Origin: Psammoneis japonica
Taxonomy: Eukaryota
Direction: 5' to 3'
Length of the DNA: 64,000 nt
NCBI GenBank assembly: GCA_008632985.1
Contig: QPGO01000195.1
Span: 1-64,000 of the forward strand
In this document: piece after piece, positions 1 through 64,000 of the stretch
Layout: every line of letters starts with the position of its first letter
How positions within the stretch are numbered: position 1 is the stretch's first letter
Program-made: the position numbers and the translations under genes
Notes under the pieces: generated by a model
The model's database searches: none
The model's input: the letters and a program-made list of their open reading frames with translations, nothing else
What the model was told of the DNA's origin: nothing

Positions 1-522
1 GGAAGAGGTTTATACTTTATAGAGTCTGGCATGATAAAAACCGAGCGAGATTCCTCCCAAACCCTTTCTCGTGGCGCAGGCGGCTCCTTACGACGGCGAT
101 TTAGTCGCATGGAACTATCGCAGATGAATGCAAGGACGGGTACCGTTGGACAGCAGGCAGCGGCGCTGAAAGCAGGGCAGCACGACATCGCATCAAAAAC
201 CATGAGGCTTGCGCGGATCGGTCCGGGCTGGGTTGTTGGCACAATTGAAGGGGTTACTGGTTTGCAACATACCGGTAGCCATATGGCTTTAACGGATTGC
301 CGCCTTCATCACTTGCCATATTCAAAAATACAGGAACTCGAAGGACGAGATCCTGTGTTGGTCCTTTGCTTGTACAAAATGTTGGCTCATTTGTCAGCAC
401 GTCGTCAGGAAGTCACCATCGAACATGCTGCCACGCTACACTCAATCATGACATCACGGGCACAGGGTCAGCCTCTTAGTAGAGTTACTCAAGGGGCCAT
501 CTCAAGCATTCAGTACGCCTAG
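1..522 (+). CDS. 3' end of a cyclic-nucleotide-binding-domain protein, probably a SulP/STAS sulfate transporter C-terminus (partial)
   Basis: Frame open from base 1: GLYFIESG...RLARIGPGWVVG...ALTDCRLHHLPY..I..LE..DP.L, a cNMP-binding fold pattern; TAG at 520-522. Confidence 0.65.
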   Translation, partial: GRGLYFIESGMIKTERDSSQTLSRGAGGSLRRRFSRMELSQMNARTGTVGQQAAALKAGQHDIASKTMRLARIGPGWVVGTIEGVTGLQHTGSHMALTDCRLHHLPYSKIQELEGRDPVLVLCLYKMLAHLSARRQEVTIEHAATLHSIMTSRAQGQPLSRVTQGAISSIQYA

Positions 523-699
523 ATAGATATAGAAGTGCTTCTAGGTTTAAAGTTGTCGTTACAGTTTACAATAAAAGTTGCGTCTCTGGAGACGCGTGAA
601 GCGCGTCACCAAAATAGACAAGAGACGCCACATGGAAAATTCAGTGTGCAAGCTTGAGCATTGCATCGTATGGAGAGACATCTTCGTCACATCCACTTT

Positions 700-1938
700 C
701 TAAGGGTTCTCAGCAGTTTCCACATCCTGACCGTGTTGGTGGTCATCAGAAGCACTCTCGGTAAACATCGGTGGTTCCGTGTCCTCGGATGCGTCACAGG
801 GTTTCTCGTCGCCACTGCTCTTCTTGTTGCGTCGATAGTACAGAAAGGCAAGACCGGCCAAAACCACAGCTCCTCCAATAGAAGCTCCGATGATGGCACC
901 GGTATTCGATGAGGAACCAGAGTCGCCGTCGCCTTCCTCGGCATTGACCGATTTCGGTTTCGATGGTTCTTGGGAGAAGAATCGAACATCTACAATTGTT
1001 CCTTTAGAGACACCTTGACCAAACAGCTGCTTCTTTTCGATCTTGTTGTTGAGAGCAGTCAACACAGTTTCTCCACCCGCTTGAGCCATATCCTGTTCAG
1101 CCACGTACACCTTTGTCAATAGAAGAACCTTGAAGCAGGAGTTTCCACTTTTTTCCGCCGTGCAACCTGCCATGCGTACAACAATAGTGAAGCAAAATGA
1201 ATAAGAAAATTATAATCAAGGCATGATACAGATTGACTGGTTTTACTTACGATCATCCTCAATCGTTGGTTCACTCTCGATCGTTACTCCTTCAATGATT
1301 GCACCATCGAGCTCACGATTCTGGGCAATAAGCATACGAGTTGCAGTATGGGGCAAGCACAGAGAGAAGTCATCCGCAGCAGACTTTAGCATGGCAAACG
1401 AAAGCACGTCGAGAAAGTCAGTCGCAGGAGTGCTCGTTTCAACTTCCAATCCAAACGCAAGACTCGTGGATGGGAGGCCAACAAAGTTGTCCTCTTCGCA
1501 TGCAGTGGACATTGGGAACGGGCCTGATTTCGTGGCTTGCTCTGCAGGATTCTTCTTTGTAGAGTCACTAGTCGAAGGCGAGGATGCTGGAGGTGGTGGC
1601 GAGGGAACAACTTTGTGGATGGGTGCAGGCACCGGTGCAGGATCATCCGAAGGCATAACAGGATCATCCGAAGGCTCATATGACATGCTGTAAGAGTAAC
1701 CATAAGACATGTCACCAAGCTCCCGGAAAACGTCTCTGTCGAAATGAATGTGCAAAAAGCGTAAGACTTCGATAAGAGGACAAAGAAAAGCAAGAAGCGA
1801 ACCCACATACCCATCCTCGTCCAAATCAAACGCTGTGATGATTTCTCTGCCAAACTGGTTGTCCTGTGTTCGGAGGCGGGCAGGAGAAGCGTTCGCCATC
1901 GCGGCCAAAGCGAAAACAACGGAGACAATAAGCTTCAT
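700..1938 (-). CDS. Single-pass membrane/cell-surface protein (signal peptide, Pro/Ser-rich linker, C-terminal TM); 3 exons
   Basis: MKLIVSVVFALAAMANA signal peptide; GT-AG introns at about 1810-1736 and 1250-1167 join the ORF pieces; TM AIIGASIGGAVVLAGLAFLYY followed by RRNKK. Confidence 0.7.
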
Positions 1939-3076
1939 GGTTTCACTGTTCGTGCGAAAATAAAATTGTGTCAATGTTTCGTCACGTTCGAAGAGATTGT
2001 GCGTTCTGATGTGGTGGTGGAGTGGAGCAAATATTCGAGAAGCAGTGGAGAGGTACTTTCGAAAAAATTTAAACCCGCGAAAGCAATATGCGTTGAGAAA
2101 ATTACAAATTTCAAATTTTTGCGATTTATGGGAAACGTGAACAAATTTAACGTCTTTAGCGGTTAACGATAAACAGAAGATATGCCTAAATATATGCCTT
2201 AGGATCTTTAATGATCTTTTCTTATATCTACAGTTTCCATTGTCACTGGACTTCCAAAATTTTAAAGTTCTCGATGAAATTTCTCTCGCTTCCGTTCATG
2301 TTTTCTTTCGCTTTCGTTGCGGCAAAGCAACTCCTTCCAAAGCGAGTTCCTGAAGCTGAGTATCAACGCTAACAGTGGGAATGAGTCGCAGACACAACAT
2401 AAACAATGATCCAACTCGCGGGAACAAAGCAATTCTGGGATCGAACAATCGAACCCGTGTGCTGTCTCTTAATGAAATTTTTCTTCGGCTCATTCGGGTT
2501 TTCGCTGAAAGAACTTTGCGAATGAGTTCCACCGATATCAGCTCCGCTCTCAGATACTCCGTAACGTCGTTGCATTCTAAAGGCTCTATCTCAAGTACTG
2601 AAGCGTTGCATTGAAGAACAAAGAGCCGCTTTCCTTGTTCAGTCTCAAGTCGGAGAGACACGATCCACTCCGCTTGTCGTACTGTTGATAGTATAAACTC
2701 AACAACATACCAGTTAAAATAACAATATGAAACATGCTCTGTTCTTGCTCTACACGGCCGGTTCGTTGTTGACCGAAAACTGTTGACACTGCGGTCCATG
2801 CCTTCTCGCTCCAATCTGATTTATTTTACAGCATTTAGCAAAGCTTGCGGCTGTCCTTCCATCCTCCGTTCTTCAAATCCTGCGCGGTGACGGCGGTGCG
2901 TCCTTCCTCGGGTCAAAATGAAGACGAAAGCTTGACGAAAGGCCGTCGCAACGGCACATACATCCTTTCTCCTATCATCTATCACCGCAGTCCCTTTGTT
3001 TGAGCACACTCCAACGCTGATATCTCTCTCTCGAGAGAGAGCAACCGGTACGGGACGCAGCAAGAAAAAAGTAGGA

Positions 3077-5972
3077 ATGCAGCGAGCACAACACGTATAC
3101 CGGTTGAACGATAAAACAGCGATCGAGCTCATTCCTGACGAGGCTTCGTCATCGCAACGAAACAATAATTGTATATCTGAAGAAGGCACGTCCTCTCTTC
3201 TTTCGTTACGGCTGTCAAATTTCTCAGGCAGTCTCGTGGAGAGACTTGTCGAGAATGGAGGTGAACGAGAATCCGCGTCTGTAGGCAATACCAACTCAAG
3301 ATTTTCAAAACGCGTGACACTTGCCCAGACACTACTCAGCCCGCCGTCCTCAACGGCGTCCTTTCGAAGGATCCAGCAGCAAGCTATGTCAAAAAGACTA
3401 TTCCCAGCGACTTACGGGCTGCCCGGGCAAAACAGAATGGGAACATTTCTGAAGCACCGACACTGCTGCACGAGCTCTGTGCAATGCCTGATGTGACGTT
3501 AAATGACTTGAATACGCAGCTTACAAAGGACCCAAAGGCGTCCGCCATATCAGATTCAAAAGGGCGTCTTCCTCTGCATGTATTGGGCTGTAATGACGCA
3601 CTGCTGTTGACCCCAGACGGCAAAGAGACAGCGTCTGCTTTTGTTTGGGAGATTATACATGTGAACCCTCACGCCATTACTGCATTAGACAATGACGGTT
3701 TTATGCCGTTTGTCAGTCTCATTAAGGACTGGTATGTTTGGAACTACGAACACCAGAGCGACGCCCCAACCGAACGCGATTTGAGCACGGACGATAGAGA
3801 GAGGCAACTCTTGACTCGATCTACCACGTCTTTTCCTCAAGCTGGCATGTGGGAAGAAGTTGAATGGGCATTTGACATGCTTTCGCTAGAGATGAACGAA
3901 CTCGGAGAAAAGAACGGTGGCTTATTCAAACAGAAGAGACCATACCGGGTCCATCCAAATGAGGAAGCGAACAGGGCACGCCTTGCACTCGCAACCCACG
4001 TCGCTGAAAAGATGCCAACGATTATAAAGATGATTTTGCTCCTTGAAGACGAAGCTGGCACGACGCGTAAACGATTGCTATCATCCCCAATCGTTCGCCG
4101 TATGCTTCTTCGACCTGAGACTGTCAAGACGCCCTGGTTGACAAGTATGCTCCACCGACAAGGCTTGGCTTCCAAGCGAGCCATTGACTACCTAGTGTTG
4201 GTTTCTCTGACGACGGTTACAGATTATGTTGGGGAGTATCGTGCTGTCTTACGTGAGGATGAGCATGCATACGAAGATGAGCTTGACAGTGTTTTCAGCA
4301 CTCTTGAAAGCATGGACGGCCTAGTGGCATCGCTGGTTGTCCTTCCAGATAGGGACACAGAGCGTGCTGCACTGACGCCGGTCATGTGGCATATCATGTC
4401 CAACAGCCTCGCTCGTCCTCTTACAGTCTCCCTCGTCCTGATTGATTTCGTACTGCTTCTCGCTCTTTTGGTGGTATGTATTTTCGTGTGCACGAGTCAA
4501 GTTGTGATTGGAAAAATGACATCCTAACGTTTTGTGAAATACTCTTAGTCCTATCGAAATGAATTGAGGAACGGCCTTTTGCTTGACGACCCTGCTACTA
4601 ATTTCGTTGGCGCCCTGCCGTACCAGGTCGTTTATGTTATCTGTTCTCATTTTTTCATTCGAAAGGCAGGGGAAACCATAGCTTTGCTTGCTATTTCTGC
4701 AAAGGTATTCAGAAGCTATGCCTTGAATTTATGGACCATTTTCGACGTACTTGCTGTTTGTTTGGCTCTTGTGGCCACAAGGTCAGTCGGAGTAAGGTCA
4801 ATCTTTTCAGTTTGGAGCTTTGCTATCACTTTCTCACGTCACCAATCGTCCTTAGTTTGAATCAAACTCAACCGGAGAATTACAGAGCGGGGTTAGACGC
4901 CGTCGTCCTCGGTTTCTTGTGGTTGCGGCTGATTGGCTTTATGAAAGTAATCAACAAACAAATGGCCCTCTTCGTTCTATCTCTCAACGACATCCTTCGT
5001 GACCTCATTTACTTTGCTCTGGTGTTGCTCCTTGTCATTTTCATGTTTGCTGGTAAGTTCAGTGGCTCTTTTTGTCCTCTCTGCCTACATTTCCAGAGGG
5101 ACCAACTCATGGATTGTATTTAATTTTCCTTGACGAACAGACATGGTACGTTGTGCGCGCACGCCTTCTAGTAGCTAGCTAGCTAGAGAAGAGAGTATGG
5201 TAGAGAGCGAACTTGCATTTGCGTTTTGGCTCTCCACAGTACCTACTGCTAGAGATACGACTCTGAAGCTTTCTTGTTTCTCGTTGCGAAATCCCAGATG
5301 ACGATCGTCGTTGCTTATCAAGATGACGGTCAATTCTGTTCTACTGAATCAGGCTCAGAAGACGTTGTCAGAGACTTTTGTACTGGTGATCCTATCGACG
5401 CATATCTACGCGTCTACGCCCTCTTGATCGGGGACTTTAGCTTAGACGAATACAGAGAAAACTCGGGCATGACAGTACTCTTCGTTATCTTCACCGTCAT
5501 TGGCGTGATAATCCTCTTAAATGTTATCATAGCCATTATCTCGGAGTCCTACGAAAGAGCCAGGACAGGAGCGAGCGCCTCTTTGGACGAGCCCGAGTGT
5601 TGTTTGTGGCGCAAAACCAAGCCTGGAGTCTTTCCTGCGACCTTTTACCGGCCTATTTGAGGATTTGGATGTGTTTGGAAAACCGCCCAGGTTTGTGATT
5701 TTCTTGGGCCCGATCTTTCGTTGGTGCATTCTTCTTACTCTCCTCGGGACAGCTATTTTCACCGAGATTTTTCTCTGGTGGCAAGCCCTGAGAACCTTAC
5801 CAATGACGGATCTGTTGTCGTTGGGGTTTTGTTCCTCGTGCTAGCGACGATAATGATTGCGGCATTGTGGGTATTCATTTCATTTACACTTGATTGTGTG
5901 CTCCGAGTCTGGCATCGGGAACGAGGAAACGGGAAGAGAGTGGAAAAGAGGGGTGCATCACGCGCTTCATAG
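3077..5972 (+). CDS. Ankyrin-like repeat / TRP-like ion channel protein, multi-exon, with apparent 1-nt frameshifts
   Basis: DSKGRLPLHVLG and DNDGFMPF ankyrin-like motifs; several TM helices; WLRLIGFMKVINK and IILLNVIIAIISESYE S6/TRP-box-like motif; introns at about 4474-4548, 4782-4855, 5053-5140 and 5146-5297; start and end approximate. Confidence 0.65.
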
Positions 5973-6096
5973 TAAGAAAGACGGCAGGTCTGTTTGGTAC
6001 GATAGGAATCGACAAAACCTCGTTGCTGGAAGACGAAGAGGAGTGAAATTGTTCCTTTTCATTAGCTTTAGATACTGTTAAGACCGATACATCTAG

Positions 6097-6456
6097 TTAG
6101 AGTTGTTCTAGTTCGTCTCTAGATCTTGTCGAGGACCCACTTGCTGCAGCAAACACCACGCCCAATACGATAATGGCAACGAAGCCACCCGCTGCTTTCA
6201 AGACAAAGCCTTTATCCGTTTCAATCCGCTCCTCTTCGAGTTCAGCCAATCTATCCAACCGTTCCCGCTTGGTTCCACTGCGAGAGACGTCCCTCTTGGA
6301 CATTTCTAACGAAACGTCGCCCACAGAAAAGCTCGATCTTGTGACAGGTCGCGACGGAGGACCCATCAGCTTCTGCATGCCAGTGGGCACAACAAAAGCA
6401 GCACAGGAGCTCATTACAGCGACAAAACCCAACGAGAAAAGGATTTGTTTCATCAT
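6097..6456 (-). CDS. Small putative plastid-targeted membrane protein
   Basis: Signal peptide ending SCAA|FVVP (ASAFAP-like), transit-like Ser/Arg region, C-terminal hydrophobic helix. Confidence 0.6.
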   Translation of the reverse strand: MMKQILFSLGFVAVMSSCAAFVVPTGMQKLMGPPSRPVTRSSFSVGDVSLEMSKRDVSRSGTKRERLDRLAELEEERIETDKGFVLKAAGGFVAIIVLGVVFAAASGSSTRSRDELEQL

Positions 6457-6619
6457 TGCGGCGACAGAGCGAGAGCTGGAGATGGAGCTAAGAATGAGTA
6501 TTCATACGAGGTGCTGTCAATGGTTGCGTTACCAAGCAAAGCACAAAGCAAAAGATCGCATCTTCGCATGTGTCAAGCGCAGCAATTGTGTTGTCACAGT
6601 ATGATTCGTGTAGGATTCT

Positions 6620-9600
6620 ACGTGAGTCCGCAAAAGAGAAGAACACGTCACCGAGCGAAGCCTCGGCCAGGGCCATGCCTTGCATGTGCGAGGTGCTGTG
6701 GAACCTCTCTGGCCACAGTGGGCCGTTCAGACGCTTGGCTCCAACTTGGTGCACCATCTCTCCATTCATGCAATCCGCTTTGCTTCCTCCCTTCCCACCG
6801 AATCCTCCCCATTCCCTCTGCCAAACGCCCTTCTTCACACTGTGTCATGTGCCCTTCCACACCTCCGCCACTGCCACACAGCTGCCTCCTCCTGCTGCTG
6901 CTCCTTTCCGCTTTGCACAGGCTTTTTGACTCTGCACTTGGTTTGATCGCTTGAAATTAAAACACAAAAAAGAGAGTGGCTTCAACGAAGGTGCCTTGTT
7001 TGTTGAACTTTTTTCTCTTGCAGGCTGAAGCCAGAGGCAAGAGGTCCTTGTTTTTTGGGCACAAGCCAAAGAGTGGCCTCCAACCGCCACACAAAACAAT
7101 GACGCAGCTGAAAAAATCATGCCAGCATTGACAGCACAGCTCTCTGAGGACAAAACAGGGAGCTTTGTTGATGCTCTCTAAACGTGCCATTCTCTCTCTT
7201 GAGGTCTTGGCTTCCCTTTGCCCCGGTGGCTTTTTTGTGCCCCAAAAAGGAAAAGCCAACAGCAGCATCACATCATTTGCAGCTGCAGCAGCAATTTTTG
7301 CACCCCAAGCAGAGGTGAAATTCTGGCACCTTCTTGAATTGCCCAAGGTTGTGCACCACTTTTCACTGTGACACAGCAAAGCACCAGAATGGGGAGGGGG
7401 GTTGACATCTTGGTGATGGAGGAGGGAGAGCACAAGAGAGCATGGGCAGCACAGCTTCTGAAAAGTTGCTGCTTCTGAGCCATGCTGCAGATGCCTGCAG
7501 ATTGTTGTGCTGCTTGCAGCAATGTGGCATGCCAGAGGAAGTGGCAAACAACATGAAAGGCCAGACACCTGTGGCTCTCAATGCACGCAGCTCACAAGAT
7601 TGCCAGCGAAGTTGCTGTGCAAATGATGGGCAATGACATCGCTGGTTCCAGCAATGGGTTCAAGCATGCCCATGTGCTGCAGCTCTCCTGCACTCATCAT
7701 TGTCTGCACAAAAAAGCTTTTGCTCCCACCTCAATCCTTTTGTCTTGTTTGTGTTCTTGTCCCTCATGCTCTCTTCTCTGGACTCTGCACTCTCCGGCTC
7801 TTCTGCAGTGGACTGGTCTCAACAGCACTGGGTTGTTTTTTTCACCGCACCATCAGCACCTCTGTCAAAATGTCATCTTTTTTGCTGGTTGTTGCATCTG
7901 ATGACAGTGAAATTTCTGTGACTGCCGCTTGCCAGGCATTTTCTTTCAACCACGTCTTCTTGTGAAGCAGCTTCTGCTTGCTCCACTGTGTCCATCCCTG
8001 TCACTTCTGTCAGAGCATGACCTTCTGAGGCATCCACTGCTTCTGCTTCTTCCACTGCCTCTTTTTCTGCCATGTTGGCAGCAGCTGCCTCAGTCACATC
8101 AGTTGCAGCATCAAAGTCTGCCAGCTCATTTGTGCTGTCCATCTCCTCTGCCATGTTGGTTTGCAGTCCTTCAAAATCAAAATGCTGCACAAGACAATGC
8201 AAGAAATGTCACAGCACACATGCAATGCACCACCAATGATGAATTTTTTTTGTGCTCACCTTCCCCCAGAGCATTGCCCTCTCAGCATCACCTTCATTCT
8301 GGGTTGCTTCCTCTCTTTTCCTTGCCCAATCTTTTTCCAACCTTTTCATGCTGGCAATCATGTGACACCCAGCTTCTTCTTCTCCAGCTGCTTGATGCTT
8401 GCATCTCTTGTTCACACTGTTGCTCTGCAGCTGCCATTTACACTGCTGTTGCCAGTGCAGCCAAAGAGCCACCGCAAATCTTTTTTGCCAACCCAACCTT
8501 GCAATTTCATTGCGTGGGTTCTGCTTCTCACATGCAGATGGGTTCCACAGTGCAACATGCCAGTTGAGCACCTGCTTGCTTCCATCATGCACCAAGTCCA
8601 ACAGACCCTGCTGCTTGGCAGCATTTGAAAATTGCTCTTGTGCTTCATGCAGGCCTTTTGCATTTCCACCAGCAACATCTCACATGACTTGGATTGGTCT
8701 GCCATGTGTTTGACCTGCTTAAAAAAATCTCGCTGCAGCTCCTGCAGTCATCTGCCTTGATGATGTGGGTTGCTGTCTGTCATGAATGCTGCCTTTAGAT
8801 TGCATTCATGACAGATCAGTGCTGCAACAAGAGGGCATTTTATGTGGAAGATGGGGACAAGGGAAAGAGTCTGTTTTTTGTCACTTCATTTGCAAGACAA
8901 GAGAAACAATGGATGCTGCTGCACAGAGTGATGCCGCAAGGAATGTGAGGGTGCTGACTTCAAACAAGTTCCTCTGCCAGGTTCAAAGTCATGGAACACT
9001 TGAACATGCCCAAGCAACCCATTGCATTTTCTGCAAAGGCAGCGTTGGATGAAACTGCTGATGACATTGTGTGAAAGTGCACTGCCAATGCCTGGGACAC
9101 ATGTCGATTGTTTCAGAATGGACTGTGGATGTGAAAAAGGCCCGAGCATCGTTCAAGTGATTGCCATGGATTTGGAGACCTGCATGTTCAACAAGCCTTT
9201 CCCAAATGGTCTGGCTGCTTTCCTTGAGTCACCTGCATTAAAAAAAAGGCACCAAACATTTCTGCTGACTGGCACAAGCTTGCTCACCTGGATTGGTGCA
9301 CTCAGTTGACAAATTGCACAAACCTTTTGCAAAGGGCAGTGGTGGGTCTCTCCAACATGTGCAAAGAACTGCTCAGATGAGGCCCAACAAAGACAACTGT
9401 CTTCACTTGTTTGATTGGAGAAGCTCAAGAGCTGGCAACAAGAAGCTCTGCCAACATGCCATCTGGACTTGCACACTCAAATGATGGCACATTTGAAAAT
9501 GGCAGCAATGCCACACCTGGATCTAAAAGCCAATCTTGCTCCTGCTTTGGGGGCACTCTTTGGCGTCACACCAGCTGATGTTCAAGCTGCAATGGCATCA

Positions 9601-12600
9601 CTCAACACTTTGAAGCAGCTGTTTGTGTGTGTTCAGAAAATGGGATGAAAGTCTCTGAAAGAAATTCTTGCAAGTGGCACATCTGAAACCTTTTGAGAGA
9701 TTTGAAATGTGAGAGTGGCCCCACCAAGTCAACTGAGCACATTCTTCCATGCATGCACTCAAAAGTTGCAAGGTTGAATTTCAGACTGTGACAACAGCAG
9801 TGGCGCCAAAGACCTTTCACCAGAAGCAGAGCTGCCATCTGATCTTGAGAATGACGATGGAGGGAGCATGATGGAGCTTTCAATGAGCAGGAGAGCGACA
9901 ATGATGAGGCCCAATGCCAGCACCAATGAAGCATTTTCATGCAAAACAAGACATCAAACACATGTTCATTGAACTTGGCAAGGTGCTCTCAAAAAACAAT
10001 GGCGCCTTTTGAGTCTTCATGGCATGGCTCTCAGATGCTTTCTTTGTGTCTCACCACCAATCTGACATCAAGTTTGTTGTCAAAGAAGAAGCATTGCTCA
10101 GAAGTGGCTCAACCAAAATGAAGTGAATGCACTGCACCTTGGCAACTCTTTGGAAAGAGAATTTGCTGTGCTGTCATGAGCTCAGAGGAGCCAGAACAAG
10201 ATTTCATGAACCTTGCAAACCTTGCCACCAGTGCTGCTGATGCAAAGACAAAAGAACCCTCTGTTTGGGAAGAAGGAGTGGAGTCTGTTCAAGGCAATGC
10301 TTTGGCACATGCAGAAAGGTTGTTTGAGCAACACACCTTTTGTGTCATCATGTCACATGATTGAAGTTGGATTTGATTCTTGTGGTGCACCTCTTTTCAA
10401 ACACTTTTGTGGAGCTGGTGCACTGGAAGGGCATCACCAGAAGGCAAGGCAGCTGCTGCAAGTGTTTGCCTGCTCAACATGCCTCATGATTGCACTGCTG
10501 TGCAAATTCATGCACAGATGGAATCTCATGACATGATTGATGCCCATGTTCTTGGACTGCCCCAACATCATGCCAACTGCTGTGATGGATGGGAAGTGGC
10601 AAAAGAAGCAGAAGTGCTGTTGACACATGGGATGAGTTGCCAGAGCCAGCCCATGCATTGGCTGAGCTTGTGGAAGACATTGCACAGACAAATGAAAAGT
10701 TCAGCACAGAAGGCACCCTCCAAGCCCATGATCTTAAAGCCAAAGTTGAGAAGCTTGTTGATGCCTTCAAAGATGGATGTCTTGATGCAAGATGAAGACA
10801 TTGTTGATGAATCTGAAGCAAAATTCCAAGAGCCCCTGCATTTGCCATGTGGGTTGCAAAGAATTTTGGTTGCAAATGAGGCACCAAACTGTTTGTGACA
10901 GAAATGGAAGCAGATTTTTTTGGCACTGTGCAAGTGGCCCAAACAAGGCCAGAGAGCAACACGAAGCAGACAATTTTTCATGCATTCAATGGGATGAGAC
11001 AGCAAGCTTTTGGACCCAGTGGGCAAAAGATGAAGATGATGGAAAGCAGCCAAGAAGCAACACAACTTGCAAAAATGTGTTCCACTTGATGGCTTGCTGG
11101 CAGGCACTGAAAAAAGGAAATGTGGTGGCCGCTGTCATTGGAATCAATGACACCAACACAGCCCTCTGAAGGGAGCCACAAGGGAAGAATTGCAGCACAA
11201 ATGCAAATTGCCGGTGCAGTGCAAAAGTGGCTGATGCAACTTGTGACCTGAAAGAACCCTCTGGAGAAGTTGAGACCTTTCCAAGTGATGGCACATTTCC
11301 AAATGACAACAGAAATTTGGACATTTTGATGCAGCTGTGGAAGCCTGACTGAACAAAGAGATGCAAAAGCAAGCAGGTGTCTCAGTGGCACCTTTTGTTG
11401 GTGTGCTGCCTCCTGGACATGCAGCAAGTGACCACACAACACCACTCACAACAGCTCCAGCAAGCTCATCTGCAAAGCAATCAAAGAAACCAAGTGGAGC
11501 CAAAACACAGAGCGCACATTGATCAACAGTTTTTTCCCTTTTTGCCCAGTGCCAGTGAGCCACCAGCTCCAGCACCACCTGTCTGGTGCTCCAGTGCTGC
11601 CTGGCAGCTGCCAAAATGACACCTGCTCTGGCCTTGCCCAGCACGGCTCCAAAGCTTGCACCATCATTTCAACACAGTGCATCATGGACACAAACTGCAA
11701 TGCAAGCAACAAGAAATGTGCAGTGTGAGCCAGAGAAAAATGGTGCAAAGCAGTTTTGGTCCATGTTTTGTTCCACATTGCCTGCATCTGGCCACTCCAG
11801 CCAACCACACCTGTCTGCTCCAATGCGGCCACCTGGCAACTGCTGCAACACCACCCAGCCACCACTCCTGCACCACCTGGCTGCTCCAATGCCGCCAACT
11901 TGTGCACCCCCTTCTCCAAGAATGCTGATGACTCCAGAGCTTGCACCCCCATTTCAACACAGTGTGGCAGAAAAAAATTGCAACACAAGTGTGGTGAGAA
12001 ACGTGCAGCAGTTGCAACAAACATGGAACAGATGAGAGGAGTTGAAAGATGGACCACCTCGTCCATCACAGACTCATGGCTTGATGTTTTCACAATGGCA
12101 AAGCATGGCAAAATTCAGGAAAAAGCGTGCAAATGATGAGCTGTTTGGCCAAATTTGAGGAGCCAAAAAATGGCAAACAATGACCCCCCTTCTTGAGGAT
12201 TGATTGGCAAATGGAGATCTTTTTTTTTTTTGAGCTCACAATTAAAAAAAAAAAACTGGATGCACCCCACCTCCCACCAAATGTGTGCAATGCCAAAAAT
12301 CAGTGATGGGTCAAACTTTGTCTGCTGGCAAGACATCACAGAATGACTGGATGACAGTTGTGTGGCTGTGCACAAGATGTTTGCAAAGGGCAAACAAGTT
12401 CTTCAAAGACAGGGTGAAGGACACCAAACAAGAGGTTGTGAATGGATGACTCAGCTGATGGGGGAAGTTGCACAGGATGATTCTGGAAAACCGAGAAAAA
12501 AGTGGAGGCAGGAGGACTCGACAAATCAAAAAATGACAAGAGTGACCACAGACCAGCACATGGGCAGTGAGCTGAGCCAAGGCATGCAATCTGGAGTTGA

Positions 12601-13640
12601 TGGTGGCTCAGTGGACAAAAAACAAATTGCAGCACTTGCACTGGCCAGTGGAAGACTGTGCGCCATTGACCCAATGCAGACAATGGATTGAAAATGAGTT
12701 GCGGCACTGCATCACAAACCAGTCATTCGAAAATGCCAGTCATTCAAAAATGCCAGTCAAGCAGCCAATCAATTCTCATCCAGCTGGCTGCAAACTTTTG
12801 ACAGAGTGGTTTGTGGGTGTCAACTTGCTGATTTGCACCAAACTTGTCTGTTCTTGATTTGCAAACTTGGACATGGTGTGATTTGTGACAAACCAAGCTG
12901 ATTTGTTTTGCAAATGAGCCCGTGTGCTCACACCCACATGCCTTTTCCAAGAATGCAGCCTGCTCATCAGCTGGCACAAGGTTTCCCCAATTTGGGCCCC
13001 CGACATGGAGGAAGAGCGCCGCCTGGCATCCTTGCACAATGAAAGGCCGTGGACAAGAAGCGCAAAAGCAGGCGAGCACACTCACGCAACAAACAAGAGG
13101 AAAAGCAGCTGTGGTGCTCACAGCAGGATTTGTGCACTGTGCCTGATGTTGATGCCAAGCTGCAAATAAAAAATTGGATGCACGAACATCTTGTGCCTGA
13201 GCAGCTGAAGATTGTGGCACAGCTGGCACATTGCCTCTGCCACTCTGACCAACTTTTCATGGGACAAACTGCTGTTTTCTGCAAATGCCAAAGCCAAAAT
13301 GACAGACAAGTGATCATGGCAGCATGACCCATGATGCTGCAGCAATTTGGTTCACTCCCAATGTTTGGGGCGGAGCTCCAGTCAGACAAGTGCTTGGCGG
13401 GTCATTGTGTGTCTCGCCTTGGCGCCAAACTCTCTCCGCTTCTGGGTTCACTTCGCGAAACGCGTCTTTGCAAAGTGCGCAAGTCCGTTCTTGTGTTTTG
13501 CACCATCGGTGTGACTTAAAATCTTTGTGGGTTTTTGATCCATGCTGCCTTCCTTTGTGTGGAAAGTTCTCAGCCGAGTGGTGGTGCGCACCGGCAGTGG
13601 GAGAAAAAAGGCGCGAAAATCGATCTTTCGATGTTTTCAC
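6620..13640. mobile_element. Hypermutated (TpA- and CpG-depleted) block 1: decayed repetitive or TE-derived DNA, family not identified
   Basis: No TA found by eye in 7201-8400 and only about 8 CG; strong TG/CA excess; overlapping Tyr-poor, Cys/His-rich spurious ORFs in all six frames. Confidence 0.7.
11560..11990. repeat. Degenerate direct repeat, period about 285 bp
   Basis: ccaaagcttgcaccatcatttcaacacagtg (11649) vs ccagagcttgcacccccatttcaacacagtg (11934), plus repeated ccacctg(t/g)ctgctcca motifs. Confidence 0.6.
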
Positions 13641-14027
13641 TTTGATTGGCTGTATCGAGGTATCAACATGCTTTGTTTATGCATAAAAGTTTAATGTACT
13701 TTTTGGCGCAAACAATGCACAGAGAATACCGTTAAATAATTATGAAAAACGGAAGAATCAATAAGTAACGTACTATCGGTTTTTCAACTAAAAATAACGT
13801 CCCCTGCCAAAAAATTTGCAAACTTCCGTTGATTATTATTTTAGATGATATAGATACTAAGGTCTTCATACCAAACCCACGTCCTATATAACTTTATTAG
13901 TATCCGTAGACAAACTCGGAGTATCACACCGATCTGAATTTTCTCGCACATTCATCACAAAACCTTCCCGCCCTTTTTCTTTCAGCTTTTTTACCTACAA
14001 ACATACCTTGAAAAATCTAATCAAGCC

Positions 14028-15451
14028 ATGGCGTCAGACGACCCGTACTGGGTATTCCCGTCTCTATTCCCATCAAGATCGAGGGGCAAAAGCTCAGACA
14101 CAGCTGCCAGCTCCGAATGTGAACTGGATGTGGGCGAAAGCGTCGAGATTGGGCTCGACGAGAGCGCAATAGTTGATGAAAGTGCAATGACCATGATGGA
14201 GAATGGAGGCGACTCAAGTGGTCATTTCAAGGACGGAAATGGAAAGAGATACGCCAAGAGACCAAGATGGAAGTTCTTACTCTTTCTTCTGTTCTTTTGT
14301 GCTGCTATAATAACCGCTTCGCTGCTGGGAACAAGGCTATCGAAGAACAGCAACTCTAGCAAATCCAGTGAAGGATCTCCCATCTCAAATGCAGAGCCGG
14401 CAGAAGAGGAAGAAGAGCAGGAAAGGGGAGAAGAGCACTCTTCTGGACCGGAACATTCCTCGAACAATACATTTCAGCATTCACCAACGAACCAACCGCA
14501 GCAACCTCAACCACCAACCGCAGCTCCAACGACAACGGTGACAAATACTCCCACATTCGCGAGAACGAATGCACCTTCTGCCTCACCCTCAAGTGCTCCC
14601 CTTACAAATTCACCCACAATACTAACCTTGGGCCCTCCGACAAACTTTCCTCCTACAAATCCGCCTAGTGTTGCCACAAATGAACCAACTCTTTTACCCA
14701 CAACAGAGCCGGAGAAGCAAACGACTGTGTCACCAACTACCGGTAAGCAGCAGACGAGTCCGCCAACTCTGCGACCAACACCGCAGCCGACAATGCTACC
14801 GACACCTTCACCCACACTTCCACTTACCGTGCTACCGACACCTTCTCCCACGCTTCCACTTACCGTGCTACCAACACCTTCTCCCACACCACCACCGACG
14901 TCAGCTCCAAAGATCCCAACGAGAGACGAGCAAATGTCGCCCAAGAACTGGTTAGAGGCGCACAATTCAAGACGGCGAAAGTTGTATGCCGAGAACAATG
15001 TACCAAATGTCGATTTAAAGTGGAGTGTCGGAGTGGCAGATAGCGCCTCGGCTTATGCGAAAAAACTCATCACGCTCGATGGCTGCACAATAAAGCACGG
15101 ATACGACAACGATCGATATGGTGGAGAGAATCTAGCATCACAATGGACGGGTAATCCTACCGGCGGGTTTGTCCCTGATAGATACTGGAGATGTGGTTTG
15201 ATAGAGAAGCCAACAATGGCTACTTTGAAAATCTGCACTATACGCAGGTGGGTTGGAGAGCGACACATTATGTTGGTTGTGCCGAAGCCACCAAGGAAAG
15301 CTCGGGCGGAACATGTCATATTTTCGTATGTCGCTACATTAAAGCGGGAAATTGCAACCTCCCCGATACCAATGAGGGAGTCATCCAAAAGATGCTCGCC
15401 GAAAGATCACCCTGTGGAGTGGACTGTCCTCCAGAGGGATGTGTCGATTGA
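14028..15451 (+). CDS. CAP/SCP (PR-1-like) domain protein with N-terminal TM anchor and Pro/Thr-rich stalk
   Basis: WLEAHNSRR, LKWS, YGGENLA, then after an apparent frameshift near 15180 HYTQVGWRATHYVGCA...VCRYIKAGNC; internal 36-bp PTPSPTLPLTVL repeats at about 14799-14890. Confidence 0.85.
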
Positions 15452-15960
15452 GACACTACTTGACCAACGTTTGCTCTTTGAGACATTTTTTACATTTTGT
15501 AATATTAGCTTTCAAAGTGTTGCTCCTGCAAAAGTGCACCACCGTTACAGCTTACGACTAGGCGCAGTGCAGGAGAGTAAATGCGAGCTGGTCGTGTCTG
15601 GGATTAGACCTACTGACTCTGTCGATATGCAGGATTCAACAAGCACTATAACGTATACTTCAAAAAGTGCTACTCTAGAGGTCGTGCTTAGATTGGCGAG
15701 TTTCTAGAGTAGCTGTACTTATTGCTCCCAATCCCTTTTGGTCATCATCGTCATTATTCCGTGTCGGCGGTCGTTGGTCAGACTTACCCAATTCAGTCAT
15801 GTTTTGATCTAATCCGCGACCACGAGTAGCGTCAGCATGATGACGTTGGTTGTTGCGTTCACCTTTCTCATTTTTTATCGACGTCGTTGACACTGCGACC
15901 TTGCTGATTTTCTCATTCCCAACAGGATAGATGCAAATAAACTGAGAGGACTACCTTGAA

Positions 15961-18135
15961 ATGATATTTCGCTCCGTCGCTCTCTGCTTGGCGACAGCTC
16001 AGGTGGTCTCTGCCTTTCACCATGCAGCTTCACCGCAAAGATCTTTTGTTGGATCCTCGAGATTAGCGAAGTCGCGTACTTCTCTGCCAGTGGCTACCGC
16101 TGTCGATTCCGAAACAGAAGTGGCCTCTGGAAATGATGTCATGTGGACCCCTTCTGAAGATTTCATGAAGGAAACGTTGATGTTCAAGTTCAAAGAGAAG
16201 GTTGGTATCGAAGGAGGCTACGACGAACTTTGGAAGTGGTCTGTGGACAACGGCGACGAATTTTGGGCGAAACTGATGGATTTTGTGGAGATAGAGTACA
16301 CTGGCTCCTCAAACCAACCAAAGAGGGTGATACCATGCCAGATGTGTCCTACTTTCCTAATGTAGAATTGAACTTCGCTCAAAATTTGCTCAGACACGGT
16401 GCTCCCGATCTCCCCTCAAGGACCAGGAAGCCGTCGTTTCCATTTCAGAAGCTCGCGACGACATTCGATGGACTTTTGAAGAGCTCCGAAAGGATTCCAG
16501 TCGGGTAAGAGCAGCTCTTGAGAAAGCAGGAGTCACCAAGGAGGATGCTGTGGGTGCTTACTTGCCCAACATTGGTGAAACCATTGTCGCCATGTTGGGT
16601 ACCACCAGTACGGGAGCGGTCTGGTCGTCATGTTCGCCGGATTTCGGAGCACAAGCTGTCGCCGATCGGTTCAGCCAGATCAAACCGAAGGTTTTATTCA
16701 CAGCCAACGGGTTTGTGTCTAAAAAAGAAGTTACGTCGATGCAGGATAAGATTGAGCAGCTTGTCGAAGCATTGCCTTCTCTTGAGCGTGTTGTTCTTAT
16801 TGACGTGATTGACGAGGATTTAGAATTTGAAGATAAACGTCTCGCCAAAATGGTGGCGAGCTGGGACGACTTTTTGAAGGAAGGATCAGATGAGGATGGT
16901 GAGGCCCCAGAGAGCGAGTTTACGCCAGTACCCTTCTCGCACCCGCAGTTTGTCTTGTATTCCTCGGGAACAACAGGAATGCCCAAAAGCATCGCGCACG
17001 GTGCTGGAACCACGCTTTTGCAGCACGCCAAGGAGCATATGCTTCATTCAGATCTCCGCCCGAAAGACCGCCTTTTGTATTACACCTCGTGTGGATGGAT
17101 GATGTGGAACTGGATGACCAGCAGTTTGTATGCCGGTGCTACGGTGGTTTGCTTTGACGGGTTTGCAGCATTCCCCCGCCTCTCCTCTCCTTGGGATTTG
17201 GTGGCCAAAGAGAAGATTACGCACCTGGGTACCACACCGCGCTATCTTCAGGCATGTAGGAAACGCGTCCGCCCTGGTCGCGACAACGACTTGTCAAACT
17301 TGCGCGTCATCTTTTCGACTGGTTCCCCTTTGACACCTGAAGACTTTGAATACACCTACGAGCATGTAAAAGAAGACATCATGCTGGCGTCCATTTCGGG
17401 TGGAACCGACATTTGCTCATGCTTCGCTCTGGGCAATCCACTCCTCTCGGTTCGCAAAGTGAGCTACAGGCCATTGGTCTTGGTTTGGACGTTTGTGCCT
17501 ACGACGCTGACGACGGCAAAGCTGTTGTTGGAAGCAAGGCTGAACTAGTTTGCAAATCGCCATTTGTGGCGGCTCCAGTATGTTTCTTTGGAGATGATGA
17601 CAAGAAGACAAAATACCGTGGTGCTTACTTTAAGGAGGAGCATCCAGGGGCTTGGTACCACGGTGATTTGGTCGAGATTACCGGTTCTGTCGGAGAAGCA
17701 GGAGGTGTGATCATTCACGGTCGATCCGATACCACCCTGAAACCTGGTGGCATTCGCATTGGAACGGCCGAGGTTTACCGTTTTGCGGAAGAGGTGGGCA
17801 TTGTTCAAGATTCCTTGGTTATTGGTGACCAAATCAAATCAGGAAAGCGTGCAGGTGACGTCCGCATTGTTTTGTTTGTGCAACTCGCGGATGATACAGA
17901 GTTGACCCCCGAAATTGAAGAGGAAATTCGCTCCACCATTCGGTCTGGGGCATCGGATGCACACGTGCCGGCAATTATTCGCCAGGTCAAGAAGATCCCC
18001 TACACCAAGTCGGGAAAGAAGGTGGAGATTGCCGTTCGTGACTTGTTTGCTGGCGTGGAGCCGAAGAACATGGGCGCCCTTGCAGATCCGAGTGCATTCG
18101 ATGAATACCGCGAAATGGCCAAAGAAGGTCTGTAA
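15961..18135 (+). CDS. AACS: Acetoacetyl-CoA synthetase (acyl-CoA synthetase family), predicted plastid-targeted; three apparent 1-nt frameshifts
   Basis: YSSGTTGMPK AMP-binding motif, GWMMWNW, SISGGTDICSCF, GRSDTTLKPGGIRIGTAEVY, IPYTKSGKKVE; N-terminus AQVVSA|FHH; frame breaks near 16310, 16410 and 17457. Confidence 0.9.
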
Positions 18136-18192
18136 TATCTGTTGTTGCTAAAATAAATAGATTTGTACAGTGTGTTTCTACTTTAATTTCGT

Positions 18193-19131
18193 TCAAACCC
18201 GAGCAATGTGTGCTCTAGCCTTTCTACTATCATATGATGAATCTGAGCCGTCTAACGACGAAATCTCGTCCACGAAATTATCAACGGAAGAATCCATGAG
18301 AGATATCTCGTCCATGACCCCGTCGTTGTCAAATGCGCTTGCGAGTTCGTCTTGGAACGCGTTTTTCTTACTTTTTCGCTTTTGATTTCTTTTTCGTATC
18401 TCCATTGCACGTTGCGACCTCTGTTTGTCCAGATTCTGCTGCTGCTCAAGCTGGTTTCGCCGTCTTCGTCCCTCCATGCTCATCTCACAAAAGATGTTAC
18501 AAATACATATAAAGAGAACCGCAACAACAAGGATGACCCAAGAATGCGTAACAGCCGGAGACTCTGTCGGCTTTACCCAAATTTCAACCTCAAACGGAGT
18601 CGTCACATTGACCAAAAGGAACCGGTCCGTTATGTTGGCGCCGCGGGCATGGTGTTTGCTCCCGGCCTGTTTCTTTCGTTCGTTAACTTTATGTAGTATT
18701 GCCTCTCCTTGAGCGACAAGTAGAATTTTCTTCCTTGTCGGCATTATCTTTGTAACAAACTTGGATTCCAATCTTGTTCGAACGACACAAGCCCGACCCT
18801 CGCAGGTATACCACGTTTTGCTATCCATAGGACTGCCATCGACTATCCGATTTAACTCTGCAGCATTTCCTTTTAGACTAAGACTGGAGACTTGGTCAAT
18901 TTGAATCTCCTCTTGAGAAGTTTCAAAGCAAAGAAACAACTCGGTTTGAAGGGTCATGAGGGCTTCAACATCTTGAATACATGTGTTCGTCAAATCACAC
19001 CGACAGACTGACATATGGTACCGATCCCCTTCATTACGTAGCCTGCGTCGGTGTTCATTCTCTTCATCGTTATTATCATCGACAGAGACAAATGGTGAAT
19101 TTAGTTCTTTCTCGTGGCTTGATGAATCCAT
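18193..19131 (-). CDS. Hypothetical membrane protein
   Basis: 312-aa ORF with normal dinucleotide content and one TM (WVILVVAVLFICICNIFC). Confidence 0.55.
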   Translation of the reverse strand: MDSSSHEKELNSPFVSVDDNNDEENEHRRRLRNEGDRYHMSVCRCDLTNTCIQDVEALMTLQTELFLCFETSQEEIQIDQVSSLSLKGNAAELNRIVDGSPMDSKTWYTCEGRACVVRTRLESKFVTKIMPTRKKILLVAQGEAILHKVNERKKQAGSKHHARGANITDRFLLVNVTTPFEVEIWVKPTESPAVTHSWVILVVAVLFICICNIFCEMSMEGRRRRNQLEQQQNLDKQRSQRAMEIRKRNQKRKSKKNAFQDELASAFDNDGVMDEISLMDSSVDNFVDEISSLDGSDSSYDSRKARAHIARV

Positions 19132-19985
19132 GATTTTGAGCTGCCGTTCCTCACAAAATGAAAGAAGAACTGTTTTTCTGCTATTCTCTTGTGATAGAGC
19201 CCTTTCCTCTTCACATTCAACTCTACAAGCAGGTTCTGCAGATGAGATTGAACAATCCTTCTACTTTGAACTGTTACAGTAGGGCCCTAAACGACAACGA
19301 TTGGTTCTCGAATACTGTAACAAAGGCATGTATCACGCCTTTTGTTGTGGGCGTTGGGCGTGGCGGTCAAATCCTTGTCGCAGAGATCTCCAGATCTGTC
19401 CTATGCCTTTTGCAAGTTGCTGAAATGACCTTTTGTTTATACCCAGAAGTCATAATGACTTGAAAGTCAATCAAATTGGCCATCAGCTCGGGCTCGTGGT
19501 GTCCGAGCGAACCCCAAGAACGCCGCACAGCCAGCTGACGCACGTCAATCTTGCTTTTGAGCTTCGAGATCCAGATCGAAAAATTCGAAAAGGCAGAAGG
19601 CCTTGTTGTTATTGTTGGTTTCGTGGTTATCGTTGCTAACACTTTCTAGAATCCTTACCAGAACTTCTGTGAGTATGACGTCGCCCTTGTCGTTTCAAGC
19701 CGCCACTATTCTTTACCGGACTATGTTGCTTCATCTAGAGTATTTGTGCTGCATCCCGGCGCAGGACAAGCAACAGTTTTCTTGGCTGAAAGGTCTATGC
19801 TGAGACTTCACTTTCTCGTTTATAATTTGGGTGAAAGAGGGGAAAAGTTGTCGGCCTCTCTGTTGTGTTGTCAAAAAGATCCTTATCGCCGCAGTTCCTT
19901 CTTTCTCACTCTCTTTCGTCGTTTTCATTTCTAGACTTGATTCTAGTCGACTACATAGCACTTATTCAGAAAATTTGAATCAGTC

Positions 19986-21167
19986 ATGGCAGACGGAAAC
20001 GATGAGCTACTCGAGTATTCCGTCATTTATACGGACAGAGCGAGGAACTTGATGGCGGCTTCCTTTTCTCAAGCCTTCAAGGACATTAGCAAGAATCTAT
20101 GTGATGTCTATCAGGCTGATCACTGTGTTCTTATTCCTGGATCAGGCAGTTACGCCATGGAGGCCGTTGTTGGCCAATTTGCACGTTACAAGACAGAGGA
20201 CAACTACCGCCCTGGCCTAGTGATCCGTAATGGATACTTTAGCTTTCGCTGGACCGACATTTGGGACTTTGTGTACCCCAAAGAACTGGATCGCTCTCCT
20301 GAATTGATTGTGGTCAAAGCCACTGCCACCGAAGAGGGCGACAGGCCGAGCTTCCAACCTCCCGCCATTGAAGACGCGGTGGCTCAGATTCAAGAGAACA
20401 AGCCCTGCGTCGTCTTTTGTCCTCACGTGGAGACATCTGCGGGAATTATAGTGTCGGACGACTACATCAAGGCCCTTGCGGATGCTACCCATGCTGGCGA
20501 TCCTGATGCAATCTTTGTTTTAGATTGTATTGCTAGCGGCAATGTTTGGACTCGGATGAAAGACCTGGGTGTTGACATTGTCATCACGGCGCCCCAAAAG
20601 GGTTGGACGAGTCCCGCTTCAGTTGGTATTGCCATGATGTCGACGAGGGCCAAGGAAATCATGGCCGGTCGCCCCAGTATGGGTCACAGCTTCTGCTGCA
20701 ACCTTTCAAAGTGGTCCATGGTTGCCGACAAGTACGCTGCTCCCGGGGGATTCATGTATCACACCACCCTTCCCACGGATGCGCTCGTTACCTTTCGGGA
20801 TGTGATTTTGGAAACCGTGGCGTTTGGTCTCGATGACTTGGAGGCGAGGACCAAAGAGTTGGGAAGTCGTATTCGCGCTGTTCTGGAAGAGAATGGCTTC
20901 AATTCTGTAGCTGCCGAGGGCTGCAAAGCGCCCACCGTGGTTGTTTCGTATATTCGTGGCGAGCAAGATCGGACTCTTGCTGCAAAGTTCAAGAAGCTCG
21001 GGGTTCAGATTGCGGCTGGAGTGCCTCTTAAAGTCGATGAACCTTGGGGTGACGGCGGACCTCCGACGTTTCGTATTGGGCTGTTTGGACTTGACAAGCT
21101 CAAAGATGTCGACAAGGCGGTGGGTACTTTTGAAGATGCCCTCAAGAAGATCTTGGCAGATGACTAG
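19986..21167 (+). CDS. Class V PLP aminotransferase (alanine-glyoxylate / serine-pyruvate aminotransferase-like)
   Basis: PGSGSYAMEAV, PHVETSAG, VLDCIASG, TAPQKGW (PLP lysine), FRIGLFG. Confidence 0.9.
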   Translation: MADGNDELLEYSVIYTDRARNLMAASFSQAFKDISKNLCDVYQADHCVLIPGSGSYAMEAVVGQFARYKTEDNYRPGLVIRNGYFSFRWTDIWDFVYPKELDRSPELIVVKATATEEGDRPSFQPPAIEDAVAQIQENKPCVVFCPHVETSAGIIVSDDYIKALADATHAGDPDAIFVLDCIASGNVWTRMKDLGVDIVITAPQKGWTSPASVGIAMMSTRAKEIMAGRPSMGHSFCCNLSKWSMVADKYAAPGGFMYHTTLPTDALVTFRDVILETVAFGLDDLEARTKELGSRIRAVLEENGFNSVAAEGCKAPTVVVSYIRGEQDRTLAAKFKKLGVQIAAGVPLKVDEPWGDGGPPTFRIGLFGLDKLKDVDKAVGTFEDALKKILADD

Positions 21168-21899
21168 TCGTGTCTCGAGTTTTCTCTCTCCGAAGTTGAG
21201 TTCATCGGTTGGTGATGCATAGTATGTTTTTTTAGAGCAGGCTGCTAGAGTAAGCTAATCTATGTTTTCATTTAATAGCTAACGCTGTAGTAGGTGGGTT
21301 TCATATCTAAGTCTACTTCAAATCTGCATCTACTCTTTTGGCTCTCTACTCTAGCTAGAGCGCTATATTGCGTTCTCTCGTGTCCCCGCTGTATCTGAAG
21401 CGCTGCTTCGTTCCCGGTGGCGTTTATTCCACAACGGTCCAAACTAAATGTTGACGTTTCAGGAGCGCTTGCATGCATTGCATAAGTAGAAATCGACGTT
21501 ATTCTCCCATTTGGTCTTCCATGCTTTGTCTGAGCTGGCACATCACATGGTCTCTTGTCTTGCCACAGTTGGCAGGGATGAATCAGTGCTCGCAGAGGGT
21601 TCTGCATTTGGATGGATGTTTACAAACAACAGCAGGCCTCTGATGGACTCTGTGCTGGACCAGTGTTTGGCAGGTCTCCCTCATCATGTCATGCTGAGAC
21701 ACATGGATTTTTTTCTGCAACACGGTTTGTGCTCAGGCTGCTGTGCCATTGTCATTTGATGAGTTGCCAGGGAGTGTGCCCCCACTGCAACAACAATGCT
21801 CTGGTGAATGTTTTGCTGAACCTGTCCATCATGCCCCCAAGCTTGCACCCCTCCAAAGATGCACTCAAACAGAAAGTCCATTTGCTCCAATGTCGTGGT

Positions 21900-24050
21900 G
21901 CAGACATGCTGTTCCTGAGTGGGATGTGGCAAATGAAACATCTCAGACTGCTGCCGCTGCTGCTGCTGCTGCTGACATTGAGCCAGCCAGTGTTGGACCC
22001 CACACATTTCCCGGAATGACCAATCAACTGAGGGGATCAACAAGGGCATCAGAACAGGCTTGTGTCAGCTGAGTCTCTTTTTCTCATGTCAGAGCAAATG
22101 TTTGTGGTGATCAGCTTGCTGGTCAGCATCATGGACAGCACACTGCACACATGTCTCCTCATGTCATTCTTTTTCACAATGGCCAGGAGGCAAATTTGTC
22201 ATTGCCAGATGGCACAGCAACCTCTGGGTTCAAAGCTGCAGTTTGGTGCACAAAGCACATTCAAGAGCACAGTCAACAGACTGAGAATGTTGCAGACATG
22301 ATTGGCTGGCAAGCTCACGCCACACTCATCTCCGTTGGAATGTCAAGCATCATGTGTCCACACCGAAGCTCATTCACTCACCTGCTCCAATGAACAAGAT
22401 TGTGTGCTGGTGCAATCCAGCCCATCTGTGCCATTTCATCTGGTGCACAAGTTGATGAATGTCTCAGCATGGAAAGCCTCAGTGATCACATCATCAACCA
22501 CCTTGACAACAAACAGTGGTGCACCACTTTTCTTCAAAGCCTTTGGAAGCATTGTGAGACAAACTGGACACCATGCCCCACTGCATGCTTTCCTTCTCTT
22601 TTCCATTGAGTTGCAGCTCAAGGACGAGATGGCACACAAGTTGGACATTGATGCTGTGATTGGAGATTTGTGAAGACAGCAGAGCTCCATTGACTGGCAT
22701 CAGCCATTTGCTCTCCAAATTCAGCTGGCTTCTCATCCTCATGAGACATGTCTGCTGTGTGACAAGCACATGTCAAAGAAGATGAGAACAAGCCCCCTAT
22801 CCCAACTGGCTGGGGGGCAGCTCAAGTTGGACCACTCATGTGGAAAGCTTGGTGAGGCCTCTGGGAGGAAGACAGTGACAAGGTCAGTGGACATGATGCT
22901 GAGTCAAGGAAGATGGCTCATCTCAGTTTGCAAGAACAAGTGATGCTGGTGCGGGGGAGCTCAGCAAGTGGTGATCAAAAAGTCTCTTCTGGATTCAATC
23001 AAAGAGCATTGCACTCAACTCACTGCAAAAATTGGAAGCTGGATGGCCATGATTCATTCCCACCTCAAAGACAGCATGAAAGATGCAAATTTGTGACATC
23101 TGTGTCATCGCCAGGCTCTGGAAGGGTGTTGCCATGTCTGGTGACACCATGTCTGGCAATGCCAGCACTCAACAAAGTTTTGTGTGGCTTGCCACCCAAA
23201 CAGTGCATGCTCCTTTGCACAAGCTGTCAATTGACTGACCTTGAGTGCATCAGGATGACACTTGGAGCTCATGCCACCCAACACCATGTTGGCTGTCATG
23301 TCAATTCCTTGGCCTGCATCACTCAACTCTGCCAATGAGCAGCAATCACTGTCAGGACAATCCTTTGTCACGTGTCTGGCCTCATCACATTTCCAGCATC
23401 CAATCTGCTTCTTCTTGCTCTGTGCAAAACTTGCGCTGCAAGGTTTCTTGTTGGCTCTGCAGGTGTCCAGCACCTGCAGCGGTGCCTCCTTGGCAGAATT
23501 GGGACAAATGTCAGCCCCCAGTGTGAGCTGCTGACCAGGTTTTTCAAGACATGCTGACATTCCTTGGCACCCTCCACTGGCATCATGGCCAATGACTTGC
23601 TCCTTTCTTCATTCCAGGTGACACAGACAGACCCGCACCACGTCAACCTCACACCGTCAGATGCCAAGAGAAAGAAAAAGCAGTTGAAGCTTGTTGTTTT
23701 GATTGCAGCCCTGCTGCCAGGGTTGAAACAATTGTTTTTGCAACAAGAGGTCATGCATCCACCACAACATGGCTGCACCTGCTGACCCCATGAACTGCAA
23801 AACACTCTGCGGCACCATGCTTGGCTGACATGCTCAGTGGGGAGAAATGTGAATCTGCACCTCCAGATCATCAACAAGATTGGCGAACACCTTGATGGGA
23901 AGGAGTGGTGAAAAATTGACTCTTTCATTGGCGCGGCAGCACAAAATGAGTGTGAACAAGCAACCAAATCTGCCAAAAGCAGCAACGAAGTCTTGCTGAA
24001 CCCCTCCACTGCTGGTCAAAGCAACACCCATGTCAAAGTGGGTGTTTGGC
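21900..24050 (-). pseudogene. Ty1/copia LTR-retrotransposon gag-integrase remnant
   Basis: Zinc knuckle CWKCDEARHVTKDC (about 23350-23400); upstream QQLTLGADICPNSAKEA resembles the diatom copia gag motif (N.YT.G.D.YP) with Y->C; MPVNG..SSQIS resembles the integrase D.MFVNG segment; boundaries approximate. Confidence 0.55.
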
Positions 24051-25639
24051 TTGTTGCCACACCTTGACAGCTGTGATGCTCAATGTTGACATTGCAAAAA
24101 TGTGCTGAGGCTGGCTGCAGCTCAAGAGTTTGACAGCAGCCAGCAGGCACAACAAAGCACACAACAATGACAGACACACAGTGTTCTCATTCCTTTGTAG
24201 AAAGCTTGGACAGCGACAACAACACACACACACACACCATGATTGTGAGCACCTGGCCCAATGCTCTCTTGCTTTAGAAAATTTGTTTCTGCGTGGGCTC
24301 TGCAGCAGTGTGCTGAAATGGGCAAAACACACAGTGTCATGGCGCAGCTCACAGCTTTTGATGCAGACCTTGAGAATGCAAAAAAGAAACAAAGGCATCT
24401 CAAATCATGTTTCCCAGCTGCTGCCCTTCCTCAGACTGGCAACCAGCACAGCAGGGAATGCACCCCTCTTCAACAACGGAAGAACAGCTGGCAAACCTGT
24501 GTGCCTGCTGTGCACAAATGAGTGTGTTGCAGCCCTCAAAAATGCCTTGCATTTTCTTGCTGAAATCAATGCATGCAAGCAGCTCACAAGCAAAAATGAG
24601 GAGTTGAGCATTGATGACATCCTGCAGGATCTGCAAACAAACCAGTGCCACTGAAGTCATGTGCAAGCATTGCACTCATGACTGCCTCAGTTTTTGGCAG
24701 CAATTTTTGTTCAGGCAATTCATTGGCATGTGACAATTGTTCTCCCACACACAAATGAGTGTGTGTGCAAGTGGGTGTTAGATTTTTTTGTGGGCTGCTG
24801 GCAGCAGTGTGCTGCAGTGTGGTTGGTTGCAACATTGCTGTTGTGGACACAACAAACACAATGAGATGAATCAGACAAACAAAGCTTGCCACAATCATCC
24901 CATGTCCTTCTTGTTAACCAGAACTTCATCAAAAAGGAAATTCTCAAGAGAGTGAGTGTGTTGCTTGTTGCTTGGCTGCATCTTCCAGGCAAGAAGACAA
25001 AGAGGAGTGGCAAAATGAGAGCGCCAACAAACTGATTTGCATTGAAGACACACTTTGCCCCATTGAACATCCCCCCCCATTTTCCCCAACACAGTGATGG
25101 TTTTAACTCAATCAAATCTTTCACATTGCAAAACACAAGGCCAGAGGACAGGACCATTGATGCCATCCGATGACCCCAAATCCCACAGGTGCCACAACAG
25201 AATGACTGGCCAAACTGGACGGCATGATGTTGTCACAAGCAAGTCAGCTCGCATGGCAGCAGCAAGGTTGAGATGAATGGAACAATTCCTCTTGGGGAGG
25301 CATGAACCACTCTCTCCTGTTGGTCTCCGATCTGCGCTGGATTCCTGCTGGCTGTGCAACTCAGTGGCAAATGAAAATGCTCTCGCATCCTCGCATTTGC
25401 TTGTCATGCGATTGGCACCACGCGAATGGCTTCCGCTTTGCAAAGGAGTCCTTTTGCATTCTGTCCCTGGGATCCAGCCGCCTGCACAACTTCTCTCTGT
25501 CGTTGACTGACAGCTGTGCGAGACTGTGCATGCTGCAATCAACTGAGGAACAACACACCATTCTGGCGTGCGCCAAAAAGTCCCATGGTTTCACAGCAAG
25601 GTCGATCCAACGTCTGGTGGCAAAAGCCCATCCAAAGAA

Positions 25640-27260
25640 TTGTCGGATGTTCAAGAGAGTCTTGATCCATTCAAGTTGCTCTGCAAGCCGTTTGCGATCA
25701 CTGCTGAGTGCCGCTCACCCAAAATCAATTGTTTTTGCAGAGCTTGGATCTCTCTTGCTTTTCACAATGTTGCGCAGCTCGATGTCATTGTGAAGGACAC
25801 CCGCTTTGCTCAGAACTTCCGCTGCCCGGACGGCAGAACGCTTGAGTGCACCAGACAAATTTTCTATCCCAATGTCGTCAAAATCATCAAGTTCTTTCTC
25901 AATGCATGCCATTGCTGCACCAAGATGAGTGCTGTGTCCACGAAAGCGAGGAATCACCTCCTTGGCAGCTTCATTTCCTTCAAGGGCCTCGTAAATTGCT
26001 GCTTCGTTTGCCATTTCTTCAGCAACATGATTCATTTGCGGGTCACTTTGCAGCTTCACAATGATGGGTGGATCTTTCCTTGTTGTGAGCAAAAGGACAG
26101 AGTCAGTGCAATCACACACGTCACACTCCCACGGGCAAAGCGATGCCACCAGATTCTTTCCTTTGGCAACTCCGCCTCCTTTTCTGCTTCTACCTGCCCG
26201 ACCAGGATGAGTTCCAGACCTTGTGTCATCATGGGTGGGGGGAAGCCGTGGCATCTTCCGATGTTCAACTCTCCTCATCTTTTTTGGTGGAGCTTTTGAT
26301 GCAGACTGAGGATGAAGCACCACATCGTCAAGACGATGATCAGCGAAACCCACAATGGTTTTGATCGCCTGAAAAACAGAAGGAGATGTTTCCCCTTTTT
26401 CGAAGGCATGAGAGATTTTCAAGATGCCTTCTTGAGTTTGTTTGCAAAAGAACCAGCGTTTGCACAAATGAATGACACCGCAGCGATGCTTGTCTGCAAC
26501 CATCTGTCCACAGAACTGGCATGCCAGGTGGAAGACCTTTTTCTTTTCAACAGACCACGATTTTGGGAGGGGCACTTCAGCTTGCATCTTCATAGAATCA
26601 AAATCGTGAGGGACTTCCCACCCGTCAATGATGTCTTGCAGTGTGGTCAAAAACAAGAATTTCCAAAATGGTTTGGTTTCAAAAGGCATTCGGTGCAAGG
26701 ACACGACGACCCTCGTGTCATCTCAACGAAGTTGAGCTCTTTGTCCAGGTGGAAGAGATTCACATTCATCCACATGTCCAACCCCAAGTGCAGCAGGGTC
26801 TCTCACTTGAGCGATGAGATCGGGCTTTCCTGTCATCTGATGATTCTGCTGAGGGAAGACGATTCCTCCACAGACAGATCCCACTCATTTCGAGCAAATG
26901 CAGCCAAGATCGACTCGAGATGATTTGTTGCATCTTCCTCTCTGTTGACGGGGTTGAAATCACTTGTCACAAATTCTGGCCGCAGGGAAAAGTCAACATC
27001 GAGAGTTGAAAGGTTTTGAGGCTTCTGCCCTTCGGCTGCCACCAACTGATCAAAATCATCCCACAATTCAACCCCAATTGGAGTGTGTGAGTGTGCAGCC
27101 CATTCTGTCGACCCTTTGCCCTGGCCTGCAGCCGCAGCATTCTGGTGCTTCAGATCAGGCAGAGGCACATCTGCATGCTGCCAAAGCGTTTGCACAGGCA
27201 TGTGCCACCTGTGGACAATGATGGAGATTGTGGAGAGATCAGCAAAGCCAGAAGCCACTC
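25640..27260 (-). pseudogene. Disrupted restriction-endonuclease-like (PD-(D/E)xK) plus protein-kinase-like gene, Crinkler/RHS-effector-like architecture
   Basis: Kinase motifs IIVK, NEAAIYEAL, GVLHNDIELRNIV, IDFG; upstream GKPDLI...PFETK; the TGA after DFG (25715) reads through in frame, as if CGA->TGA. Confidence 0.6.
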
Positions 27261-29105
27261 ATTAAAAGAGATGGATGAGTGACACTCACAGTGTCAGATT
27301 GATGGGGAGTGACAGAAACTGAAGAAGAATTGAACTTCTTCAGTGGTCAACCTCCACAATGAACAAGGACACAGCAAACAGTGGTGGTGATTAATCATCA
27401 GCACAAATGCCAATGGATCACTCAATTCCTTGGTCAGGGAACAGAAATCTGTTGGCAACAATGGCACATTCTGGTTCGAGTGCCAAAGTGGGCTTGGGTT
27501 CAAGTCACACCAACCAAGTGTCCTGGCCGTCTGGGTGTCTGCACATCTGGGAATGCCACCACAGGCATGAGACCAGGCACTTCCACCTGGCTGGACCAAA
27601 AACTGTTCCTGACCTGGAACATGTGTCTCCATCACTGAAGGGGCACCTGCAATGGTCTCTGCATGGAGACTCATCCACCATCCACCATGCAGACAGCAGC
27701 AAGGTGTTTTGTGCTGGGTCTGGGCCAGAGTTCTGCTTGCCGCATCCACCTGATGTCATCAATGCTTGAGTGCAGAGCACAACAAGACTGAGCCACTCTT
27801 GTTCAAATTCTGTCATCCAACATGCTCGCTGATCTTCCTTGTGGTTTCTTCCATGTGACCATGTGCCTGTTGTCTCAACTTGGCAATGGCACCATGCACC
27901 CACTCCTTTGAATCTGTTGTGCTTCTGCACTCAGCTGTGTCCTCACCCATCTTTTCCAGGACTTGCACTTGAGTTCCATGGCTTGCCAGCAGCAGCTGTG
28001 CACTCTGTCTCACTGACCCTGACACAACCTTGCCAAGCCCTTGTTCAGCAGACCCTCAACAGCTTTTTCAATGGCAAGGCCCTCCAGAGATCATTTCTTT
28101 GCTCTTGTCAAGCCTGCTTGTTTGCTGCAATGTTCTGATGTGAGGCACACCTTTGGACTCCCATTGACTTCCCAGCCTTTTCCTTTGGATTCTTCTTGAC
28201 TTCCCAGCCCTTGTCTTTGGGCTCCTCCTCTCAAGTTCCCAGCCCTGTGATGATGCCACTCCTTTGAGTGTCATGCTGCACCTTTTTGGCTTCTGTGCTG
28301 GAGTTTCACAGCTTGCTGGTTGGCATGCATTTGGTCTCACTAACTCCCAACCCCCGTTTGGCTTTTTGCAAACACATTGCACCAAAGTGCTGTCAATCGC
28401 CATTGCCATGTCAACCGGTCAACAACCGGGTGCAGGGGCCAAAAGCTGAGCAAAAGACCTGCAACACACACAAACTGATCTGTGAGTGCAAACTTGCCAC
28501 ATGATTGTCCACAGTCACGAGCTCATCTTTCCACTGCAACTTTGTCTGTCTGTCAGCCTGTTCCAGCGCCAGGTGATGTGCAGCCGATCTCTTGCGCGAG
28601 AGTTCTTCAAATTTGATCTCCCTGAAAATCGAAAGGTGAGTGCGCAAAAAAAAAGAAAGTTTTGTGTGCAGTCACCCTTTGATTTGGAAAAAAAAATTGT
28701 GAAGGAGTTTGTTGTGCCAAATGTGAAAATGGGCCAGTGGTGGGAATCGAGCCTGCGTGCATCACCTGGGAGCTGGAGCAGGCCAAAACAGCACACTTCT
28801 TGCTTCGGGCACCAATCCTTTGCTGCCTCCTTCTACCTCACTGTCACTGCAGTGTGCTGGAAGTGTGGGTTAACCTGCGCCAGCTTTGCTGGACAATGGT
28901 GTAGCAGCACTTAAATGTCACATTTGTGTTTGTTCTTGTGTTGAGTCCTCGCTTTGTACAGTGCGGTGCGTGGCGGGCCTCGTCTCGGCGTTCGCCTGTC
29001 TGTGCATTCGAATCAGGCGGGAGATTCTCGCACCAATTTCGTTTCGCGCCACACGCACATCACAAAAAACGAGAAAGGTACGATTGTCAAAATGCGACGA
29101 CGACA

Positions 29106-30484
29106 ATGGTGTTGTTCCGTCGTACCACGTCGTTGACGCTTGGTTTTGTTTTACTACTGGTCGCTTCGTTCAAAAATGATGTTCATGGTTACGTGGTGCC
29201 CAAGATATCCAGTTGGTCCTCCCTGAAAACAAACAAATCAACTGGAAGAATGCGCAAGTACGTGGCAGAAGGTTGTTGCGTTTCGGCGGTTCAAAAATTG
29301 CCCAGCAACTCCTTTCGCGGCGGTTCTATTATAGTTTTCCGACCTTATCATGTTCTATAGCATAGTCTAGAAACTTACACTTTTTTTTTTGAACTCTCCA
29401 ACACAAAAGCTCTTTGCATTCGTCATTGAGAAATCCTAGTCAGCTGAAAATGTCGAGCGCAGTTGGTTTTATTGGCCTTGGTATCATGGGCGAAGGCATG
29501 GCAGCACGCCTCTTGTCTCAGGGGGTAGCCGGAGATAGTCCTGAAACGAAATTGGTAGTCTGGAATCGAACTGGCTCGAAATGCACGGCTCTCAAGGAAA
29601 AATTCCCCGACAAGCATGTTGAAATCAAGGAATCGCCACGTGAGGTGGTCCAAGCATGCGGCGTGACGTACTCCATGATGTCCACTCCAGAAGTAAGCAG
29701 AACCGTCTTTGAAGGGCCTGATGGGGTGCTTGCGGGTGTTTCAGATGGAAAATCAATTGTGGATTTCGCGACACTCGCAGAAACTGATATGCAGCGAATG
29801 AATGAGGCTGTCACGGAGAAAGGAGGGTAAGTTCCGGGAGTTGAAGCGATTTTCCTAGTTACTCTGAGTGCTGCCTTCTTAACGACTCGCGTTTACATTG
29901 CTCCACTATTTTGTAGTCGATTTTTGGAAGCTCCCGTATCGGGTTCCAAAGTCCCTGCAGCTACTGGAACACTCATATTCTTGTGCGCAGGCAACCAAGA
30001 CCTGTTTAATGAAATCAAAGACAGCGCTCTAACAGCCATGGGCAAGTCGAGTCAGTTCTTCGATACAGAAGTAGGACATGGTACCCGCGCCAAGTTGGTT
30101 ATCAATTCTCTCATGGGTACAATGGTGGCTGCATTCGGAGAAGGTCTGGCACTAAGCGAAGCTCTCGGCTTGGATGCCTCCACAATGATTGACGTGATTT
30201 CGCAAGGGGCCATTGCAAGCCCTGTCTATGCACTCAAGGGACCCAAAATGCTGGTGAAGGACCACGCACCAAACTTTCCACTGAAACACGCACACAAGGA
30301 CATGGCATTGGCTTCCGAATTGGCTAAACAGACGGGAGTAGAGTATTCAGTGATGAACCAAGCAGAACAGCTGTTTCGGGATGCGAGAGAGGACAGTGAC
30401 CTAGATGTTGCTGACCAGGACTTTAGTGCCGTCTATGAAAAGATCCACAAGGAGTCCGACAACGACTATTCTAACAAACGCTAA
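29106..30484 (+). CDS. GLYR: Glyoxylate/succinic semialdehyde reductase (3-hydroxyisobutyrate dehydrogenase family), possibly with a plastid-targeting first exon
   Basis: GFIGLGIMG Rossmann motif, FLEAPVSGSKVPA, AKLVINSLMG, FPLKHAHKD; intron 29827-29916; putative signal exon 29106-29257 (VHG|YVVP) splices in frame to 29410 or 29440; alternative start at 29450. Confidence 0.85.
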
Positions 30485-31138
30485 GTTTGAGTTCGCTAGC
30501 TAATGTGCAAATTTTTGCTATTTCTACCTGCGGTTGTTAGCTAGTTTCTGTTATATAGATAGCCTAGTGGTCTTCCGTGGTCGCCCATCAAATACAGTAA
30601 TGAATATAGCTGTGTCAAACTGGAGGGTACTCGAGAGGCTGGCACACACGAGGACGTGATGCTCAGTTTCCTGCACAATATTTGCATTGATTTTGTGAGC
30701 GGCGACACGTGTACTGCTCAAAGTTGAACGGAATCTTGTCAGCCAGTTCACGAAGCTGCGAAGGGAAAGTCCGATCTGACGTTCGTACTGGAACAACGTA
30801 GAATCTACGGAACACGTCACCCACTACCAATTCGTACGTGGTGACGTTCCCGGTTCTAGAGCGCGTCGTCGTCCGGGACTCAAATTTTGAGATTCTAGTC
30901 CGTGGTATTAGCGATACGTCATTATGGAATCCGTGACTTGAGAAGTTAACATCTCTAAGTACCGTCATTGTCGGAAGCACGAAACCGCCGACCTCCGACC
31001 AACGATAACGCCCACCATCTTTTGCGAAGGATCGGAATGCAATCGTCATAATACACGAAGCGTAAGACGGGAGGTGTTTGTGTAATCTATCGAGGCAGAC
31101 ACCATCAGCCCCGTCTCCGATCTCACATACTTTCTGCT

Positions 31139-33164
31139 ATGACCATCAAAACTATTCGTAAAACTTCGTCAGAGCTTGCCTTGGCCTCGATCAGGTTAGT
31201 CCTCCTTCTAATAACAAGGATCTATCCAAAGTCCCGTGTTGCGATGTGTATGTCCCGGATGCAGTATACACACGTTGGGATCGTGGTCAAGCTGTGCCCC
31301 GAGTGTATTCGAGACTTACTTTTCACACTGAGCATCTGGAACTTGTTGGGGGGCGCATCCATCATCTATGATATTTTGAGATTCACTTTCTCACAAAGGC
31401 CTTTTACTGTTTTTTTTGTCGCTGTAGGGACGAGGCGTCGGCTACCAAGCTTGAAAAGGCTACATTACCAGCTTCTATTGTAGGGGCATGGTCTTCTCTT
31501 CCAGAAGATGTCAGGGCAGCTCTTGTGTCTTCGGAACTCTCCTCCAACAGCAGTGCTGTAACTCGAGCTAGCTCTCTCTCGTTATCGAGTATGGCTTCTA
31601 GTAGTAGTGACAATTCGGAGCAGGAAAAGTCCGAAACTGACGTCTTCGAAGAGGAGTGCCCCGAAACGGGTACAAAAGTGGTCATGCGACCTTTGGAACG
31701 TGCTCCCAACAACGTCTTTGAGTTCACAAAGACTAGCACTCGCGAAAATGTCGAAGTAAGGAAGGAGAAGGCCGCAACGGTTACGACAAAGACAACCGTA
31801 GTTACGACCGGAAGGGGCTGGAGAAATGTGTTTTCGTTACCCATTTCTTACGATGTAAATATGGTTCCACATGGGACTCTACTAGATGCTGCAAATCCTC
31901 AGCTACTTGAAGCCACTGGTGTTCATCCTGAGGGATACAACCGGCGGTTCGCTGTAATCGATGCCGATGTCGATCGTATTTATGGTAACAAGATTCGTGA
32001 CTACTTTGTGCAGCATGGCATCGACCTTACAACATGCATCCTCAATGGTGGTGAACCCGACAAACGTCCAGCTGTAAGTTATCGTGTTTGGATTTCTGCT
32101 TGCGATTTTTCTCGCTGAATTGTCTCCTTTTCTCGTTCCTCACACATACTGCAACTTGTCCATTTGCCAGGCTGTTGATGCATTGCTTGACGAGCTTTGT
32201 GCCTACAAACTCCGTCGTCGCGAACCATTCCTCGCCATTGGTGGTGGCGTTCTTTTGGATATTGCCGGTATGGGCGCATGTCTGTACCGCCGTGGAGTTC
32301 CCTTTGTCCGTGTGCCTACAACACTCTTGGCAATCGTTGATGCCAGTGTGGGTGTCAAGAATGGCGTCGACTATTGCTGTGCGGTGACTGATGAAACCTA
32401 CAAGAATCGTGTTGGTTCGTTTTATGCGCCTTCCTCGTGCTTGTTGGACAATTCCTTCATTGCCACCCAGGACCGTCGCAATGTATCAAACGGATTTGGA
32501 GAAATTCTGAAGCTTGCTCTTGTCCGTTCGCCGGACTTGTTTGAGTTGCTGGAAACACATGGCGCGGCCCTTGTAGAGTCGCGTTTTGCCAAAACCGCGA
32601 CTGTACCGGATGGAGTCAGCGACCGTATTATTGATTTGTCGATTCAAATCATGCTGGAAGAATTGGGACCTAATCTTTGGGAAACCAAGTTGGATCGTTG
32701 TGTCGACTACGGTAAGGTCTTGCCAGTTTACTGGGATAATAATACGCTGTCTTGCTTTTATGATTAACGACAAACTCACCGGCCTGTTGATATTTTCTTC
32801 TTCAGGTCACACCTTTTCGAAGCTGTTAGAGATGGTTCCTGGGGCCGACATTATGCATGGGGAGGCGGTAAATGTAGATGGCTTCTTCTGCTGTATTCTA
32901 AGCTTTCTCAGGGGTTACATTACGATGGAGACGGTCCAACGCATCTTTGCATGCATGCAATCCCTGTCGCTTCCAACCAACTCGGCTAATCTTGAGTCGG
33001 ATTTGGCTTGGCAAAGCTGTAAGGATGCTGTGGAGCATCGTCATGGGGAGCAACGCGTTCCGCTGATTACGGATATCGGCGAAAGCATTTGCGTTAGTGA
33101 CATTTGCCCCGAAGAGCTGGAACGGGCGTTGGAAATAATGAAAGACTTTCCGCACGTCATGTAA
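31139..33164 (+). CDS. Sedoheptulose 7-phosphate cyclase, 2-epi-5-epi-valiolone synthase (EEVS)-type (DHQS-like family)
   Basis: AIGGGVLLDIAG, RRGVPFVRVPTTLL.IVDASVGVKN, MLEELGPNLWETKLDRCVDYGHTFS, HGEAV; in-frame introns 31195-31427, 32074-32170 and 32712-32805. Confidence 0.85.
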
Positions 33165-33456
33165 AGAGTGTTAAAAATGATGACGAGGGGATTGTTCAGT
33201 CATGGGAAGACTAGCTTGATGAACACAACGTCATGGACAAATCATAATATGCACGGAATGGAAAGCTATGTACAGACAACATAAAAATTGCTACGCACAT
33301 ATCTCTTTATTTGTAACACTGATGAGCTAAACGACAATGGACACGTTTAAAAATAACCTTGTAATTACTATCAAAAGATTAGTTCATGTTACTGAACAGA
33401 TACTCGTAAACACACACAGACCCATCTTCCGACTACCGCTAACATCGCTAACGTTT

Positions 33457-34536
33457 TCACAAAACGCTTTCCCAACCACGACGAATCCAAGAAATTGGCC
33501 CAGCGTCCTGCTTGATCTTTGCCGCATCCGGAGTTTGCTTGCGACTTGCCGCAGCATCCTCTGCCTTGTTGTTCAACAGATTGACCATTGCCTGCCCGAA
33601 CGCTTGTCCCATTTTAAAATATGTATCGGCACGCTCATAGTAGTGGTGGATGCCGCCATAGAGGGGTGCTCCAGTGACGTGCGCAAACGGTGCTGTTGGA
33701 ACAAAGCTCGTATAGTCATCCATGACGGTCGCAAAGTACTGCGATGCTCTCATGGCGTGTACACGATCGCAACCTGGTCCCGTACAATTCAATGTGTGCA
33801 TGCCTAGTTCTCCAACAATGGCAGGCAAGTCTGAAATGTTGAGTTCCTTCCTGATATCAGCCAACAAATTGACGAGATTGGACTCGTATTCCTTGACAAA
33901 GGGCCAGTCCAATAGATCGTTCCATCCTTGAAACCACACAAATCCCTCAATTTCATATGATCCGTCGCTGGTTGGTACATAGGTCTCAATGTTTTCGAGT
34001 GCTTCATTGATTTCATCCACCATTGCACGATATTCCCATCCGTAGTGGCTCGGTTTGACGCCTTCAAAGTCTCCCTCCCCGGAACTGGGAGGCCGAAAGT
34101 CAACAGCCAGAGTACGGCCTCCAAACGCAGTCTTGACGAGAAAGACAGTCTCATTGACATAATGATCTCCAAGCACCCATCCAAAAAGCAACTCTGGCCC
34201 AAAGTGACCTTGTGCTGCAAAGTCCTTGTTTACCGTCAATTGTCCGTGGGCATCCTCAAACTTGACATAGACGTTTTCTCGCACCTTGTACGTTCCCGAA
34301 GTTTCATTCCAAAGAGTAGACCGGTACATGTTGTGAGGACAAGAGCAATTCTGTACCAACATATCCAGGTGTTTCATGTTGCCCATGCCAACCATATTGG
34401 ACTGTCCAGCCAAAACAAACACATGGATCGGTTTCGTGCCATCGTCATGAACGTCGGGGATTTGGGGACTTGCATGTGCAGAGCTGACAGCAAAGGAGAT
34501 GAGGAGCAAAATCAAAATGAAACGCAATCCAGACAT
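33457..34536 (-). CDS. Secreted SGNH hydrolase, sialate O-acetylesterase / CE6 (SASA domain)-like
   Basis: Signal peptide MSGLRFILILLLISFAVSSAHA; FVLAGQSNM, FGPEL, WFQGWND, IHHY motifs; intact ORF with normal TA/CG content. Confidence 0.85.
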   Translation of the reverse strand: MSGLRFILILLLISFAVSSAHASPQIPDVHDDGTKPIHVFVLAGQSNMVGMGNMKHLDMLVQNCSCPHNMYRSTLWNETSGTYKVRENVYVKFEDAHGQLTVNKDFAAQGHFGPELLFGWVLGDHYVNETVFLVKTAFGGRTLAVDFRPPSSGEGDFEGVKPSHYGWEYRAMVDEINEALENIETYVPTSDGSYEIEGFVWFQGWNDLLDWPFVKEYESNLVNLLADIRKELNISDLPAIVGELGMHTLNCTGPGCDRVHAMRASQYFATVMDDYTSFVPTAPFAHVTGAPLYGGIHHYYERADTYFKMGQAFGQAMVNLLNNKAEDAAASRKQTPDAAKIKQDAGPISWIRRGWESVL

Positions 34537-37500
34537 GATGAGACACAGAAAGACGCGCTCTGGAGTCGTAACAGTGCGACAGGCCGCCATTGTCATGTGC
34601 CCCAGCAAGTTCAAAGTGACAAAAGCAAGATCGCGCTGTAGGAACGAAGAGATGTGTAAAGATCGATCGCGAAACTTTCGCGGACTCGAAAGATTCCTGA
34701 TGCCGCCAGCGGCGGCAACATGTTCACACACAAGCTTGGATCTACCTCTGCCACTCTAGAGTGGCCAGCCAATGGCAGCTGCTAGTAGCTAGCTAGAGTG
34801 GTAGACTAGAGTGGGGCCCTAAGAAACTCGCAAGAATTCGGCCTTGCCCCCGATGGAATCTTCAACTCGACCATGAACTTTTCGCAAAAATGAGCGGCGA
34901 CGCCTCGCCGATGCTGACACCTTCATCAAGCGGACAACATGTTCTTCAATGTGAGGTGAAGCTGCACCCAGCTTGTTGACCAATTGCAACATGGGCACTG
35001 ACCCTGTTGGGTTGCAGAAAGTCGATGAGGTGGTTGGTTTGTGTTCATTGTCATCATCGTCATGTCAAGTGCCAGCACATGGGTGAAAGCAGCAGCGATC
35101 CTTCGGCTGCCATTGCCTCATTTTCGAGACCCAGTGGGAAGAAAAAGCAGCAGCAGCTGTGCCAAAAGAAAAAGAAGAAACCAGCTTTTTCTTCTGAGAC
35201 ATCAGATCCATCAACAGCAGGCCAGAACAGCACCAGCTTCTGTGCCCATGGCGGGCCAGCACACTCACAGCAATGTGACAGCGCGAAGGCTGGCTGGAAT
35301 GTGCCCAGAGGTGCAGCCCATCAAAAGGCTGCAGGCAGAGTTTGCCAAACTTGTGTGTGACCTTTGTTCACACCACAAAGTGTCTCTGCCCCACTTTTGA
35401 GCCAGCGTGAGTCTGTCAGTGGTTGTTGTGGACATTGACAACCTTTGCAAGTTTCTGCTTGTGATTCACTCAACAAGCTTGTGCATGATGGTGATTGTCA
35501 AATCATCAAGCTGAGTGCAGAAAAAACATTTGGCAGTGATTGTGGTGGAAAGGGGTGCACAAAAGTTGGCCACAAAGAATTAAAAGAATGACAGCATGAG
35601 CATGTGAGAGTCATTTGTTGCCCCAGCATTGCATCAGTGCACTGCCTTGCATCATTTGCTTGTGCACCAGTGCTTCATGTGGCCACATTGCCATGCACAA
35701 CCATGGCACACATGCAAAATGTGTGTCAATCAGCACTTGCACAGCATTTCTTTGTTTGTGATGAAAATTGCCAAGTCATGGAGCAGAGTGTGGAAAGAAG
35801 GACTTGATGACATTGTGGTGGAGAGGGGCGAACAAGAGCTCATGTGGAATTTTAAGAATTGTGCAGCAACCATTTTTTTGTGATGCTGGCACATGTCTCA
35901 CAACAAATGTCACAAGGTGTTTCACACCATGATTTCTTTGTTTGCCATGAAAAAGACTGAGCAAGGATTGCTGTCAGGTGGACAAGCAGTGCACATTTGC
36001 ACAGCATGTCAGTCAGTGCTCAAGCATTGTTTTTTTGTTTGCAGTGCCAAGAGTGCACTCTTCATTCTTGAGAAGAATCAAGTCAAGATGTCTGTCCCTC
36101 CTTTTGCAAAGATCTCTGCAGGACTCCTCTTTCCACCTTGTCTTTTGCAAGCTGGAGCTTGTCTTTTTGTCAAGCTTGCTCATTTTGGTGAATGCTGTGT
36201 GCTCCCTGTCACTCGCAGCTGCTGCCAGAATGCTGTCTGATGGCCTCCCATTTAGACTGCTTCATCTCAAGCAAAAGGTTTTGCTCATTTCCAGCTGAAA
36301 CAGACTCCACAAGCTCACGAGCCCTGCTGCCTTTTGTGGAGACATCATTGCCCTGTGTGCTCTTTTTTTTTATGATGATGTGGGTCTGACCAAGTGTGCT
36401 GCACTCCTGTCATCTGGTTTGCTCCTTGCACCTTGCTGTTGGCAAGGTTGTTTTTGTGACATTCTGTCACATGCACTCTTTCTCTGTGGCCTGCATTGGC
36501 TGCTGCCTGCTCTCTGGCAGACACAGACATCACAGATCAGGGGAGGGTGTTGGCTTGCTGGATCCATGGGTGATGGCCAGACCCAGATGCCCAAGCAGAT
36601 CTCCCTGAGATCTGTTGCTCACTTTCTTTCTGACCAGCACTGTGTCATCATCACTGTCCCACAGCACATGTTAGATTGTGCCAGCAGACCCTCTGTCTGT
36701 TGGCCCCTCCCAAATGGACTTGGCTGTCCTCTTTTCAAGGCACTGAATCAGGAGTGGCATCACACAGCTTGTGCCCCTTGCAAAGCTCATTTTCATCAAC
36801 TGTTCTGCAGCGGGCTCTTCCATGTTGTTTGTTTCTGGTTCCTCAGTCACCCGTTGCACTGCACAGAGAGGAGCCCATCATGATGACCTTGAAAATGTGG
36901 CATCTGCTGCAATGAGGGGGTCTTCACTCTGGCTCACACACCTTCCACAGCAAGGAACAAATTGTCCTGCTGGAATTCATCCCAGCACAGAAACTTGGCT
37001 TCTCTGCCACAAACAACTGCAAGAGACATGAGCACCAGCTTTGCACAACCACAACATGCACCTGGCTTGTCTTGATGAATGACATTTTTGCTGATGGATT
37101 TGAGGTCAACACCAAGCATCTTGTGGCTGCCGCAGCTTGCAGCTTGCTTGGAGCTTTTTAAGAGAACTGCAAACTGGAAGTGCCCCACAGGTTGGGTCTT
37201 TGATTTTTTCATTGCCTTTGATGAGAAGGCTGTGCTTTTTACCCTTGCCCAGGCTGTCTTGCAGCTTGGCACACCCCAGCTCTCCACATGGTTGTCCCAC
37301 ATGTCCAGGTTGAGGTCCTGTTCCTTGTTGTCTCTTTGATGCTTCAAAAACATTGTTTTGTGGATCATTCCCCCATGATCTTCCAAGTGTTGCTCTGTTT
37401 CAGAACAGGCGCACCTTTCATCCACCAAGACAGACCAGCGGAGCTCTTCATGATGGCCTCACCTTTTGCTTCCTCCTTGTCAGTGCATCCAATTCATCAA

Positions 37501-37949
37501 AGAGAGCCTTGTCATTTTCTTTTTCACACACCACTCAAAAAGTTTGATTGCCAACCCTTGGGAAAGCTGTGTTCTGCCAGCCCTGGCAAGATTGTCTGCT
37601 GCAGCACTTGTGTTGCTTGTTGCTGCAGTGCTGCTGCTGCCAGCAACACTGGGAATGGCTTTGCCACACCCAAAGACCAGCAATGAGCAAACTGCAGACC
37701 GGCAGTCAAAGCTGAGACAGGAGACACACACAAAGTTCTGCCACAGGAGCATGTTGTGCAGAAGACACTTGCTGAGAGTTGCTTCACCTTTCAAAGCAAA
37801 AGACTGGCTCCCCTGTTGTGGCCCCATCTCTTGGGTTTGTCCATCTTCGCTTTTGATTGTGCATGACAATTGGTGGTGCAAAAGGTCATGATGACATGGC
37901 TTCTCACCACAGCTCACATCCCCCCAGCAACATGTCTTGGATGAACCAG

Positions 37950-38950
37950 AGCTGTGGCAACATGCCACAGCACTTTGGTGATGACCCCATGTTCAGCTGC
38001 AATTTGGTGGAACAAGACACTGTCCAGGGCATGGCGGAGGCTGCCACAATTGCTGTGGAGGAAAGGCATCATGGCAAAGCAACTGCAGCTCATGAGTGGT
38101 GCAAGAACACATCACAGCACTTGGCTTGTCCTGCATTTTTTTGTGACAAAGGCACAGCATGTTTGGCATGCTCCCATGTGGGAGCTGTTCCATGCTTTGT
38201 GCTTGGGCCTTTGCAAACATTTCCTCCATGCCTTCTTCAACCTTTGCCAAGTCACAGAAAACATGCTGTCATGTTGTTGCAACTGTTTTCGTGATGGGAA
38301 ATTCACAATGCACAGAGCTGTCCTTAAGGAGTGCCCCAAGGTGTTCGACAAAGCTGAGTTCAAGAAATGTTTCAGAGTTGCAACAAATGCATCCAGAAGG
38401 CAAAGTGATTGGAAGATGGCAAGAACTCCATTTAAGAATGGAGTCACTTGGCAGACTCATCTGTCTGGCCAAAAGCACCCTGGTCTGTTGCTCACAACAC
38501 TTGCTGCAATGACAGGTGTGCTTTTGAAGGAAGATGAGAGCCTGGAGCTGCTGGAGAGTCACTTTGCCCACCTGATGTTCATGTCTTTGAGATTGGATGT
38601 GGCATTGTCCCTCTCTCACACAAGGAAAGCTTTCTCACTCAGCTTCAGAAATGCACTCTCAAGCATCTTAAATTGTTCTGATTTGTTGTTGGCACACTCA
38701 GAGAGTGGCACTCTCAGTCTGAACTTTGCATGTCCAAGTTCCATGGTTTTCTTCATTTTCTCTTTTGTGCTCATCAGTGCAGCAATGCCAACATTTTTTT
38801 GCAGGTTTCTGTGAAGCTCTTCCAAAGATGCTTTTGAAATGGCCTGCCAATTGTGACAAGGACCACAACCACGGGAAGCTTTCTGGCTGCAACATTGAAG
38901 AGATGATGGAGAGTGGTCGTGACCTTGACAGCCAAGATGAAAAACGAAAC
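37950..38950 (+). pseudogene. Plavaka-like transposase fragment
   Basis: RRQSDWKMARTPFKNGVT..THLSGQKHPGLLL, then in shifted frames KFHGFLHF and E.LPK..LKWPA, resembling Plavaka-type transposase motifs as recalled from memory. Confidence 0.45.
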
Positions 38951-39469
38951 TCAGCTGACTTTGCTCTTTAGAAAAAAGCCTCTTCCCGAGCACATGATGT
39001 GCTGGCCTTTGCCTTGGAGTGACGGCTTTCCAGGCTGGAATTCAGATTGACCCATTGGAACGACAGACAATCTTCTTTCTTGCAAATTGCACCAAAATCA
39101 ATTGTGTCGGATCGAATTTGTGGGGCAACCAAAGCCATCTCCATTCTGAGGTTCCGTTTTTGAGCAAGATCAAAAAGAGACTGAATCACACAACGTCTCC
39201 ACTGTTCTGTCACAACACTGAATTGGGCAATGTGTCATCCGCCTGCAAATTGGCGTGATGTTCGCGCTGGGGTGACGTGCTTCCATCATGGCACGAATGG
39301 CTGTCCAGCGACACAGCAGATGCGTTGTCACTCTCCTCTGGCTGATCAGCCACAGCAATTTCCATCCCATCAGCAGTCTCATCCAAGTTTCTGCGACGGG
39401 TCATTTGCTCCAAGCATTCAAATTGCGCTGCATCTTGTTCCCAGTCGTGGTCATCTTCAGCAATGGCAG

Positions 39470-40900
39470 AGGCTCAAAGTCGGCAATTTTTACGGACCAA
39501 AAACACAACAGCAGCTGTCACTGCAAGCAGCAAAGGATCAGGTGGTCCGTGCAAGTTCTTTTCTTTGTCATTGCCAAAGGAAATCTTGCACACTCCCCTG
39601 AGCAGCTGCTTGTTGACGGGCAAGCAACCATTTTGCTTTGGAACTTGAGCGGTTTCGCTTCCCATGAGGTTGGTGAATGCTGCGATGCGATCGTTCCGTT
39701 TCCTGATTGCTTCCTCCATTGCCTCTTTGCATCATCAGATGCATTGGAAGGGGTCTGTGGAGGCTTCAAGTGCACCAGAGATTGAACCAGTGCATGTGTC
39801 ATTTGACGCATTGGTGTCAAAGCCAAATTCAAGTTTTCCTCGCGCTGGCATGGCTTGCTTTCATGTCGTTCGCATTGGTCATCCCCACAGCGTCCGCTGC
39901 CCAAAGGTGGCTCTTGCGGTCCTCATCTGCACCCATCAAAACAATGGCATCACAGTCTTCACCGTTCCATTTCAGACATCGCTCACGAGATGGGACAGGT
40001 GGGATTGGCATTTGAGGATCGTTCTTGTCAAGTGACTTCTCATGCTCGTTGATGCGAGCTTTGTTTGCAACAAAGTGGCGCATTCCTGCCCCGCAAACGT
40101 GCTTCTTCCCAGTTTTCGCACCATGGAGCAAACGAAAAACTTCTTCCCATTCAATGGCAGTTGGGTCATGTCCCATGTCCCAACAGGCCACATCACACCA
40201 CTCGACAGCATGGGCAGGTGCATCGGGAAGCAGATGGGCCACCTGACTGCTTTTGATGTCCTCTGACGGCTCTCCAAATGTGTCAACCGGCCACATCTTC
40301 TTCTTGGCGTCACTGGATTGACTTTTGCCATTGAGACCAGCAGTTGGATCATCAGTTTTCATGCAAGCTTCTGTCACCTTGAACTCTTTCACGACATTGT
40401 CGTCGCTCTGTCCTCCTTGGACGGGGTGATCAGGTGGTTTGGCCCGTTTAAAAGCCTCCGCCCAATCAGCACGTGGTTTGCCGTCTTTTTCAGCAATGTC
40501 CACAACACTGAAGTGGGTGACCACATCGTCGGACAATGCCTCATCCAACGAACAAAAGAAAGCCCCCTGCTCCTTGAGGAAATCAATCATGTCCTCCTCT
40601 GAGCCTTCAATCTCCTCGTTCAGTTCATTGAGATGTCTTTGATGGCATTTTGACTTTCTTTTATTTAGTCGCTTGTGCATGCAGGGGGGAACTTCACCAA
40701 GAGGGTCAGTCATCTCTGTCCTCTCCTCTCTGCTGCTTTGTCACCATTGTGCAGGCAGTGAGAAATGCACCGCCGAGTCTTTGTGTGGCGATGTCAACGC
40801 CGACGGCGCCGAGTCTTGGTGTGGCGATGTCCAACGTCGATGGCACCGAGTCTGTTGTCTGCAGCTGTCAATGTCTCTTCAACAATGCGCGTGTCACTGT
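39470..40900 (-). pseudogene. Disrupted HNH-nuclease-like gene (Crinkler-HNH-like)
   Basis: SQVAHLLP...GMRHFVANKARI.EH...D HNH-like spacing; downstream PPDPLLLAV.AA in a shifted frame; Tyr absent. Confidence 0.5.
40771..40853. repeat. 36-37 bp tandem repeat, about 2.3 copies
   Basis: cgccgagtct at 40771 and 40807, caccgagtct at 40844; copies differ by CG->TG/CA (cgacggcgcc vs cgatggcacc). Confidence 0.75.
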
Positions 40901-41589
40901 GCAGCTGCCTTGACCATTTGTTGACGCAATTGCATCCCTCGCCGGATTGAAGGACTTTTTTTCTGTTGACTGCGTGTCTGCAACGGTGGACTTTCAACTT
41001 AACTTGCCAGTGGAGGATGCGAGGACCTGCTCTTCTCACAACTGCACCAACTCCCCATCTTGCAGCACTGCCTTGTCTCATGACCTCACTTTCGACGACT
41101 TTGATGTCAAGCAAAGAAGATGTTGTTGTTGCTGTTGTTCTGTTGTTCTTGATGTTTCAGTGCTCAGCGCCGCTCGGTGCTTGGTGCATGTTGCAGAACA
41201 ACTCCAAGTCATGAGTCTTAAATCATGTCCCGTGTGACCCTCTCGACTCGAATGCTTTGGAAGTTTTGGCCAGACTTTGACCACCTGTGTCTTGCGAGAC
41301 GGCAACAGGCATGTGTTGTTCATGGCATCTGGCACTTCAAAAAAGAATTGACTTTTTGAGGAGCCCCTTCATTGCACGGACAAGTGTGAGAGTCAATTTT
41401 CAGTGATTGGTCAGCTGACGTTCACACTTGTTGCTTCACCCCCCCCCCCCCCCACTCTGCTGGGCCCCACCCCACATGTGTGCTGAACTTCGCATCTGTG
41501 TGCTGTCAGTGTCCATCAAAATGGGTGTTTGGTTTTAAAAATGGGAGGCTGATTTTTGCACATGGCGTCACAGAGCTGGGATGGAAAGC

Positions 41590-42730
41590 AGCTTCCTCTG
41601 TCTTGTTGTTCAACAGATTGACCATTGCTTTTGCCTGCCCGCCCAGCAAGGCGCTTGTTGTCCCGCTTTAAAAGAACATGCATCGGCGCACTCACAGTGG
41701 TGGTGGATTCCACCCAAGAGGGGAGCTCCAGTGACATGCACAAATGGCTCCATTGGAACAAAGCTTGCACAGTTATCCACGACAGTTGCAAAGCCCTGCA
41801 ACGCTTCTCTCACAGCATTTGTGCCATCGCAACCTGGCCTGGCCCCATGCAATTCAATGCGCGCATGCCTGGTTCTCCAACAATGGCAGGCAAGTCCAAA
41901 ATGTTCAGTTCCTTCCTGATGTCACCCAACAAATTGATGAGATTGGACTCACACCCCTTGACACATGGCCAAGGAGGCAGGATCATTCCACCCTTGAAGC
42001 CACACAAGCCCCTCTCAACTTCACAAGAGCCACTGTCACTGGCAGGAGGCAAACAGGTCCTGATGTTTTTGAGTGCTTTGTTGACTTCATCCACCATTTT
42101 ACAATGGCCCCATCCACAGTGGCTTGGCTCAATGCCTTCAAAGTCTCTCTGCCCAGAGCTGGGAGGCCCAAAGTCAACAGCCAGAGTGCAGCTTCTTCCA
42201 AATGCAGCATTGATGAGAAAGACAGTCTCATTGGCACATTGACTGCCAAGCACCCATTCAAAAAGCAACTCTGGCCCAAAGCAACCTTGTGCTGCAAAGC
42301 CCTTGTTTGCCATCAATTGTCCTCCCTGCATGTCCTCAAACTTGACACAGACATTTTCTCACACCTTGTGTGCTTCTCCCAAAGTTTCGCTCCACAGAGC
42401 ATCAGACTGGTGCATGTTGTGAGAGGACAAGAGCAATTCTGCACCAACAAGTCCAGGTGTTTCATGTTGCCCATGCCAACCACATTGGACTGTCCAGCCA
42501 AAACAAGTGCACAGATCAGTTTTGTGCCATTGTCATGAATGTCAGGGATTTGAGGCCAGCATCTGCAAAGCTGACAGCAAAGGAGATGAGGAGCAAAATC
42601 AAACACAATCCAGGCATGATGAAACACACAGAAAGACACACTCTGAAGTCACAACAGTGGCAACAGGCTGCCATTGTCATGTGCCCCAGCAAGTTCAAAG
42701 CACCAAAGCAAAGATCATGCTGCAAGACTG
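41590..42730 (-). pseudogene. Hypermutated duplicate of the SASA esterase gene at 33457-34536
   Basis: Colinear with about 33550-34640 in the same orientation; LAGQSNVVGMGNMKHLD, FGPELLF and LPAIVGE preserved; Tyr->Cys/His changes, frameshifts. Confidence 0.92.
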
Positions 42731-44897
42731 AAAAGATTGTGAAAAAATTGAAGATTCCTGTGCCAAAGAAAAGATCATGCTGCAAGAATGAAAGACAGTG
42801 AAAAAAGACACTTTGAAATTTTGATCATGTCATCTGCACTTTTCTTCCCTGATGCCCCACCAAGGCCACATCACAAATCATCACTCATCACATCCAGAAG
42901 GCATTGTGCCAATCTCACACTGGCATCTCATCTCTTGTGATGTGCCCAGCTGACATCTCAGATGGAGAAAAGTGGGAGGATCAAGTGAGGCAAACAAAAA
43001 AGAAGATCATCAAGTGTGAAAAAAAAGGACAACTTGATCATGCTTGCTTTGAAGTTTGAGCTCTCCACATGTGAGACCTGATTCTTTCACAGAGAGGTCA
43101 CCTCTCTTTCATGTTAAAACCCCATCTCCATTGCTTTGCTTCACACTGGCCCCACCAGGAAAAGAAGAAGAGCCAGGTCATCACTGTGATGATGTCAATG
43201 ACTTGCAAAGCAGCACACGGAGCTGCCGCCACTGCAGAGCTCCGTTCTTTGACCAAGTTGCTGCAGAGAAGAACATGAAGTTGATGAAACAGAGCTTGTG
43301 AAGAATCATGAAAGAAGAAAGTGTTGCTGATGCAGAGAAAGGGGGAAGGAGTGATGAAGCAAAAATTAAAAACTGGTTTGTGCAGCCTGCCTGTTGTGGG
43401 AGCTTGTTGCTCAAAAGCAGTTGATGCCCACATCATCAGGCACCATGTGACAGAACTGAAAAATGTCAACCAAGGCACTCACAGGGTCAAAAGCATCTTT
43501 CATGTTCCAAAGTCTTGGCAAGGTGGTTTTGGCAAATTTCAACTGGAAGCACTGACCGCCCATGGATGCCATGTGGTTTTCATCATCATTTTGTGAGCTT
43601 GAGCACACTTTGCCTGTGACAACAATTGCAAGGACTGTGCACCACACATGTGCTCACCCATTGGAAAATTGTGGGTTGACCCCAAGTTTCCCCCCCATTT
43701 GTTTTGTGACAGTCTCTTTGTCATGATGGCAAGCATCAATGGAGAGAGCAGCACTCAGTGCCAGCCTGATGGAGTGGACTCTGCTGCCAAAATAAAAAAG
43801 ATGTAAAGCTTCTTGCTGTTGTCTGAACACAACACCGCATTGCAGTTCAGGGAATTTTCCCAGGCCTGATTGTGGGCTGTGGCACGTGTTTCTTCCTCAG
43901 AAGTCACTGTTTTGCAAATGGCTCAGCAGGATCACCAGACTCTCAAGGCCAGCCACAAGTGTGTTTTTATTGCATGCCCCACATCTTTGTTTGCTCTTTT
44001 GGCTCAACTTTGTCGCGGCACCTCATGTGGAACGTGGAGTGTGGTTGAAGGAAGAAGCTGCTGCTCAATTTCTGGGTCAAAATTGATGTGTGGCACTTTG
44101 ACACAAAGCAGACAAGGCAGCCAACAAGAGCAAGGAGGAGCTTGGAAAAATGGCAATGTCCATCAAAAGATTCTTCAAAAGCAGCAAAAGAGAGCTTGGT
44201 GCCATTTGGGGCTTTCTGACCGACAAGAGCCTCTCAAGACGGAAACCAAGAAGGCCGCCAGTGCAGTCAATCCAGACATGGCAGAGGAGCAAGCTGGGGA
44301 ATGTGAGTGTTGATGGCACTGAGGGCACACCAGGTATAGTCAGAAGTAGACAGACAGAAGCCCTCCGAAAGTGATCAACAAATGACAGCATAAAAAAAAT
44401 GAAGCATCCGGACAGGTGACTGCTGGCTACCGTAAGACTGCCGGTAGAGCTCTAGAGCCACTGCGACTCTAGAAGCAGCTAGTCAGCAAGAGCCATCAGC
44501 TAGGAAGCAACCTGTTGTAGAACAAAGATGAGGACTGCTTGTAAACACTTTGAACTGGCAGTGTGGAACATTGCAGTGGGTTCGGGATGAATGACTCGGA
44601 CTGAAATGGAAAAGCTGCCATGCCGAAAATATCTCAAGCATGCAACAAAGGTTTCATCACGACTTATCAATATATCACTAGGGCCCTAGCGTTTAAAATA
44701 AGAGGGTCGCCGCCCCATGTCATGCAACAAGCTTAAAAGAATTGAATGCTCATAAGATATAAGATCATCTACACAGCAGGTGATATCGAGAATGCATGCG
44801 TAGTTCCTATCCATGAGAACCATCGCAAAAGGATCGCTACTAACAACCCAAAGTGTTCCGTTCGAATCGGCAATATACATTCATACCTCTTCAAGCT

Positions 44898-45387
44898 TCA
44901 AGGCTGCATGTGGTAGTCCGGATTCTCCTTCATGAATTGTTCTCGCATTTTCTGCAAGCGCCTTTGCTTTAGATCTTCAACCATTTTTGGAAGCTGAAAA
45001 GTCCGCCTTTTCGACAAGTGATGTGGTGCGTGATGAAAAATAAGAAGCGAAATGCCAAACAGTATGGCCAGGATGACAGGTAAGCAAAAAATCTGCAGAA
45101 AAGCAAAGACAAGAATCCGTGAATGAGCGACAAAAGAATGCAGGAGGTTTGAGACTGCGTAATGGAAAAAGAGTTACACTCACCTCTCCCCACGTTTTCG
45201 GTTGATCCCGAGTTTCTTCTGGTCCATAAGCTAGTAAGTCAGATACCGATGGAAGTTGTTTTCGTTGCTTGTAGCGTGGTTTCCGTTCTTCTTCTGAAGT
45301 TCTCTCGACGACGTCGACATCGGTGCTTCTTTTCTTTCCACCACGCTGCCTCAACGAGGTCGTATTTTGATTACTACTTGTAGACAT
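44898..45387 (-). CDS. Small hypothetical single-TM protein, 2 exons
   Basis: MSTSSNQ...PKTWGE | IFCLPVILAILFGISLLIFHH...YHMQP*; GT-AG intron 45183-45093 in frame; normal TA/CG content. Confidence 0.7.
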
Positions 45388-45535
45388 AGCTCGTTTTGAA
45401 GATGTAGTGTGTGTGTATGAGTCAGCCGCCAAAGTGGTTCAACGTCCGCGACGCCATTGGACCAGAGTCACCGCAGTCACCACTCCCGGCTTGGGAGGTC
45501 TGTAATTGGTACGGGAAGAAGAGGAAGAGAAAGAC

Positions 45536-48500
45536 CTCCCACGGATCGTTACATTTTTTTCAGTACTGAGCTAATCTGGCCAGTTAACAAAAATCAAAAA
45601 GTGGAGAACGACTTACAGACCAAATTTTTGTACCAGCCTCTACACATTTTTCTCGTAGACACCATGGCGCTGTTGCGTCGTTTGCACCGTCGTCGTCGCG
45701 TCTTTCTATGGGGTGAGTTATGCACAAGATTCATCTTCTTTGTCCATGTCATGTGTACGCGTTGACCCAGTCTCGACAAGTGCCGTGCGTGTTACAAAAT
45801 GTGTCGTCGACTGAAGCGGTGTGATGACTCGTTAAATTTGTCATCCTCTAACTTTGTTTCTTTTATTTTACCTTCTTTTTTTGTTTGCACTCCAATGTAC
45901 AGCATTTTCTTGTTAAAACACAGGCATGAGTAAGGGGTGACAGAGTATGAGGCGAGTTGTCAACCTTGCAACAAGCGTTTGTGGTCGTCACATCATCTGA
46001 TGGCATGTTCTTTCTTTGTTTTTCGACTGGCCGTTCCTTTGACTTCTTTCGCTCTTGTGGCATCTGCGCTTACCCCTTGTTCTGCCTTGTCTTTCGACAC
46101 GTCAACATCACTTGATGCGGAAACAAAATTGAAGCCTTTCAAGTTGACACAAGGCTTCTCTTTGTTGCCTCTGCATTTGGAAGGCCTGGGAATGACGCTC
46201 ACCAACGCGAGCGCTCTGAGACTCGGGCTCATTCTGGATTTGTGGACAAGGCACCCCTTCATGTTCTTTGCCTTGTTCCTGCGGAAGGTTTCAACAGCAT
46301 GTGTGTCCATTCCAAGGGATTCGAGACTGACTGAATCGTTCCCTGCAGGGTGTTTCCGCACCGAGTTCATCACAGACAGCACACGACAGCCTTCCTTTCT
46401 TCTCGGTGTGGAACCGGTTGTTGACAGATGAGCACAAGCTTTTCGAGAAATTTCATTTCCAATGATGTCTACTTTCAGCAAGTGCCTTTTGGAAGCTGTG
46501 CCAAGAAGCATCTGATTGGCACTTGGGCGATCCGTTCTTGTCGGCTCTCCAAGAATGCTCAATTGTTTGTCTTGTCTGCTTCGTTTTGCCTTCAGATCGA
46601 TCGGCATTGCAGCGGCATTGAAGCAACTGAGAGAATGTCAGCTGCAGAATTAGCAACTCACAATCCTGGGCTGTTGCATTTCTTGTTCCATTGTAGATGA
46701 TTCCTCCCTCAACCATGTCTTCATCTGTGTCCACGCTAAATTCATCAGATGTGTCCGACAAGGCAGCTCCATCGTCGTCGGAGATAGACGATGACGACTC
46801 GCTCGCGACAGCGCCCACTGCACTCGAAGCGACATGTGCCGAGTTGTGGGAGACGGCTGAGCATTCCACATCACTCTCGCACCAGCAGTCACTTTCGTCA
46901 TGAGACGGGTGTGTGCTTTCGACAATGCTCGTCGCACCTTTGCTGCGGTCGCTTGGGCAAGAGCTGCAGCAGCTTGAGTCTTGCAAGCTGTCAGTTGCAA
47001 CACAGTTGGAATCCTCGTCAGATTCTTGGCGCATCACCCATTCATGGCACTCACTCATGTCTGTCAAGGGAGTTCCACCGGCAACATTCAAACGCGCACC
47101 CTTTACCCTGCTCTTTGCTTGAAAGTCCTCTGCTTCCATTTTGCAAACATTCGCAAACATGGCAATGTCGAGGCTCTGTCTTCCCAAATCGCACACAACC
47201 TGGGCAGCCCGGTGCATGTTGCGTGCGTTTTCACAGAGATCGCGTCTGTCTGACGGAGTTGTTCTCTTGGTCTGCTTCTTTGACCTGACAAGCTCTCTGT
47301 GTGTGGCAAGACACTTGCGCATGAGGCCCAAGAAGAATGACCTTCAAGTGAGTCCGTCTTGGTCCGTGGGGAGCGTGTCGCCTGCCTTCAAAAATTTGTT
47401 TCCTTTCTCACAAAGATCGTCCATTGCCATGCCATGCTTTCCTTCATTCATCTTGACAGTGTGGTTGATGAATTCTTCCAGCAATTCTGTGGGAGTCATG
47501 CTGGACGCCACCTCCATCCAAGAGAAGCATGGATTGACGTACTTGGGCTTTCCCGACGTCTGGAAGAGAGGCATGCTCTCGATTAGAATCTTGCACAGGG
47601 TGACCGAATCCGAGTGTTTTGCACTTGAGTCGTGAAGTGGGAGAAGATCAGCAGCTTTGACAAGCAGCGCGTGAAATTGCAGAACTGCGTCCGTCTTGCA
47701 TTTGCTTTGTTGGTCTAGGAACTCTTGAAATCTTTTACCGAAATGAAGGATTTGTTCCAATTCAAGTTCACACTCCTCCGTCGCAGAGTCAATGGCAGCT
47801 TTCCCTTCGGGTTCCGACACGAAACGTTCCAGGAAAAGCAGCTTAAGTTCGCCCTGGCCCATCTTGAGAAGCTCTTTTGCTGCATGAACATCCGATTTAA
47901 TTGGGTCCGCGGTGATGCGTTTCATCCCAAGCATCTCCTTCAACGGCTTCAGGTTGCAGTTGTGGCCAAGCGGAAGATTGCTTCTAAAAGGTGGAAGCCA
48001 ACATGGAGGTCTCCGTGCATTGGTGTCAATGTTTCGCAGGCTGCGAGAAGAGCGTCTTCATCGCTGGCGTGCGAGCCATCCAGGATTGCTTTTTCACAAA
48101 GATCTGCGATGCACTTGTGCACTCCTTCAATGGTTTTCCAGTCTCCGCAAGTGTGTGTCTTCATGTGCGGCAATCGTGCAGTCTTCGTCAACTTCCCACA
48201 ATCGTCCTCCTCCAACGTCTTTGTAAGTGCAAAGAGCTCCCGCAGGTGTTCTCGAAGCCCATCGGCCCTTGTCTCTGCATGGTGTTAGAGTTCTGGCCAC
48301 ACCCACAGCGATTTCTTTTTTGCGTGGCGGTTCCATGTGCCGACCATGCGACTGTGCTCATCAGCCAAGTCGGGTCCAGCAACGTCAATTTTGGAACTCC
48401 ACCAGTCGACCGCCCTACGTTGAGATTCCGTCATGACACGGTTGCGGTTGCCTGGTGCAATGCGCTGTCGAACCAGGTTTTCTTTCAAAAAACTGCATTG

Positions 48501-50905
48501 AAACACAGCCTTGACACGTCGACAACACTCATCTGGTGGGGATTCCATTCCTGGAAGCCTTGGGATTTCTTGAGTGCTGTCTCCAGCAAAACGAGGATGC
48601 GACTCAAGGGACGGAGACTGATGCAGTGTCCATCCGTCCAATGGAAGGGTGACCAGCATCGTCTCTCCCGCTTTCACTTGTTTTTCTTTTGATGATTTTG
48701 AGGTTGGCACACAGCATGCCTGTCTCGCTTTCAACAGGCACAACATCTGGCAGTGGTCCTCCGTTGCGGGCACGCTTTCGACTGCTTCGAACAGTGAGTC
48801 TCTTCTTCAAAGTGAAGACTTCGATGTGCCATGACGTCGCCCGCTGTCCATTTGTAGAGACGCCGTTTCAAGTGTGCTGTCATTGTTCTGTGAACCGGAA
48901 TCGATGATCGACCACCACGCTGAAATGCCATGTGCCGAAAGAACTGAAAATTGTCGAAAATCAACGTGAGCACCGAGTCTTCAAGGATGCCATCGCGCTG
49001 CAACTCTCGAAACCTTTGGTGGTTGTCTTTCATCCATGTTGACGCTTTGGATTTGTCAACCTGAAGGCCCATGTGGCTTGCCATTTCGTCATTTCCCTTT
49101 CCGCAAGCCATTGACCCAAGTCGCAGAACAAGCGCAAGGTTCGACAGACTGTGGGCATTCCTCATCCTGAGGATCATGAGGCACATTGCAAAGCAACGTG
49201 CATGTTTTAGCCCCTTGCACTTTTTTTGTTTCTTTGTGTGTGGTGCCTCGGCGACGTCGGTCCACGCCCACAGCAGAGGGCACGTTTCTTGAAGATCTCG
49301 CATCGTGTCAGACAGGGACAACAGCGGCTGGTCAAAGTCGTCCCACCCATTCTGGTGGATGTTTTCAACACGTTCTCCAATCTGCTCATCAAGTCTTTCC
49401 GCCCATTCTTTTCCTTTTAAGATCGGGACGTCTGCAGGATCAATCTCGTCGGCCTGACAATTAGACGATGTGGAATCAATGTCAAATTCTCCCAATTGTG
49501 CCTCAATGCTTTAGCCACCCATGCAAGTCGAATCATTTCATGTGAGTCTCCACACCTCCCTTTCCAGCTGTTGGATTATGGGAACGAGTTGTGCCAATGG
49601 GTGAATGATTTGGGTCTTGCTCTTTGCGTTCCCGTGCATGAGTTTCCCAAGGCCCGACATGTTGGCAAGTGATGACAGTCCCTTTCTTGACCTGCTCGCG
49701 TTTTGTCCCACAACTCAACGTTGCCCATGAACACATCATAGAATTTTACTTCATGACAAAGTCGTTTGGCTGTGTCCTCGCCCGTGACGACCACAGTGAG
49801 GGCGTCACCTCGATTGTGAAAACCTTTGATGATGTCATCCTTGTCTGTGTTGTCCTTGGCAAGCGTCTCTCCTGTTAGATTGGACATCACAGTGCAGTGC
49901 ACCACGGTGCATGTTTCATCGCCACGTTTGAGTGCATGTGGCCCGGTCTCGGGCAATCCAAATCTGGACGGAGAGAAATCTCGGCCGCTGCCAACAACGA
50001 GCACCGTGTCACCTGTGCATTTCAAAAAGGCCTCTTCCATCAGCAGGCGCCTCAAATTGTTCGCATTGCCGTCTTCATCAAACAAAGCCTGACAATGGCG
50101 CAAATTGAATGGTGTGTCAGCACCTTTCTTCAAACCTTCGCCTTTTGTCTGAGTGCCTCGTGTCAACATGCCAGTTGACTTCCTCGACTTGCGAGGAGCG
50201 CGTTTCTTTTTTGAGAAACCACCATTTGGAGCAAAAGTGGAGAGCCGATCAACGCACTCATCATGACTGCTTGCAACCAAGGCCAACCTTCTCATCTCTT
50301 CCGCACTCTTTTCACCTGCCCCAGTGGTCAAAGATTTCGCATCTACATGCGCCGTTTTTCCCATGCTGTCGGTGCACTTGACCGTTGTCTGGAGACAATG
50401 GAAAGAATAAAAGTGGCCTTCTTCATCACGCCTGTCAATTGACTTTCCTCGTGAAAGAGATGAACCCATGTCATGTGCACTGTGCCGGCACTGCGTGTGA
50501 TTCTAAAGGATGATGTGCTGTGCTTAAGGTAAAATTATAAAGATTGTTATCGTGCACTCGTTCGCTGCCGGTGCACTCGAAGTCTCGCTGAGTCAGCTTC
50601 GACGAACAATTCTGAGTCGGGCTTCCAAGACATCTTTTGGATCTTTGAGATCCGATTCTCACATGACACAGGTGAGCGCCTTGCATTGTGTGAAAGTTGA
50701 CGAAATCCGGTTCAAACAATGCCCTGGTAATGCATGATGCAAATAAATGAGCATCCGCCATGGTCTGCATGCATGCAGTGCGTGCATCGCATCGGCGGGA
50801 GGTGGAGGGAGCTTTGTACCAAGTCTAGTAGAATTTTACGCGCCACGTAGAAATCGCGTAGAAAAATTAACTGGCCAGACTGAAAAGTGCAACGCTCCGT
50901 GGGAG
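45536..50905 (-). mobile_element. About 5.4-kb terminal-inverted-repeat element carrying a fragmented DUF6589-like gene
   Basis: Left end CTCCCACGGATCGTTACATTTTTTTCAG...TCTGGCCAGTTAA (45536-45587); reverse complement of right end CTCCCACGGAGCGTTGCACTTTTCAGTCTGGCCAGTTAA (50867-50905); interior TA-depleted. Confidence 0.7.
46450..50469 (-). pseudogene. Fragmented large ORF, DUF6589-like putative transposase
   Basis: Successive minus-strand fragments: LIFDNFQ..R...QRGGRSS, PMHGDLHVGFHLLEAI, FQTSGKPKYV, MAMDDLCEKGNKFLK (resembles the xPxDLxxEHxNxxxK motif). Confidence 0.5.
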
Positions 50906-50970
50906 TGCGGTAAAGATTTCATGCTCGTGGCTGGTTAACGATAAGCCCATAGCCCAATCTCTTTGTCTGA

Positions 50971-51102
50971 CTTCGAGCCAAAGTAAGCTAAATGGTTAGT
51001 GTAAATCGTTAAGTGTCATTTCCACTTCGACACAAAGAAAGCTAAATGGTTAGTGTAAATCGTTAAGTGTCATTTCCACTTCCATACAAAGACAGCTAAA
51101 TG
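50971..51102. repeat. 54-bp tandem repeat, about 2.4 copies
   Basis: agctaaatggttagtgtaaatcgttaagtgtcatttccacttc at 50986 and 51040; partial third copy at 51094. Confidence 0.9.
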
Positions 51103-51549
51103 CTTAACGGTAGTGGTCAGATTTCAAAATCTGAGCAATACAGAAATGTCAATGATGAATAAGGATTTTAGATTGCTTCTGCCGTAAATATCATTACGCC
51201 AATGCCACTAATGAATACACAAATGAATTTGTATTCCATCCTTTTCCTGAACTTTGATCTATCGGCATTTTCGATACGAGTACTCGACGCGATGACAACA
51301 ATGAGGCATGCTTGTATGTGTCATGGCCATAAGCTGTGAGGCGTACCGTCACATTTGGATTGAACTCGGGGATCTTGATGTCGAAAGTAGCCATTTGTTT
51401 GACATTCGTGATTTTTCATCGCCCACAAACTGGGATTTCAACTGAGTCGAGTTGATGTTGGACGTGTTTCAAAGCACTGCATTTGATGAAACAATTGAGG
51501 GCTCTGGAATTATGGCATTTTATGCCATGGAGACTTAAAACAGTACATG

Positions 51550-53500
51550 GGTTGACAATCAAGCAGTGATCGGGTTTGCCAACATTTCCAAAAATGTGAC
51601 AACAAAAATTGCATCACTCAACAACCAACAACATCTCAAGAGATGGAAACAAGAAAAGTGACTCCTCTTTGCACTTGAATTAAAAGAGACAACAATGCAC
51701 AACAAACATTTGAGAAGGACAAGAAGCTCTTGAATGCATGGAACCAGAAGAGAGTCAATGAATCGCTCTTGTTTTGAACCTCTTGACCTGTTCTGTCCAT
51801 GATGGTGGTTGGTTGAAAGGTCGGTGGTGGTTTTTTTATGTGACTTGCAGCTTGAGGCATGTTGATGCATGAACACATGGCCCATGTGTGGTGTCACCTT
51901 TGGAAAGTGCCACTTGTGGAGCTTGAGTGGACAACTCTCTGTGCCAAGCTTTGTCCGCCAAATGCTCCGTCAAAGTCCAGATGCTGCCACATCCCACCCG
52001 ACCATTGACACAAAACAGTTCTTGCAAAATGTTGTTGCCTGTTTCCCTCTTCCTCTGCAGAGCAGCCCTCTTGGTGACAGTGCTGCCCACATGCCAGAAT
52101 GTGCTCAAGAATGCTTTCCATTTTGCCAGCAAAGATGCCCAGCGCGGGGCTGTGTGGGCTCGAATCTCTCTCAAGACAAGCTGACATTTGTGCCTGGCAC
52201 TGGCGGCAATGCTGAGCCCTCCTTCCTGTTTGACTTCCCAGGAGTGTGCCCAGATCTCCTGCATGCTGAGTGGCTCAACCACAAGAGTCGCTGTCTTTGT
52301 CAGTTTTGTCAGCAGGATGTGCCAAGGCTGCTCTGGCCATGTGTGCGCAAGGACAGCTGCGACAGCGCTTTCTGCTGTCAGCAAAGAGTGTGAGCTGGCT
52401 GGACTGCCCAACCCCACACTTCACAGCTCCTTGGCAGTCACCCCAAATCAAGTGCCAACTTGGGGTCAACCGCACCTGGCTGGTTGCAATGCAAAGACAG
52501 CTGTGGCAGCACTTTGTGACAACAAAGAGAGTGCGAGCTGGCTGGGCTCCCAACCCCACACTTCACAGCCCCTCAGCACTGGCTCCCAATCAAATGCCAG
52601 CTTGGGGCCAACGGCTGTGAAGCCATCATTGCAAATCCCTGTGCCTGCCCCCTCACACAGCTTTGCACAGGGTCAACATGTGTGGCCTTTGCAAGATGGG
52701 CCCTGGCTGGCTGCTGGCTCCTCACCCACACGGCTTGCACAACAAGCCACCACAACACAGAGCACTGTGGGGTGAGTGCAGCACAGCCCAAACAAGCACA
52801 CCATGCTGAGATCACCCAGAGTTGGCTGCTGTCCTGGGGCTCCATTCAAAGCTAAGCTGGGCTGCTTGGCTCCTTGGTGTGCAGCACATGCTTGGCATCA
52901 CATTCTCTTGTTGCCAAGCAGCCGCATGGCATGTGCCCACCATTTGTGCCTGCAACAGCGACCCCAGCCACAAAGAAGCCAACAAAAAGTTGAACCTGGT
53001 TTTGTGGTTGAAGAGTGAAGAAACTGTGAGTGAAGTTTGGTTCAAGATTTGTTGGCAATGCCAAGTGGGCAACCAAAGAGAGGCGCCAAAAATGGCTGTT
53101 TTCTTGCTCATTTCTCAAGAGGAGCTTGCGCTCATGATGCAGGGTCTGAAGCAAGCACCAGCCAAGACAACAGTTTTTTTTTCTCTCTGCCCCACTTAAA
53201 ACACAGCCTTTGAGTCAATGTGGTGCTCCTTCAACAACTCACGCACACTGGGAAGAGCAGCTGGAGCCAGGGCAGCTGGCCTGGCAGGGCTTGGCTGACA
53301 CCCAAGCTGGGCTGCTCAGCCTGGTGGCACACACTCAGTGCCACATTGTCACCCTCCTGCAACTGCAATGTGCCCCCACTCTTTGCACCTGCAGCAACCA
53401 CCCTGGATCAAAAGAAGCCAGTGCAACTCTGGCCATGGTTGCATGGTCAATTGTGTGTGTGTGTTCAACGGTTGATTCCCCTCTTTTTTTCTCTTTTCCT
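51550..53500. mobile_element. Hypermutated block 5, family unidentified, with an internal repeat of period about 143 bp
   Basis: TA and CG depleted; gagctggctgg...cccaaccccacacttcacagc at 52392 and 52535. Confidence 0.65.
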
Positions 53501-53774
53501 TTAACCGGCCACGAACATGAAAAAATTGCCGGGAGTGCGCAGTCACCAGAGTGCGCAGTGATGCAAACATCGAAAAAGCATAGAATGGGCAGAAGTGCGG
53601 GGCGGGGCGGCGGACGAACGTTTGTGTTCCCGACGGTCGGTAAGATACTTCTAGATAAGAAAAAACGAAAGCTAACGATGTGAACAAACGCCGAGCTTGA
53701 AGCTAGTTCTCTCCAGAGTAGCTAGCAAAGTTATTGTAATAAATCATCAGGTCAACTCCCTGCAGATCTCGGAT

Positions 53775-53798
53775 GAGAGAGAGAGAGAGAGAGAGAGA
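53775..53798. repeat. (GA)n microsatellite
   Basis: About 12 GA units. Confidence 0.85.
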
Positions 53799-54023
53799 CT
53801 AGTAGAAGTACGAAGTAGCTACTACCTTAGCTACTCGCCTACTTTTCGTTAGTTACTTTTGACGGTCGATCGCTTGCGCGATCGAATCGTTCGTTTGTTC
53901 GTTCGAGAGGACTGGTCCACTCGTCCCCCGTGGCCTCTATCACAAATAGCGACTGGAACAGATAGTTTCACAACTAAGAACAAAACTGCATTCATACCAT
54001 AGCTAGCTATAATTATTTGCGAT

Positions 54024-54845
54024 TCAAACAATATCTTGCGGTTGAAGTATTGTGATGTATGCGGCTTGAAGATATGAATCGACGCTGTTTGGTATAACGG
54101 AATGTTCCACCAAATCCAAATGACAATCGTGATGAATTTGGTGAGCAAACAGGTTCTTGGCTTGTTGTTCTGTTATTAACTTTCCAAAGTCAATGGTTGT
54201 AAAGTACCACAAGAGTGGTTTAAAGAAAGCCAACAAGGGGATTGTCATGCGCTGATATGTTTGCGTAATATAAATCTTTCCGTCAAATCCGTCCAACACC
54301 TTAACTACCGCCCTCAATGCACCCACGGGATCTGGCAAGAGAGAAAAGGACCCCGAAAAGTAAACCCCATCAAACATTGGTTTATGATCATCGGATGTAT
54401 CACTTGGAAACTTGAGCTCGTCGCGTCGCTTTTCTATATCATAGACACTCATACAAACCACCGATATGTAATCTGCCATCCCAGCTGTTGAAATTGCCGA
54501 TTGTGCCTTGGTTACATAGGCTGCATCATAATCTATTCCAACTATACGAATTTTCTTTTCCTTGACAATATCACTACACGCAATCAATGCTCCCGCTGTT
54601 CCGATGCCAACATCCAACAAGGAGGAGTTTGGTTTGAGCCTCAAGAGGACCGTTTTGTACCACACTTTTGTGAGTTTGAGAATGACGGTATCGTACACCG
54701 TGGCTCGAAATTGATGAACCAAAGATGACAACAACGACGGAATGTATAAAGCTGCTGACTTTGTCATATCGGATAGCTGCATCATGGCTGATTTCTTGCC
54801 CATGTTGCTGTCGTCGTTTTTGCTCTTTTTGGCGGTCGTCGTCAT
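54024..54845 (-). CDS. Class I SAM-dependent methyltransferase
   Basis: LLDVGIGTAG motif I, VGIDYD motif II, FDGVYFSGSFSLLPDP. Confidence 0.85.
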   Translation of the reverse strand: MTTTAKKSKNDDSNMGKKSAMMQLSDMTKSAALYIPSLLSSLVHQFRATVYDTVILKLTKVWYKTVLLRLKPNSSLLDVGIGTAGALIACSDIVKEKKIRIVGIDYDAAYVTKAQSAISTAGMADYISVVCMSVYDIEKRRDELKFPSDTSDDHKPMFDGVYFSGSFSLLPDPVGALRAVVKVLDGFDGKIYITQTYQRMTIPLLAFFKPLLWYFTTIDFGKLITEQQAKNLFAHQIHHDCHLDLVEHSVIPNSVDSYLQAAYITILQPQDIV

Positions 54846-55288
54846 GGTTGACACGATGACGTGTTGGTTGTTTTTTGAGTTTTTGAAGTTTTTCGAGGGA
54901 GATTTGACGCGAAAAGATTCGCACGGAAACCGGAGAAACAGAGAAACAGCCAAACGGAATCGGAAGGTGCGCGACGACGGACATTTCAGTCACGTGGGAT
55001 CGAATATTTAACGGTAAATGACCGGATGCACGATTGTTCCGAAAATTCATTGGAATTTCTAAACTTTTATTTATATTGGACAATTAATAGATCTATATCG
55101 TGTCACTATCACAAAACGAAATTATTCTCTTTTTTAATATTTTATTATTTTGAATGATCGATATACTCCGAGCTGTTTTGCAGTATTGCATCTCAATTTG
55201 AACATAAATGTCTACGGGGGATTTTCAGGCATTTTTCATGTGCGTGACAAACCGGCGTGTGTGAAACATTTTCAAGTGCGCCCAAACC

Positions 55289-57790
55289 ATGATGGGCGGT
55301 CCATCTGTATCGTTGTTGCCATTCCCGAGAACTAATCACGACTTCCATCACAATAACAAGTGTCTCGCCATGGCAGCCACCAGTGGCAGCAGCCAAGAGG
55401 AGGAGTTGTTTGATAAGAGCAACTGGGATGAGGACTACTTAGACAGCCTGGAAGTAACGCACGATGATTATCAGAAGCAGATTCGAGGAAAGAACAAATC
55501 CATAATAGGTTCACGACGACGACTTTTGCGAGGCCTGAGACAACGCACATCGCCCAAGAAGAAGTCACCGACAGAGCCATCCAGTCATCATCATCATAAC
55601 AACAACGACAATGCTTCCATAACGAGCAGTATCGTGGGAGAGGGGGTTGCTAAGGGTGGTGGAGGCATTACTGTGGCTTCCAACGATGATACAGTACTCA
55701 TGTCGAATAAGGAGCTGAAATCGCTCTTGAAGCAGAATCGAAAGAAACCCTGGAAGTCTCTGAAACGTATGATTACCGGAAACAACAATAATAGCAGTAG
55801 CAACAAACAGCTGACTTCGGTATTGTCAGATCAAACTATGAATTCTGAATCGTCTCCGTCGGCTGCGTCTCCTTATTCTGTAAGAGAGCGATCACGGTCG
55901 GAAGCTCAGGTGAACTTCAAGGACGAGGAAGCACCTCAAAAGAATCGATTACGCTTTGACTCGGCTCCTCTCTTGGGAAGAAAGAATAAGAAGAATAACG
56001 AACAGCAGCAGCAACAACAGGAGGAGCTTTTGCTGAAACGAGAGCAATCGAACTTGGACGATGCGATTCGTGGCCGACTCGACGGTATGGATGTACTGAG
56101 TTTGGGACCTGCACGGTCGATTTCTATTCCAAAAGAAACAAATGATGATATGCTGGATGAGCCCTTTTCTCATTCTCTCAAATCTACACCACGAGGAATC
56201 GTACGAGATATGATGTGGCTTTCTGCCGGACAAGAGATACCTGAAATGGTTCTGGAAGGCTTCATACCGGCCGGTGATGATCGATGGTTGGTGCGAATGG
56301 ACTTGGACAAGCCACCCGAACTTCCACGTCGACCCAGAAGAAAGAGTGGCAAGCCTCCGAAGAAATCAAAAGTACCGAGAGTGAATCAATCCAGTTCGAC
56401 CGATTCGGCAAATTCCAACGACTCTTCCCGCAGTTCAGACTCGTGGGCGACAACCTTTTGTGCCAACGTTGCCAGTATTGTGGACGCCAACTTTACCTTT
56501 CAGGACAGTTCCAATGATGTGGAACAGTCCATCGAGAAGCTTGTTGGTACACATGCGGACGACGTGTTTCGTCTAACTCATGATGATGATTCCGACCATA
56601 ATGATGAAGACGAGGAGGACGTTACTCCCCTGGATGTATTGATGAAGTCCATGTGGGGAAACTCGCCTCCGCCTCCAACGCACATGTCTCGAACCTCTAC
56701 AACGTCCTCGACAGACGATGGCGACGACGAGGAGCGAGACGTGTTGCAAATGGCAGCCTCATGCTCTGTTCCTGTCGATATCGACGAAGACACCTTTCTC
56801 ATTGATACGGCGGCTCACTTGCAGTCCGTCCATGATATTTGTGCCGAGCCACTCAAGGCTGGTCACTACCGCGATGCTTTACGGATTTTTCAGAAAATAC
56901 TAAAGGGACTCGAAAGTCGAGAGGAACAAGAAGGGCCGCGTCATTTGATTGGTGTTACTCTTCACAATATGGGCATTGTTCAAATGTGGCAGGGCAACCT
57001 TGAAAAAGGTCTTGAGTGCTTTGAACAAGCGGTTGAAGCGCGTGAAAAGTCCTTGTCGCGAAATCATATTGACATTGCCGTGTCGTGTATGCGCGAGGGC
57101 ATTGCATGGTTTGCCCTGGAGAGTTTTGATTTGGCGGTGCAATCGTTTGAACGGGCATTGTCCATGACGACAAACAATAATGCTACAAGGGCAAAGGTCT
57201 TTACCAATTTGGGTGTGGCACACTATCATCGAGAAGACCTAAGCGCTGCCCTCCACAATTTGTCGTCGGCACTTGAAATTCAACGCCTTTGGCTTGCGGG
57301 TCCGGTGAGACGGTCGTCTATTGTCTTTGACGTCTCCATCACACTCACCAACATTGGAAAGGTGTACATGGAACAAAAGGAATACGACGCTGCCATTAAA
57401 ATGTACGAAGAAGCTCTATTGCTACAAACGAGTGCATTTCGCAAGGACCACGACATTGTCTTGGTGAGTCTCGGCAATCTGGCTTTTGCCAAGGCCAAGA
57501 GCGGAGATTATCCAGCAGCCATCCAAACCTATCTTGGCTTGTTGCGTGCTCAAGAAACCAAACACGGTAAACAATCTCGAGACGCAATCGACACGTCGGG
57601 ACTCTTGGGAGTCTTGTATGCCAAGAATGGCCAATTGACCGACGCCATGTACCGCTTCAAAACGGTTCACAAGTGGCAACAGGCACATTTGAAATCCAGC
57701 AATCCCGCGATTGGAAAAACAGAAGACGTTATTCGACAGATACGATCGAGTCTTCAAAGTGAAGCAGGCAGTTCTTCTCTATGGATATAG
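55289..57790 (+). CDS. Tetratricopeptide-repeat protein (kinesin-light-chain-like TPRs) with a long disordered N-terminus
   Basis: 833-aa ORF; repeated TLHNMGIV, VFTNLGVAHY, TLTNIGKVY and SLGNLAFA TPR units. Confidence 0.85.
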   Translation: MMGGPSVSLLPFPRTNHDFHHNNKCLAMAATSGSSQEEELFDKSNWDEDYLDSLEVTHDDYQKQIRGKNKSIIGSRRRLLRGLRQRTSPKKKSPTEPSSHHHHNNNDNASITSSIVGEGVAKGGGGITVASNDDTVLMSNKELKSLLKQNRKKPWKSLKRMITGNNNNSSSNKQLTSVLSDQTMNSESSPSAASPYSVRERSRSEAQVNFKDEEAPQKNRLRFDSAPLLGRKNKKNNEQQQQQQEELLLKREQSNLDDAIRGRLDGMDVLSLGPARSISIPKETNDDMLDEPFSHSLKSTPRGIVRDMMWLSAGQEIPEMVLEGFIPAGDDRWLVRMDLDKPPELPRRPRRKSGKPPKKSKVPRVNQSSSTDSANSNDSSRSSDSWATTFCANVASIVDANFTFQDSSNDVEQSIEKLVGTHADDVFRLTHDDDSDHNDEDEEDVTPLDVLMKSMWGNSPPPPTHMSRTSTTSSTDDGDDEERDVLQMAASCSVPVDIDEDTFLIDTAAHLQSVHDICAEPLKAGHYRDALRIFQKILKGLESREEQEGPRHLIGVTLHNMGIVQMWQGNLEKGLECFEQAVEAREKSLSRNHIDIAVSCMREGIAWFALESFDLAVQSFERALSMTTNNNATRAKVFTNLGVAHYHREDLSAALHNLSSALEIQRLWLAGPVRRSSIVFDVSITLTNIGKVYMEQKEYDAAIKMYEEALLLQTSAFRKDHDIVLVSLGNLAFAKAKSGDYPAAIQTYLGLLRAQETKHGKQSRDAIDTSGLLGVLYAKNGQLTDAMYRFKTVHKWQQAHLKSSNPAIGKTEDVIRQIRSSLQSEAGSSSLWI

Positions 57791-57865
57791 CTAACTTTCT
57801 CATAATTTCATAATTCAAACAGAGATTTGTCAGTCTCTACAAATTCTCTATTGGTTACTGTAGTA

Positions 57866-59015
57866 TCATCTTCGTTGAAAGTCTCGTCCCCGTTTCATTT
57901 TGTTGGACTTTCTCTCGTTCCTCTCGTTACTAAAAGGCGCCTTGAGTAAGGTTCGTGTCATTTTGATTAAATCATCAACTTCCTTTTCGCTCGCTCCACC
58001 ACTTGCCCCAAACCGCACTCGACCGAGTCCATCCAACAAAAAGATATACCCCGTCATGGTATTGTGCATTCTCAGCGCATCGATAAAGTCGGTCGAGTCT
58101 CCATACTTGAGCAACGTACGAGCGTGCAGACTGGTCGGGGTGTTTTGTTTGAGATTGCGAGTTATGAGTCCCTTGAGAAGCGTTCCAATAATCCAGCCTT
58201 CCATTATGCTAATACGGATGATATTGATGCGCTTGTTGTTTTCGTTTTGAAATGCATCTTCAAAGGGCTGCAACCACGACGGCAGAAGTTTGAATCCAAA
58301 GTCCCGAAAACTAATGGCAACCAAGGTACATTGAGCAGCCGGATCCTTGGTACGATTGGTTTGCTGGAAAAATTGGGGGAGACTGACAGTTTCGTCCGTC
58401 AAGGTGATTAAATTGTCCAGAGATGGAAATAGTTGAGCTTGCGACTCTGGAATCAGAGTTGGATTGGATAAGATGGGTTTGTTCTTTGTCTTTTCCAAGT
58501 CCTGAAAAGATGAACGAGCGTCATGAGCGAAGAACCTGAAATACTCTTATGATTGAAATGTAATACTTTCAACATACCTTCATCATCCAAAAGTATCCAA
58601 AAGCACGTTCGGTATAAATCATTCGTTCCTTCCCCGTCTTTTTGTTGACTCGCTTGACAACGTTCCCCGGGAGAATATCTTTGGCTAACGAGTCTGGATT
58701 CATTTGCAAGTGTTGAATTCTTTGAGCAAGCATGTCCGTGTCATCTTCTTCATTACTTGTACTGGAAGAAAACAAGCAAGTCAATGGAATCGTTTCATGT
58801 TTTGCTCGTGTCATTCTTGTCTGCGTGCTACCTCCAATCGACGACGCAAGAAATGAGGTCGAGGTCGAGAAACAAGACGCATTTCGCTTCACTGTCCAGC
58901 TATACTGAAAGCCGTTGCGTTCTCTGCTGATCCAGGTTGAAGCATGTGGGTGAAGTGCACCAAAGCATGACTGTTGTCGTGAACAAGACCTTGTCAATTG
59001 TGAAATGAACGCCAT
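57866..59015 (-). CDS. ATP10: Mitochondrial ATP synthase assembly factor ATP10; 2 exons
   Basis: Presequence-like N-terminus; intron 58577-58502; LRMHNTMTGYIFLLDGLGRVRFGASG ATP10 C-terminal motif. Confidence 0.8.
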
Positions 59016-59321
59016 TGTATACTGTAACTTGAAACTGTGCGTTATCAACAAGCAACAGCGACTGCGCAACTGCGCACTGACCGTAGGATATGATGACGTC
59101 ATTGAATTAAATTCTACGTAAAGTTAGAAGGCATTGAATTTTCGAAAAAAATATTTAGTGGCTGACACGGAGGTCTGTCTGCGTCGCGCTGGCAAGAAAG
59201 CACACAAAACGAAAAACGAAATTGAAAAAAATTGAAAATCAGCATCGCCATAGCATTATTTTATCAACGCCGACAGAGAAGCCGCAACATTATATATCGA
59301 AGCAACAAGCGAGAATAAAGG

Positions 59322-60956
59322 ATGAACACCTCTTCTACTGATATGATGGAAGCTAATGCTAGCGATTCAAAGAAACCAGAATCAAATTCATCGAGAAAGA
59401 AGAGATTGAGTCGAAAAGAACAAAAGGAAAGACGAAAGAAACAGAAACAAAAGCATCCAAAGAACGACTCTCAGACAAAAAGCAATAGCGATCCCGTTGC
59501 TGCTGAGAATCCTATCCAGACGGAGGATTTCCTTTCAGACTATGTGTCCATTCCCATTCCGAGTGAAGAACAAGTCGAAGAGGTGCCTGAACAGAGTGGT
59601 GGCAAGTCGCTCGGAAAATGGTTTCCCAAGGCGATTGTAATTAAACCAGAAAAGAAGGAAACGACAGAGTCAAGCGAGAAACAGAAGTGTTGCTTGGTGC
59701 TGTTTTACCAATACGTTCCAAAAGAATGGTCGCAACGACGTGTATCTCTATTCATGTCGTATCTTGCCAAGGTGGCAAACACGCGCAAGGGCCTCGGCGG
59801 ACGAATTCGTGTCGCACCCGAAGGCATCAATGCCACTGTTTCGGCGCTTTCGACCGCGGATGGCTGCCCTTCGAAACGGCTATTGAAACACTTTTGTCAG
59901 GATCTCATCAATTTTGATTCCATATACAAACAAACAGACTTTAAATTTATTGAGGACCTGGATGCGAGTCGACACTTTAAGGAATTGCGCATCTTGCCCG
60001 TGAAGGAATTGGTCTTTTACGGCATTACCGAAAAGCAAGCACCCAACGGCGGTATTCATTTGAAACCAAAAGACTTTCATAAAAAGTTAGAAAGCGACAA
60101 TACGGTTGTGATTGATGTTCGTAATCACTACGAAGCAGCGATTGGACGCTTTGACGGACAAGAACAATCAAGCAGTAGTGGCGCTCAATACATTGACCCG
60201 AAAATGCGAAAAAGCACAGACTTTACGTCGTGGTTGGATCAAGATGAAACCAAGGCCAAGCTTGAGGGAAAGAACGTCATGATGTTTTGTACCGGTGGTA
60301 TTCGATGCGAACGTGCCTCGGCTCATTTGCAACAGAAAATGGGTGACTCGGTGTCGGGCGTGTATCAATTGAAGGGCGGCATTGAAGCCTATCTCAAAAC
60401 CTTTCCTGAGGGAGGACATTGGAGAGGAAAGAATTATGTCTTTGACAAACGAGAAGCCATTTCAGCAGCGAATCGAAATGGTGATGGAGGTGTGCTTGAC
60501 AAACATTGCAAGGTTGAGGACGGGATTGATACGGTTTGTTGTGTCTGCGGAAAGCCTTGGGATCGTTATGTGGGAAAGAAAAAGTGTGACACTTGTGGTG
60601 TGCCGGTTCTCATGTGTGATGTGTGCATGTCCAACGACAAGAAGAAAAAACAAAAGGACGAGAGCAAGCATACCTTGACCCGATGCCCACTTTGCGTCGA
60701 AGAAAACATCACAGTGCTGGCATCCCAAGTCGAGTATACGGACAATGGGGTTTCCGGTAGACTAGTAGACACGGCGACGACTGACAAGAAGGTGGCTGCA
60801 TCTGTTCTCAAGTGGGGAGGCGGCCATGCTGCTGCAAAAAAGGAAAAGCGGAGGATGAAACGAAAACCGTGCAAGTTTGGTGCAGAATGCGTGCGGAAGG
60901 ACTGCTTCTTTGCACATCCTAGTGGATGGCAAGGAGGTAAAGCTCAATATAAGTAA
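59322..60956 (+). CDS. Rhodanese-domain protein, UPF0176/TrhO/TSTD2 family, with C-terminal CCCH finger
   Basis: LFYQY, GRIRVAPEGINAT, IDVRNHYE..IGRF, MFCTGGIRCERAS, YQLKGGI..Y, GKNYVFDKR; CKFGAECVRKDCFFAH. Confidence 0.9.
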   Translation: MNTSSTDMMEANASDSKKPESNSSRKKRLSRKEQKERRKKQKQKHPKNDSQTKSNSDPVAAENPIQTEDFLSDYVSIPIPSEEQVEEVPEQSGGKSLGKWFPKAIVIKPEKKETTESSEKQKCCLVLFYQYVPKEWSQRRVSLFMSYLAKVANTRKGLGGRIRVAPEGINATVSALSTADGCPSKRLLKHFCQDLINFDSIYKQTDFKFIEDLDASRHFKELRILPVKELVFYGITEKQAPNGGIHLKPKDFHKKLESDNTVVIDVRNHYEAAIGRFDGQEQSSSSGAQYIDPKMRKSTDFTSWLDQDETKAKLEGKNVMMFCTGGIRCERASAHLQQKMGDSVSGVYQLKGGIEAYLKTFPEGGHWRGKNYVFDKREAISAANRNGDGGVLDKHCKVEDGIDTVCCVCGKPWDRYVGKKKCDTCGVPVLMCDVCMSNDKKKKQKDESKHTLTRCPLCVEENITVLASQVEYTDNGVSGRLVDTATTDKKVAASVLKWGGGHAAAKKEKRRMKRKPCKFGAECVRKDCFFAHPSGWQGGKAQYK

Positions 60957-61142
60957 ATACTATGTGTGTCTCTACTCTACTCTAGTTAAAGTAGAGAGAG
61001 AGAGTATATGACAGCGCGATATCTATCGTCGTCCGCAAACTGAGAAAGTACGATCGCCTCTTTAGCATTGGTGAGAATGACCGTCACCCGGAGGATGAAT
61101 CTCCCTCCGCACGCCGCACAACGCACCAAAGGATAAGCAACC

Positions 61143-63285
61143 ATGATGGTGTTGTTGCTCTGTCTATCGCAGCTACTGTTGGCTTATGCAAAGGATGAGG
61201 AGTTTGTAAAGGCCAATTGGTACACACGGTATCCATCGTATCCCGAGTACTGTTCGACCCCGGCCCACATGGAGCAGAGAAAAATACCTCCGCTTGCAGG
61301 CTTACAAGCATACGGCGAATCTCGAATACTTCATGCGTCAGTCATTATTCGACACGGCGCAAGGACTCCGTGGGGCAATACAGCTCAATGTTGGAAAGGT
61401 TATTGGGACGATCCGGAGACAGCCGTATGGGACTGCCGTTTGACTCAGTTTGTTGCTCCGCCGAGCGATTTGACAGTCGAAAAGGAGGAAGAAGTTCCTG
61501 TTGACGGTGCTAGCGATGCGGTCTTTTTGTTTGAAAAGAAGTATGACGCCTTTCACTTGCATCCGAACAACTCTCGTGGAGGCACAGCACATTCAGAAGG
61601 TCTTTCCAACGAGCTCAATGGCACCTGCCAGGTGGGTCAGTTGTTACTCCAAGGCTACGAGCAACAGATCGCGAATGGCAAGCACTTGCGAGATGCGTAT
61701 TGTTTTGGTGGCGACAAAGACTACAGCCACGATAAATCTCTCAGGTTGTTAGACTTGACCAAAGAGCCTTTCCAAGCGCCCAAGATGGCTTACAGGTCTG
61801 ACGATGACGAAAGAACAGTCATGTCGGGCCAAGTTCTCTTGCGAGGCATGTTTGAAGAGGAATTCAAGCAATCATCGGCAAAACACGGGACCCATCCCGT
61901 CATTTCCCTTCATACCGCCGACCGTCCTCGGGATGTCTTGTCGGGCAACAGTGATGTGTGTCCCAAGTTATTGAAACTAGAAGATGAAGCCAAGTCAAGT
62001 CGGGCTTACAAAGAGCTGGCCAACGGCAAAGAAGGCAAGCATTTGAACGCATTCATGAAGGACAAGCTGGGTCAAGTGATGGATGATGATGCTGTGGATT
62101 GTCTCATGACAACAATGTGTACTGACAGGCCCTTGCCGAAGGCTATTGATGATTACTCGCAAAAAGATTCTGAAGAAGAAAACAGTTGTTCCGAAGACCA
62201 AGTTAATTGCACAGGTGTCGAAGAAAAGGAGAGTGAAGAACCACGCACGGGGAGCGACATTGAGAAAGAAAGCTATTTTCGAAGAATCTATGAATACGTA
62301 AGCAGCATTTTTGCGTGATTGTGAAAATGAGTCGAACGATTTGTTAACGGTACTCACTTACGCTTCGTTTCTTCCCTCGCTTTTCGCGCCAGTCTGTGCA
62401 ACTCTTTATATTTCATTTCTTGCACAAAAATAATGCGTACAGCAAGTTGGCGATTGCACCCCTGTGGAGAGAAATTATGGCCAACATTCTACCCATAATT
62501 CACCCCGAAAACTATAATAGGTACCAAGTTGCACCGGAGACAGCACAACTCGCTCTCTTTTCTGGACACGATACAACCATTGTTCCCCTCATGGCTTCCC
62601 TTGGACTATGGAATGAAACGGATTGGCCTCCGTATGCGAGCATGATGATTATTGAGGTAAGGCGTCAACTCTCTGGAGGAATATCGGTTGATGGATACAA
62701 TGTGTAAACCTCACGCCTCGTCATACATTGTCTAAGATACATGAGATTGGCATTGATGGACAACAGGATCGTCGATATTTTGAATCCAAGTATGCCTTTC
62801 GATTGTTGTACAATGGAAATGTCATGACTTCCCTAATTGATGGATGCCCCGATGGAATCGATCTATGTGACGTCCGCATATTGGACAAACTTGTGGTGCC
62901 GCTCGCCATGAAACCGTGGGACTGCAATCCCAATGGCTGGAAAGAAGCACTCGAATCTACATGGGCTGAGGCGAAATTCTTTGTAACAACTCCTGGCGGT
63001 GTCATGATTTTGCTCTTTGTAATTGTAGTGAGCATCATTGGTGGAGGAATCGGCACATATGCTTATCTGACAGGACGTCTTCCCATGTGGTGTCTAGCAC
63101 CGAGATCGGTTTTCGGCCCTTCGTCTCATAGGCGTCGCTCTCATGAGCAAGGGATATCGCTAACTCAAGGCCAATTCGACCAAGATGCGCTAGACCAGGC
63201 GACTGTGTACGGAGCAGCAGATGCAACAGGAGAAGACACTTCGTCATTAACCGCAAAGGATGAAGACATGAATCGTATCACATAG
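61143..63285 (+). CDS. Histidine acid phosphatase with signal peptide and C-terminal TM; 3 exons
   Basis: RHGART catalytic motif, FSGHDTT, WPPYAS; introns 62298-62392 and 62657-62736. Confidence 0.9.
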
Positions 63286-63621
63286 CACATCTGTAAGTGC
63301 TCTTCCGAAATACAACCGCTGGCTGTAGTTGACCAAGAAGTGGTTTAATCATTCGTGGTGGTTTTCCCAGCCCGCAAGAGACTGTGTGCCACACCCCGTG
63401 ATTGTGTGGCTACACCCGATCATCGCACCCCATAGAGAGAAAGTGAACAGACTGATGTTCAAAATGAAGTAAGAAGACATAGAAAAACAACATACCTGGT
63501 ACATATTTTTAACATCCTAATTTTTTTAAATCACAACAACCTTTGTAAACACTACAACAAAAACAGAGCCAAACGCTGGAACTCGCCAGCGACGACGAGG
63601 CGACGGCGAGAGAGGACTGCG

Positions 63622-63983
63622 CTACTTCGCAAGATAATTCAGCTTCGTCAATGCGATAGCTGTCACGACCTTCGACAAAATAATTGCAATAATAAGGTAC
63701 GTCAAATTTGCTGGAATATGATCAACCGTAAACTTGCCGCCAAAAGAAACTTCAACCCAAAGCTCCGCCGTCCCAGTGCATTCGGTCTTGTCCTCAAGCG
63801 CCTGGCATTCAGGCGTCAACAAGACAGCTTCGAAAAAGTCGCTACCGACGGATGGCGTGATCGGCGTATCATCGTTGTTGAACTGCGAAGTTACAAGGCC
63901 TTCGAGCACATAATGCCCGGGAAATGTCCAATATGCTTCATGCGAGAAGAGAGAAGCAGACGTGAGCGTCAAGAAGTATGTAG
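63622..63983 (-). CDS. Last exon of an ABCG/PDR-type ABC transporter (partial)
   Basis: AYWTFPGHYVLEGLVTSQF and a terminal TM ending ALTKLNYLAK; acceptor TAG at about 63984. Confidence 0.7.
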
Positions 63984-64000
63984 CTAGACAAACGAAAAAA

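Follow-up and report, generated by a model that had tools for sequence, protein, structure and literature searches.

Introduction

Fungal RIP changes C to T mostly at CpA, thereby creates TpA, and mutates both copies of a duplication. The repeats of diatoms carry CG methylation. TadA and ADAT2-ADAT3 are tRNA adenosine deaminases that work in the U33-A34-C35 context of the anticodon loop; natural ADATs act on tRNA, and DNA base editors derived from TadA exist. Hypermutation of DNA targeted to TpA has been reported once so far, in one rhizarian alga, Bigelowiella natans (Mettrop et al., bioRxiv 10.64898/2026.01.13.699255, 14 Apr 2026). According to the accessible portion of this preprint, silent integrated viral DNA of B. 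natans undergoes A:T→G:C hypermutation at TpA only: 230 of 231 de novo mutations in two silent viral regions were A>G or T>C and all were reported to lie on TpA, the de novo rate in mutation-accumulation lines was about 1000x the genome background, and u(GC>AT) was near zero in the hot regions. The same portion describes 124 TpA-depleted, CpA+TpG-enriched clusters genome-wide as well as 324 CDS with a TpA frequency of 0.0018, and it refers to ADAT2 enzymes for which both A and C in DNA are substrates (10.64898/2026.01.13.699255).

Our literature search on TpA loss in diatoms found no report, and the B. natans preprint was its sole relevant match. Given that preprint, the statement in a preliminary description of the DNA treated here, namely that no described system erases TpA, does not hold, as far as its accessible text goes. 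Here, we compare these systems with a 64-kb stretch of DNA from a diatom-like stramenopile, hereafter the window.

Results

The dinucleotide observed/expected (O/E) profile was computed in 500-bp windows along the 64-kb stretch, while block limits were drawn from TA-free runs. This delivered block 1 (6621..13516; 6,896 bp; 11 TA, 76 CG), block 2 (21503..28833; 7,331 bp; 14 TA, 116 CG), block 3 (34821..44334; 9,514 bp; 26 TA, 159 CG), block 4 (46072..50344; 4.3 kb; 25 TA where ~172 were expected, 219 CG where ~235 were expected) and block 5 (51838..53501; 1,664 bp; 2 TA, 21 CG), the last with internal direct repeats. The edges could be placed to within tens of bases, ordinary DNA with host genes surrounds the five silent-looking blocks, and their limits lie near the coordinates first proposed. 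Pooled, the blocks (29,678 bp) comprise 78 TA (O/E 0.04) and 591 CG (O/E 0.33), where flank frequencies would predict ~1,193 and ~1,635, together with 3184 TG (O/E 1.75) and 3233 CA (O/E 1.71). In contrast, the flanks (34,322 bp) possess 1379 TA (O/E 0.57) and 1891 CG (O/E 1.00). Per 500-bp window, TA O/E ranges from 0.00 to 0.17 inside the blocks, with a single exception of 0.22 (window 47501), and TG+CA O/E from 1.2 to 2.2; flank windows show a TA O/E of 0.33-0.91 and a CG O/E of ~1. The longest TA-free run measures 1,508 bp (10735-12243, inside block 1), and by our own arithmetic its chance at the flank TA frequency is ~e^-62. The signature of TA and CG depletion is real and extreme; both the TA-poor, TG/CA-rich blocks and the ordinary TA and CG between them had been described correctly.

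The fraction of YpR steps is 0.2388 in the blocks and 0.2391 in the flanks. Since these values are nearly equal, the gain of TG+CA (0.1438 in the flanks, 0.2163 in the blocks) offsets the loss of TA+CG (0.0953 and 0.0225, respectively). GC content is 0.494 in the blocks and 0.469 in the flanks, and thus a GC scan misses the signal, as had been anticipated.

Three segments inside the blocks, all encoded on the minus strand, can be compared with unmutated relatives. The first is a hypermutated SASA esterase copy (41588..42751, block 3), whose source is the neighbouring host gene, an intact SASA (PF03629) gene at 33457..34731, likewise on the minus strand. This unmutated paralogue, our reference, lies ~7 kb from the mutated copy; its reading frame is open, its TA and CG content is ordinary, and ~90 bp separate its start codon from the left boundary of block 3. 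Both sequences share 78.8% nucleotide identity, yet 92.5% in purine/pyrimidine code. From gene to block copy, 28 of 33 TA sites are now CA/TG and one is kept, while 46 of 53 CG sites are now CA/TG and two are kept; with CG change this massive, the spectrum is not A:T→G:C only. The second segment is a pseudogene of a diatom ~520-aa Ser/Thr-kinase-like family (25649..27201, block 2), whose frame is shifted once, near 26878, and interrupted by three in-frame TGA. Compared to 10 homologues, Cys or His now stands at 7 of 8 conserved Tyr positions, and Gln, His, Cys or stop at 9 of 17 conserved Arg positions. Compared to the intact gene DNA of another diatom, 37 of 58 TA are now TG/CA with one kept, and 42 of 95 CG are now TG/CA with 31 kept. 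The third is a pseudogene of an unknown ~500-aa family (39213..40713, block 3; best representative 59% identical), which carries two frameshifts and one TGA, and in which conserved Tyr is now His/Cys in all three cases.

With changes at almost every TA and CG of these three copies, the comparisons indicate that the blocks arose by mutation (TA→TG/CA, CG→TG/CA) of DNA with ordinary composition, as had been claimed, rather than by inheritance of their composition. The opposite reading, in which the blocks came in as foreign or mobile DNA with TA already scarce, could draw on the self-comparison of the window: performed on ordinary and on purine/pyrimidine-recoded sequence, it returned nothing beyond the SASA pair and three short tandem repeats, no other relatives of the blocks were detected elsewhere in the window, and most block DNA is unassignable. 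However, it is contradicted for the three assignable segments, which stem from TA- and CG-bearing genes according to the polarity given by paralogues and homologues. Furthermore, the mass balance equals host composition, and other copies of block DNA differ by TG<->CA swaps. We consider an inherited composition highly improbable.

Those other copies were found in sequencing run X1. Contigs derived from its reads at ~61x word depth differ from the blocks at 0-4 positions per 0.8-2.6 kb; the left part of block 3 reaches 1.6-2.7x single-copy word depth and the left end of block 4 is multi-copy. Among 40 differences listed between the blocks and other copies in this run, six are adjacent TG<->CA swaps, which points to copies that were mutated independently. 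Since run X1 and the assembly may come from one sample, this run does not count as independent support. Such an identity would leave room for an artefact that modified DNA causes in sequencing or base calling, while the agreement of read-derived contigs with the blocks speaks against it. In addition, the block copies bear frameshifts, indels and ~11% other divergence, and a base that polymerases copy as G would turn into G in the cell too. Finally, the same signature occurs in three separate metagenome assemblies of another diatom, where TA O/E falls from 0.67 to 0.11 within sharp bounds, TG/CA O/E reaches 1.60 and the YpR fraction is kept level (0.242 vs 0.236). An artefact is thus hardly credible. 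SNPs among L001-L003 were too few to read anything from. Run X2, on record as 'DNA?', contains spliced joints; its cover is confined to the host genes and says nothing about block expression.

The change at TpA is strand-symmetric and independent from site to site. TG (3184) and CA (3233) are balanced over the blocks, and a runs test on 74 events with TG or CA as outcome gave 36 runs where 36.2 +/- 4.1 were expected. If transcripts had been edited in an ADAR-like manner and then reverse-transcribed into edited retrocopies, a mark on only one strand would be expected, at odds with this balance and with outcomes that interleave at random. The TA-free state moreover spans whole intergenic blocks including their CG-rich edges. 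What ADAR-type editing does share with the TA context is its 5'-U preference, also raised in the accessible Discussion of the preprint (10.64898/2026.01.13.699255), and we regard this explanation as very unlikely.

Besides symmetry, the TpA change has an enzyme-like context preference. Survival of TA is 0/215 for ATAC/GTAT and 0/101 for ATAT, while 26 of the 78 surviving TA lie in TTAA (survival 0.44). Among 65 polarised events, the 3' neighbour of the edited A is C in 31 and T in 23, informative pairs favour a pyrimidine over a purine 3' neighbour by 23 to 6, and the order of preference derived here is C > T > G, A. The preferred sites are TAC, then TAT. By analogy, this would resemble the 5'-T/U-A-C context of TadA and ADAT enzymes.

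Error-prone repair could affect both strands and would make a new enzyme unnecessary, either as Pol-eta-like patch repair (WA→WG) or as biased mismatch correction in heterochromatin. A slight excess in the SASA pair might fit it: over ~1,070 aligned sites, 47 non-TpA A:T→G:C changes stand against 30 non-CpG G:C→A:T changes. In view of this modest excess, TpA specificity, though strong, may not be absolute. However, AA is not depleted (O/E 1.25 in the blocks, 1.17 in the flanks), in line with the preliminary description, which disfavours the WA signature of Pol-eta. In the SASA pair, AA/TT changed to AG/CT at 11 of 155 sites, compared to 28 of 33 at TA. The near-complete conversion and the effect of TAC/TAT versus TTAA resemble substrate recognition as well, and repair without a dedicated editor appears quite improbable.

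Loss of CG follows loss of TA only in part. Most sharp boundaries are common to both, while the area of CG loss is smaller. Although the claimed erasure of CG stands for the blocks overall (O/E 0.33), it does not hold everywhere: block 4 retains 93% of its CG (219 vs ~235 expected) and 14.5% of its TA, which corresponds to a ratio of ln survival TA to ln survival CG of ~27 (our own arithmetic, an indirect ratio and not a de novo rate). CG at ~60-95% of flank density is likewise found where TA is gone in sub-blocks at ~25250-27000 (block 2) and ~38820-41570 (block 3) and over the initial 250 bp of block 1 and of block 3; in block 1, both the first ~200 bp and the last ~250 bp lack TA with CG retained. 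Between block 3 and run X1, 4 of the 9 in-block differences listed are CG<->TG/CA. Periodicity of surviving CG gave nothing convincing, with a maximum power of 3.2-8.0 over 32 periods. The two losses can be told apart by position and apparently also by timing, and CG→TG/CA is therefore probably a second process. The single joint process originally put forward for both conflicts with block 4 and the block edges. However, block 4 could have retained its CG because it is unmethylated rather than young.

One agent for both changes might nevertheless be envisioned, either an ADAT2/3-type DNA deaminase with activity on A as well as C, or an oxidation of 5-methylpyrimidines to mispairing formyl bases. 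The targets of such oxidation would be T at TpA and 5mC at CpG, with CG spared only where unmethylated. In favour of this idea, TpA and CpG are both palindromic YpR steps with TG/CA as their product, and most sharp boundaries coincide. Against it, block 4 and the block edges lack TA while CG is essentially intact, and the decay of methylated CpG is by itself enough for the CG part. The B. natans preprint touches both sides, since its accessible portion cites ADAT2 acting on A and C in DNA, while the hypermutation it reports is exclusively A:T→G:C and u(GC>AT) in hot regions is close to zero (10.64898/2026.01.13.699255). Overall, we hold a single agent to be unlikely.

The blocks had been described as transposable elements in which every recognisable element is mobile or accessory, a view our searches do not bear out. 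A stop-masked Pfam search delivered 0 families for blocks 1-3 in all six frames and for block 4 in its minus frames, and none of these translations contained a transposon domain. The sensitivity of Pfam is poor here, as the SASA block copy itself was missed. Pfam on the single ORFs 39829-40713, 37954-38814, 47991-48692 and 25715-26704 gave 0 families as well, and Rfam gave 0 matches. What can be recognised are the pseudogenes of the SASA esterase, the kinase-like family and the unknown ~500-aa family, plus some repeated DNA. For the last family, Pfam at E<=1 gave scattered chance matches only and no solved relative was found; a putative HNH-like motif was set aside. Within block 4, ORF 48731-49495 had no homologue among longer proteins and ORF 49576-50469 none among proteins of near length, while a block-4 ORF resembles hypothetical clusters of Basidiomycota (atlas, 0.95), including one with DUF6589 in 29% of its members; this is a lead only. 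No relatives of the two pseudogene families were found in viral_contigs. With neither a viral relative nor a transposon domain found, the targeting cue may differ from that of B. natans. The process is not repeat-induced in its behaviour, because the intact SASA paralogue 7 kb off is unmutated, contrary to the proposal that repeats are the target.

Discussion

The locus shares with B. natans, as far as the accessible text of the preprint goes, the change of TpA to TpG/CpA on either strand, its regional confinement, the long-lasting imprint of clusters poor in TpA and rich in CpA+TpG, and the many affected sequences that are degraded beyond annotation; by this analogy, it appears to be the same kind of process as measured there. 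Yet the host is a diatom-like stramenopile instead of a rhizarian, and depletion is near saturation (O/E 0.04) compared to a Rho of 0.45 in the NCLDV insert of B. natans. Assignable targets are pseudogenes of diatom families with no viral relatives found, whereas those of B. natans are viral. CpG loss is joined to TpA loss here, while CpG goes unmentioned in the accessible portion of the preprint, and only a footprint stands against the de novo rate measured in B. natans (10.64898/2026.01.13.699255).

Fungal RIP and plain 5mC decay, as had been argued before, fail to explain the loss of TA. Like RIP, the process leaves dense, sharply bounded transitions and inactivates non-genic or duplicated DNA, which becomes hidden from similarity searches. 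In contrast to RIP, it destroys TpA (TA O/E 0.04, CA O/E 1.71 in the blocks), and only the block copy of the SASA pair is mutated while the gene at 33457-34731 is untouched. Methyl-CpG decay matches the change of CG to TG/CA (46 of 53 in the SASA pair) with other C contexts little changed (30 in ~1,070 sites), but it does not affect TA, and its area is smaller than that of TA loss.

We favour, at roughly three chances in four, a region-targeted A:T→G:C hypermutation at 5'-TA in probably silent islands with ordinary methyl-CpG decay superimposed. The blocks would be silent intergenic islands of decayed gene copies and low-copy repeats between host genes. There, and on either strand, the region-targeted process would turn TpA sites one by one into TpG or CpA, up to near completion. 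Most likely, adenine in 5'-T-A is deaminated to hypoxanthine, best with C or T next, which would then be copied as G. We infer the deaminase itself, its targeting by silencing and a chromatin or methylation cue that would set the boundaries. Deamination of methylated CpG, a second, ordinary and presumably slower process, would reach most of this DNA while sparing some, and both together would account for the combined depletion of TA and CG.

Tyr codons and TAA/TAG stops are lost to this process, which also conceals the origin of DNA from domain searches, to the point that even the SASA copy has no Pfam match; annotation of repeats and pseudogenes in genomes of this kind is therefore biased. 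If the process is a natural DNA adenine editor of 5'-TAY, it would be of interest to developers of base editors. If true, a saturated footprint in a diatom-like genome plus a second, environmental diatom would extend TpA-targeted hypermutation to at least two supergroup-level branches of SAR, and the enzyme would become searchable via gene content across lineages. One might speculate further that a single chromatin-guided editor of both YpR steps in silenced diatom DNA, independent of repeats and shared with chlorarachniophytes, is an ancient SAR-wide genome defence that works by mutagenesis, which we consider unlikely. Since diatoms are transformable, the editor, the chromatin cue and a role in silencing would be directly testable.

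Extent and composition of the blocks

The dinucleotide profile of the window, calculated in 500-bp steps as observed/expected ratios, contains five stretches in which TA falls to 0.00–0.17 (0.22 in one 500-bp segment) and TG+CA reaches 1.2–2.2; in the DNA separating them TA lies at 0.33–0.91 and CG at about 1. Based on TA-free runs, the longest comprising 1,508 bp, limits were drawn at 6621–13516 (block 1), 21503–28833 (block 2), 34821–44334 (block 3), 46072–50344 (block 4), and 51838–53501 (block 5). The pooled blocks (29,678 bp) contain 78 TA, 591 CG, 3,184 TG, and 3,233 CA, and the flanks, the remaining 34,322 bp, 1,379 TA and 1,891 CG. Since flank frequencies predict about 1,193 TA and 1,635 CG for the blocks, the depletion noted in the preliminary description is confirmed, far beyond chance. 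TA is indeed almost erased in all five blocks, but the claim that CG is erased throughout does not hold: block 4 keeps it (219 vs. about 235 expected), as do, mostly, two sub-blocks at about 25250–27000 (block 2) and 38820–41570 (block 3), and block edges, where blocks 1 and 3 have no TA and normal CG over their initial 250 bp. The blocks fill whole intergenic spaces; an intact SASA esterase gene (33457–34731, minus strand, PF03629) has its start codon about 90 bp away from where block 3 begins.

Several block edges have clusters of CTAGAG, GCTAG, and GGGCCCTA-like words close by on their outer side, where the DNA is otherwise ordinary (34755–34822, 44430–44505, 21350–21365, and 44680–44692); they might be boundary marks, promoters, or nothing. 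At 50970–51122, 52345–52612, and 52881–53450 there are short direct repeats, offset by about 54, 144, and 443 bp, the last two inside block 5.

Mutational origin

The fraction of pyrimidine-purine (YpR) steps is equal in blocks (0.2388) and flanks (0.2391), and the TA+CG deficit of the blocks (0.0728) matches their TG+CA excess (0.0725), as expected if host-like DNA had undergone only TA and CG changes to TG/CA. The loss is mutation, not composition. Its direction is readable in three segments. The first is a copy of the SASA gene in block 3 (41588–42751), the only repeat inside the window that brings together a gene and a block copy. Both share 78.8% nucleotide identity, yet 92.5% in purine/pyrimidine code; the copy keeps 1/33 TA sites of the gene (28 are now CA or TG) and 2/53 CG sites (46 now CA or TG). 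The second, a kinase-like pseudogene of a family of about 520 aa (27201..25649), corresponds to the CG-retaining sub-block of block 2; named family members stem from Amphora, Attheya, and Bacillariaceae. Across 314 columns conserved among 10 homologues, it carries Cys or His at 7/8 conserved Tyr, and 9/17 conserved Arg became Gln, His, Cys, or TGA. Compared with the intact gene of another, environmental diatom, 57/58 TA are gone, 37 of these to TG/CA, and 42/95 CG became TG/CA. The third (40713..39213, the CG-retaining sub-block of block 3) is a pseudogene from an unknown family of about 500 aa and has His or Cys at 3/3 conserved Tyr.

Outcomes are strand-symmetric in the blocks (TG 3,184 vs. 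CA 3,233), and along the SASA copy TG and CA are randomly ordered (36 runs vs. 36.2 ± 4.1 expected, n = 74 events). This makes editing at the RNA level unlikely, and likewise long tracts on a single strand. The TpA process has a flanking-base preference: TTAA makes up 26/78 surviving TA (survival 0.44), CTAA/TTAG survive at 0.21, and ATAC/GTAT (0/215), ATAT (0/101), GTAC (1/96), and CTAG (1/75) are essentially gone. The base 3' of the changed A is C in 31 and T in 23 of 65 polarised events, and at TA sites whose two As differ in the type of their 3' neighbour, a pyrimidine is favoured 23 to 6. The TadA/ADAT substrate U33-A34-C35 resembles 5'-TAC. A WA-type polymerase signature is disfavoured, since AA is not depleted in the blocks and AA/TT changed at 11/155 sites of the SASA pair, vs. 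28/33 for TA.

The two losses appear to differ in pace. Block 4 lost 85% of TA and 7% of CG, older-looking blocks 93–97% and 70–80%; if both losses are first-order decays and block 4 is methylated, these counts would imply that TA was lost at least about 27 times faster. A single agent behind both losses, which would need 5mC for its CG part, seems improbable to us despite the shared territory. We rather favour a fast hypermutation specific to TpA, which would remove TA, and ordinary methyl-CpG decay, which would remove CG on overlapping territory. Where block 3 retains CG, this decay looks ongoing, since 4 among the 9 differences listed between the window and contigs of sequencing run X1 in unique-depth DNA are CG<->TG/CA.

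Reads and other copies

The X1 contigs (about 61x word depth) contain 97% of the sampled words of 30001–40000 and differ from block DNA at 0–4 positions per 0.8–2.6 kb, with none in the SASA copy; X1 possibly derives from the assembled sample, so that its match shows only that reads agree. Three metagenome assemblies of the environmental diatom, mutually 99.6–99.8% identical, carry the same signature: the intact kinase-like gene has ordinary TA (113 in 2,500 bp, observed/expected 0.67), and the adjoining DNA 9 TA in 1,354 bp (0.11), with TG/CA at 1.60, CG at 0.51, and an unchanged YpR fraction. Given both the X1 agreement and these independent assemblies, the signature is not an artefact. The intact gene has TA-depleted DNA on both sides in contig L001 (2001–4900) and adjoins one such flank in L002 (1–2500) and L003 (1–2650). 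In the window, the pseudogene of this family makes up an island within block 2 that retains CG. The family may be mobile or prone to land in TA-depleted regions.

Among 40 listed differences between X1 copies of block sequences and the window, 6 are adjacent TG<->CA swaps, the mark of an ancestral TA or CG resolved independently in different copies. X1 word depths of 976 and 448 at 45342–46675 (about 61 elsewhere) reveal a high-copy repeat straddling the left edge of block 4, with ordinary TA left of about 45950 and none right of 46072; TG<->CA swaps set its other copies apart. One X1 contig (depth 55) has 23 other letters in place of the 100 bases at 34726–34827, where block 3 has its left edge, and may represent a second haplotype or structural variant. 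Contigs of a further run, X2, skip 97 bases at 32073–32171 (+) and 91 at 45092–45184 (-), both with GT..AG ends; these are two host-gene introns, and X2 behaves like RNA though on record as 'DNA?'.

Targets and relation to known systems

The blocks had been described as transposable elements, and their hypermutation as repeat-targeted. However, Pfam detected no family, and thus no transposon or viral domain, in 21 stop-masked block frames, and the kinase-like and unknown families have no relatives in viral_contigs, so the transposon label is unsupported. X1 has multiple copies of the left end of block 4 and of parts of block 3, and an ORF in block 4 is similar to fungal hypothetical clusters, a lead only. 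Repeat targeting fares no better: the SASA gene is intact though its copy is mutated, and thus duplication alone does not attract hypermutation. Among long host ORFs, those at 14028–15707 (559 aa), 3484–4527 (347 aa), 18193–19131 (312 aa), and 19986–21167 (393 aa) also lack any Pfam family.

Fungal RIP fails on both defining features: it creates TpA and hits both copies of a duplication, whereas here TpA is destroyed and a single copy mutated. Our literature search yielded one relevant paper (bioRxiv 10.64898/2026.01.13.699255), and its accessible text already describes TpA hypermutation, contrary to the earlier view that no such system was known. Mutation-accumulation lines of B. natans gave a rate of about 6x10^-7 per site per generation for two silent regions of integrated viral DNA, with A>G or T>C in 230/231 changes, reported all at TpA; genome-wide, 124 clusters show TpA depletion along with CpA+TpG enrichment, and an ADAT2-like deaminase is the proposed agent. 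CpG and diatoms are not mentioned in that text. The window carries a signature of this same kind in a different lineage, but here TA loss has reached saturation, CpG decay accompanies it, and its targets are not recognisably viral. Taken together, the blocks are a real and striking feature, best filed with this recently described TpA hypermutation.

Follow-up and report, generated by a model that had tools for sequence, protein, structure and literature searches.

The 64,000-nucleotide stretch of DNA analysed here (the window) carries an intact esterase gene (copy A), a truncated and dead esterase duplicate (copy B) and five sharply bounded blocks in which the dinucleotide TA has been almost erased (Table 1). 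The product of copy A belongs to the carbohydrate esterase/sialate O-acetylesterase family (SASA), and its match to PF03629 (E = 4.2e-24) scores 85.8 bits against a curated Pfam cut-off of 24.8. This protein has 1,971 homologues, the best named ones of which come from diatoms; judged from these named homologues of one protein, the window is probably diatom DNA. None of the database matches to proteins of the window exceeded 81% identity, and an aminotransferase search had unnamed top hits only, at 81% or less. The TA and CG densities of copy A are normal, even though the edge of block 3 lies ~230 bp from its start codon.

Table 1. Positions of the blocks, gene copies and other features in the window
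Feature	Position	Strand	Remarks
Block 1, TA- and CG-erased	6960..13160		1.5 TA/kb, 7.7 CG/kb
Block 2, TA-erased	21625..28830		1.8 TA/kb, 16.0 CG/kb
Kinase-like gene copy (third control)	25626..27202	-	block 2; DNA-level alignment with metagenome contig L002
Copy A, intact esterase gene	33457..34596	-	open 379-aa frame, Pfam match
Duplicated segment of copy A	33551..34666		local alignment; blastn E = 0.0
Block 3, TA-erased, contains copy B	34825..44330		2.7 TA/kb, 16.7 CG/kb; sharp edges
Near full-length pseudogene, ~499-aa protein family (second control)	39249..40707	-	block 3; TA erased, CpG partly kept
Copy B, truncated dead esterase duplicate, TA and CG erased	41588..42751	-	83.3% identity to copy A
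Single surviving ancestral TpA in copy B	41669..41670		context TTTAAA; position 33615 in copy A
Block 4, TA-depleted, CpG normal	46075..50340		5.9 TA/kb, 51.3 CG/kb
Block 5, TA- and CG-erased	51840..53500		1.2 TA/kb, 12.6 CG/kb

The blocks make up 28.8 kb of the 64-kb window. They contain 75 TA in 28,840 bp (2.6 per kb), compared with 1,386 in 35,160 bp outside them (39.4 per kb), and the observed/expected ratio of TA in erased DNA, taken kilobase by kilobase, is 0.00–0.13. Mass balance in the blocks amounts to a loss of 36.8 TA and 35.1 CG per kb against a gain of 39.4 CA and 32.2 TG per kb, with GC content unaltered at 0.48–0.54. This loss of TA is uniform over the coding and non-coding parts of the 28.8 kb. 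The TAs that survive are often found in TTAA, which accounts for 25 of the 75 in the blocks and 69 of the 1,386 outside (p = 3e-13). Block edges could be resolved to tens of base pairs; block 3, for example, is flanked by TAs at 34820 and 44335.

None of 113 open reading frames in the blocks (110 amino acids or longer) contained a transposable-element or viral Pfam domain. Matches to CoV_ExoN, RNase_P_pop3 and DUF6589 in block frames all fell well below the family cut-offs and were disregarded. Besides the A/B pair, self-blastn and tblastx revealed no similarity between blocks within the window. We found no convincing terminal repeats at block 3; its two flanks aligned with a score of 22, and shuffled versions reached up to 25. 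Two gene families in the blocks have no Pfam name, and a metagenome scan with family A2 returned no relatives. Block 4 contains a series of long minus-strand frames; a search of the ESM Atlas with a frame of this block gave scores of at most 0.77, which were uninformative. We also inspected the tandem repeat in block 5 for CA/TG swaps and found it too short for counting.

A preliminary description of this locus had proposed that the segment now called copy B aligns with the esterase gene. Local alignment paired positions 33551–34666 with 41588–42751, with identity in 923 of 1,108 aligned columns (83.3%) and 64 gap columns in 22 indels. This is the sole long repeat pair within the 64-kb window (E = 0.0); self-blastn of the window returned three pairs, and the other two are short tandem repeats. 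The duplicated segment comprises most of the coding region of copy A together with ~70 bp upstream of its first ATG, leaving the final 31–32 codons outside. In copy B, codon 106 has turned into an in-frame stop (CGA>TGA) and indels disrupt the reading frame; its longest frame had no Pfam match at E <= 0.01. All of the example strings quoted in the description are present in the sequence, and both of its protein changes, HYGWEY to HCGWGH and HHYYERADTY to HHHCECADAC, were reproduced. The description also held that the original copy had been spared, and copy A, 7 kb away from copy B, indeed keeps 33 TA, 52 CG, an open 379-aa frame and its SASA match.

The 33 TA of copy A are represented in copy B by 17 CA, 10 TG, 5 other dinucleotides and a single TA. 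This count bears out the earlier estimate that one of about 30 TpA sites was left, in TTTAAA, and that most of the others had become CA or TG (27 of 33). The context of the survivor fits the excess of TTAA among the TAs left across the blocks. For the 52 CG of copy A, copy B has 26 CA and 18 TG (44 in total) and retains 4. The remaining 14 dinucleotides were retained in copy B at 57–88%. After strand collapsing, A>G changes were present at 30 of 66 TpA sites compared with 42 of 500 sites in other contexts (Fisher p = 7e-13), and C>T changes at 44 of 106 CpG sites compared with 25 of 434 elsewhere (p = 2e-18). The substitution rate at TpA is thus above that in other contexts, and the change is context-specific, as had been claimed. 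Both strands were affected, again in line with the description: the 17 CA and 10 TG outcomes were interspersed at random (15 runs, 13.6 expected), with no strand-coordinated runs. Such random interspersion indicates that, over time, double-stranded DNA was hit on many independent occasions. The A/B pair gives a lower bound, with at least 3.5 losses per TA compared with 0.12 substitutions per other site.

The frequency of A>G also depended on the 3′ neighbour, being 30/63 at TAC, 23/62 at TAT, 5/26 at TAA and 5/29 at TAG (likelihood-ratio statistic 13.6, 3 df). We rejected a one-neighbour target rule as a complete account, because CTAG is almost gone from the blocks (1 survivor) although TAG is a poor target in the pairwise data.

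The direction of change was established with a set of 60 outgroup esterase proteins. At codons in which TA loss changed the residue, the outgroups favoured copy A in 20 of 20 cases. At the 15 tyrosine codons, which provided 889 outgroup residues, 511 residues equalled copy A and 1 equalled copy B. CA/TG is therefore not the ancestral state, and the agreement of all 20 codons indicates that the change arose after the duplication, as the description had supposed. Its statement that segments without TA and CG hardly differ was too strong, given that 102 of 934 such sites differ (a background divergence of 10.9%) in addition to the 22 indels; the copies are old. Among 57 other changed codons, nine (for example, 125, 154 and 305) have the outgroup-majority residue in copy B but not in copy A; the duplication is therefore old or was made from another paralogue. 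Copy B is thus not necessarily a direct descendant of copy A. That a post-duplication conversion of TpA and CpG, confined to the blocks, is real we regard as very probable.

The same pattern recurs in two other genes in the blocks. The near full-length pseudogene in block 3 is 58–66% identical to P0121 over three frames (tblastn) and has one TGA where its relatives have arginine. Conserved tyrosine was kept at 0 of 6 columns and tryptophan at 6 of 6, and the depth of this pseudogene (61.8) is that of single-copy sequence. The kinase-like copy in block 2 is identical to contig L002 in 1,164 of 1,517 columns. Of the 58 TA in L002, the kinase-like copy kept 1 and converted 26 to TG and 11 to CA (37 to CA/TG), and it kept 32 of 96 CG. 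In this copy 1 of 4 conserved tyrosines remains, in a TTAC context, as do 4 of 4 tryptophans; the corresponding counts for copy B are 0 of 12 and 4 of 4. When the three block genes were pooled, conserved tyrosine was replaced in 21 of 22 columns, whereas tryptophan was kept in 14 of 14. The TpA and CpG processes are separable, because block 4 combines 5.9 TA per kb with 51.3 CG per kb, and because the L002 pair retains CpG at 32 of 96 sites compared with TA at 1 of 58.

We verified the sequence with contigs built independently from the public run X1, which is possibly the window's own source sample, so that this independence is incomplete; these contigs had 0 differences to copy A at ~60×. A Logan contig over 41440–42481 had 0 differences to copy B across 1,042 bp, at a depth of ~57–60. 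The depth of copy B (~60×) equals that of copy A, indicating that it is single-copy. Block 3 as a whole is made up of repeated sequence interspersed with single-copy sequence, with a summed contig depth of up to 244 compared with ~61, and 54 of 123 contigs matched to the window were 90–95% alike. The window differed from X1 in 12 places, none of them at TpA, and there was thus no sign of current activity in this comparison. Run X3 and most of run X2 did not cover the stretch, which carries no weight either way. Comparison with copy A also shows that copy B derives from a host-type SASA esterase. The proposal that the process acts on non-transposon sequence once it lies in a block was therefore upheld for copy B, a host-type gene at single-copy depth. 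The 113 block frames, none of which has a transposable-element domain, do not show the blocks themselves to be transposons.

The reading that we favour, with a probability of roughly 0.55, is that copy B is an old, truncated DNA duplicate of a host esterase gene within a chromosomal domain, block 3, that is subject to two saturating, context-specific transition processes. The first process would change A:T to G:C at TpA, on either strand independently, to leave CpA or TpG; it would prefer A before C or T and be slowest at TTAA. The second would change C:G to T:A at CpG through the ordinary deamination that 5-methylcytosine undergoes where repeats are methylated. It would be slower than the first process and separable from it, because some sub-blocks lost TA yet kept CpG. 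Targeting would be by domain and not by copy pairing, with copy A unaffected beyond the block edge. Diatom repeats are CpG-methylated, in blocks of up to 30 kb (PMC5124317). As in CpG decay by 5-methylcytosine deamination, 44 of the 52 CpG sites of copy B became TpG or CpA, and depletion occurs in blocks that alternate with gene-rich normal DNA. However, such decay does not explain the loss of TpA, and some TA-erased sub-blocks have normal CpG.

For the TpA part, the sequence pattern would be consistent with adenine deamination, a chemistry that we place just short of even odds. The agent may be an ADAT/TadA-type enzyme, similar to tRNA adenosine deaminases, that is directed to silenced chromatin and deaminates adenine in DNA; both this enzyme and the chromatin mark are ones that we infer. 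The tRNA substrate of ADAT/TadA is U33-A34-C35, and we take the T before A and the preferred C after it in this window to match this substrate.

In the chlorarachniophyte Bigelowiella natans, TpA hypermutation has been described for giant-virus and virophage DNA integrated into the genome. Two viral regions there yielded 231 new mutations, of which 230 were A>G/T>C, all at TpA, and ADAT/TadA-type DNA adenine deamination was proposed as the mechanism (Mettrop et al., bioRxiv 10.64898/2026.01.13.699255). As in B. natans, A:T>G:C change in the window is restricted to TpA and yields CpA and TpG on either strand; it is found in delimited regions beside a normal genome, where TpA depletion is accompanied by CpA and TpG enrichment in kilobase-sized clusters. 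The organism is a different one (the named esterase relatives here are from diatoms), and erasure is near complete, with the observed/expected ratio of TA given above compared with 0.45 in the B. natans virus region. The targets in the window include a host-gene duplicate, whereas those reported in B. natans are viral. CpG loss accompanies TpA loss here, and the term CpG appears 0 times in the main text of the B. natans preprint; the TAC/TAT preference and the sparing of TTAA that we found are likewise absent from that main text. Finally, the window presents a saturated end state read from sequence, whereas new mutations were measured in B. natans.

A>G on one strand and T>C on the other are indistinguishable by sequence, and a chemistry directed at thymine therefore fits the data equally well. 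The T in TpA within the blocks could carry an enzymatic modification, such as 5-hydroxymethyluracil formed through oxidation by a TET/JBP-type enzyme, whose mispairing with G would give T>C, seen as CpA or TpG in place of TpA. The data are symmetric in this respect, with T>C at R-T-A fitting as well as A>G at T-A-Y, and in dinoflagellates 5-hydroxymethyluracil preferentially replaces T at TpA. One block 4 frame has a sub-threshold match to DUF6589 (E = 0.0045), which leads nowhere alone. However, there is no evidence of such a base in this organism, and the sole experimental precedent, B. natans, was read by its authors as adenine deamination, albeit as a proposal. We consider modification of thymine unlikely.

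Fungal RIP also inactivates duplicated or foreign DNA by context-specific transitions and leaves blocks of skewed dinucleotide composition beside normal genes. In RIP, C>T occurs mostly at CpA, which creates TpA, and both duplicate copies are mutated. In the window, by contrast, TpA is destroyed, GC content is unchanged, stretches that are single-copy today are affected and copy A is intact, and the distinction from RIP drawn in the preliminary description thus holds. A related process could nevertheless be triggered by homology, with duplication setting off mutation and only the copy in silent chromatin being affected. Copy B was a duplicate at its origin, and some sequence of block 3 recurs elsewhere in the genome, as its summed depth indicates. 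However, copy B and the 39249–40707 pseudogene are both single-copy today (~60) yet fully TA-erased, no two blocks in the window are alike, copy A is unaffected and the direction of change is opposite to that of RIP. A homology trigger of this kind is, in our estimation, distinctly unlikely.

Editing at the RNA level would make copy B an edited retrocopy: a transcript would have undergone ADAR-like A-to-I editing after U, and its reverse-transcribed product would have been inserted. ADAR favours U before the edited A, and ADAR and APOBEC act on RNA or single-stranded DNA, producing strand-coordinated clusters (bioRxiv 10.64898/2026.01.13.699255). The changes in the window are deaminase-type transitions, as in the ADAR/APOBEC hyper-editing of repeats and viruses that animals use against selfish sequences. 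They differ in that the strands alternate at random, whereas editing of a single RNA strand would yield one outcome, and in that the result is fixed in chromosomal DNA. Moreover, the A/B alignment reaches ~70 bp upstream of the first ATG of copy A, and TA has been lost evenly from coding and non-coding sequence. We regard an edited retrocopy as very unlikely.

The blocks could also be integrated viral or mobile DNA that evolved elsewhere without TA and CG, with copy B captured long ago. The targets reported in B. natans are integrated viruses, and two of the block gene families have no Pfam name. A functional genome needs tyrosine, however, yet conserved tyrosine was replaced in the block genes while tryptophan was kept, and these genes contain stops and frameshifts. 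In IMG/VR, neither of these two families had relatives, and CpG status varies among sub-blocks. A native composition of this kind is therefore highly improbable.

Base modifications are a cause of systematic long-read errors, and heavily modified bases in silent DNA might have been miscalled as CA/TG; no library type is recorded for run X1. This explanation is contradicted by the agreement of X1 contigs with copy B at 1,042 of 1,042 bases, by the 22 indels and 10.9% of other substitutions that separate copies A and B, and by the occurrence of the same pattern in the unrelated metagenome contigs L002 and L003. In addition, miscalls on the two strands would produce mixed dinucleotides, TA and CG among them, and would not remove these two. 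We consider an artefact extremely improbable. UV-induced TA photoproducts were set aside, because the sharp-edged confinement to blocks, together with what was measured in B. natans in the laboratory, points to an enzyme.

B. natans is the only case of TpA-specific hypermutation in the literature that we searched, and the window adds a second, in an unrelated alga and run to saturation. A second case indicates that the process is peculiar neither to one species nor to viral inserts. Comparison of the dead host-gene copy with its live counterpart and 60 outgroups provides a clean, polarised spectrum, in which the TAC/TAT preference and TTAA sparing are a test for any candidate enzyme. A direct route to this enzyme is to compare which deaminases the two lineages have, and a natural adenine editor of double-stranded DNA with a defined context would be of interest for base editing. 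TA-free blocks also matter for annotation, as they account for the failure of repeat and domain searches within them and, with TGA as the only stop left, for long false open frames.

The process ends so abruptly that a gene ~230 bp away stays protected. We propose tentatively, with the odds somewhat against it, that both this probable diatom lineage and the rhizarian B. natans, and perhaps the SAR supergroup more widely, defend their genomes by mutation, using a chromatin-directed DNA adenine deaminase that evolved from tRNA A34 deaminases, and that together with CpG methylation this enzyme rewrites every silenced TA and CG to CA/TG. If this is true, all tyrosine codons would be removed from such a domain and any gene that lands in it, host genes included, would be killed, whereas rewriting would halt at most a few hundred bases from active genes.

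The esterase gene in the window (copy A) encodes a protein of the sialate O-acetylesterase/carbohydrate esterase family (Pfam PF03629, 85.8 bits). A broken second copy (copy B) lies 6.9 kb away inside block 3, one of five domains poor in TA. Self-blastn of the window returned this pair (E = 0.0) as the sole long repeat among three pairs, and tblastx of the window against itself found nothing beyond the self-blastn pairs. In the local alignment, 923 of 1,108 aligned columns were identical, with 64 gap columns across 22 indels. Copy B lacks the final 31–32 codons of copy A, and its homology reaches about 70 bp upstream of the first ATG of A. Codon 106, CGA in A, is TGA in B, the frame of B is also broken by indels, and its longest frame matched no Pfam family at E ≤ 0.01. 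We also observed a tandem duplication of a 31-base stretch in B (42703–42793; 60-bp spacing, 94% identical), which derives from sequence lying upstream of where the esterase starts and is younger than the gene duplication.

Features of the window and their positions
Feature	Position	Strand	Description
Copy A, intact gene	33457–34596	minus	open frame, 379 aa
Copy B, broken second copy	41588–42751	same as A	local alignment to A 33551–34666
Near full-length pseudogene, block 3	39249–40707	minus	58–66% identity to homologous protein P0121, three frames
Kinase-like gene copy, block 2	about 25626–27202	minus	best homologue 65% identical
Block 1	about 6960–13160		TA density, sharp edges
Block 2	about 21625–28830		TA density, sharp edges
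Block 3	about 34825–44330		TA density, sharp edges
Block 4	about 46075–50340		TA density, sharp edges
Block 5	about 51840–53500		TA density, sharp edges

Comparison of the copies site by site showed that TA and CG were largely lost from B. Only 1 of the 33 TA sites in A was kept, in the context TTTAAA; 17 became CA, 10 became TG and 5 changed otherwise. CG was kept at 4 of 52 sites, with 26 converted to CA, 18 to TG and 4 to other dinucleotides. The remaining 14 dinucleotides of A were 57–88% kept, the lower values reflecting sites that overlap a TA or CG, as in ATA>ACA. With strands collapsed, A>G changes affected 30/66 TpA positions versus 42/500 in other contexts (Fisher p = 7e-13), and C>T changes affected 44/106 CpG positions versus 25/434 elsewhere (p = 2e-18). 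These counts agree with a preliminary description made from sequence alone, which had reported a single survivor, in TTTAAA, among about 30 TpA sites, conversion of most others to CA or TG on both strands, and had proposed the comparison of TpA with other contexts. All strings that it quoted were found in the sequence, and both of its protein effects were reproduced. Its statement that stretches lacking TA and CG are nearly identical was too strong, as 102 of 934 such sites (10.9%) differ.

The CA and TG outcomes alternate randomly in B, on both strands and without clusters (15 runs versus 13.6 expected for TA sites; 22 versus 22.3 for CpG sites). Neither one processive event along a single strand nor the editing of one strand of RNA would readily give such alternation, which is consistent with numerous independent hits on double-stranded DNA. 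From the A/B pair we estimated 3.5 losses per TA dinucleotide versus 0.12 substitutions per other site, which places TpA loss at least about 30-fold above other sites, a ratio that is a lower bound only.

As far as can be told, copy B is not an artefact, its indels and substitutions outside TA and CG marking it as truly diverged sequence. Logan contigs from X1, a public sequencing run of unrecorded library type and possibly the sample behind the window assembly, showed no differences over A (33000–34393) or over 41440–42481 and one difference over 42671–44500 in the region of B. Their depth of about 57–63x over A and B indicates that each is single-copy. Contigs from a second run, X2, whose kind is not on record, covered only 33373–34919 and none of the block; one of 1,175 bases matched 33431–34605, the span of gene A, with 0 differences. 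This pattern resembles that of a transcript, but X2 is not recorded as RNA.

For polarity, we aligned A with its 60 best homologues and read B codon by codon in the frame of A. The outgroups favoured A at 20/20 codons in which TA loss changed the residue; at 15 tyrosine codons, 511 of 889 outgroup residues matched A and 1 matched B. Among CpG-losing codons, 13/15 favoured A. Thus, the CA and TG states are derived, which answers the outgroup comparison suggested in the preliminary description. At 9 of 57 other changed codons, among them 125 G, 154 I and 305 V, B has the outgroup-majority residue and A does not. The duplication is therefore old, or B derives from a different paralogue than today's A, which may not be the direct parent of B. 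The earlier inference of a context-specific change after duplication, acting on non-transposon sequence within a block, was supported and the finding is real, with the qualifications that A is perhaps not the direct parent, that the copies are old and that the transposon nature of the blocks is unproven.

The same signature defines the blocks, which contain 75 TA in 28,840 bp (2.6/kb) versus 1,386 in 35,160 bp (39.4/kb) outside. The longest TA-free gap was 231 bp outside and up to 1,508 bp inside, and CpG stood at 19.5/kb inside versus 54.6/kb outside. Losses of TA (−36.8/kb) and CG (−35.1/kb) were balanced by gains of CA (+39.4/kb) and TG (+32.2/kb), and GC content was the same inside and outside. 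The start codon of A is only about 230 bp from the left edge of block 3, yet A is normal in TA and CG, which supports the inference that this copy was spared. Some segments of block 3 occur repeatedly in the genome (summed contig depth up to 244; 54 of 123 contigs 90–95% alike); other segments, copy B among them, are unique by depth. The palindrome CTCTAGAG closely flanks block 3 on either side (34754–34761 and 44450–44457), with 3 copies in the window versus 0.28 expected, a count reached in 0 of 100 shuffles; the wider flanks of block 3 around it gave no significant alignment. At the left edge (34726–34827), one X1 contig has 23 other letters in place of 100 bases, possibly an allelic structural variant exactly on the boundary.

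Two further genes in the blocks carry the same record. The block 3 pseudogene has one TGA where its relatives have Arg and belongs to a family of unnamed proteins of about 499 aa (P0121–P0128) with no Pfam match; we noted the invariant motifs AHLLP..H.xEWY.VA.W and R.HF.ANK.R.N in this family. Pfam kinase matches of the block 2 gene family were weak, and relatives of the two families were absent from IMG/VR. At columns with Tyr or Trp in at least 60% of homologues, conserved Tyr was kept at 0/12 positions in copy B, 0/6 in the pseudogene and 1/4 in the block 2 gene, compared with 8/12 in copy A; conserved Trp was kept throughout (4/4, 6/6, 4/4 and 4/4, respectively). The lost Tyr residues were mostly replaced by Cys or His, matching the expected TAY>TGY/CAY.

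Scanning metagenomes with the kinase-like family gave five loci. Two contigs, L002 and L003, represent one locus (99.8% identical) at which a relative of the block 2 gene is intact; the block 2 copy shares 1,164 of 1,517 aligned bases with this locus. For the 58 TA of L002, the window has 1 kept, 26 TG and 11 CA; 32 of its 96 CpG are kept. The flanks of this locus are themselves TA-poor and CA/TG-rich (L002 1–2000 and 5001–5638, L003 2736–3797; TA observed/expected 0.08–0.34), with a TA ratio of 0.12 at L002 5001–5638 and, at L003 3001–3797, only 4 TA (0.08) and CA at 1.94. The same erasure thus seems, from these contigs, to be present in another organism.

Pooling the esterase and L002 pairs, we found A>G changes at 30/63 TAC, 23/62 TAT, 5/26 TAA and 5/29 TAG. 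A competition model gave relative rates of 1 (C), 0.46 (T), 0.32 (A) and 0.12 (G) for the base after TA (likelihood-ratio statistic 13.6, 3 df). TTAA accounted for 25/75 surviving block TAs versus 69/1,386 outside (p = 3e-13), and T before or A after for 62/75 versus 579/1,386. Estimated survival in blocks was 0.44 for TTAA, 0.21 for TTAG/CTAA and 0.02–0.06 for the remaining contexts. CTAG departs from a one-neighbour rule: the blocks retain a single copy versus 75 outside, though TAG appeared to be a weak target in the pairwise comparisons.

TpA loss and CpG loss are two processes. Block 4 has 5.9 TA/kb, yet CG is normal at 51.3/kb, and sub-blocks at 25–27 kb and 39–41 kb keep much CpG despite TA erasure, indicating that TA loss saturates first and that CpG loss comes later or on a further condition. 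Of the targets in the window, block 4 is perhaps the most recent. Its minus strand also carries a succession of long frames, and one in-frame stop separates two of them (46456–47343 and 47347–48057); Pfam gave block 4 no family except a sub-threshold DUF6589 match. CpG decay is expected in methylated repeats. In diatoms, repeats are reported to be CpG-methylated in blocks reaching 30 kb, between which lies gene-rich DNA that lacks this methylation (PMC5124317).

The reading with most support is an enzyme-like A:T>G:C change that would be directed to domains and act at TpA, with 5mC-type decay probably removing CpG alongside. The requirement for T ahead of the A, and the favoured C behind it, may echo U33-A34-C35 in the tRNA substrate of ADAT/TadA. 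A modification directed at thymine would leave an identical sequence record. RIP creates TpA, the opposite of the TpA removal in the window; moreover, partner copy A has escaped and the change reaches single-copy DNA, in line with the earlier claim that the process is unlike RIP.

In the literature searched, Bigelowiella natans provides the one described counterpart of the domain-directed TpA change, and no account of TpA erasure was found for diatoms or for any further organism. Of 231 new mutations in two integrated viral regions of B. natans, 230 were A>G/T>C, and every one of these lay at TpA; the rate exceeded background about 1000-fold, and an ADAT2-like DNA adenine deaminase was proposed by the authors (bioRxiv 10.64898/2026.01.13.699255). 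The signature is the same; by contrast, erasure in the window is near-complete, CpG is lost alongside and the targets include a copy of a host gene. The organism also differs: no database homologue of the window proteins exceeded 81% identity, and those esterase relatives that carry a name come from the diatoms Phaeodactylum, Nitzschia, Mayamaea, Licmophora and Entomoneis.

Among 113 block frames of at least 110 aa, none had a Pfam transposon or viral domain, which is partly expected because all Tyr and many Arg codons are lost. These frames overlap the 28.8 kb of blocks. As TGA is the only stop left in TA-free DNA, long false open reading frames arise in all six frames, and TA-free blocks are a trap for gene prediction.

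Follow-up and report, generated by a model that had tools for sequence, protein, structure and literature searches.

The window, by which the whole stretch of 64 kb is meant, contains five sharply bounded islands poor in the dinucleotide TA, which together make up about 46% of its length: A (6650..13550), B (21500..28800), C (34850..44300), D (45950..50500) and E (51500..53470). In composition tracks of 250 bp and 50 bp, their edges are sharp to about 50-100 bp. Background composition was taken from 32,454 nt of the window, where TA occurs at 40.4/kb (observed/expected ratio, O/E, 0.58) and CG at 56.0/kb (O/E 1.01). TA falls to an O/E of 0.02-0.10 in the islands and CA and TG rise to 1.4-2.4, and this depletion and enrichment are confined to them. 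Segments that have lost both CG and TA amount to 19,406 nt, with CG at 7.5/kb (O/E 0.13), TA at 2.1/kb (O/E 0.03), CA at O/E 1.78 and TG at O/E 1.92; a preliminary description of this DNA had rightly named its most degraded segments as having lost both CG and TA. Island A has lost both dinucleotides, with edge zones (6650-7100 and 13000-13550) that are TA-free and keep CG. Island B carries CG-lost flanks on both sides of a kinase-like pseudogene. Island C is composed of a low-copy repeat (34.8-38.8 kb, word depth 120-457), a single-copy pseudogene, a repeat piece (40.8-41.5 kb, word depth 335) and a copy of a SASA gene. Island E, which has lost both CG and TA, is a high-copy repeat with a word depth of about 6300-7900, where single-copy sequence has about 62. 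By depth, the islands consist in part of repeats, and other mutated segments are single-copy.

Island D is a TA-poor core of 4551 nt in which CG has been kept. Its 28 TA (6.2/kb, O/E 0.10) stand against 184 expected (Poisson, p=1.4e-46), while its 234 CG (51.4/kb, O/E 0.81) compare with 255 expected (Poisson, p=0.10), which leaves TA density at 15% of the background and CG not significantly reduced. The preliminary description had pointed to abundant CG and few TA at 48301-49400, where exactly 3 TA and 64 CG are counted, and the CG-rich 40-mer that it cited at about 46770 begins at 46771. Its proposal that TpA loss is uncoupled from CpG decay is borne out here: some 80% of the TA in D is gone while CG is not significantly reduced, and TpA loss is not a by-product of CpG decay. 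The island encloses a dead copy of a DUF6589-family gene (47134..50085, reverse strand), recognized by homology, with 15 relatives among 1.84e9 representatives. PF20231 was found in 4 of the 10 relatives scanned, and one relative is fused to a helicase. The homologue P0121 can be aligned to D over residues 32-605 (37-46% identity); the alignment passes through frames -1, -3 and -2, which makes 2 frame changes, and contains 1 in-frame stop. Word depth in D is 76-92 (single-copy level about 62), and two paralogous contigs skip the island. Between D and a paralogous contig, adjacent TG<->CA doubles occur at 49797/8, 49910/1, 49917/8 and 49933/4; such doubles between two copies indicate independent hits after the duplication. 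An inverted repeat surrounds the island, its left arm (45536..45587, forward strand) lying in the TA-normal flank and pairing with the right arm (50867..50905, reverse strand). The arms share 13 nt of perfect and 18 nt of further matching sequence, and the two matches were reached in 0 of 100 shuffles.

Two further dead genes keep part of their CG. In island B, 25649..27201 (reverse strand) is a full-length copy of a kinase-like gene that is conserved in diatoms. This copy is 76% identical to residues 1-518 of the 526 of homologue P0138 and is interrupted by 1 frame change and by 2 in-frame stops, both at Arg positions. Undoing the CA/TG changes restores the homologue residue at 45 of its 125 mismatches, compared with 6 and 16 under control rules. 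In island C, 39249..40707 (reverse strand) is a full-length copy of a gene for an unnamed protein family of about 498 aa, single copy by depth, that is 58-66% identical to residues 6-487 of the 498 of homologue P0191; it contains 2 frame changes and 1 stop. An HNH_2 match of this family in the atlas (score 0.90) serves only as a lead towards an HNH-nuclease-like function. Pooled over 25250-27000 and 39000-41750, CG stands at 37.3/kb (O/E 0.60) and TA at 2.7/kb (O/E 0.04), which agrees with the earlier remark that about 25300-27000 and 39240-41300 share the state of D. These segments had also been called young insertions, a label that does not fit, as 25.3-27.0 and 39.2-41.3 kb hold dead cellular-type gene copies and not recognizable transposons. 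A scan of 211 stop-to-stop frames from the islands (7 + 88 + 116) gave no Pfam transposon domain above the cut-off.

The near disappearance of TA has consequences for reading frames. Stop triplets TAA and TAG occur at 1.4 and 0.3/kb in the islands compared with 9.0 and 8.6, and open stretches are longer there in every one of the six frames (34 aa against 26 aa on average). As TAA and TAG nearly vanish in every island, the frames lengthen and ORF length is no guide to preservation. The view that the CG-retaining segments hold the best-preserved ORFs is thus not judgeable by ORF length, although by homology these copies do have the fewest frameshifts.

The direction of change could be read from a pair of SASA (sialate O-acetylesterase-like) genes lying 8 kb apart. 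The intact gene (33457..34755, reverse strand), which serves as the unmutated reference, has a 432-aa open frame with PF03629 at 6e-24, diatom homologues with identity up to 53%, and CG at 53.1/kb and TA at 26.2/kb. The old hypermutated copy (41588..42751, reverse strand) has lost both dinucleotides and aligns with 33551-34666 at 79% identity in the ACGT alphabet and 92.5% in a purine/pyrimidine alphabet. Of its 33 TA sites, 27 have become CA or TG and 1 is kept; 44 of 52 CG sites read CA (26) or TG (18) and 4 are kept, while other dinucleotides are kept at 57-88%. The alignment has 111 other mismatches (1108 columns) and 22 gap openings (1172 columns). Per site, the frequency of T>C is 0.45 at TpA and 0.07-0.10 at TpG, TpC and TpT. 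Since the intact gene is untouched and single-copy segments are mutated, it would be the island and not the repeat that is targeted.

The same direction is found at conserved tyrosines, whose codons begin with TA (TAY). The three independent CG-retaining dead genes read Cys or His at these positions, and the relatives of these segments have a median Tyr content of 2-2.5%. Pooled homologue Tyr positions number 54 in the kinase-like pseudogene (C 28, H 12, Y 5), 51 in the copy from the family of about 498 aa (C 17, H 12, Y 0) and 82 in the D gene (Y 5, H 11, C 10); with P0121 alone, the homologue has Y16/H15/C7 and D has Y2/H27/C17. On the coding strand, Tyr>Cys is an A>G change and Tyr>His a T>C change, so that the ratios of 28:12, 17:12 and 10:11 place hits on both strands of the same copy. 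TA loss is therefore mutational and not native composition, and the possibility named in the preliminary description, that the families are natively TA-free, fails with Tyr-normal relatives and Cys/His in the window copies. Conversion favours R-T-A (equivalently T-A-Y) and largely spares TTAA. Residual TA relative to the background is 0.51 for TTAA, 0.21 for CTAA, 0.07 for GTAA, 0.06 for ATAA, 0.05 for CTAC, 0.04 for ATAG, 0.015 for CTAG and 0.012 for GTAC, with 0/207 for ATAC and 0/100 for ATAT. In the SASA pair, T>C per strand follows the same 5' preference (A 11/22, G 15/25, C 3/11, T 0/6).

Four segments can be ordered by an independent proxy of age, although frame changes counted against distant homologues make this order coarse. 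CG and TA stand at 52.8 and 6.4/kb in D, 39.8 and 2.7 in the C pseudogene, 33.5 and 2.6 in the B pseudogene, and 9.5 and 2.6 in the SASA copy, with 2, 2, 1 and 22 frame changes or indels, respectively; intact exons have CG at 48-56/kb and TA at 26-50/kb. Copies with 1-2 frameshifts retain about 65-100% of CG and at most about 20% of TA. In 4/4 datable segments TA goes first and CG later, as had been proposed from the early saturation of TpA. Judged from retention, TA would be lost at no less than 5-8 times the speed of CpG decay, and CpG decay in turn would be about 25 times faster than change at other sites (in the SASA copy, 8% of CG kept at 10% other-site divergence, about 25-fold per dinucleotide). 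CpG loss depends on position, presumably that of a methylation domain, as well as on time, so 'later' is not purely temporal. The suggestion that the CpG/TpA ratio may serve as an insertion clock is limited: TA reaches its floor so early that age information resides only in the CpG term, and this term is confounded by position, as CpG loss varies within a fragment of uniform age. Taken as a whole, the earlier interpretation is partly supported: the TA conversion and, in these four segments, the order of the losses find support, while the transposon identity does not and the clock is confounded.

The explanation that we favour, and consider probable, is that two processes act in the islands: a fast A:T>G:C conversion, probably by DNA adenine deamination, and a slower methyl-CpG decay. 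The islands would be silenced dead gene copies and repeats, targets of two separate transition processes. The direction, the context, the restriction to islands, the independence and the order of the two conversions are shown by the sequence itself. The faster turns TpA into CpA or TpG on either strand, with R-T-A strongly favoured, destroying Tyr codons and TAA/TAG stops and reaching its floor by the time a copy has 1-2 frameshifts. We infer from the spectrum that it is enzymatic and targeted; the most likely chemistry would be deamination of adenine to inosine in DNA, read as G, by an ADAT2/TadA-like deaminase that chromatin or RNA cues would guide to silenced DNA. The slower process converts CpG to TpG or CpA at about the pace of methyl-CpG deamination, presumably in dependence on cytosine methylation, in a domain slightly narrower than that of the first. 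A segment adjoining island E (50842-51508) counts against this explanation, having high depth yet normal TA and CG. So do the small number of segments behind the age order, four in all, the partly positional retention of CpG, and the cellular type of the datable targets, for which no viral relatives were detected.

In our view the fast process is of one kind with the island-targeted A:T>G:C hypermutation described in Bigelowiella natans. In mutation-accumulation lines of that alga, two integrated viral regions had 231 mutations, of which 230 were A>G/T>C, all on TpA (bioRxiv 10.64898/2026.01.13.699255). The mutations arise de novo at about 1000-fold background, with a TpA rate of about 6e-7 per site per generation and in only some lines, and Mettrop et al. 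put forward an ADAT2-like candidate (bioRxiv 10.64898/2026.01.13.699255). Both systems have nearly all changes as A>G/T>C on TpA, giving TpG/CpA on either strand, in discrete regions whose long-term trace is clustered TpA depletion with CpA and TpG enrichment. B. natans is a rhizarian, while the window probably belongs to a stramenopile (diatom), and the TA-erasing pattern has so far been reported only for this one unrelated alga. Its regions remain well short of saturation, with TpA only 1.8-fold lower in the NCLDV region, compared with an O/E of 0.02-0.10 in the islands here, and its targets are viral, whereas the datable targets here are cellular-type gene copies together with repeats. The words 'diatom', 'CpG', 'flanking' and 'context' do not occur in the main text of the preprint, which likewise contains neither a link between TpA loss and CpG decay nor a preference for R-T-A-Y.

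Among other explanations, the one with most in its favour concerns the clock only. The CG-retaining, TA-free parts may be unmethylated and the CG-lost parts methylated, a difference of state and not of time, which we hold possible but distinctly the weaker reading. It would account for the 4 surviving CG of the uniform-age SASA copy, all in its first 240 bp (4/15 vs 0/37, Fisher p=0.005), for the TA-free, CG-retaining zones of 400-550 bp at 4/8 island edges, and for the abrupt switch of CpG state at both ends of the kinase-like pseudogene. Indels, however, are about 10 times more numerous in the CG-lost gene copy than in the three CG-retaining copies, and ranking the segments by residual TA (6.4, then 2.7/2.6, then 2.6 per kb) gives the order found for CG. 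Moreover, 3 of 4 differences between the window and a sequencing-run contig at 38729-41331 are window TG/CA against CG (P<=0.03), which suggests that CpGs of the C pseudogene are mutable or methylated at present and that CpG decay is ongoing in this CG-retaining segment. A single chemistry for both losses seems rather unlikely, either a TET/JBP-like oxidation of 5-methylpyrimidines at palindromic YpR (T in TpA, 5mC in CpG), with the oxidized bases mispairing, or a dual A/C deaminase strongly preferring TpA. The two losses do share products (CA/TG) and islands, and 5-formyluracil mispairs with G. ADAT2 homologues have been reported to edit both A and C in DNA (cited in bioRxiv 10.64898/2026.01.13.699255). 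Against this, D lost TA without measurable CG loss, the domains of the two losses differ at 4/8 edges, the pace of CpG loss matches plain methyl-CpG decay, and neither a TET/JBP nor a deaminase gene was seen within the 64-kb window. Misdirected mismatch repair, in which a T:G-to-C:G activity protecting methylated CpG would miscorrect replication T:G mispairs at TpA, is quite unlikely. It would fit TA>CA/TG on both strands in DNA with methyl-CpG-type decay and explain the good CpG retention of D, but CpG is unprotected in the CG-lost islands, the R-T-A preference has no obvious basis in it, and the B. natans rate of about 6e-7 in some lines only looks induced and not like a constitutive bias.

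The remaining explanations carry less weight still. It is very improbable that a long-read assembly was miscalled systematically at modified bases (5mC, modified T or A) in a way that mimics CG>TG/CA and TA>TG/CA, though the three differences in the C pseudogene would suit such errors and the platform of assembly and run is not on record. Over stretches of 0.8-2.6 kb, run contigs and islands show 0-4 differences; the contigs being short (about 214 nt on average) and of even word depth of about 62, they look like short reads. All these contigs come from the one sequencing run that covers the region, probably from the source sample, so this confirmation is not fully independent. The copies also have frame changes and 10% other-site divergence, and the B. 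natans signature came from Illumina data. Reverse transcription and insertion of ADAR-like A-to-I edited transcripts is more improbable still. ADARs favour U before the edited A (cited in bioRxiv 10.64898/2026.01.13.699255), but each copy has Tyr>Cys as well as Tyr>His, which places hits on both strands, the loss runs continuously through non-genic flanks to island-wide edges, and the B. natans mutations are de novo in DNA. Native composition or selection, in foreign or viral DNA or in TA-avoiding families, can be practically set aside: compositionally distinct blocks with sharp edges would suit it, but the intact SASA paralogue has 33 TA where the copy keeps 1, relatives are normal in Tyr where the window copies have Cys/His, TG<->CA doubles separate the paralogues, and the datable gene copies gave no viral relatives.

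Other hypermutation systems resemble the islands in part. Fungal RIP is also a defence-like, context-specific transition hypermutation of duplicated or foreign DNA, with a dinucleotide signature and sharp domains. Its signature is opposite, since RIP changes C>T mainly at CpA and creates TpA, whereas TpA is destroyed here (O/E 0.03) and CpA/TpG are created (O/E 1.8-1.9). RIP hits both copies of a repeat, unlike the SASA pair and the single-copy segments described above. Diatom DNMT4 is related to RID, but no function is known for it (PMC9998398). APOBEC/ADAR hyperediting likewise yields deaminase-driven, context-dependent transition clusters in selfish DNA, but acts on single-stranded DNA or double-stranded RNA intermediates and leaves strand-specific clusters in retro-copies, whereas here both strands of resident DNA are hit, non-genic flanks included. 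In E. coli, very-short-patch repair, the bacterial analogue behind the mismatch-repair explanation above, is thought to deplete CTAG. This resembles the present pattern in that a T:G-directed activity changes TA in a palindromic context into CA/TG; there the effect is genome-wide, modest and limited to CTAG, while here it extends to all R-T-A-Y, in islands only, and is near total. Methyl-CpG decay, as in vertebrates, plants and methylated diatom transposons, explains only the CG half of the island pattern, sharing with it CpG>TpG/CpA on both strands, at a rate at least roughly 10-fold that of other sites, and a slower course in GC-rich contexts, where CpG retention in the islands is higher (0.41 at GCGC vs 0.05 at CCGA).

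Five islands in the window (A, 6650-13550; B, 21500-28800; C, 34850-44300; D, 45950-50500; E, 51500-53470) make up about 29 of the 64 kb. Their edges are sharp to about 50-100 bp, and they break with the background composition: TA is almost gone, and CA and TG are raised to an O/E of 1.4-2.4. The GC content of the window is 0.48, and the background (32,454 nt) carries CG at 56.0/kb (O/E 1.01) and TA at 40.4/kb (O/E 0.58). Island D (4,551 nt) holds 234 CG against 255 expected (p=0.10) and 28 TA against 184 expected (p=1e-46). The segments 25250-27000 and 39000-41750 (4,502 nt) have CG at 37.3/kb and TA at 2.7/kb, and the remaining 19,406 nt of island sequence have 7.5/kb and 2.1/kb, respectively. 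The TA-poor state is real and stands far above chance; the counts in the preliminary description were exact (3 TA and 64 CG in 48301-49400, the string cited for its CG beginning at 46771). Between the islands lie genes for an AMP-binding enzyme, a dehydrogenase, a dehydroquinate synthase and a SASA esterase, as well as TPR, ATP10, rhodanese and histidine-phosphatase proteins. For two genes of the window, the best named homologues belong to diatoms (40-71% identity), including Phaeodactylum, Amphora, Mayamaea, Attheya, and a Bacillariaceae MAG.

From background to islands, TAA decreases from 9.0 to 1.4 per kb and TAG from 8.6 to 0.3 per kb. This loss lengthens the stop-to-stop frames of the islands in six of six frames, so that ORF length by itself is no mark of preservation and gene callers can be misled. 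A Pfam scan of 211 such frames (7 from D, 88 of at least 110 aa from the other four islands, and 116 of 70-109 aa from CG-lost sequence) found no family reaching its curated cut-off, and in D only a weak match to DUF6589 (E=0.0045).

Homologous proteins have been identified for the three CG-retaining segments. The minus strand of D encodes a member of a DUF6589-containing family with 15 relatives among 1.84 billion representatives, an assignment with which the atlas lead agrees; PF20231 was found in 4 of 10 scanned relatives, and one relative carries a helicase fusion. Aligned with its closest relative, P0121, over residues 32-605, D runs through three frames, with two frame changes and one in-frame stop. 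The segment 25649-27201 in island B (minus strand) is a full-length copy of a kinase-like gene from a family conserved across diatoms (residues 1-518 of 526, 76% identity), interrupted by one frame change and two stops, both at Arg positions. The segment 39249-40707 in island C (minus strand) is a full-length copy from an unnamed family (residues 6-487 of 498) with two frame changes and one stop; a resemblance of this family to HNH nucleases is a lead only.

Tyrosine is encoded by TAT and TAC, and a working TA-free gene would therefore be without any encoded Tyr. The residues of the window copies were read at the Tyr positions of their homologues, pooled over every aligned stretch. At 82 such positions D has Tyr 5, His 11, and Cys 10 times; the kinase-like copy has Tyr 5, His 12, and Cys 28 times at 54 positions, and the copy at 39249-40707 has no Tyr, 12 His, and 17 Cys at 51 positions. 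In the alignment with P0121 alone, the relative has Y16/H15/C7 and D has Y2/H27/C17. In the kinase-like copy, 45 of the 125 mismatched residues return to the homologue residue once CA/TG are set back to TA/CG, compared with 6 and 16 under two control rules, and a relative of 82% identity (P0178) has retained its Tyr. Families natively free of TA, which would have spoken against the earlier interpretation, are not what is found, as homologue Tyr reads Cys or His and the median Tyr content of the relatives is 2-2.5%. Together with the frame changes and stops, these substitutions identify all three segments as hypermutated pseudogenes and not natively TA-free elements. Two relatives of D from metagenome assemblies, P0122 (166 aa, 0% Tyr) and P0128 (339 aa, 0.3% Tyr; family median 2.5%), may be hypermutated copies in other organisms, an ambiguous case in which Cys plus His is not raised. 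A scan of viral contigs with the three gene families, covering close relatives only, yielded no match beyond a single weak one to the kinase domain (L001, 29% over 56 residues), and metagenome contigs searched with a single protein and a two-row alignment gave no relative. Predicted 'proteins' in diatom gene sets that lack Tyr and are rich in Cys and His may be hypermutated pseudogenes.

The direction of change can be read from the SASA pair, the only long repeat inside the window: an intact gene (33457-34755, minus strand, open 432-aa frame) and a dead copy in island C (41588-42751, minus strand). A self-comparison of the window in the purine/pyrimidine alphabet, which is blind to transitions, detected only this pair and short local repeats. 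Identity increases from 79% to 92.5% in that alphabet, and the differences are thus mostly transitions. With the intact gene assumed to be the ancestral state, 44 of 52 CG in the copy have changed to CA (26) or TG (18) and 4 are retained, while 27 of 33 TA have changed to CA (17) or TG (10) and 1 is retained; the remaining dinucleotides are retained at 57-88%, and other mismatches affect 111 of 1108 aligned columns. Per site, T>C reaches 0.45 at TpA against 0.07-0.10 elsewhere, and C>T reaches 0.44 at CpG against 0.05-0.07 elsewhere. The gene (33551-34666) and its copy lie 8 kb apart in the same orientation, suggesting a local duplication that was parted later by island C; in the purine/pyrimidine comparison the flanks had no further shared part.

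The two losses proceed at different paces. Intact exons, which have no frame changes or indels, carry CG at 48-56/kb and TA at 26-50/kb. The corresponding values are 52.8 and 6.4/kb in D (two frame changes), 39.8 and 2.7/kb in 39249-40707 (two), 33.5 and 2.6/kb in the kinase-like copy (one), and 9.5 and 2.6/kb in the SASA copy, which has 22 gap openings in 1172 columns. TA is therefore at or near its floor in four of four datable segments, and the drop in CG is confined to the SASA copy, whose indels independently mark it as old. The retention of 8% of CpG in this copy at 10% divergence of other sites corresponds to an approximately 25-fold faster loss per dinucleotide, which is the pace of methyl-CpG decay in other organisms. 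The densities in the kinase-like copy and 39249-40707 suggest that TA disappears 5-8 times faster than CpG or more; the figure is a minimum, since both segments have already reached the TA floor. D remains above that floor (about 6.2-6.4/kb against 2.1/kb in the oldest parts), which fits a progressive process. The earlier proposal that TA loss is separate from CpG decay, and faster, is thus borne out, D keeping its CG with so little TA.

CpG loss reflects more than time alone. The four ancestral CG surviving in the SASA copy all lie in its first 240 bp, beside a CG-retaining segment (4/15 against 0/37, Fisher p=0.005), and this copy is one fragment of a single age. At four of the eight island edges (A left, A right, B right, and C left), 400-550 bp are TA-free but CG-retaining, and at the remaining four the TA and CpG borders coincide; the TA domain thus extends slightly beyond the domain of CpG loss, a difference that two separately targeted processes would produce. 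Within 38729-41331, three of four differences between the window and a contig of the sequencing run are window TG/CA against CG (model P 0.003-0.03), so that CpG decay, or else methylation-linked miscalling, is ongoing in a CG-retaining segment. The proposed use of the CpG/TpA ratio as an insertion clock can be kept with two corrections: TA saturates early and dates only the youngest copies, and CpG loss is also positional. With methylation domains allowed for, a relative clock of two ranges could be built, in which TA density would date the youngest copies and CpG density the older ones.

One DNA run, probably of the source sample, covers the region, and its contigs were placed at a likeness of at least 80%. 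An assembly artefact at modified bases is an unlikely origin of the TA-poor state, although the sole confirming run probably derives from the very sample that was assembled. Against a single-copy baseline word depth of about 62, depth is 120-457 at 34.8-38.8 kb, 62-69 at 38.8-40.8 kb, 335 at 40.8-41.5 kb, 63-79 at 41.5-44.8 kb, 570-1250 at 45.5-46.8 kb, 76-92 at 46.8-50.2 kb, and about 6300-7900 at 50.8-53.5 kb. Mutation has reached single-copy segments and has spared the intact SASA gene at 8 kb distance, so that the island, and not repetition, is the target. Copy number as the driver of CpG loss was rejected (depth against CG O/E, Spearman -0.19, p=0.37, 23 TA-poor bins). Within 49797-49969, a paralogous contig of single depth departs from D at four places by a pair of neighbouring changes (TG for CA or CA for TG), and also by single changes between CG and TG or CA, some in each direction; each copy was therefore mutated independently after separation. 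The stretch 50842-51508, which adjoins island E and includes a 54-bp tandem repeat in three copies (50970-51131), has a word depth of about 7000 against 62 and normal TA and CG; very high copy number alone is thus insufficient to draw TA or CG conversions.

The residual TA of the islands (82 in 29,405 nt), scaled to background density with contexts taken from either strand, depends strongly on its neighbours. It amounts to 0.51 for TTAA, 0.21 for CTAA/TTAG, 0.07 for GTAA, 0.06 for ATAA, 0.05 for CTAC, 0.04 for ATAG, 0.015 for CTAG, and 0.012 for GTAC, with 0/207 for ATAC and 0/100 for ATAT. The SASA pair provides an independent match to this rule: per strand, T>C at TpA occurred at 11/22 sites after A, 15/25 after G, 3/11 after C, and 0/6 after T, and where only one of the two strands had the purine, that strand was the one converted, by 6 to 1. 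In adenine terms the preference is T-A-Y, by which Tyr codons (TAY) become Cys more often than His. Bacterial TadA acts naturally on the U-A-C of a tRNA anticodon loop and, to our knowledge, every ADAT substrate carries a U immediately 5' of the edited A. An R-T-A-Y context is thus at least compatible with an ADAT/TadA-like enzyme, and the preference, with TTAA spared, narrows the candidate enzymes.

TpA-specific hypermutation of resident DNA has so far been the subject of one report, a 2026 preprint on the chlorarachniophyte Bigelowiella natans (Mettrop et al., bioRxiv 10.64898/2026.01.13.699255). In mutation-accumulation lines of this rhizarian, two integrated viral regions received 231 of the 302 nuclear mutations. 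All but one of the 231 were A>G/T>C, and these 230 all lay on TpA, at a rate of about 6e-7 per site per generation in some lines only; the authors proposed DNA adenine deamination by an ADAT2-like protein. In the window, probably from a diatom, this signature has reached saturation and is overlaid on regular methyl-CpG decay; its chemistry and the cue for its targeting are presumed. Literature searches for the pattern in diatoms brought up this preprint as the only relevant work; its main text does not contain the words 'diatom', 'CpG', 'flanking', or 'context'. Relative to that text, the window adds three features: the independence of the TA process from CpG decay, well ahead of which it runs; the R-T-A-Y preference; and the striking of ordinary cellular gene copies in islands, with a paralogue left intact 8 kb away, from which the target is a domain and not a repeat. 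The diatom methyltransferase DNMT4, whose function is unknown, is a relative of RID, the enzyme of RIP; the passages covered of that study do not report a RIP-like process (PMC9998398).

It is conceivable, although we hold it somewhat short of probable, that diatoms possess an active defence similar to RIP but chemically opposite. An island-targeted adenine deaminase or thymine-modifying enzyme reading R-T-A-Y would rid silenced DNA of Tyr codons and of two of the three stop codons in a small part of the time that CpG decay takes, and the same signature in a rhizarian would make the system ancient within SAR. If so, a TpA defence could be a general and overlooked shaper of protist genomes, including those of diatoms, which are among the most important marine primary producers, with built-in dating of young insertions.

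The borders of D were searched for terminal repeats and target-site duplications, and only an inverted repeat of 40-52 nt was found (45536-45587 and 50867-50905; 13 nt perfect plus 18 nt), in TA-normal flanks about 400 bp outside the core edges. Its arms lie about 80-95 bp upstream of inward-facing ATG codons at 45665 (plus strand) and 50772 (minus strand), and it could represent a terminal repeat or a shared promoter with convergent transcription across D. Two contigs of the run link 45504 to 50733, omitting 5228 bp including D, with 13 other letters between; short similar words (TGTAAT, GGTAAT) flank both break points, and the right arm falls outside the omitted stretch. This arrangement gives D the appearance of an insertion when paralogous loci are compared, with about 445 bp and 232 bp of the omitted stretch being TA-normal. 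At its right edge, 50503-50550 has 6 TA in 50 bp and the next 150 bp are again TA-free; from its sequence, this cluster reads like part of a short GT...AG intron of the minus-strand gene. Island E contains internal direct repeats (52345-52470/52489-52612 and 52881-53011/53324-53450), 79-94% alike depending on the alphabet. In island A, T exceeds A and CA exceeds TG at 7-9 kb, and A exceeds T and TG exceeds CA at 9-13 kb, with the sign changing at about 9 kb. As TG exceeds CA on the coding strand of the dead genes, this switch can be read as a coding-unit boundary and may separate two degraded coding units on opposite strands.
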